This document shows positions 1-31,623 of a DNA stretch of 31,623 nt, piece after piece (the first letter of the stretch is position 1; every line of letters begins with the position of its first letter). The position numbers were made by a program, and so were the translations under genes. The DNA is from an uncultured Planctomycetia bacterium (GTDB taxonomy: Bacteria; Omnitrophota; Gorgyraeia; DAOVKU01). Location of the stretch: NCBI GenBank assembly GCA_964443705.1, contig CAYUDR010000002.1, positions 1 to 31,623 on the forward strand, in the 5' to 3' direction. The notes under the pieces are model-generated. The model searched no databases, was not told the DNA's origin, and saw only the letters and a list, made by a program, of their open reading frames with translations.

Positions 1-1
1 G

Positions 2-1255
2 TTTTTATTTTGCAGCATAAATTGTGCAAAAAAAGAAGAAGCTCTTAAAGATAAAACCTTAATCAAGGTTGCCTACTGGGGCAGCCCCGAAGAAGTTGAG
101 ATTATTACTGATACAATTAGTGCCTGGCAGAAAAATCATCCTGATATCTATGTTAAGTTGGAGCACACTCCCGGTAGTGATTATGTTAATAAACTTCTTA
201 CGCGTATCGCCGGTGGAGCGCCGCCTGATGTGGCCTTTACGGAAGTTAATATCTTTGTTACTTTCTCCAATAAAAATGTCTTTCTTGATTTAAGGCCCTT
301 TATAGAAAATGATGCGGAATTTAACTTAGATGACTTTTTTCCTGAGGTCGTGGATAGATTTAAAGTCGATGGCGGCATTTATGCTATTCCGCGCGATACA
401 GCGCCTTTTGCCTGCGTATATTACAATAAAAATCTTTTTGACCGGGCCGGTCTTCCCTACCCAACAGATGATTGGGATTGGAACGATTTATTAGAGAAAG
501 CTCAGAAATTAACAAAGACCGATGAAAAAGGCAGGACTATTCAATATGCTTTTTATGCCTGGGCATGGCAGAACTTCGTTTATTTTAACGGCGGAAAGGT
601 GGTAAACAACGTCAAAAAACCTACCAGATGCTTGCTTGACAAGCCCGGGGCAATTGAGGGTTTACAAATGTTTCAGGATTTATTCCATAAATACAAAGTA
701 GCCCCCACTCCCGCCGCCATGACTAATATGGGCATGGGTTCTAATCAGATGTTTATGACCGGACGCCTGGCTATGTATGGTTCTGGCATCTGGGAAACGC
801 CCGTTTTGCGAAAGATTAAAGACTTTGACTGGGATATTGTGATGTTTCCCAAAGGGCCCGGAGGAAAACGCGGTTTTGCAACAGGTGGTTCTGGATACAC
901 TATTCTTAAAAGCACCAAACATCCCCAGGAGGCCTGGGAAGTGGTGAAGGCCCTGGCGGCCGCCAAAGCACAAATAATGTTAGCCAAGACAGGGCTTGCC
1001 CAGCCAGCCAATAGAAAGATTGCTGAAGGCCCTTACTGGGCAGGCAGCAAAGAACAGCCCTTAAATAAAAGCATGTTAAATGAAGCCGTAAAATATGCCA
1101 TTTATGATCCTTTCAATACAAAATGGAGGGAGATACAAGATTTGTATATCTATCCTCAGATGGATTTGCTTTATAGCGGAGATATAAACGCCGAAGAATT
1201 TGCCAATAGGGTAGTGCCTGAAATTAATAAAATACTGCAAAGCACTTCAGAATAA
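2..1255 (+). CDS. Sugar ABC transporter substrate-binding lipoprotein (family 1), 5'-partial
   Basis: The frame is open from position 2 (FLFCSINCAKKEEALKDKTLIKVAYWGSPEE...), so the ORF-track start at 158 is internal. SBP motifs: IAGGAPPDVA, YYNKNLFDRAGLPYPTDDWDWNDL, FMTGRLAMY, WDIVMFP. Possible lipobox Cys near the window edge. Confidence 0.9.
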   Translation, partial: FLFCSINCAKKEEALKDKTLIKVAYWGSPEEVEIITDTISAWQKNHPDIYVKLEHTPGSDYVNKLLTRIAGGAPPDVAFTEVNIFVTFSNKNVFLDLRPFIENDAEFNLDDFFPEVVDRFKVDGGIYAIPRDTAPFACVYYNKNLFDRAGLPYPTDDWDWNDLLEKAQKLTKTDEKGRTIQYAFYAWAWQNFVYFNGGKVVNNVKKPTRCLLDKPGAIEGLQMFQDLFHKYKVAPTPAAMTNMGMGSNQMFMTGRLAMYGSGIWETPVLRKIKDFDWDIVMFPKGPGGKRGFATGGSGYTILKSTKHPQEAWEVVKALAAAKAQIMLAKTGLAQPANRKIAEGPYWAGSKEQPLNKSMLNEAVKYAIYDPFNTKWREIQDLYIYPQMDLLYSGDINAEEFANRVVPEINKILQSTSE

Positions 1256-1290
1256 ACAAAAAATTACCTTATTTTAACATAACTTTCCTC

Positions 1291-1319
1291 TTGACAATAC
1301 CCCCATCATGGGGTATTAT
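1291..1319 (+). promoter_or_regulatory. sigma70-type promoter for the PEP-CTERM gene
   Basis: TTGACA(1291-1296)-17 nt-TATTAT(1314-1319). The spacer carries the inverted repeat AATACCCC/GGGGTATT. Confidence 0.8.
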
Positions 1320-1333
1320 CTTTTACCAGTTAA

Positions 1334-1347
1334 GGTAAACGTTTTCC
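1334..1347. promoter_or_regulatory. LacI-family operator, copy 1
   Basis: GGTAAACGTTTTCC: palindromic with a central CG and A/T arms, just downstream of the -10. Confidence 0.75.
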
Positions 1348-1392
1348 CTAAATATAAAGGGCTTTTTAAAGCCCGTTTTTAAGGCACATTAA

Positions 1393-1406
1393 GGAAAGCG
1401 ATTTCC
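1393..1406. promoter_or_regulatory. LacI-family operator, copy 2
   Basis: GGAAAGCGATTTCC, with the same flanks as copy 1 (TTAAGG...TTTCCCTAAA). Confidence 0.7.
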
Positions 1407-1435
1407 CTAAAATTAAGAAAAGGAGGTGAAAAAGA

Positions 1436-2140
1436 ATGAAGAAACTTATTATCACGTCATTAATTTTGGTAGTAGCCCTTTTAGGTTTTCAGGCACAAGC
1501 TCGTGCCGGCAATTTGTTAGCTGATCCGGGTTTTGAGAGCTACAGCACTGCTTGGACTGGGCTGGGTTGGACTGATACACCTTGGTATGGCGGCGGCGGT
1601 GGCGGTATCGAGGGCAATTTCGATATCGGTGGCGGTGCAGGCATAAACAATAGTTACGCTTATGATGGAATAAATTCTGCTACGTTGTACCAATTCGGTA
1701 CTTCGGCCGATGGCCAAACATGGTCCTATGCCGTACTTGGTCAGAAAAACATTATTCCAATTAGCGGAAATACTACTTACACTGCTTCCGTTATTGCTAA
1801 AAGACTTGGCAGTGTAGCAAACGCACAGGGTTACCTAAAGATTAAGTGGTTAAACAGCCTTGGTGCAGTAGTCTCAGAGGAAGCGGGTACTTCACAGCTA
1901 ACTGATAGCGATCCAGTAGATACTTGGATATTGCTTAGCGACAACTTTGTGTCGCCAGAGACAGCGGCTAAAGCCAAGTTCGAAGTGGTTTTTGACAGAA
2001 CTACGATGACAGCAGTGGCGCCGGAGAACATAGTCGTCGATGCTGCTAGCTTTGACGTTATTCCTGAGCCGGCGAGCATGTTACTGCTTGGCAGCGGATT
2101 AGTTGGTTTATTGGGATTGAGTAGAAGAAAAAGAAGTTAG
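1436..2140 (+). CDS. PEP-CTERM sorting-domain surface protein with CBM-like (NPGFE-type beta-sandwich) domain
   Basis: Signal peptide ending AQA-RA; NLLADPGFE start motif; VVDAASF end motif; C-terminal IPEPASMLLLGSGLVGLLGLSRRKRS; strong RBS AAGGAGGTGA. Confidence 0.9.
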   Translation: MKKLIITSLILVVALLGFQAQARAGNLLADPGFESYSTAWTGLGWTDTPWYGGGGGGIEGNFDIGGGAGINNSYAYDGINSATLYQFGTSADGQTWSYAVLGQKNIIPISGNTTYTASVIAKRLGSVANAQGYLKIKWLNSLGAVVSEEAGTSQLTDSDPVDTWILLSDNFVSPETAAKAKFEVVFDRTTMTAVAPENIVVDAASFDVIPEPASMLLLGSGLVGLLGLSRRKRS

Positions 2141-2154
2141 TTCTCCAAAGACAT

Positions 2155-2218
2155 AAATAGGGGGGCTCATCAATTTTCGCTTCGCCGTTTTTGAGTGAAA
2201 AACCGAGCCCCTTATTTT
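2155..2218 (+). terminator. Long imperfect stem-loop or terminator after the PEP-CTERM gene
   Basis: Outer arms AAATAGGGGGGCTC / GAGCCCCTTATTTT; inner arms TTTTCGCT / AGTGAAAA. Confidence 0.6.
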
Positions 2219-2270
2219 GTGAAGGTTTTTATAGTTACGTTTTATGATATTGTTTTTGAAATAGGTGTTA

Positions 2271-2299
2271 TTGGGTTTTCTTAAATTGTATGTTATACT
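2271..2299 (+). promoter_or_regulatory. Extended -10 promoter
   Basis: TGtTATACT (2291-2299), with TTGGGT 17 nt upstream. Confidence 0.5.
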
Positions 2300-2353
2300 A
2301 AATAGGCCTTTAAGATTTAAAAATTAACTCTGGACAGACAATAGGGAAATATT

Positions 2354-3553
2354 ATGAAAAAAGATTTTAAAATGAGAAATTTTTTAAGATGTTTTGTAGT
2401 TTGCGTCATTCTTTCTATGATTATATTTTCCTGGGGCTGTGCTTCTTTATCGCAGAAGGGCAAAGCGAAGGTAATACCGCAGGCTATTCTCAGTCAAAAT
2501 GAGAATTGCAGCAGGGTTTATGAATGGCTGAAGAACCTTCAGGTTCCTAACGGTCTCTTGGAGAGTTCAGACAACAGTAATTTTGTATCTCTGTATGATA
2601 ACTCCCTGGCAGCTATTGTGTTTTCAGCCAAAGGCGATTATAAGAGTGCCGAGATGATATTTGATTTTTTCAATTCCCGCATTGAAAGCGAACTCAAACA
2701 ATCTCCGGGTGGTTTTGGTCAGTTTCGCGACCGAAGGGGAATTCCGGCAGAAGGGAAACCGCATCGCTGGTTGGGAGATAATGCCTGGCTGCTTATAGCC
2801 ATAAATAATTACCATAAACTGTCCGGAAATAAAAAATATTCCCGGCTTGCCGAGGAACTTGAGGGCTGGATACGCTCACTGCAGGATGAAGCAAACGGAG
2901 GCCTCTGGAGTGGATTTGATAAAAATGGTAAAAGAATTGAAAAATCAACCGAAGGCATCATCGATTCCTTTAATGCAGTTAGCGGTTATGATTCTTTTCA
3001 CAGCAGGATACTTCAATATCTTGGAACACAATACTGGCAGCCCGATGAAAAAACATTCCTTGCCTGGAAAGAACATCCTAAATATAAATATGCCCTTGAC
3101 TTGCACTCCTGGGGATACAGTGGTTTTGAGAATATGCCACAGGCCCTAATTGAACAGGCCGATAAATTTCGCACGACAAAAATAGCTACTGTCAACGATA
3201 GAAATATAACAGGATTTTGTTTTGACCTGGATTTAGATAATATCTGGTTAGAGGGGACCGGAGAAATGGTTGTGGCTTATCGGAGCGCCGGGATGGACTT
3301 TATGGCAGAATACTATCTCAGGGAGCTTGAGAAAATGATTGTTTCTAGCTCAAAAAATCCTAAGCTGGGGGGAATTCCTTATGCTACCAACCCAGGCACA
3401 CATTACGGAACGGGCCGGTTATGGGATGGGGCAGATCGGTATCCCTGCATTGCCTCCTCTGCCTGGTATTTGTTAGGGAAATGGGGCTATGACCCAATGG
3501 AGGCAGGAAGAGATAAAAATATTCCCGCCCGGGATATGTTCTGGGTAAAATAA
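2354..3553 (+). CDS. Lipoprotein with uncharacterised (alpha/alpha)6 six-hairpin glycosidase-like domain (paralog 1)
   Basis: Lipobox FSWGC. Motifs YDNSL, WLGDNAWLLIA, TEGIID, DNIWLEGT, GIPYA and SAWYLL are shared with the ORFs at 5472 and 11560. The fold is inferred, not computed. Confidence 0.7.
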   Translation: MKKDFKMRNFLRCFVVCVILSMIIFSWGCASLSQKGKAKVIPQAILSQNENCSRVYEWLKNLQVPNGLLESSDNSNFVSLYDNSLAAIVFSAKGDYKSAEMIFDFFNSRIESELKQSPGGFGQFRDRRGIPAEGKPHRWLGDNAWLLIAINNYHKLSGNKKYSRLAEELEGWIRSLQDEANGGLWSGFDKNGKRIEKSTEGIIDSFNAVSGYDSFHSRILQYLGTQYWQPDEKTFLAWKEHPKYKYALDLHSWGYSGFENMPQALIEQADKFRTTKIATVNDRNITGFCFDLDLDNIWLEGTGEMVVAYRSAGMDFMAEYYLRELEKMIVSSSKNPKLGGIPYATNPGTHYGTGRLWDGADRYPCIASSAWYLLGKWGYDPMEAGRDKNIPARDMFWVK

Positions 3554-3600
3554 AATATATTTTATTTTAGTTTATGAAATTCTTTATTATTATATCCTTC

Positions 3601-3629
3601 TTGACAAAAAGATTTAAGTATGTTATATT
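3601..3629 (+). promoter_or_regulatory. sigma70-type promoter
   Basis: TTGACA(3601-3606)-17-TATATT(3624-3629), with an extended TGn. Confidence 0.85.
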
Positions 3630-3640
3630 CCCTTTCACGA

Positions 3641-3657
3641 AGGAAAACGTTTTTCCT
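3641..3657. promoter_or_regulatory. LacI-family operator (probable autoregulation)
   Basis: AGGAAAACGTTTTTCCT between the -10 and RBS of the LacI gene; same motif as 1334 and 1393. Confidence 0.8.
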
Positions 3658-3670
3658 CGAGGGAGAAGGG

Positions 3671-4705
3671 ATGGCCTATACATATAAAGATATTGCCAGG
3701 AAAACAGGTGTTTCTATTACTACCATCTCAAGGGTAATAAACAAAAGGGACTTGCATAAAGTTGGTAAGAGGAGTCAGAAAAAAGTAGAGGCTGTAATAA
3801 AAAAACTGAACTTCACTCCCAATATAATCGCAAGGAGTTTAGTCAGTAGAAAGACTTTTAATATAGCCATAGCCATAAAAGACCTTGAAGATATAATTAA
3901 TCCTTATTTCAGCCAGGTAATAAGCGGTATCGCCTATGTTCTTGAACACAAAGGATATTACCTGCAGCTGGTAAGGACTATATCCAGCAAACAGCCCCCT
4001 CTTTCTCCATATTATCTTAAGGCTATTTGGGAAAAGAGGGTTGATGGACTCCTGTTATTGAGTGAAGAAGCAAAGGATAAAGAAGTAATTGAACTCTATA
4101 AAAAAAAGTTTCCCCTGGTTTTAATTAACAGGTATATAAAAGACAAAAATATACCCTCTATTTTAATTGATAATGAAAAAGGCGTTTATCTTGCCACAAA
4201 GGCCCTCATAGACCTGGGGCATGAGAAAATAGTTTTTATGAGTGGTGCTTTAAAATTCCAGCTGGACCAGGATAGGCTTAAAGGTTATAAAAAAGCGCTT
4301 TTGGAAAATAATATTAAATTTGATAAAGGGTTGGTAAGAGAAGGTTTTTTTGAATTTGATAAGACAACTTCTGCTCTCAGGCCCCTGCTTGAGCAAAAAA
4401 AGCCCTTTAGTGCTATAGTAGCTTCAGATGACGTGATGGCCCTGGCTTGTATTACCGCCTTGAAAAAAAAAGGCATGGCAGTGCCGGATGATATTTCGGT
4501 CATTGGCTTTAATGATATGTTGCTTGTGCCTGTGGCCTCACCCACGCTTTCGTCTATGAGATTGCCCTTGGCTGATATGGGTAAGGAAGCTGCACATATG
4601 CTGTTAGAGATAATAAACAAGGAAAAGCTAAAAAGAAAAACCATTACTTTTACTCCCGAATTAATAAAACGTGAATCTATCGCACCACATGAAAGTAAAA
4701 AATAA
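3671..4705 (+). CDS. LacI family transcriptional regulator
   Basis: HTH TYKDIARKTGVSITTISRVIN; hinge FTPNIIARSL; C-terminal PDDISVIGFND and PTLSSMRLP. I use the ATG at 3671 (RBS GGGAGAAGGG) because the ORF-track ATG at 3620 lies inside the promoter. Confidence 0.95.
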   Translation: MAYTYKDIARKTGVSITTISRVINKRDLHKVGKRSQKKVEAVIKKLNFTPNIIARSLVSRKTFNIAIAIKDLEDIINPYFSQVISGIAYVLEHKGYYLQLVRTISSKQPPLSPYYLKAIWEKRVDGLLLLSEEAKDKEVIELYKKKFPLVLINRYIKDKNIPSILIDNEKGVYLATKALIDLGHEKIVFMSGALKFQLDQDRLKGYKKALLENNIKFDKGLVREGFFEFDKTTSALRPLLEQKKPFSAIVASDDVMALACITALKKKGMAVPDDISVIGFNDMLLVPVASPTLSSMRLPLADMGKEAAHMLLEIINKEKLKRKTITFTPELIKRESIAPHESKK

Positions 4706-4721
4706 AAAAGGGGTGATGAAA

Positions 4722-5384
4722 ATGAAGAAAGTATTAACGCTGTTTATATTCCTGGTTTTGGCGTGGGGGGTAGGGACGGCGGGGTTTGCAGAAGAGGATT
4801 TGCTTATCACAGATTTTGAAAAACATCCTAATTGTCTTGGTGGACAGGTTGGTGTTTATGGAGCAGGTAATCCAAATTGGTCTAACACCGTAGAGCCCTA
4901 CAGCTGGTATTACACACCCGAGGTAAAAGATTACAAAAAGGAGAATGTGGTCAGCGGAAAACAATCATTCAGGCTGGTTAATGGAAATAGCCCGGACAGC
5001 GATGTGGGCTGGGCAAGTTTCGGACTCGATTTGGGCCCCATTCTTGATGCAAGCGTCGTTCCTATTAAGGTCGAGCCCGTCGATGTCAGCGGTTATAAGT
5101 ATCTTGTTTTCTGGGCTAAGGGAGAAAAGGGCGGTGAGAAGTTAATAATCAACTTCAGAGATGCCAACAGCATAAATTATATGCCGCAGTTTCAATACAA
5201 AGTAGAAAAGCCGCTTACTACCAAGTGGCAAAAGATTATAGTTCCCCTGGGCGATGTTTACAATGTTGATTTTAAAGGTTTAGTCCATACTGGGCTTGCC
5301 TTTGGCGTAGATGCCGACAATGAAATGGGCACTATAATTTATGTAGACGATTTTGCTTTTAGCAATAATCGTGCACTTCAGTAA
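4722..5384 (+). CDS. Secreted stand-alone carbohydrate-binding-like protein (CBM11/CIA30-like beta-sandwich)
   Basis: Signal peptide MKKVLTLFIFLVLAWGVGTAGFA; LITDFE...DVSGYKYLVFWAKG...KWQKIIVPL...IYVDDFAF; RBS AGGGGTGA supports the ATG at 4722 (4716 is an alternative). Confidence 0.75.
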   Translation: MKKVLTLFIFLVLAWGVGTAGFAEEDLLITDFEKHPNCLGGQVGVYGAGNPNWSNTVEPYSWYYTPEVKDYKKENVVSGKQSFRLVNGNSPDSDVGWASFGLDLGPILDASVVPIKVEPVDVSGYKYLVFWAKGEKGGEKLIINFRDANSINYMPQFQYKVEKPLTTKWQKIIVPLGDVYNVDFKGLVHTGLAFGVDADNEMGTIIYVDDFAFSNNRALQ

Positions 5385-5406
5385 TTACAAGAAAATTGTT
5401 GACTTG

Positions 5407-5443
5407 AGGCCCTTGAAATTTATTCAGGGGCCTTTTGTTTTTT
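5407..5443 (+). terminator. Intrinsic terminator
   Basis: AGGCCCTTGAA-attta-TTCAGGGGCCT followed by a T-rich tract. Confidence 0.75.
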
Positions 5444-5471
5444 CTGCAATTTTAAGGTAAAATTAAAGGCA

Positions 5472-7211
5472 ATGAAAAAAATATTTATACTTATTGTTCT
5501 TTTATTTTTTTTCACAAACACTAGTCTTGCGGGTAAAATGACAGGAGAAGTCCGGCCCGGACTTTCCAATGGGCTTTATAAATGGTTTAGTTGCCAGCAG
5601 GATAAAAACCGCTTTCTTTTATTTTTTTCAAGCGGCCTGGTTCCCAGTTATGAAGGCGGCAAGGATTGTTTTACTTATGATGAGGCATTATCTATTTTTG
5701 TTTTTACTCTCTATGGGGATTATGAACGGGCTAAAAAAATCCTTAAGTTCTATGACGGCGTTTATGAAAAACAAAAAGCGCGTTCTGGTAAATTTATGGG
5801 TTTTACGGATGTATATAAGAGAAATGGCAAAGAGACCGAAACCTGGGCCGCAGGCCCAAACGCCTGGCTTTTAATGGCTATTAATTACTATACTTATCAG
5901 ACAGATGATAGACAATTTCTGGATTTATCCAGGGCTATAGCGGATTGGTTAATATCTATTGAGGCAGTTGAAGGGGGGGTAACCGGTGGTTTCTTTGGTA
6001 ATGGTGAGCCCATGGCGTGGATATCATGTGAACATAATTTCGACTGCTTTGCGGCTTTCAGAGATTTATATATACTTACGCGCAATGAGAAATATGCCCG
6101 GGCAGCTGCCAGGACAAAAGAATGGCTGCTTAAAGGCGGGTGGAACGAGAAGGAGAGTAGATTTAATATGGGCAGTTTTAATCCCAATTATGCCACTGAT
6201 CTTTCCTCCTGGGCTGTTTTAAGCTTAGGAACCGAATTTACTCCTACCCTTTCCTTTGCGATTGACAAAGCACTCAATAAACAGTATTATGAAAAAAAGC
6301 AGATAGAAATCGAAGGTTTTGATTTTGGCGCTCCTTATATAAAGAGCCCTTATCCCGATAAAGACGCGGTATGGTTTGAAGGCACGGCTCACATGGTCCT
6401 GGCTTTTTATCTGGCAGGGCAAGCAAAAGAAGCCGATTACTTTTTAGGGCAGTTAAAAAAAGCTATTATAAAGAGTGATAGATACAAAGAAGCAGCCGGC
6501 CTGCCTTATGCTTCAAATAAAGGCACACCACCCTACGGCGGCTGGATGATGGAAGCTGGCCCCATATCGGTGGCGGCAAGCGCCTGGTATATATTTGCCA
6601 CAGAAAAATTTAATCCTTTTGATATGACAGGTAATTTAGAAGAGGTAAATAAAGAATTAGAAAATTTTGAGAAAAATACGGAATTTACTTTTTATCCTGT
6701 CATAGATAATTTTGAATATAAAAAAACACAACTTCTAAGCACTTATCCCAAAGATTTTATAATCTCCAGCGCCTTAACTGCTCAGCTTAATCTTTCGGAG
6801 GAGGCCAAAGAGGGACGAGGCGCTTTAGAAATTGATATAAAGACAGCGCCCACAGGAAAAGATTTTTCATTTTCTATTACCCGCCCCTTTGTGCATCGAC
6901 AGGATTGGTCTGGTTTTAAAAAATTGACTTTCTGGGTCAAGGCCAGCCAGCCATCTGCAGGCAAACTTAAAATTCAGATAAAGGATAAAGAAGGCGAATT
7001 GTGGGATTCTTATTTTATATATTTAAAAGATAACTGGCAAGAAGTAAAATTTGATTTAGCCGACGCCTTTAAAGAAAATAGAAATTACTTACCCGGCTAT
7101 GGCAATGATGAATTTGACACAGATGGTATAATAGCTTTACTATTGGTATTTAATTCTAATGAACCGGATAAAGAAATTAAAATACTGATAGATGAATTAA
7201 GATTGGAATAA
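5472..7211 (+). CDS. Secreted (alpha/alpha)6 glycosidase-like protein (paralog 2) with C-terminal CBM11/CIA30-like domain
   Basis: Signal peptide ending TSLA. Motifs YDEAL, AGPNAWLLMA, SCEHNFD, DAVWFEGT, GLPYAS, SAWYIFA..FNPF. C-terminal module VIDNFE...DWSGFKKLTFWVK...WQEVKFDL...ILIDELRL. Confidence 0.7.
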   Translation: MKKIFILIVLLFFFTNTSLAGKMTGEVRPGLSNGLYKWFSCQQDKNRFLLFFSSGLVPSYEGGKDCFTYDEALSIFVFTLYGDYERAKKILKFYDGVYEKQKARSGKFMGFTDVYKRNGKETETWAAGPNAWLLMAINYYTYQTDDRQFLDLSRAIADWLISIEAVEGGVTGGFFGNGEPMAWISCEHNFDCFAAFRDLYILTRNEKYARAAARTKEWLLKGGWNEKESRFNMGSFNPNYATDLSSWAVLSLGTEFTPTLSFAIDKALNKQYYEKKQIEIEGFDFGAPYIKSPYPDKDAVWFEGTAHMVLAFYLAGQAKEADYFLGQLKKAIIKSDRYKEAAGLPYASNKGTPPYGGWMMEAGPISVAASAWYIFATEKFNPFDMTGNLEEVNKELENFEKNTEFTFYPVIDNFEYKKTQLLSTYPKDFIISSALTAQLNLSEEAKEGRGALEIDIKTAPTGKDFSFSITRPFVHRQDWSGFKKLTFWVKASQPSAGKLKIQIKDKEGELWDSYFIYLKDNWQEVKFDLADAFKENRNYLPGYGNDEFDTDGIIALLLVFNSNEPDKEIKILIDELRLE

Positions 7212-7223
7212 AAAAAGGGGTAT

Positions 7224-9599
7224 TTGATTTTGGCTAAGTACAGGACAAAATACGGTTATTTTACAGATGACGGCAAGGAATACGTTATAACCACCCCCCT
7301 TACTCCAATGCCATGGGTAAACGTGGTCTCAAACGGAGATTGGGGATTTGTTGTAACGCAGAATGGAAGCGGATACAGCTGGCTTAAGCATGCTTCCCTA
7401 AACCGCATAACCCGGTGGGAACAGGATTTAATCACTGATGAAATGGGCAAATATATTTACATCAGGGACAACGACGATGGTTCTTCCTGGTCGGCAACGT
7501 ATAAGCCGGTTTGCAGGAAACCTGCCGCTTACGAAGTAAGGCATGCGCAGGGTTATTCAACCATTTCTTCTTTAAATAAAGGTATCAGAAGCCGGATAAC
7601 TTATTTTTGCCCAAAAGGAGAAGCGGCAGAGATATGGCTCCTGTCTCTAAAGAATGAATCCGGAAGAAAAAGAAACTTATCTATTTTCAGTTATCTGGAA
7701 TGGTGTTTGGGTGCAGTGGGCTTGCCGCGTGAATTTCATAAGATTTTTTTAGAAACCTCTTTTGATAAAAATTTAAAGGCATTATTTGCCACTAACAGGT
7801 TGTGGACAATTCCCGATAAAAAAGGCGGCCATTGGAACAGAAGCTGGGATTATATGGCCTTTCACGGAGTAAATTCTAATCTGGCGTCCTTTGAAAGTGA
7901 TAGAGAAGCTTTTATAGGTATGGACAAAAGCATAGGTCAGCCCCAGGCCATAGAAAATGGCTTTTTGTCCAGAAAAACCGGGAAGTGGGGAAATTCTATT
8001 GCTTCTCTTATGTGTAAAGTTAATCTCTTGCCACAGGCAGAAAAGACACTTGTTTTTGTTACCGGTGCCGCAAAGGATAAAAAGACAGCAGCGAGGTTGA
8101 TAAAAAAATATAAGTCTGTTGCCGCTGCCAAAAAGGCTCTTGGTGATGTTAAAAAGATGTGGTCGGATTTACTTTCTACCACTACCGTTGAAACGCCGGA
8201 TGAAGGCTTTAACTTTCTTAATAATACATGGCTTAAATATCAATCCATATCAGCCAGGCAGTGGGGAAGGTGCGGTTATTCTCAGCCCGGTGCAGGCATA
8301 GGTTTCAGAGACCAACTGCAAGATTCACAGGTCTTCCTTTATATAGATCCCAAACTTACCCAAAGACAGATTATTCAAAACGCCGAGCATCAGTTTAAAA
8401 ATGGAACGGTATGCCAGTGGTGGCATCCTATAACCGAGGAAAGCGCACGCACTAAAATTACCGACAGCCCGCTGTGGTTAGTTTTTATAACTTTAAGTTA
8501 TTTTGACGAAACCGATGATTTTAAATTTTTAAAGAAGAAAATTAAATATGTTGATGGAAAACCGGGAACCCTTTTTGAGCACTGCAACCAAGCGATTGAG
8601 GCGTGCCTTAGAAAATTTAGCAGGAGAGGTCTTCCTTTAATCGGAGGTGGCGACTGGAACGACGGCTTAAATAATGTTGGTTTAAACTGGAAAGGCGAGT
8701 CTATCTGGTTGGCGCACTTTTTATATGGTATACTTAAACGATGGTCCATGGTTTGCACCCGGCTTAAAGATAAAAAACTTAGCCGGAGATACGAGTTAAA
8801 AGCAGAACTTCTTAAAATTAATATAAATAAATATGCCTGGGACGGCAGCTGGTATATCCGCGCTACCAGGGATGATGGAGGGGTTATTGGGTCGGTCAAG
8901 CGCAAAGAAGGAAAAATCTTCCTTAATGCCCAAACTTGGGCTATAATAAATAAGGTAGTTCCTGATGAGCGCTTACCAAAGATTCTTTCATCTATGAAAA
9001 AATTTCTCTATCATGAGTACGGCCCTGTTCTTTTTAACCCGGCTTATTCAGTTCCTGATAAGAAAATAGGTTATTTAACAAGATATGCGCCCGGGATGCG
9101 CGAAAACGGCGGACTTTATATGCATGCCGGCTGCTGGGCGGTTATGGCTGAATGTAGGCTAAAGAATAACCAGAGGGCATTTAATCTTCTAAAATCTATG
9201 TTTCCGGTCGATAGAGGTAAGAAGCCGGACCTTTACAAAGTTGAACCTTTTATTACACCCGGCAACGTGGATGGGCCTGACTCTGAAAATTATGGCAGGG
9301 GCGGTTATACGTGGTATACGGGTTCAGCTACCTGGTTAAATAGAGTTTGCTTAGAATGGATACTTGGAATAAGGCCAGTTAGAGAAGGGCTATTAGTTGA
9401 CCCCTGCATACCCAAAAAATGGAAGAAGTTCAAAGTTAACCGTTTGTTTAGGGGAACAACGTATATAATAGACGTAGAAAATAAAAACGGTGAAGGAGCG
9501 GGAGTTAAGAAAATTAAAATTGACGGTAAAGAATTTAACTCTAATATTATCCCCGCTTTTAAGGATAAAAAGATTCATAAGGTTAAAGTAGTTATTTGA
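7224..9599 (+). CDS. GH94 glycoside phosphorylase (cellobiose phosphorylase fold; motifs closest to the Cgs/NdvB C-terminal clade)
   Basis: YGYFTDDGKEYVIT, TPMPWVN, GFRDQLQD, GDWNDG (catalytic Asp motif), KGESIWL, IFLNAQTWA, RENGGLYMHA, YKVEP, GRGGYTWYTGSA. No signal peptide. TTG start with RBS AGGGGT. Confidence 0.92.
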   Translation: MILAKYRTKYGYFTDDGKEYVITTPLTPMPWVNVVSNGDWGFVVTQNGSGYSWLKHASLNRITRWEQDLITDEMGKYIYIRDNDDGSSWSATYKPVCRKPAAYEVRHAQGYSTISSLNKGIRSRITYFCPKGEAAEIWLLSLKNESGRKRNLSIFSYLEWCLGAVGLPREFHKIFLETSFDKNLKALFATNRLWTIPDKKGGHWNRSWDYMAFHGVNSNLASFESDREAFIGMDKSIGQPQAIENGFLSRKTGKWGNSIASLMCKVNLLPQAEKTLVFVTGAAKDKKTAARLIKKYKSVAAAKKALGDVKKMWSDLLSTTTVETPDEGFNFLNNTWLKYQSISARQWGRCGYSQPGAGIGFRDQLQDSQVFLYIDPKLTQRQIIQNAEHQFKNGTVCQWWHPITEESARTKITDSPLWLVFITLSYFDETDDFKFLKKKIKYVDGKPGTLFEHCNQAIEACLRKFSRRGLPLIGGGDWNDGLNNVGLNWKGESIWLAHFLYGILKRWSMVCTRLKDKKLSRRYELKAELLKININKYAWDGSWYIRATRDDGGVIGSVKRKEGKIFLNAQTWAIINKVVPDERLPKILSSMKKFLYHEYGPVLFNPAYSVPDKKIGYLTRYAPGMRENGGLYMHAGCWAVMAECRLKNNQRAFNLLKSMFPVDRGKKPDLYKVEPFITPGNVDGPDSENYGRGGYTWYTGSATWLNRVCLEWILGIRPVREGLLVDPCIPKKWKKFKVNRLFRGTTYIIDVENKNGEGAGVKKIKIDGKEFNSNIIPAFKDKKIHKVKVVI

Positions 9600-9623
9600 T
9601 CCGCCTTGAGGCGGATTAAATTC
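9599..9623. repeat. REP-like palindrome, family B
   Basis: ATCCGCCT-tg-AGGCGGAT plus tail TAAATTC, overlapping the GH94 stop codon. Confidence 0.75.
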
Positions 9624-9656
9624 TCCCCGCAGGGGATCATTTAAGAAGGAAGAAAA

Positions 9657-9983
9657 ATGGACTCTCTGAATAAAGAATATATAATTGCTAAGATAAGAAG
9701 ACAGCGGGCAGAAATCACTGAAGTTATCTGCGCTATTAAGGACGACAGGAGAATGCGCGGCATGGTTGAGATACTTAAAAAGAGATGTACTGAAACTTCA
9801 AAACTTCTCGAGGCACTGGGTGATAAAAGTTTTATTCCCCGCGGTATCGAGGACATAGATGTAGTCCCTGACCTTGAAAAGATTGGAAAAAAGACAGGGA
9901 AGGTAAAAGCCGCTATCAAGAAACTTGAAAAGTTGGAAAAAGAGAAGAAAAAGATAGAAAGAGACATAGCCAAGGAAAGATAG
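9657..9983 (+). CDS. Hypothetical coiled-coil protein
   Basis: 108 aa with a purine-rich RBS region, Lys/Glu-rich helical C-terminus and the same A-rich codon style as its neighbours. No family recognised. Confidence 0.65.
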   Translation: MDSLNKEYIIAKIRRQRAEITEVICAIKDDRRMRGMVEILKKRCTETSKLLEALGDKSFIPRGIEDIDVVPDLEKIGKKTGKVKAAIKKLEKLEKEKKKIERDIAKER

Positions 9984-10013
9984 CCCCACGCCAAAATCTT
10001 TAGTATAGGATGA

Positions 10014-10042
10014 GCCTCTTAAATACCTGCTATCTAAGAGGC
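10014..10042. terminator. Hairpin after the hypothetical gene
   Basis: GCCTCTTA-13 nt-TAAGAGGC; no strong U-tract on the + strand. Confidence 0.4.
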
Positions 10043-10087
10043 AAATTTATAAGCAAAAAAACCCTTCAAAAAAGCAAAATTTTTCTC

Positions 10088-10116
10088 TTGACAAATGAAT
10101 CATGAAATGGTATATT
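10088..10116 (+). promoter_or_regulatory. sigma70-type promoter
   Basis: TTGACA(10088-10093)-17-TATATT(10111-10116), with TGn. Confidence 0.85.
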
Positions 10117-10178
10117 TTTGTTTTAAAGGTAAAACAATTTATTTTAGATAAAATCTTTTACACAAGAAAGGGGATTGC

Positions 10179-10733
10179 ATGAGAACAAAAGCATTATTCA
10201 GTTTAGCTATTTTAAGCATAACTTCCTTGTTATTAGTTAATGCTGTTTATTCTCAAAATAGCAATGTGCTTATTAATCCTGGCTTTGAGGATGGAAGAGA
10301 TGAGTGGTACAACTGGAATTTTGGAGAAAACAGCGCAGAGATAATCTCCGAGTACACTTACAATGGAAACCACGCTGCCTGCCTCCATATATTTGGAGAA
10401 GGCCAGGGTTGTTTTGGCCAGATACTTCCTATCGATTCTGAGCAGACCATAGAGGCCAGTGTCTGGGTTATGAACCCAGCCTCGCAAGCATTAACAGGCA
10501 ACGCAGAGGCCTACTTGCGAATTGAATTCTGGGATGAGCAAGCTCCTTTGGAAAGAGGCCACGTAGAGAGCGTTCATCTTAATAAACCGGGCAAGTGGAT
10601 GAAGGTAGAAGTTTCAGCCACAGTCCCTTATGGCGCCAAAGAAGTGCGTGTACTTGGTTTTGTTAGAGGTAATAATAATTCTTCAAAAGGCAAAGTTTAT
10701 TTCGATGATTTCAAAGCAACTTTCAATAATTAA
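10179..10733 (+). CDS. Secreted CBM-like protein (NPGFE-type, CBM4/9/16-like) without a sorting signal
   Basis: Signal peptide; NVLINPGFEDG...W; ends VYFDDF with no PEP-CTERM tail; paralogous to the ORFs at 10757 and 1436. Confidence 0.75.
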   Translation: MRTKALFSLAILSITSLLLVNAVYSQNSNVLINPGFEDGRDEWYNWNFGENSAEIISEYTYNGNHAACLHIFGEGQGCFGQILPIDSEQTIEASVWVMNPASQALTGNAEAYLRIEFWDEQAPLERGHVESVHLNKPGKWMKVEVSATVPYGAKEVRVLGFVRGNNNSSKGKVYFDDFKATFNN

Positions 10734-10756
10734 ATTTTAAAAAGGAGGTGAAATAA

Positions 10757-11377
10757 ATGAAAATAACAATAGCTTTAGTATTGGGCTTATTGATGATATG
10801 TGCCACTACTACAGCGCAGGCAAATATTATACTCAACCCCGGATTTGAAACAGCGGATGGCGGCAGCGGCGCGCAAAATTGGTTTAATTGGTACGATTCG
10901 GATAATGGAGTTAGCCAGCAGAGAGTCACCGATGTTTTCCGTAATGGCGCGGCTAGTGCCAACACTAAATTTACAGCTACCACAGACTATACCATTGGTG
11001 GCTGGGGACAGGTTCTCACGGGGTGGACCGCGGGCCAAATGTTATACACAGATATGTGGGCAAAAGTGTCGGTGACAGGCGATGTGTATGCTCAAGTGAA
11101 ATTTGAGGCTGCTACACCCGGTGGAACTGAGGATTTCTGGGGACCTTCTACAGCAAATAATTCATGGACATCGTTGGCATATAACTTTACCATTCCCGGC
11201 GATACCACTGAATTAAAGATGTTAGGCGTGCATGTAGCTTCAGCCGGTACCAACAACGGTGATATCTACTTTGATGATGCCTATGCAGATTTAACTCCGG
11301 TTCCGGAACCATCAACCCTGCTTTTACTCACAAGCGGTTTAGCCGGTTTATTTACTATAGTTAGAAAAAAGCGCTAA
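10757..11377 (+). CDS. PEP-CTERM sorting-domain surface protein with CBM-like domain
   Basis: Signal peptide ending AQA; NIILNPGFE; IYFDDA; PVPEPSTLLLLTSGLAGLFTIVRKKR; RBS AAGGAGGTGA. Confidence 0.9.
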   Translation: MKITIALVLGLLMICATTTAQANIILNPGFETADGGSGAQNWFNWYDSDNGVSQQRVTDVFRNGAASANTKFTATTDYTIGGWGQVLTGWTAGQMLYTDMWAKVSVTGDVYAQVKFEAATPGGTEDFWGPSTANNSWTSLAYNFTIPGDTTELKMLGVHVASAGTNNGDIYFDDAYADLTPVPEPSTLLLLTSGLAGLFTIVRKKR

Positions 11378-11401
11378 GCGCTGATTAAGAAATAAAAAGA
11401 T

Positions 11402-11478
11402 AAAAACCAGAGGCCTTTTAATATAAAAATTCCTCTTCACCCCAAAAAGAAGATGAGTTTAAGGCCTCTGGTTTTTTA
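11402..11478. terminator. Long stem-loop or terminator (16-bp perfect stem, 43-nt loop)
   Basis: AAAAACCAGAGGCCTT (11402-11417) / AAGGCCTCTGGTTTTT (11461-11476). Confidence 0.7.
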
Positions 11479-11516
11479 TTGATATCTATCTTTTGAGTAA
11501 AAATTAGAGGCAAATG

Positions 11517-11525
11517 TGTTATAAT
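11517..11525 (+). promoter_or_regulatory. Extended -10 promoter
   Basis: TGtTATAAT; no convincing -35 at 17 nt. Confidence 0.55.
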
Positions 11526-11559
11526 ATACTAACTTAACCAAATAATGGGGGGCAAGACA

Positions 11560-13287
11560 GTGAATATTTATTTTAAAAGAAAGATTTTATTAATTAATCT
11601 ACTAGGTCTTATATTTTTTCTTGTGTCTATTTTGTTTTCGGGTTGCGCAAAGCGTGTTACTGTGCCCAGAGCTCTGCTTGAAGAAATCTGGGATGAAACC
11701 TCTCAATGGCAAGTGAGTAGTGACGGGAAAAGTATTATTGAAATACAATCTGTGCCAGTCAATGTCTTAAAGGGGCTGGAAATTAAATATACACTTAAAA
11801 GCGATCCTCATGGATGGGTATTAATCAGGAAAAAAATAGAGAGCATGCCTCCTGAGAATATCCCCATTATCTTTTTCATAAAAGCCGACTCATCTTCCGA
11901 TTTGGAAATTAAATTTGTCGATTCAGACGGCTCAATCTTTTTAAAAAAGATATCTATGGCGGGAAAGTATAAGGATTGGACGCAGGTTGTAGTTTATAAA
12001 GACAATCTTGAATATGGGTGGGGCGGAGATGCTGAATTTAACGGACTTGCGGAATTGGAATTGGCCATATCCGGAAAAGGCAGTGGGACAATATGGTTAG
12101 ATGAAATCGGTTTTGGAAATCCTGAATTAAGGCCTTCTTTTCTACCTGCCGGACCCTATCTCGACCCCAATAGAGAATTACGCGGAGTTGGGTTTAAACA
12201 GCGCCGGGCCGCAAAATTAATACCCGAAGACCCCCTTGTTCTTGAGTGGTTGAAACAGATGCAGGATAATTTTTCCCCGGAGCGTACCATACTACCTACT
12301 ACAGAAGACAACCAGGGCCACACGTTTAATAATTCTCTGGTGGCTATGGCCTTTATATTGGAAGGGGAAAAAGAGCGTGCTCAGCGTATTCTTGATTTTT
12401 ATGCTTCTGCCACTGTCAGAGAAAATCAAGACCCTACTCTGCAAAACTTCTTTTATAAAGGAGAGCCCAGAGGATTTTTCCAATCTGTAACAGTTAGGCC
12501 TGAAGGTAATATTCCGGCCTATCATAATCCCGGAAATAGTGATCGCTGGATAGGGGATATGGCGTGGCTGCTTATCGCCTATAAATATTATGAGAAGACA
12601 TATAATTCTGATAGATATAACAAAATAATAAATCTTTTAAAAAATTTACTGATTTCCTGGTATAAGGATGCAGATGGCGGTCCCGGTGGTTATATACAAC
12701 ACGGCTGGAGAAGAGGCGACAGTTATCTGCATGAAAATTATGGCCATCCCGAAGGCAATATCGATTGCTATGCCGCTTTTAAACTTTGCGGTGAAGAGGA
12801 ATATGCCAGGAAGATAAAGCTGTGGTTGGATAGAGTCCTTGGAGGAAAGAGCTTGCCATTAGATTTATATACATGGAGAGTTCTGGCTTATGGCAAGGAT
12901 TATGCCGACCTTTTAAATATTCCCGAATACGACCTTAGATATCGTAAGACCCTGAAGGTAAAAGGTAAAAAGGTCATGGGTTTTTATCATTCTCCGGATA
13001 TTAGCATAGACAATATCTGGCTTGATGGCACAGGTCATATTGCCTGCGCCTATGTCGTCCTGAGTGATCAACAAAGGGGTTATTTCTACGCCAATCAGCT
13101 GGATGCATTTTTAATTGACAGGAATATCAACGGAGTAAAGACACGAACTTTCCCTTATACAGCTAATACACAGGGCGGATTTGATGGATTTAATCAAGAT
13201 AAAGGTTTTATATCAGTTGCGGCCTGGTATATATTTGCCAAAAACGGCTTTAATCCTCTCGCGTTTGAAAGCAATTCTCCCGAGTAA
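11560..13287 (+). CDS. Lipoprotein: N-terminal CBM11/CIA30-like domain plus (alpha/alpha)6 glycosidase-like domain (paralog 3)
   Basis: Lipobox LFSGC; N-terminal module ends GTIWLDEIGF; motifs FNNSL, WIGDMAWLLIA, PEGNID, DNIWLDGT, FPYTA, AAWYIFA..GFNP. The GTG at 11560 follows a GGGGGG RBS; the ATG at 11545 is an alternative. Confidence 0.7.
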   Translation: MNIYFKRKILLINLLGLIFFLVSILFSGCAKRVTVPRALLEEIWDETSQWQVSSDGKSIIEIQSVPVNVLKGLEIKYTLKSDPHGWVLIRKKIESMPPENIPIIFFIKADSSSDLEIKFVDSDGSIFLKKISMAGKYKDWTQVVVYKDNLEYGWGGDAEFNGLAELELAISGKGSGTIWLDEIGFGNPELRPSFLPAGPYLDPNRELRGVGFKQRRAAKLIPEDPLVLEWLKQMQDNFSPERTILPTTEDNQGHTFNNSLVAMAFILEGEKERAQRILDFYASATVRENQDPTLQNFFYKGEPRGFFQSVTVRPEGNIPAYHNPGNSDRWIGDMAWLLIAYKYYEKTYNSDRYNKIINLLKNLLISWYKDADGGPGGYIQHGWRRGDSYLHENYGHPEGNIDCYAAFKLCGEEEYARKIKLWLDRVLGGKSLPLDLYTWRVLAYGKDYADLLNIPEYDLRYRKTLKVKGKKVMGFYHSPDISIDNIWLDGTGHIACAYVVLSDQQRGYFYANQLDAFLIDRNINGVKTRTFPYTANTQGGFDGFNQDKGFISVAAWYIFAKNGFNPLAFESNSPE

Positions 13288-13291
13288 AAAA

Positions 13292-13320
13292 TTGACAAAA
13301 GAAAATGTCAGTGTTATAGT
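13292..13320 (+). promoter_or_regulatory. sigma70-type promoter with palindrome over the -35
   Basis: TTGACA(13292-13297)-17-TATAGT(13315-13320), with TGn; TGACA-N8-TGTCA at 13293-13310. Confidence 0.8.
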
Positions 13321-13361
13321 TGAAAATGAAATAATTTGATATTAACTAAAAATATTTAACT

Positions 13362-14408
13362 ATGACAGTAACCATTAAAGATATTGCCAGAGAAGCGGGT
13401 GTTTCTCCTGCCGCTGTTTCAAAGGCCTTGAATAATCGAGGCGGCATAAGCCTTCCTTTGAAGCGCAAGATTGAGAAAATTGCCCACAGAAGAGGCTACG
13501 CTCCTTATATTAAAGCCAGGCAGACCGGCATGTATGCCCCCGTCTTAAGATATATTGCTGTAATCTATGCCTATGCCGGTGAACATTTAATAAAAGATAT
13601 TCAAAATGGGATTGATACCGTCTTGCGGGATTCGGGATTTTACGAATTAAGATACAGCGTGAATATATACAGCCAGTTATATGATGAAGAACGCAAAGAA
13701 ATCTTTATTGATAAAATCCTGCAGGATAAAAGTATAGCGGGCCTGATGTCTGTTTTTTTAAAACTTTCCGATTCCGTTATCGCTAAGCTACGCAAGCATG
13801 GTATACCTGTTGTATTACTCAATAATTACTCAGATTACGGCAAGTGTGTGTTTGTTGATAATGTCGAAGCTGGTTCCCAGGTCGCCAGGACCTTAATTAA
13901 ATTGGGCAGAAAAAAAATCGGCATTATTATGCCTGAGGAATCAAGCGAGACTATCTGGGAGCAAAGGCTTGCGGGGTTCAAGTTGGCTCTTAGTGAAGCC
14001 CATATTACCTATGATCCCTATTTACTGGTTTATGAGCATTCCTTTTCTTTAGAAGAAGCGGCCCAGGCCACAAAAACACTTTTAGAAAAAGAACCGGAAA
14101 TTGATGCCATTATTTATGGAAGTGATATCCAGGCCTACGGCGGCATGGAGGCGCTTCGGGAAATGGGCAAGAAGATTCCGGAAGATGTCGCTGTGATTGG
14201 CTTTGATAATATGACTTTTAGCCGAATAACGGATCCTCCTCTGTCAACTGTCAGGCAGCCGATGCTTGAAATGGGCAAGGAAGGCGCCCGCATGCTTCTT
14301 GAGGCCATAAAGAAAAAAGATTTTTCGCATCAGGCAATAAAATTAAAAAGTCAGTTAATCTTAAGGCAATCTACTCACAAAGACATTGCAAAAGAAAAAT
14401 TGTTATGA
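13362..14408 (+). CDS. LacI family transcriptional regulator (atypical hinge)
   Basis: HTH TIKDIAREAGVSPAAVSKALN; PEDVAVIGFDN and PPLSTVRQP; hinge YAPYIKARQT lacks the conserved Leu. Confidence 0.93.
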   Translation: MTVTIKDIAREAGVSPAAVSKALNNRGGISLPLKRKIEKIAHRRGYAPYIKARQTGMYAPVLRYIAVIYAYAGEHLIKDIQNGIDTVLRDSGFYELRYSVNIYSQLYDEERKEIFIDKILQDKSIAGLMSVFLKLSDSVIAKLRKHGIPVVLLNNYSDYGKCVFVDNVEAGSQVARTLIKLGRKKIGIIMPEESSETIWEQRLAGFKLALSEAHITYDPYLLVYEHSFSLEEAAQATKTLLEKEPEIDAIIYGSDIQAYGGMEALREMGKKIPEDVAVIGFDNMTFSRITDPPLSTVRQPMLEMGKEGARMLLEAIKKKDFSHQAIKLKSQLILRQSTHKDIAKEKLL

Positions 14409-14424
14409 GTTTACCCCCGAGGCA

Positions 14425-14445
14425 ATCCTGACGCCTAATCGGGAT
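14425..14445. repeat. Small REP-like hairpin after the LacI gene
   Basis: ATCCTGA-cgcctaa-TCGGGAT; single copy in the window. Confidence 0.35.
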
Positions 14446-14519
14446 AGATTGTGGGGATTTATTATTCGTTATAGGCGCAGAGGCATAAATTGGTCCTTAT
14501 TAAAGTGAGGTGAAAAACC

Positions 14520-15095
14520 GTGTTTAAGAATTTGATAATTTGTTTTTTGGTACTTCTGGCCTTTAGTTTTTTAGGTCCGGTGAGTTGGGCTACAATTTTA
14601 GTGGTTGATGATTTTGATAGCGGCTTGCCCGGCAATAATGTCGGCGGAGAAACCGGCGCCTGGAGTTGTAATCCGGAAGATTCCGAACAATTCTGCAAGA
14701 TGGAACTGATAGATGTCGAAAGAGTAGGGGATACAGGCTTTTGTTTAAAGCTAACCTATGATGTTGGTATTTCCCAGACAGCTTGCAACGGCTATTGGTC
14801 TTTGCTTAACGGGTTGGATGTCTTCGACTATGAATGCCTTTCGTTCCGGGTTAAAGGTGACAAAAATACCGGACACACAACTACCTTTTGGGTTGAGCTA
14901 AAAGATCCTGTTAACACTTCCAGAGTCCAGATAACAGGCATAACTGATGAGTGGCAGAAAATAAAAATATCACAGGAGAAATTTACCAATATCCACGATT
15001 GGGTCAATTTAACTGAACTTATGATTATCTTTGACCACACAGCCACTGCCAAAGAAGGCGTTATCTATATAGATAATATTGGTTTTGAACAGTAG
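14520..15095 (+). CDS. Secreted stand-alone CBM11/CIA30-like protein
   Basis: Signal peptide; VVDDFD...NNVGG...CLKLTYDV...LSFRVKGD...ITDEWQKIKI...KEGVIYIDNIGF; GTG start with RBS GAGGTGA. Confidence 0.78.
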   Translation: MFKNLIICFLVLLAFSFLGPVSWATILVVDDFDSGLPGNNVGGETGAWSCNPEDSEQFCKMELIDVERVGDTGFCLKLTYDVGISQTACNGYWSLLNGLDVFDYECLSFRVKGDKNTGHTTTFWVELKDPVNTSRVQITGITDEWQKIKISQEKFTNIHDWVNLTELMIIFDHTATAKEGVIYIDNIGFEQ

Positions 15096-15178
15096 TAATT
15101 TCGGCATCAGAAGGCAAAAAAGTGCCTGGCAGATAATATTTGTATTTTGATATTATTTTCTATGGAGGTGAATTTTAA

Positions 15179-15790
15179 ATGAGAAGACTCGGTTTTTTAC
15201 TTTTGTTTATAGCGCTTGCCTTTTTACTTTTAACGTCTTTGTTAAAAGCAGAGGATATTTTGATGGTTGATGATTTTAATGACCAGGAAAAACCCAACAA
15301 CTTAAAAGGCGACTATGGTTCATGGGAAACATTTCCCCAAGACGACACCCAGGGCTGCTTTGAATCGGTAGTTGGCAGCCAGCGAGGGCCGTGCCTGCAA
15401 CTCGATTACGATGTGGATTCGTCAAGTCAAGAAGAGGCCTATAACGGCTTCTGGACAAAGTTAATGTATGAGGATATTTCAAAGTATAAATATCTTATCT
15501 TCTGGGTGAGGGGTGATGCAGACAGAGGATTTACTACAGAATTTTATGTTGAGTTATGGAACAAGAAAAGAGAAAATATGAGATATAAAATTATAGGGCT
15601 CACAGATACCTGGCAGGAAATTAAACTTAATTTTGATGATTTCGAAACCCGTACCGAAAAACCTGTAGATTTAACAGAAATGGAAGAATTCGTTATTGTA
15701 TTTGACGATGAAACGGCCACGGTCAAAGAAGGAAGAATTTATATAGATGATATTTATTTTGGTGCAGCGCAAGACGCGATGCCATTATAA
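15179..15790 (+). CDS. Secreted stand-alone CBM11/CIA30-like protein (tandem paralog of 14520)
   Basis: Signal peptide; MVDDFN...NNLKG...CLQLDYDV...LIFWVRGD...LTDTWQEIKL...KEGRIYIDDIYF; RBS GGAGGTGA. Confidence 0.78.
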   Translation: MRRLGFLLLFIALAFLLLTSLLKAEDILMVDDFNDQEKPNNLKGDYGSWETFPQDDTQGCFESVVGSQRGPCLQLDYDVDSSSQEEAYNGFWTKLMYEDISKYKYLIFWVRGDADRGFTTEFYVELWNKKRENMRYKIIGLTDTWQEIKLNFDDFETRTEKPVDLTEMEEFVIVFDDETATVKEGRIYIDDIYFGAAQDAMPL

Positions 15791-15798
15791 GAGGAGGC

Positions 15799-17742
15799 TT
15801 GGTGGAATTTAAAAAGTTTTATTTTGGCTTTTTTTTGATCTTATTATTTTTAATTTTTGGTTGCGCGGCTCCGCGGATAAAGAAAATCCCGATTGAAAAG
15901 GCACAGAAAAGCCAATTTATGATAGTAGATGATTTTAATAGCGGAAGTGAGCCGAATAAACTTGGAGGCGGCCAGTTAATCGAACTTACGCCGGGTGCGG
16001 CTTGTTCATCCATTTACATTAAAGAGGATGCTTTCCGTGGCTACTCTGTAAAAATTGATTATCAACTCGTCGCCGGCTCACGGTGTTTGTGGGGTATGGA
16101 TTTAGAAAATTTAGATGCCAGCGCCGCGCAAAGAATAATTTTTATCCTCAAACATAAAAAAGATATTCCTTTAAGCGTTGGCTTGGAAGATGGAGCTGGT
16201 AATTTAGCGGTTTTGCCTTTGCCTCCGGCTGATTTAAAAGATAAAGAATGGGTTACCGTTGCACTTAGCCTCAATGAATTTAAAGATATTGACTTAAATG
16301 ACTTAAAATATTTTAAATTAATCTTTGAATCACGAAAAAAATCCCTTAAATCCATAACTTATATCGATGAAGTAAAATTCTTTGGACCAAGGCAACTGCT
16401 TTTTTTGTCACTTAAAGATAATTTATTTGGTTTTCCCGAGAAGGTTTTAGATAAAAGAAGAAGAAAACGTCTTTTAAAATTGAAAAATAAGGCTATCTTT
16501 AAGGAAATTGCCAGAGACGCCTGGGGATATTTTGATAAAACAGTTGATAAGAAAAATCATCTTGTCCTTGATTATATTCAGGTTGTTCCAGAGCCTATTA
16601 TCGGCGATTATACTTCGCCGACCAATATCGGGCTTTATCTAGTTGCTGTCATTTCGGCTTATGATCTGGGATTTATATCTGAAGAGGATGCCCTCTTACG
16701 CATTAAGGCTACTCTGGATATCCTAAGAGAACTTCCCAAATATAGCGGTTTTCTTTATAATTACTATAATACTTCTAATCTTCATATTACCCGGGAGTAT
16801 ATTTCCTCCGTAGATTGCGGCTGGCTGGCGGCGGCCTTGATAGTGGTGCGTCAATCCTTTGGCGGCAAGTTTTACCCACAAGCAACGCAGTTACTTGAGG
16901 AAATGGATTTTTCTTTTTTCTATGACAAATATCTTGGCCAGCTCAACTTAGGTTATGAGACAGATAAGAAGACCTTTACTCCTTATCATTATGGTTTTAT
17001 TGCCAGTGAAGCTAGGATAGCTTCTTTTGTAGGCATAGGTATGGGCGATTTACCAAAAAGGCATTGGTTTAAGATAAGGCGCACGCCTCCGGCAGAGTGG
17101 AACTGGCCCAGCCAGAAACCAAAAGGGGAATACAAAGAATATCTGGGTGAAGAGGTATTTGAAGGCTACTATAGTTATGGAGATTTGAAGGTAGTCCCAA
17201 GCTGGGGCGGGAGCATGTTTGAGTTTTTGATGCCGGTTTTATTTATAGATGAGATTAAGCTTGCGCCCGAAGGTCTTGGTTTAAATGATATCCTGGCTAC
17301 TAAAGCGCAGATTAAATTAGCTGAGGAGAAAGGTTATGCGGTTTGGGGATTTTCACCCTCCTCTAACCCGCAGGGTGGATATAAAGAATATGGAGTTAAG
17401 CAAATAGGCATTACAGGCTATGCGGAGGGTGTAGTTACGCCTCACGCGGCCTTCCTTGGCCTTTTAACATTGAGAGAAGAAGCGGTAGATAACATAAGAA
17501 AAATGATAAGCGACTATGAAATTTACGGTGAGTATGGGCCTTACGATTCTTTTGATGTAAAAAGTGGAAAGGTATCCTACAAATATCTTGCGCTGGACCA
17601 AGGTATGCTTTTAATTGCCTTAAACAACTATTTAAACGAGGGCGCAATTCAAAAGAGATTTTACGCCGACCCTATAGCGCAAAAAGCCAAAGAAGTTTTA
17701 AAAATAGAAAAGTTCCCCTGGGCGGGTGAATATATTAAATAA
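15799..17742 (+). CDS. Lipoprotein: CBM11/CIA30-like domain plus GH144/GH189-like (DUF3131/glucoamylase-like) putative beta-1,2-glucan-active domain
   Basis: Lipobox LIFGC; motifs YTSPTNIG, YISSVDCGWL, ASEARIASF, SWGGSMFEFLMP, WGFSPS, GVVTPHA, YLALDQGM; RBS GAGGAGG (TTG 15799 or GTG 15802). Confidence 0.8.
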   Translation: MVEFKKFYFGFFLILLFLIFGCAAPRIKKIPIEKAQKSQFMIVDDFNSGSEPNKLGGGQLIELTPGAACSSIYIKEDAFRGYSVKIDYQLVAGSRCLWGMDLENLDASAAQRIIFILKHKKDIPLSVGLEDGAGNLAVLPLPPADLKDKEWVTVALSLNEFKDIDLNDLKYFKLIFESRKKSLKSITYIDEVKFFGPRQLLFLSLKDNLFGFPEKVLDKRRRKRLLKLKNKAIFKEIARDAWGYFDKTVDKKNHLVLDYIQVVPEPIIGDYTSPTNIGLYLVAVISAYDLGFISEEDALLRIKATLDILRELPKYSGFLYNYYNTSNLHITREYISSVDCGWLAAALIVVRQSFGGKFYPQATQLLEEMDFSFFYDKYLGQLNLGYETDKKTFTPYHYGFIASEARIASFVGIGMGDLPKRHWFKIRRTPPAEWNWPSQKPKGEYKEYLGEEVFEGYYSYGDLKVVPSWGGSMFEFLMPVLFIDEIKLAPEGLGLNDILATKAQIKLAEEKGYAVWGFSPSSNPQGGYKEYGVKQIGITGYAEGVVTPHAAFLGLLTLREEAVDNIRKMISDYEIYGEYGPYDSFDVKSGKVSYKYLALDQGMLLIALNNYLNEGAIQKRFYADPIAQKAKEVLKIEKFPWAGEYIK

Positions 17743-17751
17743 GTATACAAA

Positions 17752-18109
17752 TTAAGATAAACGACAGAGAGGTTCTTTAAAGAAGATTTTATAACTTTTT
17801 AGATGGTCGGAATTAATTTTATCAGAAGCATTTTCGCCCTTTGCCGGCGGGGCAAAAATCATAATTTCTATTTTTTTGTTGTTCTCTAATGCTTCACTAA
17901 TGTCTATTTTTCTCTTACCTACATCTTTGTGAAACCACCGTTTGTTTGCGTGTATAAGAAAGACCTTATCTTTTTCTAAGTTTAGTTCACACTTTTTAAA
18001 ACCCCCTATTTGTCTTTTCTATAATTATACCTTTCGCTTCTCTGGCTGAAACCCATTCCAGGGCCGCTTCTTCTTTAATTTCTTCTTTTAGAATTTGGAA
18101 TGTTGGCAT
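17752..18109 (-). pseudogene. Possible frameshifted gene remnant (37 aa + 82 aa), unknown family
   Basis: ATG at 18109 reads MPTFQILKEE...NRGF* (stop 17996-17998). A second frame continues FKKCELNLEKDKVFLIHANKRWF...CRLS* across a GGGGGTTTTAAAAA run. The + strand turns pyrimidine-rich here, as expected for - strand coding. Confidence 0.3.
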
Positions 18110-18130
18110 AAAATAATTATCTTGAATTTT

Positions 18131-18155
18131 CTGTGCGAGGCTTAGCCTCGCACAG
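18131..18155. repeat. REP-like palindrome, family A
   Basis: CTGTGCGAGG-cttag-CCTCGCACAG; recurs at 29831 and 29916. Confidence 0.8.
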
Positions 18156-18182
18156 TTTAGAATTTTATTTATAGCGATTTTA

Positions 18183-18191
18183 TGTTATAAT
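18183..18191 (+). promoter_or_regulatory. Extended -10 promoter
   Basis: TGtTATAAT upstream of the ATG at 18234. Confidence 0.5.
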
Positions 18192-18233
18192 GTGTTTGGT
18201 TTTAAAAATAGAGATAAAAGAGAGAGAAGTGAA

Positions 18234-19801
18234 ATGTATTTTAAGAAAATATTTATTTTGACTTTTTTTATATTATTAGCGCCTTTGACGGCAATGGCTG
18301 AGCCTATAATTAATATTGTTGATTATCCACAAGATGAAAGGTATAACGCAACCAACCCCTATTTCGCAGAATTGGTTGCTATTGATGTAGAAAAAATCAA
18401 AGTTAAATTTTTACCAGTCAACATCAAAAGCTATCTTAATAACGATGGTTTATCGTCAAGAAGAGATTATAAAAAGGCCGATTTTGACGGGGAAGGTAAT
18501 TCTATCAGCAAAAGGCGCCTTCCGCCAATTGGCAGGATTTTTAAGGTCGGCAAAGAAAGGCTTAAATTGCAGTTAAGTGAAGTTAAATCAAATGACAACA
18601 TAGCCTGTAAAGGACAGGTAATCGGCGTAGAGCCACGCTCTTATACCGCTGCCTATTTTCTTATGGCTTCTACCAAAGGAGATGCGGCCGCCAAGCTCAA
18701 ACTGCAATACGGTGATGGCTCGAGTGAGGAATTATATTTTGCCCCCGCTATTTCCGACTGGAGAACGCCCCCTCTCTTTACCGAAGCGCAATTTCCTCCC
18801 ACTACCATAAATACGCCTTATAAATTAACTAAAGAGCCGGCTTATGTCGCCTTGATAAAAGTGCCTGTTTCAGGGACCAAGATTTTAAAAGCCATAAAAT
18901 TACCTGATATTCCTCGCGTGCATATTTTTGCCATTACCCTCGAAGAGGGCGGCCCGGTGAAAAATTGTCTTTATGAGCCCGGGCTTTCTCCTAAAGCAGG
19001 CCATATCAGTTCAGGTCAGGAAAAGAGTGGAGAGAGCTTAAGTCCATTAAAAATATCATTGATTTTGAAGGACGCCCCGCTTTTGGAATGAACGAAGAAT
19101 CAGTCGGCTATGCCTTTTGCAAGATATTATCTAATAAAGACCAGATAGTGCTGTTTAAACTGAGAAGCGACGATGGCATCAAAGTCTAGTTAAACGGTGA
19201 AAATATTATTACCAATAATGTTGCTCGTGGACTGGGAACGGAAGAGGATATTGTAACCGCTTATTTAAGAAAGGGCGAGAATAAACTTCTCATAAAAGTA
19301 AGCGACCATTATGGCGGTTGGGGTTTCGAGTGCGATTTAGTTTCTATAGACGGCAGTGAAATAGCCGGTTTAAAATTTAAACCTGCCGCCCTTTCACTTA
19401 AAAGAATACCGGTAAAAAATATTACCGCTTCTTCTATTCAGGGCGGAAACAGCAATTTATATAACCCCCTTTATGCAGTCGATGCTGATGAGAAAACACG
19501 CTGGAGCAGCCAGCATGCCGACCCACAGTATGCTACTATTGAGTTTAACAAAAAAGAGAAATTAAAAAGAATAGACCTTTTATGGGAAACCGCCTATGCT
19601 AAAAAATATGTTTTAAGCACCTCTTTAGACGGCGAAAACTGGCAGGAAATTTATTCCACGGATTCTGGTAAAGGAGGCTGTGAAGTTATTCCCTTAAAGG
19701 AACCCGTAGAGGCAAAACTTTTAAAATTACTTACCTTAGAAAGAGGCACCGACTGGGGTTATTCTCTGTGGGAAATTGAAATCTACGGGAAAAAACAATA
19801 G
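18234..19801 (+). pseudogene. Disrupted secreted multi-domain carbohydrate-binding protein (beta-sandwich + PA14-like + F5/8 type C/CBM32)
   Basis: Signal peptide at 18234. A TCAGG tandem duplication (19011-19020) shifts the frame. The shifted frame reads SGKEW...RSDDGIKV*LNG (TAG 19187-19189, at the W of the PA14-like SDDGxKVWLNG motif)...GENKLLIKV...AVDADEKTRWSS...WETAYAKKY...SLDGENW...WGYSLWEIEIYG, stop 19799-19801. Confidence 0.85.
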
Positions 19802-19872
19802 AAAATTTGCTTAGTTTTCAACAACAAAAAAAGCGCATGCTAATAATTGCACATCCAGCCGAGACAGATAGG

Positions 19873-19884
19873 CCTGCCGGCAGG
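19873..19884. repeat. Short GC palindrome (REP-like)
   Basis: CCTGCCGGCAGG, single copy, intergenic. Confidence 0.35.
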
Positions 19885-19890
19885 TAGGGC

Positions 19891-19919
19891 TTGAAAAATA
19901 GACACCCTGAAGGTATAAT
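19891..19919 (+). promoter_or_regulatory. sigma70-type promoter
   Basis: TTGAAA(19891-19896)-17-TATAAT(19914-19919). Confidence 0.85.
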
Positions 19920-19946
19920 AAATATATAAGTTAATGGGGGTGTAAA

Positions 19947-20858
19947 ATGTCAAAAAGGTATTTAATTTTTAGTGTTCTATTTGGTGTAATTATTTTTTGC
20001 GTTGGCACTGCTTTCAGCGACACGGTTTATTTTAATAATCATAAACTTGAAGGACGTATAGTGGAAGAGACACCGGCTCATGTAGTAATAGAGACGTCCA
20101 TCGGCAGCGCAACCATCACCAAAGATAGAATTACAAAAATTGAACGTCTTAGCCAGGAAGAAAACTTTTTAAAGATGGGGGACAATCAATTTAAGCAAAA
20201 ACGCTATAACGCCGCTATGGACTATTATAATAAAGCCCTTGAAGTTAACCCCGAATATGAAAAAGCTAAGGCGGCGCTGGCTAAAGTCAAAGAAATTAGG
20301 GAAGAAATCGCTCAACTGCGAAAACTTGAACTTGAGCGTCAAAAGAAACAAAGAGAGAAGAAAAAAGAAGAATTAAAAAAGAAAATAGGTATGGTGGTTG
20401 ATGAAATAGATGGAAAGTTCGAAGTTGTTAATGTGGTAAAAGATTCTCCCAGCGACCGCGCTCAAGTCAAAGTCCATGACCGTATTATGAGCATCGACGG
20501 CTCTTCCACTAAAGACATGAGCCTGGAAAAAGCCTGGGAAAAGCTTTCGGGCAAAAGGCCCATAACACTTACTATCGAACGCGAGGTGGATGTATTGAGA
20601 AAACGGATTGAATACAGAAAAAGGAGTTTTGTAGGCATAGGCATGTTTTTTGATACGGACAATGAAGGTCTTTTTGTTAGCAGCGTTATTGAAGGTGAGT
20701 CGGCTGATAAAGCCGGGCTGGGGAGTGGGGATAGAATTATTAGTATAAACGGTAAACCCACCAAAGGCCTTGGCCTGGATGAAGCCGCAGAACTTATTGG
20801 CGATGGAGAATTGAGTAAAGTTAACATTGTCATAAAAAAAGACGTTAAGATAGAATAG
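19947..20858 (+). CDS. Exported TPR plus tandem PDZ domain protein
   Basis: Signal peptide; TPR-like GDNQFKQKRYNAAMDYYNKALEVNPEY; PDZ motifs VVKDSPSDRA...DRIMSIDG and FVGIG...VIEGESADKAGL..GDRIISING; no protease domain seen. Confidence 0.8.
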   Translation: MSKRYLIFSVLFGVIIFCVGTAFSDTVYFNNHKLEGRIVEETPAHVVIETSIGSATITKDRITKIERLSQEENFLKMGDNQFKQKRYNAAMDYYNKALEVNPEYEKAKAALAKVKEIREEIAQLRKLELERQKKQREKKKEELKKKIGMVVDEIDGKFEVVNVVKDSPSDRAQVKVHDRIMSIDGSSTKDMSLEKAWEKLSGKRPITLTIEREVDVLRKRIEYRKRSFVGIGMFFDTDNEGLFVSSVIEGESADKAGLGSGDRIISINGKPTKGLGLDEAAELIGDGELSKVNIVIKKDVKIE

Positions 20859-21445
20859 TGAAAAAGGTAGTTTTTGTATTTCTTTTTGTTTATGTCGTTT
20901 TTTTCGCGAGTATTGCTTTCACCGATTATCTTTCCATTGACACTTTTGATGATGAGGTCAGGCCGAATAATCTGGGCGGTGATTATGGAATTTGGTCGCT
21001 GGATTGGGATGATTCAACTCAGAGTTGCCGGATGTACCATGATAGGTTTGAGAAGTTAAATGATAGAGGTGCCTCGGTAAAGATAGTATACGATGTTGAT
21101 TCTAAAAATAAGGCCGCCTGCGGCTTTTTTACCATTTTGAGCGGTGTAGATTTAAGTGAATTTAATCGGTTAGTTTTTTATATCAAAGGAGACGAAAAGC
21201 AAGGTTTTACCGAGAGCCTGGAAGTTGAAATTTCAAATCCCACCGAGGTAAGTAGATATTTAGTTAATGATATAACCGATAAGTGGCAGAGAAAAGTAAT
21301 ACCGCTGGCTAATTTTAAGAGGATATCCGATTGGTCTAATATAACCAAGTTTGCTATTGTTATTGAAGATAATAATGTGACCAAAAAAACCGGCGTTATT
21401 TATATTGACGATATTTACTTCTCCGACTCTGGAAGGGCTATGTAG
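20858..21445 (+). CDS. Secreted stand-alone CBM11/CIA30-like protein (paralog of 14520 and 15179)
   Basis: Signal peptide; IDTFDD...NNLGGDYG...KIVYDV...LVFYIKGD...ITDKWQRKVI...KTGVIYIDDIYF; GTG overlaps the upstream TAG. Confidence 0.78.
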   Translation: MKKVVFVFLFVYVVFFASIAFTDYLSIDTFDDEVRPNNLGGDYGIWSLDWDDSTQSCRMYHDRFEKLNDRGASVKIVYDVDSKNKAACGFFTILSGVDLSEFNRLVFYIKGDEKQGFTESLEVEISNPTEVSRYLVNDITDKWQRKVIPLANFKRISDWSNITKFAIVIEDNNVTKKTGVIYIDDIYFSDSGRAM

Positions 21446-21674
21446 TTTTGAACGGCAATAACAACTTAAATTCATATAAAAAATACGGACATTTTTCGAA
21501 AGATTCAGCTGAATTTATAACCACCCGACCGGATACTCCACGCCCGCGATTTTATAGGTGTTAAAGTTATTACTCCAGTGGAATTGATTATTCGCTTTTC
21601 TTCCTCAAAGCCTCCTCGAACTCAAAAAATCTAAACCAAGCCCTTCTTCATTTCACATGATTAAAAATAATTTT

Positions 21675-21703
21675 TTGACATTTGGTCTGTTTTTGTATAG
21701 ACT
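21675..21703 (+). promoter_or_regulatory. sigma70-type promoter
   Basis: TTGACA(21675-21680)-17-TAGACT(21698-21703). Confidence 0.7.
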
Positions 21704-21710
21704 GAAGCTG

Positions 21711-21724
21711 TGTAAGTGGTTACA
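21711..21724. promoter_or_regulatory. LacI/cre-like operator (probable autoregulation)
   Basis: TGTAA-GTGG-TTACA between the -10 and the LacI start. Confidence 0.7.
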
Positions 21725-21756
21725 TTTTAAAGAAAGAATATAAAAGGATTTTAAAA

Positions 21757-22767
21757 ATGGCTAAGACCATAAAGGAAGTGGCCAGGAAGGCCAGGGTTTC
21801 GGTTGCTACCGTTTCCAGAGTTTTAAATAATTCACCCCTTGTTAAAGCTGATACCCGAAGGAAGGTTTTAAAGATAGTTAAAGAATTGGAATATTTTCCT
21901 AATGTCTTTGCCAGGGGCTTGAGTAAAAACAAGACAGAGATTATCGGCCTTGTGGTTCCGTCTTCTCCTTTTTTATTTTCCGCTTATTTTTTTAATGAGA
22001 TATTAAGGGGTGTTGAATTTACGGTTTCCAGTAATAATTATAAATTATTGCTTAATGTCGAGCAGTCTGGGTTTGAAGAAAACGGCGTTGCTACTCTTTT
22101 TGACCAGCGGCAGGTTGACGGGGTAATCATTGTAGCCATGCCCCTGGATGCGCTGGCTAAAGCTGGATTAAAGGATAAAAAATTCCCGTTGGTTTTAATA
22201 GCTACTCACGCCCCCAAATTTAACTGCGTTTATGCTGATAATATAAATGGCGCTTTCTCTGCCACCCGGCATCTTATAGATTTAGGCCATCGCAGGATTG
22301 CTATTATAAACGGCGTTATGAACGGTTCAGACGGTCAGGAAAGGTTTAAGGGATATAAAAAGGCACTTTTGCGCAGTAATATCGAATACAGGCAGGAATT
22401 GGTTGGTGTGGGCAACTTCAGGCAGGAAGAGGCCTATAAATCCATGAAAGACCTTTTACACTTAAAGCCTCTTCCCACAGCTGTCTTTGTCGCCAATGAC
22501 CTTATGGCCATAGGCGCTATGAAAGCCATTAGAGAAAAAGGCCTGCGCATCCCGAAGGATATATCTATAGTGGGCTTTGATGATATTGACCTGGCTACTT
22601 TTGTTGACCCCCCCTTAACCACTATCAGGCAGCCCATGTTTGATATTGGCAGAGTGGCGGTTGAGAATTTAATTACCCTTATAGATAAAAAAGAATCAAA
22701 GCACACGCAAAGGGTCTTAAAGACAAAATTAATTATCAGGGAATCAACAGCTAAGTGTAAAAAATAA
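21757..22767 (+). CDS. LacI family transcriptional regulator
   Basis: TIKEVARKARVSVATVSRVLN; YFPNVFARGL; IPKDISIVGFDD; PPLTTIRQP. Confidence 0.96.
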   Translation: MAKTIKEVARKARVSVATVSRVLNNSPLVKADTRRKVLKIVKELEYFPNVFARGLSKNKTEIIGLVVPSSPFLFSAYFFNEILRGVEFTVSSNNYKLLLNVEQSGFEENGVATLFDQRQVDGVIIVAMPLDALAKAGLKDKKFPLVLIATHAPKFNCVYADNINGAFSATRHLIDLGHRRIAIINGVMNGSDGQERFKGYKKALLRSNIEYRQELVGVGNFRQEEAYKSMKDLLHLKPLPTAVFVANDLMAIGAMKAIREKGLRIPKDISIVGFDDIDLATFVDPPLTTIRQPMFDIGRVAVENLITLIDKKESKHTQRVLKTKLIIRESTAKCKK

Positions 22768-22787
22768 CCTATTAAAAGGGGTTTTTT

Positions 22788-24953
22788 ATGAATTTTAAGA
22801 TAACCGATAAAGCTTTCAAGTTAAATAACAAGGACTTTTTTGTTTATTGCGGTGAAATCCATTATTTTCGCCTGCCCAAAAGAGACTGGGAAAAGCATAT
22901 TATTAAGGCCAAGGAAGCCAATTTAAATTGCATTGCTTCCTATATACCCTGGTCCTGGCATGAATACAAAGAAAGAAAGTTTGATTTTAGAGGAAAGACG
23001 AATGTCTCCCGGGACCTATATGGTTTTTTAAAATTAATTAAAAAACACAATCTTTATTTTATCGCCAGGCCGGGCCCTTATATTCTGGGGGAATTTACAG
23101 ACCAGGGTGTGCCCGGATGGCTGGTTGATAAATATCCTGAGATTATCCAGAGAGATTCAAAAGATAGGCCCATTTCTTCTAAGGTAGCTTCGCTTATGCA
23201 TCCTTTATTTTTAAAATATACACAGAAGTGGTATGACAGAATAATGCCCATCATAAGAGAAAGACAGATAACCAAAGGTGGGCCCATAGTAATGGTTCAG
23301 GCCTGTAATGAAGTTGGGGTGGGCATCTGGATTACAGGAGAAGGGGATTATAATCCCGTTGCTCTCGATTATTTTCACCGTTATCTTAAAGAGGAATATA
23401 AAGACATAAAGAGGCTGAATTCTATTTGCGTAAGCAAATATGATGATTTTAATCAGATAGAACCTCCCAGATTGCCTGCCCAATCAAGACAGGATTTGAT
23501 ACGCTACTATGACTGGCACAAGTTTCATAGAAGATATTATTATTTATATATAAAATTTCTGTACCAGCTCATGTGTAAGAAAAAGATAACAGTCCCCATT
23601 TTTCATAACATTCCGGGTTGGATTTTTGGCAAGGCCAATGACTATCCGGTCTGCGCCACCATGTATAACGAAGTGGCCAAGCTTTACCCAAAAGTATTTC
23701 TGGGCGTTGACCATATCCCCGAAAACCCTTCTTTTAAGAACTTTCACGACGATTTAATAGCCAATCAGGTAGCCAGGGCTATTCACGGAGGAAAAGCTCC
23801 CCTTATGGTAGTTGAGCTTCAAGCCGGCACGCGGGAACACTGCGTCAGAACCTATGCCAACGAACTGGATTTATTTTATAAGGCCTGTCTGGCAGATGGT
23901 ATTACCGGTATGAATTTTTATATGTTTAGCCAGGGCATTAATCCTAAAAGAAGAGGAAGCACAGGCCCTGTTTTTTACTGGGAGACTCCGCTTAACGCCA
24001 GGGCCGAAGAGGGCCTGCTTTATTATAAAATAAAAGATTTAGGACAGTTTATAAAAGAAAATACCACCAAACTTATAAATACCGAAATCAAAAGTGAAGT
24101 GGCTGTGGGTTTTTATCAACCCTATTATCAAACCGAGCTTTTAATACCGGCCCTTGGTCCTTCAAAGATTGACTTAAAAAGCTTTTCCTTAGAATATGAA
24201 CCGAAATTTTTAAGAGACAAAATTTTATTTGATGGCATTTTGAAAATCTTGCGAATTCTCGGGTTTACCCACAATATACTTGATTTGCAGCTGGCGAAAA
24301 AAGAAGAAATGCTTAAATTCAAACAATTATGGGTGGCATCCTGTGATTTTATGGATAAGGATACGCAAAAGAAATTGGTCAATTTTGTAAAAAGCGGGGG
24401 CAGTTTGGTGATAATGCCGACTTTACCTGACAAAGATTTACATTTTTTAGATAGTAAATATATGTATGAAGAGTTTAAGATAAAAAAGAAAAAGACCATT
24501 TATCCGGGGTGCCCCAAAATAGATATACTAAAAGTTAAAGACTTACACTGCGCCTACCCTGTTAATTTATATGAACCCGGTAATGCCAGGATAATAGCTA
24601 AGACGCCCGAAGGTAAAACCTGCGGTCTCAGGAAGAAAATAGGCAAAGGATTTGTTAATCTTATCGGCAGCAGTTTTATTTATGAGAGCCGGGAGAATTT
24701 AGAGGCCTATGAAGAGCTTTTAAAACTTGATTCCGTTAACAAAGAGGTAATTTGTGATAACTCTGACTTAACCGTGATAAAAAGAGATGGAAAAGGATAT
24801 TGTTATTTATTTATTCTAAACTTCCACCCGGTTGAAAAAATAGGCAGGGTCTTTTTTAAAAACCCCCGGACCAAAAAAAGGCAAGCTTTCCCCGCTAAGG
24901 GAAATTTGTGCGTCCACGCTCATTCTGCCATAGTAGTTTATTTGAAGTTTTGA
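22788..24953 (+). CDS. GH35-family glycosidase with GH42-like C-terminal region (beta-galactosidase / GlmA exo-beta-glucosaminidase-like)
   Basis: GEIHYFR, YIPWSWHE, FDFRGKT..SRDL.GFL, RPGPYILGE, GGPIVMVQACNE, ELQAG, GMNFYMF; no signal peptide. Confidence 0.85.
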   Translation: MNFKITDKAFKLNNKDFFVYCGEIHYFRLPKRDWEKHIIKAKEANLNCIASYIPWSWHEYKERKFDFRGKTNVSRDLYGFLKLIKKHNLYFIARPGPYILGEFTDQGVPGWLVDKYPEIIQRDSKDRPISSKVASLMHPLFLKYTQKWYDRIMPIIRERQITKGGPIVMVQACNEVGVGIWITGEGDYNPVALDYFHRYLKEEYKDIKRLNSICVSKYDDFNQIEPPRLPAQSRQDLIRYYDWHKFHRRYYYLYIKFLYQLMCKKKITVPIFHNIPGWIFGKANDYPVCATMYNEVAKLYPKVFLGVDHIPENPSFKNFHDDLIANQVARAIHGGKAPLMVVELQAGTREHCVRTYANELDLFYKACLADGITGMNFYMFSQGINPKRRGSTGPVFYWETPLNARAEEGLLYYKIKDLGQFIKENTTKLINTEIKSEVAVGFYQPYYQTELLIPALGPSKIDLKSFSLEYEPKFLRDKILFDGILKILRILGFTHNILDLQLAKKEEMLKFKQLWVASCDFMDKDTQKKLVNFVKSGGSLVIMPTLPDKDLHFLDSKYMYEEFKIKKKKTIYPGCPKIDILKVKDLHCAYPVNLYEPGNARIIAKTPEGKTCGLRKKIGKGFVNLIGSSFIYESRENLEAYEELLKLDSVNKEVICDNSDLTVIKRDGKGYCYLFILNFHPVEKIGRVFFKNPRTKKRQAFPAKGNLCVHAHSAIVVYLKF

Positions 24954-25076
24954 ATGATCTTTAAAAGAAGAAACATACAGCTCCTGTTTGCCGAAAATCT
25001 TAAAATAATTTCAGTGATCGCCCAAAATAAACATAAGCCGGTATAATTTATTATAAAACCTTCTTTTTTCATGATA

Positions 25077-25105
25077 TTGACGATTTGCCGGCAATGTGGT
25101 ATATT
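25077..25105 (+). promoter_or_regulatory. sigma70-type promoter for the ackA cluster
   Basis: TTGACG(25077-25082)-17-TATATT(25100-25105), with TGn. Confidence 0.75.
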
Positions 25106-25209
25106 GAAAAAAACATATTTTTCGTTTTTATTTTACATTCCCATGCAATTGCAATTCTGTCAGGGGCCCTATAACAGCAAGGCATATTGATTCATTCAGG
25201 AGAGAACAG

Positions 25210-26424
25210 ATGAAGCTTTTAGTTGTTAATTGTGGAAGTTCTTCCATTAAATATCAGTTATTTGAGATGCCTCAAGAGAGGGTTTTGGCTAAGGGTTTAG
25301 TTGAAAGAATAGGTGAGTGTGACAGTCGGTTTGTTTATAATAAAGATTCCAAACAAAAAAAAATAAGCTTGTCCATCAAAAATCATAAGCAAGGGCTTAA
25401 GCTTATCATCAATACCCTAAGCGATAAAAAAATAGGTGTTTTGAAAAACATCGGAGAAATTAAGGCCGTTGGCCATCGGGTTGTTCATGGCGGAGAATCT
25501 TTCAGCAACTCCACAGTGATTACACCCAAAGTTCTTAAAACCATAAAAGAATATATAGACTTAGCCCCCTTGCACAATCCGCCCAATTTAGCTGGCATAG
25601 AAGCAGTCAAAGAATATCTGCCGAAAGCCATTAACGTGGCAGTTTTTGATACCGCTTTTCATCAGACTATTCCTCCGGCAGCTTATCTTTATGCGCTGCC
25701 GTATAATTTTTATAAAAAATATAAAATCAGGCGCTATGGTTTTCATGGTACCTCCCATCGCTATGTTGCCGATCGATTTGCTCAACTGAGCAGAAAACCC
25801 AAAAACAAAATAAGCTGTATTACCATTCATTTGGGCAATGGCTGCAGCATGACGGCTGTTAAGAACGGTGAGTCTATTGATACCAGCATGGGTATGACGC
25901 CATTGGAAGGATTGGTTATGGGCACCAGGAGCGGTGATATAGACCCGGCCATCATTTTTTATTTGTTTAAGAAAAAAATGGCATTAAAAGAAATCAATCA
26001 CATTCTAAATAAAAAAAGCGGTCTTTTGGGTACTTCAGGTATAAGCAATGATATCCGGGATCTTATTAAGGCCGGCAAAAAAGGCAATAAGAGAGCCAAG
26101 CTGGCTCTGGATATTTTTGCCTACCGCGCCAAAAAATACATCGGGGCTTACCTGGCAGTGCTTGGTGAGTGCGATGGCATTGTTTTTACGGGTGGTATCG
26201 GCGAAAATGCCTATCAGGTCAGAGAAGCTATATGCTCAGGGCTTCAATTGCTTGGTATAAAATTAGACAGAAATAAAAACAGGCGTGTTGCAGGCGTTGA
26301 AAGTTTAATCAACAGTAGAGACTCAAAGATAAAAATTTTTGTTATTTCCACTAACGAAGAGATATGCATAGCTCGCGATACATATAAAATGAAACTAAAA
26401 CTTATGAAGCGTAAGCGAACATAA
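25210..26424 (+). CDS. ackA: Acetate kinase
   Basis: LVVNCGSSSIKYQL, VGHRVVHGG, LAPLHNP, VFDTAFHQT, RRYGFHGTSH, HLGNGCS, MGTRSGDIDP, FTGGIGEN, TNEE. Confidence 0.98.
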   Translation: MKLLVVNCGSSSIKYQLFEMPQERVLAKGLVERIGECDSRFVYNKDSKQKKISLSIKNHKQGLKLIINTLSDKKIGVLKNIGEIKAVGHRVVHGGESFSNSTVITPKVLKTIKEYIDLAPLHNPPNLAGIEAVKEYLPKAINVAVFDTAFHQTIPPAAYLYALPYNFYKKYKIRRYGFHGTSHRYVADRFAQLSRKPKNKISCITIHLGNGCSMTAVKNGESIDTSMGMTPLEGLVMGTRSGDIDPAIIFYLFKKKMALKEINHILNKKSGLLGTSGISNDIRDLIKAGKKGNKRAKLALDIFAYRAKKYIGAYLAVLGECDGIVFTGGIGENAYQVREAICSGLQLLGIKLDRNKNRRVAGVESLINSRDSKIKIFVISTNEEICIARDTYKMKLKLMKRKRT

Positions 26425-26441
26425 ACTTATAGCTGAACTTG

Positions 26442-26488
26442 ATCCGCCTCAGGCGGATTTAATTCCGACATATCCGCTTCAGGCGGAT
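26442..26488. repeat. Two REP-like palindromes, family B
   Basis: ATCCGCCT-c-AGGCGGAT plus tail TTAATTC (26442-26465), and ATCCGCTT-c-AGGCGGAT (26472-26488). Confidence 0.8.
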
Positions 26489-26514
26489 GCCGTCATTAAA
26501 GGAGATGGCATAAG

Positions 26515-27750
26515 ATGCAAATTTGTATTTTTGAAGATAAAAAAAGCCCCGGGAAACTTTATCCTTTAACTTATTTAAGAGCCACCTTTGAACTTAAATG
26601 CGGCAGGACCAGTTTGCTTAATAAATTAACCTCATGCTTTAAAAATAAAAAAATTAATCTGTGGGTAAGAAATTGTCTTATTGAGACAATGAAAGAGAAA
26701 TTTAATTATCCTGTCAATGATATCGAGGCCTTAAAAAAGGATGATTTGCTTTTAATTTCTGGACGGCTTTTGGTGAACGAGGAGATGAAATTTGAAGAAA
26801 AGGAAGGTATTTATTATAATGAAGGCGAAAAAGAAGAAGAAAATATCGTTTTTGTCTATGTACAAAAACAAAAATTAAAGAACTTAAAAAATATTGAAGA
26901 TATCCTGGCTTTGAACCTGCCTTCACGGAAAGCTAAAGCCATGCTTATAAAATATCCCTGGGACATTATCAATGAAAATCCCCGGCAGATCGAAGCTGAT
27001 TTTAAAAGACTTGGCAAGTCTAAAGAATTACCTGATTTGGCAACAATAGTGGGAGAGAAAAATAAAATTTATATTGGAAAAAATGTAGAAATTTATCCGC
27101 ATTCAGTGCTTGAGACCGTTTGCGGCCCGATTATCATTGAAGATGGGGCTAAGATTTTTCCTTTTAGCAGAATTGAGGGCCCGGCGGTTATTGGCAGGGA
27201 TAGTCAGATATTTTCGGCCAGGATTAGAAACGGCACAACCATTGGTGAGGCCTGTCGGGTGGGTGGTGAAGTTGAACAAAGTATTATACACGCCTATTCC
27301 AATAAGTATCACGATGGTTTTTTGGGACATAGTTATATTTGCGAGTGGGTTAATTTAGGAGCATTAACTACCACCAGTGACCTTAAGAATGACTATGGAT
27401 CTATTTCTGTCTATATTGAGGGAAAACGCATGGATTCAAAGAATGCCAAAGTAGGTTCTTTTATCGGCGACCATGCCAAGACTTCCATTGGCACCCTTTT
27501 TAATACCGGCAGCGTTGTTGGAATTATGAGCATTGTTGTTGGCAGCGGCGGTGTTTTGCCGAAAACCATTCCATCTTTTTGCTGGTTTTTAAACAGAAAG
27601 CCAACCAAAGGATATGGTTTTAAAGTACTCCTGGATACGGCCGTGAAAGTTACTTCAAGAAGAGGCAAACAATTAACAGAAGCCCAGGTAAAATTATTTG
27701 AGTTTACAAAAAAATTAACAGAAAGAGAAAATTTAGAAAATTATCCCTGA
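26515..27750 (+). CDS. GlmU-like putative sugar nucleotidyltransferase / hexapeptide-repeat acyltransferase
   Basis: N-terminal CIFED...LYPLTYLR..FELKCG; left-handed beta-helix repeats (GPIII, GPAVIG, GTTIG); HDGFLGHSY, EWVNLGALTTTSDLKN, GDHAKTSIG. Confidence 0.85.
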   Translation: MQICIFEDKKSPGKLYPLTYLRATFELKCGRTSLLNKLTSCFKNKKINLWVRNCLIETMKEKFNYPVNDIEALKKDDLLLISGRLLVNEEMKFEEKEGIYYNEGEKEEENIVFVYVQKQKLKNLKNIEDILALNLPSRKAKAMLIKYPWDIINENPRQIEADFKRLGKSKELPDLATIVGEKNKIYIGKNVEIYPHSVLETVCGPIIIEDGAKIFPFSRIEGPAVIGRDSQIFSARIRNGTTIGEACRVGGEVEQSIIHAYSNKYHDGFLGHSYICEWVNLGALTTTSDLKNDYGSISVYIEGKRMDSKNAKVGSFIGDHAKTSIGTLFNTGSVVGIMSIVVGSGGVLPKTIPSFCWFLNRKPTKGYGFKVLLDTAVKVTSRRGKQLTEAQVKLFEFTKKLTERENLENYP

Positions 27751-27808
27751 GGTTTTTTGAAAATTTTAGCATTAGGAATTCAGAGTTTTTTAACAGAGAG
27801 ACAACAAG

Positions 27809-28405
27809 ATGAATGATAGGCAATTTAAGAAAAGAAGGAAGTATTTAGTTGATAAAAAATTTCAGTTAAGATATACCGCCAACACCTTGATATTTATCCT
27901 GATTGCTTTTTTTATCTTTACGGCGGTTTTTTATCAAGTGGGCTTCGTGCCTTTACTTGAAAAATTAAAGAATGTTTATCCGGAGGCACGGCTTTTTATT
28001 ATTTTAAAGGGTGTTTACAAAAATCTGGTTATTGCTTTTTTGTTTCTTCTGGCAGTTACTTTTGCCTTTGCTGTTTTCAGGTCGCATAAAATAGCAGGTC
28101 CGCTTTTTCGCTTAAAGGGTCATATCCACCGGATGAGTAACGGCGATTTTTCAAGCAGGGTTAAATTGAGAAAGAAAGATGAACTAATAGTTCTGGCTGA
28201 TGAAATTAATCTTTTAAGCCAGAACATCAGCCTTTTAATCGAAGAAGCAAGTGGCCTTAATCAAAGAATGCAGTTGGCCACAGATGAGTTGCGCAACAAA
28301 ATTAAAACTAAACCAGGTGAGCACACGTCTTTAGCTGAAACTTTATCACGGCTTGAAACAGAGATAGAACAATTTAGAGAAATTTTAAAGCAGTATAAAA
28401 TATAA
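27809..28405 (+). CDS. Two-TM HAMP-domain membrane protein (truncated MCP-like)
   Basis: RRKYLVDKKFQLRY, two hydrophobic segments, SHKIAGPLFRL...GDFSSRVKLRKKDEL HAMP, short coiled coil. Confidence 0.8.
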   Translation: MNDRQFKKRRKYLVDKKFQLRYTANTLIFILIAFFIFTAVFYQVGFVPLLEKLKNVYPEARLFIILKGVYKNLVIAFLFLLAVTFAFAVFRSHKIAGPLFRLKGHIHRMSNGDFSSRVKLRKKDELIVLADEINLLSQNISLLIEEASGLNQRMQLATDELRNKIKTKPGEHTSLAETLSRLETEIEQFREILKQYKI

Positions 28406-28410
28406 AAACA

Positions 28411-28434
28411 GAATTCAATCCGCCTAAGGCGGAC
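28411..28434. repeat. REP-like palindrome, family B (reverse orientation)
   Basis: GAATTCA plus ATCCGCCT-a-AGGCGGAC. Confidence 0.75.
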
Positions 28435-28468
28435 AGGGATTAAAAATAATATAAAGAAAGGATTAAAA

Positions 28469-29830
28469 ATGAAGCCATTAAAAGTCGGAGTTTCAGGTAT
28501 TAGAGGTATAGTGGGAGAGGCTTTTAGCGCGGAGGTGGCGCTCAAATTTTCTCAAAGTTTTGGAACATTAATGAAAAAAGGCAAAATTATTGTTTCAAGA
28601 GATACAAGGACCTCCGGTTATATGTATAAGGCCCTGGTAAAAGCGGGGCTTCTTTCCACCGGCTGCGCTTGTATAGACCTTGATGTTTGCCCTACTCCCA
28701 CCACACAAATCATGGTTAAGGAGTTAAAGGCAGGCGGCGGAGTTATAGTAACTGCCAGCCATAATCCCATCGCCTATAACGGATTAAAGTTTATTAACTC
28801 TAAAGGTCTATTTTTAAACAGTGCCGAAAGAAAAAGGTTGCTTGATATTTATCACAGGGAGAAATTTACTAAAGTCAAAGCCGACGAGATACACCCTGTT
28901 TCCTATGACAAGAGTGCCGTTGATAGGCATCTTGAACTGGTCTTAAATTTTATAAAACCGGACTTGATTAGAAAAAGACATTTTAAAGTGGCATATGATT
29001 GCTGTAACGGTGCCGGTTCGGTCATAACCCCTAAATTAATGGAGAAATTGAGGGCCAGGACAGTGGCTTTAAATGATGAACCAAGCGGCCTTTTCCCTCA
29101 TTCGCCGGAACCGGTACCTAAAAACCTGGGACAGTTATGCAAAGCTGTCAAACAGAATAAATGTGATATTGGTTTTGCACAGGATCCCGATGCCGACCGG
29201 CTGGCTATCATTGATGAAAAAGGACGCTCCGTAGGAGAAGAATACACTCTTGTTCTGGCGGTAAAATTTATTTTAAGGAAAAATCCGGGCGGTGTGATAG
29301 TAACTAATCTTTCTACTACCCGTGCCATAGATGATGTGGCCAGACAATTCGGCGCTAAGGTCATCAGGACCAAAGTGGGTGAGATAAACGTGGTTGAGAA
29401 GCTCATAGAAAACAAAGGCCTTATCGGCGGAGAGGGCAATGGGGGAGTTATTTTGCCTGTTATACTTCCCTGTCGTGATAGCATTGCTGCTATTATGATT
29501 GTTCTTGAATATATGGCCAAAGAAAGAAAGAAGCTATCTGAGATTTTAGCTGATATTCCTAGGTATGAAATAATAAAGAAAGCTATTGATTGCTCTTCTG
29601 AGGAAGCCCGGATGGTAATAAGGGAATTTGAGGAGAAATACAGCTCTGAGAAAATAAATACCCTCGACGGCATAAAAATAGACTTTAAAGATACCTGGGT
29701 GCATATCCGCCCATCAAACACAGAGTCCATTATGCGTATTATTGTTGAAGCCAAAACTTTCACCAAAGCTCAAAGATTAATTAACAGGATGATAAGAGAA
29801 ATTAATGAAATAAGACGACTGGCAGCCTGA
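28469..29830 (+). CDS. Phosphohexomutase (phosphoglucosamine mutase / phosphomannomutase family)
   Basis: SGIRG, TASHNP (phospho-Ser), DPDADR (metal loop), GGEGNGG, RPSNTE. Substrate cannot be resolved by eye, so no symbol is given. Confidence 0.93.
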   Translation: MKPLKVGVSGIRGIVGEAFSAEVALKFSQSFGTLMKKGKIIVSRDTRTSGYMYKALVKAGLLSTGCACIDLDVCPTPTTQIMVKELKAGGGVIVTASHNPIAYNGLKFINSKGLFLNSAERKRLLDIYHREKFTKVKADEIHPVSYDKSAVDRHLELVLNFIKPDLIRKRHFKVAYDCCNGAGSVITPKLMEKLRARTVALNDEPSGLFPHSPEPVPKNLGQLCKAVKQNKCDIGFAQDPDADRLAIIDEKGRSVGEEYTLVLAVKFILRKNPGGVIVTNLSTTRAIDDVARQFGAKVIRTKVGEINVVEKLIENKGLIGGEGNGGVILPVILPCRDSIAAIMIVLEYMAKERKKLSEILADIPRYEIIKKAIDCSSEEARMVIREFEEKYSSEKINTLDGIKIDFKDTWVHIRPSNTESIMRIIVEAKTFTKAQRLINRMIREINEIRRLAA

Positions 29831-29855
29831 CTGTGCGAGGTTAAGCCTCGCACAG
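29831..29855. repeat. REP-like palindrome, family A
   Basis: CTGTGCGAGG-ttaag-CCTCGCACAG immediately after the stop codon. Confidence 0.8.
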
Positions 29856-29866
29856 TTAACCAAGCT

Positions 29867-29906
29867 AACCTGTTCCGCCTGCGCGGTGGAACAGGTTTTT
29901 CTTTTT
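29867..29906 (+). terminator. Intrinsic terminator
   Basis: AACCTGTTCC...GGAACAGGTT followed by TTTCTTTTT. Confidence 0.8.
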
Positions 29907-29915
29907 GTGCGTATG

Positions 29916-29938
29916 TGTGCGAGGTTAAGCCTCGCACA
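29916..29938. repeat. REP-like palindrome, family A
   Basis: TGTGCGAGG-ttaag-CCTCGCACA. Confidence 0.8.
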
Positions 29939-29945
29939 TTTGATG

Positions 29946-29974
29946 TTGACAAAAGATGTTTAGGGCGATATACT
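29946..29974 (+). promoter_or_regulatory. sigma70-type promoter
   Basis: TTGACA(29946-29951)-17-TATACT(29969-29974). Confidence 0.85.
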
Positions 29975-30014
29975 GTCGGTATTATACTGGTATGTTTATA
30001 CTATAGGGATTGAG

Positions 30015-31169
30015 ATGACTAAGAAAAAACCAAAAGTGGATAAATCTAAAGCAATTTTTTTGTATCGTCAATTTGCTGACATTTTGCGCAAAGAAATTTT
30101 AAGCGGCCGGTACAAGCCCGGCGAATATATTCCTTCCGAACGCCAGTTAAGCCAAGCCCATAGCATTAATCGCATTACCGTCAGACGAGGCCTTGCCCAA
30201 TTAATTAAGGAAGGATTTTTATATTCAGTGCCCGGAACAGGAACCTTTGTTCCGGAAGCAAAGGGTATACAACAAGCCATAGAGAGAAAAAAGAGCTTCA
30301 AGAGATTGGCTAAAAAGAAAAATATAAACTGCATACTAAGATGCTGCTATCCCGCCAACCGATCTCCTATCTTCTTAAGTCCGTATTATATGGATATTTT
30401 TGCTATGCTTCAAAAAGAATCTTCCCGATTAGGCTATAATGTCTCTTTTAATTTTATTATCTCTTTAAAAGAAGAAAAGGAAACCGCCCGTACTATTTTA
30501 GAGACAAATAGCGACGGCATTATCCTAATAGGCAACATGGAAAAAAATTTTATACTAAGTTTGTATAATAAAAAAATTCCCTTGATGTTGGTAGACAATT
30601 ATCTTGATAAACCAAATATATCTTCAGTCATGCCTGATAATAAAAAGGGTGCTTATATGGCTGTTAAATATTTGATTGGCTTAGGACACAGAAAAATAGG
30701 TTTTATTTCAGCTCCGCTTGATCAACCAGCTGCCACCGAACGCCTTGAAGGATATAGCCAAGCCTTAAAGGAAGCCGGGATTAAATTTGACGAAAATTTA
30801 ATTGTCGAAAACTGTTTTCTGGTGGAAGATGGATATAGGGCTATGGAGAAATTCTTGAAGAAAAAAGCATTGCCGACAGCCATTTTTGCTATAAATGACG
30901 AAACCGCCATAGGGGCCATAAAAGCTATTAGAGAAAAAAGCAAACTCCTGATTCCGCGAGATATTTCCGTTGTAGGCTTTGACGATATAGAGTGGGCATC
31001 TTATTCCTGTCCCCCCTTAACCACCGTAAAAGTCCATAAGGAAGAAATGGGTGCCATTGCCGTGAGAAAACTGGCTGAGCTTTTAAAAGGAGAAACCAGT
31101 CTTCCCACCAAAACAATTGTTCCGGTTGAGCTTATTATTCGTCAATCCTGCCATAAGCCTCGTCGATAG
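30015..31169 (+). CDS. AraR-like regulator (GntR winged HTH plus LacI-type sugar-binding domain)
   Basis: LYRQFADILRKEI..G.YKPGEYIPSERQL...NRITVRRGL..L..EG......G.GTFV; C-terminal IPRDISVVGFDD and PPLTTV. Confidence 0.93.
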   Translation: MTKKKPKVDKSKAIFLYRQFADILRKEILSGRYKPGEYIPSERQLSQAHSINRITVRRGLAQLIKEGFLYSVPGTGTFVPEAKGIQQAIERKKSFKRLAKKKNINCILRCCYPANRSPIFLSPYYMDIFAMLQKESSRLGYNVSFNFIISLKEEKETARTILETNSDGIILIGNMEKNFILSLYNKKIPLMLVDNYLDKPNISSVMPDNKKGAYMAVKYLIGLGHRKIGFISAPLDQPAATERLEGYSQALKEAGIKFDENLIVENCFLVEDGYRAMEKFLKKKALPTAIFAINDETAIGAIKAIREKSKLLIPRDISVVGFDDIEWASYSCPPLTTVKVHKEEMGAIAVRKLAELLKGETSLPTKTIVPVELIIRQSCHKPRR

Positions 31170-31236
31170 AAAACTATAAATATAAAACAAGCTTAATCAA
31201 ACAAAAAGTTACCTGTAAAAAGACAAAAAAACACTC

Positions 31237-31265
31237 TTGACAATTGTCGAGATATTTGGTAAACT
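31237..31265 (+). promoter_or_regulatory. sigma70-type promoter
   Basis: TTGACA(31237-31242)-17-TAAACT(31260-31265), with TGn. Confidence 0.75.
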
Positions 31266-31267
31266 AC

Positions 31268-31295
31268 AAATGTCCTCATATAAGGACATTTTTTT
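31268..31295. promoter_or_regulatory. Perfect 9-bp inverted repeat (operator and/or weak terminator)
   Basis: AAATGTCCT-catata-AGGACATTT followed by a T-run, directly after the -10. Confidence 0.55.
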
Positions 31296-31332
31296 ATAAT
31301 AAATTCTCAAAACGTGGCAATGAAGATATATA

Positions 31333-31623
31333 ATGGCAAAAAGGCGAAAACCGGTCACCATAAAAGATATTGCTAAAAGGGCAGGTGTGGCTCATTCCAC
31401 CGTCAGTATGGTTATGAATGAGCGTAAATACGTAAGCCAGCCCATGCGAGAAAGGATATTGAAGGTGGTGCAAGATATGGGCTACCAGCCAAATTTAATT
31501 GCCAGAAGTCTTATCAGCCACCGTTCGCAAGCGGTGGCCGTTGTCTTTCCGGAAAGCCCCTATTTCTTTACCATCACTTACTTCCTTCAGATTATAAATG
31601 GAATCCAAAACGCCTGTAAAAAG
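31333..31623 (+). CDS. LacI family transcriptional regulator, 3'-partial (absent from the ORF track)
   Basis: MAKRRKPVTIKDIAKRAGVAHSTVSMVMNE...YQPNLIARSL...YFLQIINGI; runs off the window end. Confidence 0.93.
   Translation, partial: MAKRRKPVTIKDIAKRAGVAHSTVSMVMNERKYVSQPMRERILKVVQDMGYQPNLIARSLISHRSQAVAVVFPESPYFFTITYFLQIINGIQNACKK

Follow-up and report, generated by a model that had tools for sequence, protein, structure and literature searches.

A LacI-regulated gene cluster of a lake-water Omnitrophota bacterium that most likely harvests beta-1,2-glucan

In Ignavibacterium album, genes IALB_1177-1187 form a beta-1,2-glucan (SGL) cluster that encodes a TonB-dependent transporter and a pair of GH144 enzymes (Kobayashi et al. 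2022, PMC8861115). Other beta-1,2-glucan clusters are Chy400_4165-4178 of Chloroflexus aurantiacus and lin1839-1843 of Listeria innocua (PMC13731917, PMC3960220). Here, we describe a locus in a window of 31,623 nucleotides (the whole stretch of DNA analysed), which, judged from its genes, is most likely a sugar-regulated cluster through which an uncultured lake-water Omnitrophota bacterium harvests beta-1,2-glucan. The initial annotation had noted a co-oriented run of genes of ~21 kb, and the open reading frame listing bears this out, with 18 of the 18 genes within 2-21445 lying on the + strand. LacI operators and PEP-CTERM tails are present as predicted, and so are signal peptides and lipoboxes (FSGC, IFGC, WGC), which can be discerned in the sequence itself. 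The unit reaches past both ends of this range. The features of the locus are as follows.

2-1255, +, ABC sugar-binding lipoprotein, SBP_bac_1 (Pfam E 2e-43)
1291-1409, +, promoter-like site (1291-1319), then twin 20-bp LacI-type operators (1331-1350, 1390-1409)
1436-2140, +, secreted CBM4_9-like protein with PEP-CTERM sorting tail (Pfam, TIGR02595)
2354-3553, +, paralogue A, lipoprotein, (alpha/alpha)6 barrel of unnamed family (structure model)
3620-4705, +, LacI-family regulator (Pfam), operator 3639-3658 in leader
4671-5384 (likely start near 4722), +, stand-alone secreted CBM11/CBM30-like protein (profile)
5472-7211, +, paralogue B, secreted unnamed (alpha/alpha)6 barrel with C-terminal CBM11-like module (BLAST to A, C)
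7224-9599, +, cytoplasmic GH94 phosphorylase (Pfam GH94 domains)
9657-9983, +, small 108-aa protein, function unknown, 91% conserved in sister genome G001
10179-10733, +, stand-alone secreted CBM4_9-like protein (CBM_4_9 22.7 bits, sub-threshold)
10757-11377, +, CBM4_9-like protein with PEP-CTERM tail (PEP-CTERM above cut-off, CBM_4_9 sub-threshold)
11545-13287, +, paralogue C, lipoprotein, N-terminal beta-sandwich distantly CBM11-like, then unnamed (alpha/alpha)6 barrel (BLAST, hhalign)
13362-14408, +, second LacI-family regulator (Pfam/NCBIfam)
14520-15095 and 15179-15790, +, two stand-alone secreted CBM11-like proteins (profile, fold match)
15799-17742, +, lipoprotein, N-terminal CBM11-like module and SGL-clan (alpha/alpha)6 domain (PF10091, DUF3131)
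18192-19091, +, secreted 299-aa protein, function unknown, 855 bp without ORFs downstream
19947-20858, +, exported TPR protein with two PDZ domains (domain match)
20858-21445, +, stand-alone secreted CBM11-like protein (profile)
21757-22767, +, third LacI-family regulator, beyond the initially annotated range (domain match)
22788-24953, +, cytoplasmic GH35, homologue of the beta-1,2-glucosyltransferase IaSGT, beyond that range (PDB 7vkw)
28469-29830, +, phosphoglucomutase/phosphomannomutase, beyond that range

The substrate is indicated by three enzymes, which make the initial guess of beta-1,2-glucan the best-supported one. The lipoprotein 15799-17742 is a probable beta-1,2-glucanase on the strength of its homology, with 8wy1 (GH189, the Cgs cyclization domain) as best PDB match (E 2e-52) and further matches to GH144/GH192-type SGLs. 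It shares the (alpha/alpha)6 SGL-clan fold family with 8wy1 but is a stand-alone lipoprotein without the GH189-specific insertion of ~170 residues. It keeps the general acid/base Glu of the motif ASEAR; relative to GH189, the nucleophile Glu is replaced by Pro and the supporting His by Leu, with an Asp adjacent. These traits fit GH193, a comparison made with the published description of that family only, and a separate GH144 lies elsewhere in the genome. The GH94 (7224-9599) probably acts on beta-1,2-glucooligosaccharides. It falls together with GH94 domains of cyclic beta-1,2-glucan synthases (Cgs) and with the enzyme of the I. album cluster: its orthologues at 41-53% identity include the I. 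album protein and the next-best are ~2900-aa Cgs proteins (33-38%). The peptide patterns used in this GH94 scan of the genome collection could have biased it towards the Cgs-like group. Finally, the GH35 (22788-24953) matches IaSGT (PDB 7vkw) over its full length (E 1.3e-173). Given the SGL-clan enzyme, the GH94 grouping and the IaSGT match, the core of the locus (binding protein, SGL-clan enzyme, GH94, GH35 and LacI) represents an established type of beta-1,2-glucan cluster, found here in a new phylum.

Within this core, the gene of the binding protein (2-1255) is cut at its 5′ side by the contig end, the first ~14 codons lying beyond it. Contig C78 supplies the start codon and ribosome-binding site, its reverse complement ending in that site and the first four codons of the gene. 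Orthologues of the binding protein (52-87% identity) occur in 36 of the 151 genomes of the class, and in 14 of these 36 the GH94 orthologue abuts them. Homologues of the stand-alone CBM11-like proteins lie beside this pair in several Omnitrophota families (G020, G028, G011, G035, G063, L046, L047), coming after it in G020, G028, G011, G063, L046 and L047, and GH35 and/or 15799-17742-like genes fall within the same cluster in G020, G035, G063, G093, L048, L053 and L091, with GH35 homologues in G020, G063 and G093. In this genus, five genes separate the binding protein from GH94, including a LacI-controlled PEP-CTERM protein and two of the unnamed (alpha/alpha)6 enzymes. The block of binding protein, GH94 and CBM11-like genes recurs across families; PEP-CTERM proteins at the locus were absent from the relatives examined outside this genus. 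The binding protein itself counts against beta-1,2-glucan, as it resembles the known Sopn binder Lin1841 only distantly (E 4e-12) and is nearer to an arabino-oligosaccharide binder.

A profile built from the stand-alone CBM11-like family was used to find its copies in the locus. Strong matches are 14520-15095, 15179-15790 and 20858-21445, and weaker ones fall in 4671-5384 (E 8e-11), N-terminally in 15799-17742 (E 1.5e-9) and C-terminally in 5472-7211 (E 3e-5). The initial annotation saw one CBM-like module fused to three barrels, which the profile confirms for 15799-17742 and 5472-7211, whereas the N-terminus of 11545-13287 is tied to it by hhalign only (94%). The model of 15179-15790 (pLDDT 93) has CtCBM11, from Clostridium thermocellum Lic26A-Cel5E (1v0a, 6r31), as its best match, sharing the beta-sandwich (Foldseek E 3e-10, TM 0.74-0.76 by target), and Pfam CBM_11 matches the fused copy of paralogue B above its cut-off (30.6 bits against 27) as well as many relatives of the stand-alone proteins. 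However, identity to CtCBM11 is only 18-19%, and most copies here are free secreted proteins, while CtCBM11 is an enzyme module. The ligands of CtCBM11 are beta-1,4 and mixed-linkage glucans. Since the CBM11-like proteins accompany beta-1,2-glucan genes, their ligand is likely to differ, and any glycan binding by the CBM-like proteins is a prediction.

Four (alpha/alpha)6 enzymes had been called unknown; this holds for three, while 15799-17742 belongs to the SGL clan. The three (2354-3553, 5472-7211 and 11545-13287) are paralogues by BLAST at 27-29% identity. Paralogue A has no match in Pfam, NCBIfam or the PDB sequences; its AF2 model is an (alpha/alpha)6 barrel (pLDDT 92.4) with best PDB folds at a TM of just 0.55-0.59, and its homologues form 512 clusters, every one 'hypothetical'. 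Paralogue B has homologues in 1276 representative clusters at E<=1e-3. Orthologues of paralogue A elsewhere sit in non-glycan contexts, and that of paralogue B neighbours a GH2-like enzyme and no GH94; both points count against the beta-1,2-glucan reading.

PEP-CTERM/exosortase sorting systems of the XrtA-EpsI-PrsT type are linked to EPS loci. As in those systems, PEP-CTERM tails here score above curated cut-offs (27.2 bits against 20.7 for 1436-2140, with TIGR02595 also above its own), and two exosortase/EpsI pairs occur with a TPR lipoprotein and glycosyltransferases alongside. The protein 1436-2140 resembles 10179-10733 (BLAST E 4e-8), itself a paralogue of both PEP-CTERM proteins, and the atlas look-alikes of 10757-11377 are ~210-aa PEP-CTERM/CBM_4_9 clusters from Planctomycetota, Verrucomicrobiota and Pseudomonadota. 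An exosortase, which the initial annotation suggested seeking elsewhere in the genome, adjoins the locus as an exosortase/EpsI pair in the C78 continuation, and in G001 the exosortase, EpsI, binding-protein and PEP-CTERM genes share one contig. The exosortase-EpsI-binding protein-GH94 block is also found in G028, G063, G093 and G119, with the pair directly upstream of the binding protein in three families. Unlike in EPS-linked systems, one pair is directly joined to a locus for sugar catabolism in those families, LacI-type operators precede at least one PEP-CTERM cargo gene, and 4 of ~10 cargo proteins are small, CBM4_9-like and encoded within glycoside-hydrolase loci. Because ordinary EPS-type genes (GT4, epimerase, GT2) border the exosortase block, this adjacency may be one of neighbourhood rather than function.

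Regulation was read from the promoters. The 20-bp palindromes at 1331, 1390 and 3639 lie just 3′ of 11/12 promoter matches, and in G001 both the operators and the promoter-like site 1291-1319 are identical; among the PEP-CTERM genes of the locus, one (1436-2140) has LacI-type operators ahead of it. The operator within the leader of the first LacI gene indicates that its real start is probably 3671. Both LacI genes initially credited with operators are real, but sites are seen for one motif only, and none was recognised for the second (13362-14408). Further signals are a promoter-like site at 10088-10116, upstream of 10179-10733, and a strong terminator (5406-5434) after 4671-5384.

Taken together, we consider it probable that this is a LacI-regulated locus for the catabolism of linear or cyclic beta-1,2-glucan in a small-genome lake-water Omnitrophota bacterium. 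Homology and synteny identify the envelope-anchored SGL-clan enzyme, the ABC binding lipoprotein and the cytoplasmic GH94 and GH35. The glucanase would cleave the polymer, the oligomers would be taken up, and GH94 would release glucose-1-phosphate, which could pass to the nearby phosphomutase (28469-29830), a link that we infer, and on to glycolysis, with sophorose handled by GH35. This route, which leads from envelope enzymes via the ABC lipoprotein to GH94 in the cytoplasm as initially proposed, fits the localisation signals and the published clusters (PMC8861115, PMC13731917). The CBM11-like module, glucanase-fused or freely secreted, may bind the same soluble glucan, and CBM4_9-like PEP-CTERM proteins, processed by the exosortase encoded upstream, may retain glucan on the cell surface. 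Release of a LacI repressor from the twin operators would switch on the first PEP-CTERM gene, and the three unnamed barrels, two of them between the binding protein and GH94, may act on beta-1,2-glucan or its decorations.

It is unlikely, by our assessment, that the locus is instead a composite glycan island, in which a conserved beta-1,2-glucan module is interleaved with independent ones for other glycans, which would comprise the CBM4_9-like PEP-CTERM proteins and the unnamed barrels together with LacI regulators of their own, so that the whole would not be one system. Such a patchwork would accord with three LacI genes, several promoter-like sites and terminators, an operator motif at two promoters only, and a barrel B orthologue elsewhere that lies beside a stand-alone CBM, a GH2-like enzyme and two LacI genes, with no GH94; the genome also has similar loci for other substrates (C24, with GH5+CBM6, GH2-like, PEP-CTERM and ABC permease genes; C76; C38). 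However, the inserted genes lie exactly between the genes that abut in 14 other genomes, barrel B and GH94 are 12 bp apart, and barrel B, the SGL-clan enzyme and the stand-alone proteins have the CBM11-like module in common.

Synthesis or remodelling of periplasmic glucans had been raised from the outset. In the form considered here, an own envelope or extracellular glucan would be made or remodelled in connection with the adjoining EPS/exosortase genes, with GH94 acting synthetically and chains being trimmed or transferred by the SGL-clan lipoprotein. The genes bordering the exosortase block, which besides GT2, GT4 and epimerase encode a PilZ protein, would suit this, as would relatives with full-length Cgs (G005, G029) or with a 15799-17742-like protein next to a 2080-aa protein with C-terminal GH94 (G039). 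The proposal is nonetheless weakened to the point of being improbable: the GT84 part of Cgs was looked for in this genome and not found, which, with an uptake binding protein and LacI repressors typical of catabolism, argues for catabolism rather than synthesis; moreover, 15799-17742-like proteins lack the GH189 transglycosylation nucleophile, and characterised homologues are described from degradation clusters (PMC8861115, PMC13731917). We find it very improbable that the locus serves cellodextrin or mixed-linkage beta-glucan use, with GH94 a cellobiose phosphorylase and the CBM11-like proteins binding beta-1,4 or beta-1,3-1,4 glucan. In the PDB search GH94 does score highest against cellobiose phosphorylase (470 bits, against 459 for the Cgs GH94 domain), CtCBM11, which the fold of the stand-alone module matches best, has been seen bound to mixed-linkage glucan, and the genome has GH9 and GH5. 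Yet this lean of 11 bits compares with 88 for a more cellobiose-phosphorylase-like GH94 elsewhere in the genome, the enzyme of the I. album beta-1,2-glucan cluster falls in the same GH94 clade, the GH35 is orthologous to IaSGT, and the locus has no cellulase, its sole recognisable endo-enzyme being of the SGL clan.

Returning to beta-1,2-glucan catabolism, the claim of a new type of system stands in part. The extras are new and unusual, namely CBM11-like binders that stand alone, further binders predicted to be exosortase-anchored, an exosortase gene next to the locus and three enzymes of unnamed family, but the enzymatic core is of an already described kind. Since PEP-CTERM proteins were seen at the locus in this genus alone and an exosortase gave no match in most genomes that have the module (22 of the 36 with a binding-protein orthologue), novelty is only partly supported. 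The expected absence of SusC/SusD is supported: the 89.5%-complete genome yielded neither a TonB-dependent receptor/SusC nor SusD, nor any recognised outer-membrane importer.

In common with I. album, the locus has a GH94 of the Cgs-C-terminal type, an IaSGT-type GH35, an exported SGL-clan endo-enzyme, an ABC binding protein and a LacI-type regulator adjoining GH94. It differs in the TonB-dependent receptor, not found here, in an endo-enzyme that is a GH189-like, nucleophile-less SGL-clan protein with a CBM11-like module, and in the addition of stand-alone CBM-like and PEP-CTERM proteins, an exosortase and three unnamed barrels. With the Chloroflexus and Listeria clusters it shares ABC import of beta-1,2-glucan or its oligomers and cytoplasmic GH94 phosphorolysis, and with Chloroflexus also an IaSGT homologue of GH35; the binding protein is, as noted, distant from that of Listeria. 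Those clusters include a GH3 beta-glucosidase, whereas the single GH3 of this genome lies on another contig, and they have no CBM-only proteins and no exosortase, both of which are features of the locus described here.

The window is one whole contig (C2) of a 1.34 Mb assembly (206 contigs, estimated 89.5% complete), and its + strand carries all 25 sizeable ORFs in the ORF listing. The gene inventory that the initial annotation drew up for 2-21445 is borne out by Pfam, NCBIfam and direct reading, and comprises the following features.

Main features of the locus
2-1255, + strand: ABC binding lipoprotein, 5′ end cut off
1436-2140 and 10757-11377, + strand: two PEP-CTERM proteins (Pfam/NCBIfam)
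7224-9599, + strand: cytoplasmic GH94
within 2-21445, + strand: five small secreted beta-sandwich proteins (Pfam, NCBIfam, direct reading)
within 2-21445, + strand: four (alpha/alpha)6 proteins, exported or lipid-anchored
within 2-21445, + strand: two LacI regulators

For several window proteins the closest named relatives are from Omnitrophota MAGs. A database run search found near-identical DNA in freshwater metagenomes, lake water included; RNA runs with matching sequence were also sought, and solely DNA metagenomes from lake and other freshwater matched. Three 20-bp palindromes of a single motif lie 10-12 bp 3′ of near-consensus promoters, ahead of the first PEP-CTERM gene and of the first LacI gene (3620-4705). 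The promoter of the PEP-CTERM gene and both operators are letter-identical in the sister genome G001, even though the proteins there are just 36-87% identical. The secreted 299-aa protein at 18192-19091 corresponds to no more than residues 588-803 of an 886-aa G001 protein and is followed by 855 bp free of ORFs; it could thus be the remnant of a gene. Further 3′, at 25210-31169, lie co-oriented genes for an acetate kinase, a hexapeptide-repeat sugar nucleotidyltransferase, a HAMP protein, a phosphoglucomutase and a regulator with a GntR-type HTH and a periplasmic-binding fold; the acetate kinase and phosphoglucomutase would be compatible with conversion of glucose-1-phosphate to acetate.

The substrate was initially guessed to be beta-1,2-glucan, and this is now well supported, as three independent enzymes (15799-17742, the GH35 and the GH94) point there. 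The lipoprotein encoded at 15799-17742 carries PF10091 (E 7e-20) and DUF3131, its PDB matches include 8xuj, 5gzh and 8xul, and in alignment the Glu of its ASEAR motif falls on E1356 of TiCGS, the general acid/base. This shared general-acid Glu and the sequence kinship place it in the SGL clan (clan GH-S: GH144, GH162, GH189, GH192-194). Within the clan, GH189 (the beta-1,2-glucanotransferases of the Cgs cyclization domain) uses E1442 of TiCGS as its nucleophile, in the motif WG-x-S-E-S (PMC10834661), and has a family-specific insertion consisting of a long alpha5 helix and extra helices between alpha4 and alpha5 (PMC12102758). The window protein reads WGFSPSS, with Pro replacing the nucleophile, and we therefore do not assign it to GH189; His1536 of that family is also Leu here, and the insertion is missing: nothing in the window protein corresponds to ~170 residues of 8wy1 (chain 141-313). 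The same pattern recurs in all ten aligned stand-alone relatives from Omnitrophota, Neomarinimicrobiota and Phycisphaerae, none of which has the nucleophile Glu, and four aligned domains of true cyclic beta-1,2-glucan synthases (Cgs) keep both the nucleophile Glu and the His-His pair. Next to GH189 stands GH193 (the SkSGL group), a family of inverting glucanases whose structure in the describing paper is a prediction absent from the PDB (PMC12102758); compared by description alone, 15799-17742 fits GH193 as presented there. Another contig of the same genome (C1, L022:7808-9064) encodes a true GH144 (8xul, E 1e-78) that has a hydrophobic segment at its N-terminus and stands alone amid housekeeping genes, an arrangement apparently kept in G001 and a further relative, G028.

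The GH35 gene (22788-24953) lies beyond the range initially annotated and is preceded by a third LacI gene. Its product resembles the beta-1,2-glucosyltransferase IaSGT (IALB_1185 of Ignavibacterium album; 7vkw) over the full length (E 1.3e-173; next group, 6.8e-78), a similarity that marks it as an IaSGT-type GH35. The GH94 has both the supersandwich and catalytic domains (PF06165, 262 bits; PF17167, 362 bits) and aligns over its full length with GH94 structures in the PDB search, where the scores for cellobiose phosphorylase and the Cgs GH94 domain are near tied (470 versus 459 bits). Among 185,579 species genomes, searched with scan patterns that may bias the result, its orthologues (41-53% identity) include Ignavibacterium album at 47%, and all matches ranking under them are Cgs of ~2900 aa. 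The Ignavibacterium album GH94 belongs to a published beta-1,2-glucan cluster (PMC8861115). The window enzyme may belong to the GH94 subgroup that acts on beta-1,2-oligoglucans (Cgs C-terminal / IALB_1177 type). A GH94 paralogue elsewhere in our genome, on contig C29, leans clearly to cellobiose phosphorylase (462 versus 374 bits), and a single GH3 is present, on contig C136. The GT84 synthase part of Cgs was sought in the 89.5%-complete genome and none was found. Full-length Cgs-like frames of ~2900 aa occur in two relatives (G005 and G029), and a third, G039, encodes a 2080-aa protein that ends in a GH94 and whose 1300-aa N-terminus is unannotated (contig C4, L041:9279-17584), next to a nucleophile-less protein resembling 15799-17742. 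This arrangement could reflect a split synthase or else a further catabolic variant.

By BLAST and profile comparison, the small proteins of the locus fall into two families, CBM4_9-like and CBM11-like.

Carbohydrate-binding-module-like proteins (BLAST/profiles)
1436-2140, 10179-10733 and 10757-11377, + strand: CBM4_9-like family
4671-5384, 14520-15095, 15179-15790 and 20858-21445, + strand: CBM11-like, stand-alone
15799-17742 (N-terminus), 5472-7211 (C-terminus) and, distantly, 11545-13287, + strand: CBM11-like, fused

The fused copy in 5472-7211 scores above the Pfam CBM_11 cut-off; the stand-alone copies of the window fall under it (18-21 bits), and many of their relatives carry PF03425. 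The top PDB fold match of the 15179-15790 model (pLDDT 93) is CtCBM11. With 31 clusters, the stand-alone CBM11-like family is small, and it is nearly restricted to Omnitrophota. These proteins are candidates for the first carbohydrate-binding module for beta-1,2-glucan; the literature searched held no dedicated one. A beta-sandwich resembling that of 11545-13287 also forms the N-terminus of a 930-aa GH9 with CelD_N on contig C47 (L021:172-2964), so that enzymes for other glucans carry the module as well.

The remaining (alpha/alpha)6 proteins, at 2354-3553, 5472-7211 and 11545-13287 (paralogues A, B and C), share 27-29% identity by BLAST, and their barrel sequences have no sequence match in Pfam, NCBIfam or the PDB. 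The model of paralogue A is a confident (alpha/alpha)6 barrel (pLDDT 92) whose closest solved folds, MmpH, cellobiose 2-epimerases and GH76, resemble it only distantly (TM 0.55-0.59, 10-14% identity). SGL-clan members are absent from its best 50 fold matches, and we do not assign it to that clan. It is a large family that occurs in many architectures; paralogue A retrieves 512 clusters and paralogue B 1276 representative clusters. D82, D249 and E300 (2354-3553 numbering) are conserved in 90% or more of 133 diverse members, which is compatible with a glycosidase, short of proof. Paralogue A orthologues lie in unrelated or glycosyltransferase/methyltransferase surroundings, and no glycan link was found in their gene contexts; neighbours of the paralogue B orthologue include a stand-alone CBM, a GH2-like enzyme and two LacI genes. 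The 1276-cluster family may constitute a new glycoside hydrolase family.

The locus had also been described as lacking SusC/SusD. We agree, since PF00593 and PF07980 had no match in the 89.5%-complete genome and Bacteroides controls were positive; neither a SusC-like TonB-dependent transporter nor a SusD-like protein was found, and the system is not a Bacteroidota-type polysaccharide-utilisation locus. ABC permeases belonging to the locus were sought in the fragmented assembly and not found. The candidates on contigs C121 and C165 are oligopeptide-type, those on C16 and at L048 are ParA/ParB, and the sole sugar-type permeases found, on C24, belong to another locus. In the relative G020, permeases follow a second binding protein.

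Cargo of the exosortase sorting system is marked by a C-terminal PEP motif, hydrophobic helix and basic tail, and both PEP-CTERM proteins of the window score above the cut-off for PF07589 and TIGR02595; the genome encodes two PF09721 exosortases, each followed by an EpsI gene. Read as its reverse complement, contig C78 terminates in a ribosome-binding site and the codons for MKFT, the first four of the binding protein; the G001 protein begins MKFT too, and the window picks up ~ten codons further on. In that direction C78 carries a partial GT2, an AraC/PocR regulator, PilZ, a membrane protein, a TPR lipoprotein, exosortase and EpsI, and in G001 a single contig shows the same order and continues with the binding protein and three PEP-CTERM genes. 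We infer that C78 joins the window start, with exosortase and EpsI directly upstream of the binding-protein gene. Contig C24 was considered for this junction and set aside in favour of C78, which bears the start codon. Among these three PEP-CTERM genes of G001 is one for a GH2_C-like TIM-barrel enzyme with its own PEP-CTERM tail (L126:18600-19763), placed after two CBM-like ones that come right behind the binding protein.

A block of exosortase, EpsI, binding protein, GH94, (CBM11-like), AraC, PilZ and GH35 recurs in three genomes of one family (G028, G063, G093) and in one of another (G119). Binding-protein orthologue and exosortase are both present in 14 genomes and adjacent in five of these, plus our own genome by inference. 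That the exosortase link is necessary is doubtful, since 22 of the 36 genomes with a binding-protein orthologue have no exosortase match, no PEP-CTERM ORFs were found at the locus outside this genus, and ordinary EPS-type genes (GT4, epimerase, GT2) border the exosortase block. Four of the ~10 PEP-CTERM proteins of our genome are small and CBM4_9-like, PEP-CTERM genes lie within or beside glycoside-hydrolase loci on C2 (the window), C24, C38 and C76, and similar proteins of ~210 aa with PEP-CTERM and CBM_4_9 are widespread in Planctomycetota and Verrucomicrobiota. The C24 locus (L018, 1-12782) is a second one of the same build, with three GH2_C-like TIM barrels, a GH5 with CBM6, four family-less small secreted proteins, two sugar ABC permeases and a CBM-like PEP-CTERM protein, whose gene contains a run of N. 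On C76 (L019) a PEP-CTERM protein adjoins a GLMA-type GH35 and a third GH94, and on C38 (L020) a CBM4_9-like PEP-CTERM gene adjoins a stand-alone CBM11-like gene. Papers that connect PEP-CTERM to CBM or polysaccharide utilisation, or Omnitrophota to GH94, were sought without a relevant result.

Conservation was searched in 151 genomes of the class, of which 36 have a binding-protein orthologue and 34 a GH94 orthologue. The two genes abut, with a 24-90 bp gap, in 14 genomes of five families, stand-alone CBM11-like genes come next in many of these, and several relatives have a GH35 and/or a gene resembling 15799-17742 within the same cluster. This linkage indicates that the core set is a conserved module. 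In the genus of the window, five genes (a PEP-CTERM protein, barrel A, LacI, a stand-alone CBM and barrel B) stand between the binding protein and the GH94, and this placement is the strongest reason to think that they function together with the module.

Beta-1,2-glucans serve many Gram-negative bacteria as symbiosis, virulence and osmoprotection molecules, and their degradation has been worked out since 2014 only, in few lineages. Carbohydrate use is barely described in Omnitrophota, a phylum of ultra-small, possibly host-dependent bacteria, and the locus would carry the beta-1,2-glucan pathway into it. A physical and regulatory link between exosortase and sugar catabolism, if true, would extend the role of PEP-CTERM proteins from EPS and biofilms to nutrition. 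A bolder and rather unlikely reading is an exosortase-coupled glycan capture, in which an ultra-small diderm without TonB-dependent receptors would use its own exosortase/EpsI, sugar-repressed PEP-CTERM binders, a free beta-1,2-glucan-specific branch of the CBM11 fold and a new three-copy glycoside hydrolase family to harvest soluble beta-1,2-glucans, cyclic or periplasmic, that come from other bacteria.

The proposal of a new type of utilisation system holds in part: the additions are unusual, the core is of a known kind, and a conserved dependence on exosortase is not borne out. The lineage-specific additions are free CBM11-like proteins tied to the binding protein and GH94, operator-controlled putative PEP-CTERM binders, an adjoining exosortase, three unnamed barrels and the lack of a TonB-dependent receptor, and they make the locus worth bench work. 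Known clusters pair an SGL-clan enzyme, a GH94 and an ABC binding protein, with a GH35 IaSGT homologue in two of three (PMC8861115, PMC13731917, PMC3960220). All four are co-located here, and the linkage is repeated in relatives. With its enzymatic core the locus adds a member to this known kind of cluster, the same kind as those of Ignavibacterium album, Chloroflexus aurantiacus and Listeria innocua (PMC8861115, PMC13731917, PMC3960220).
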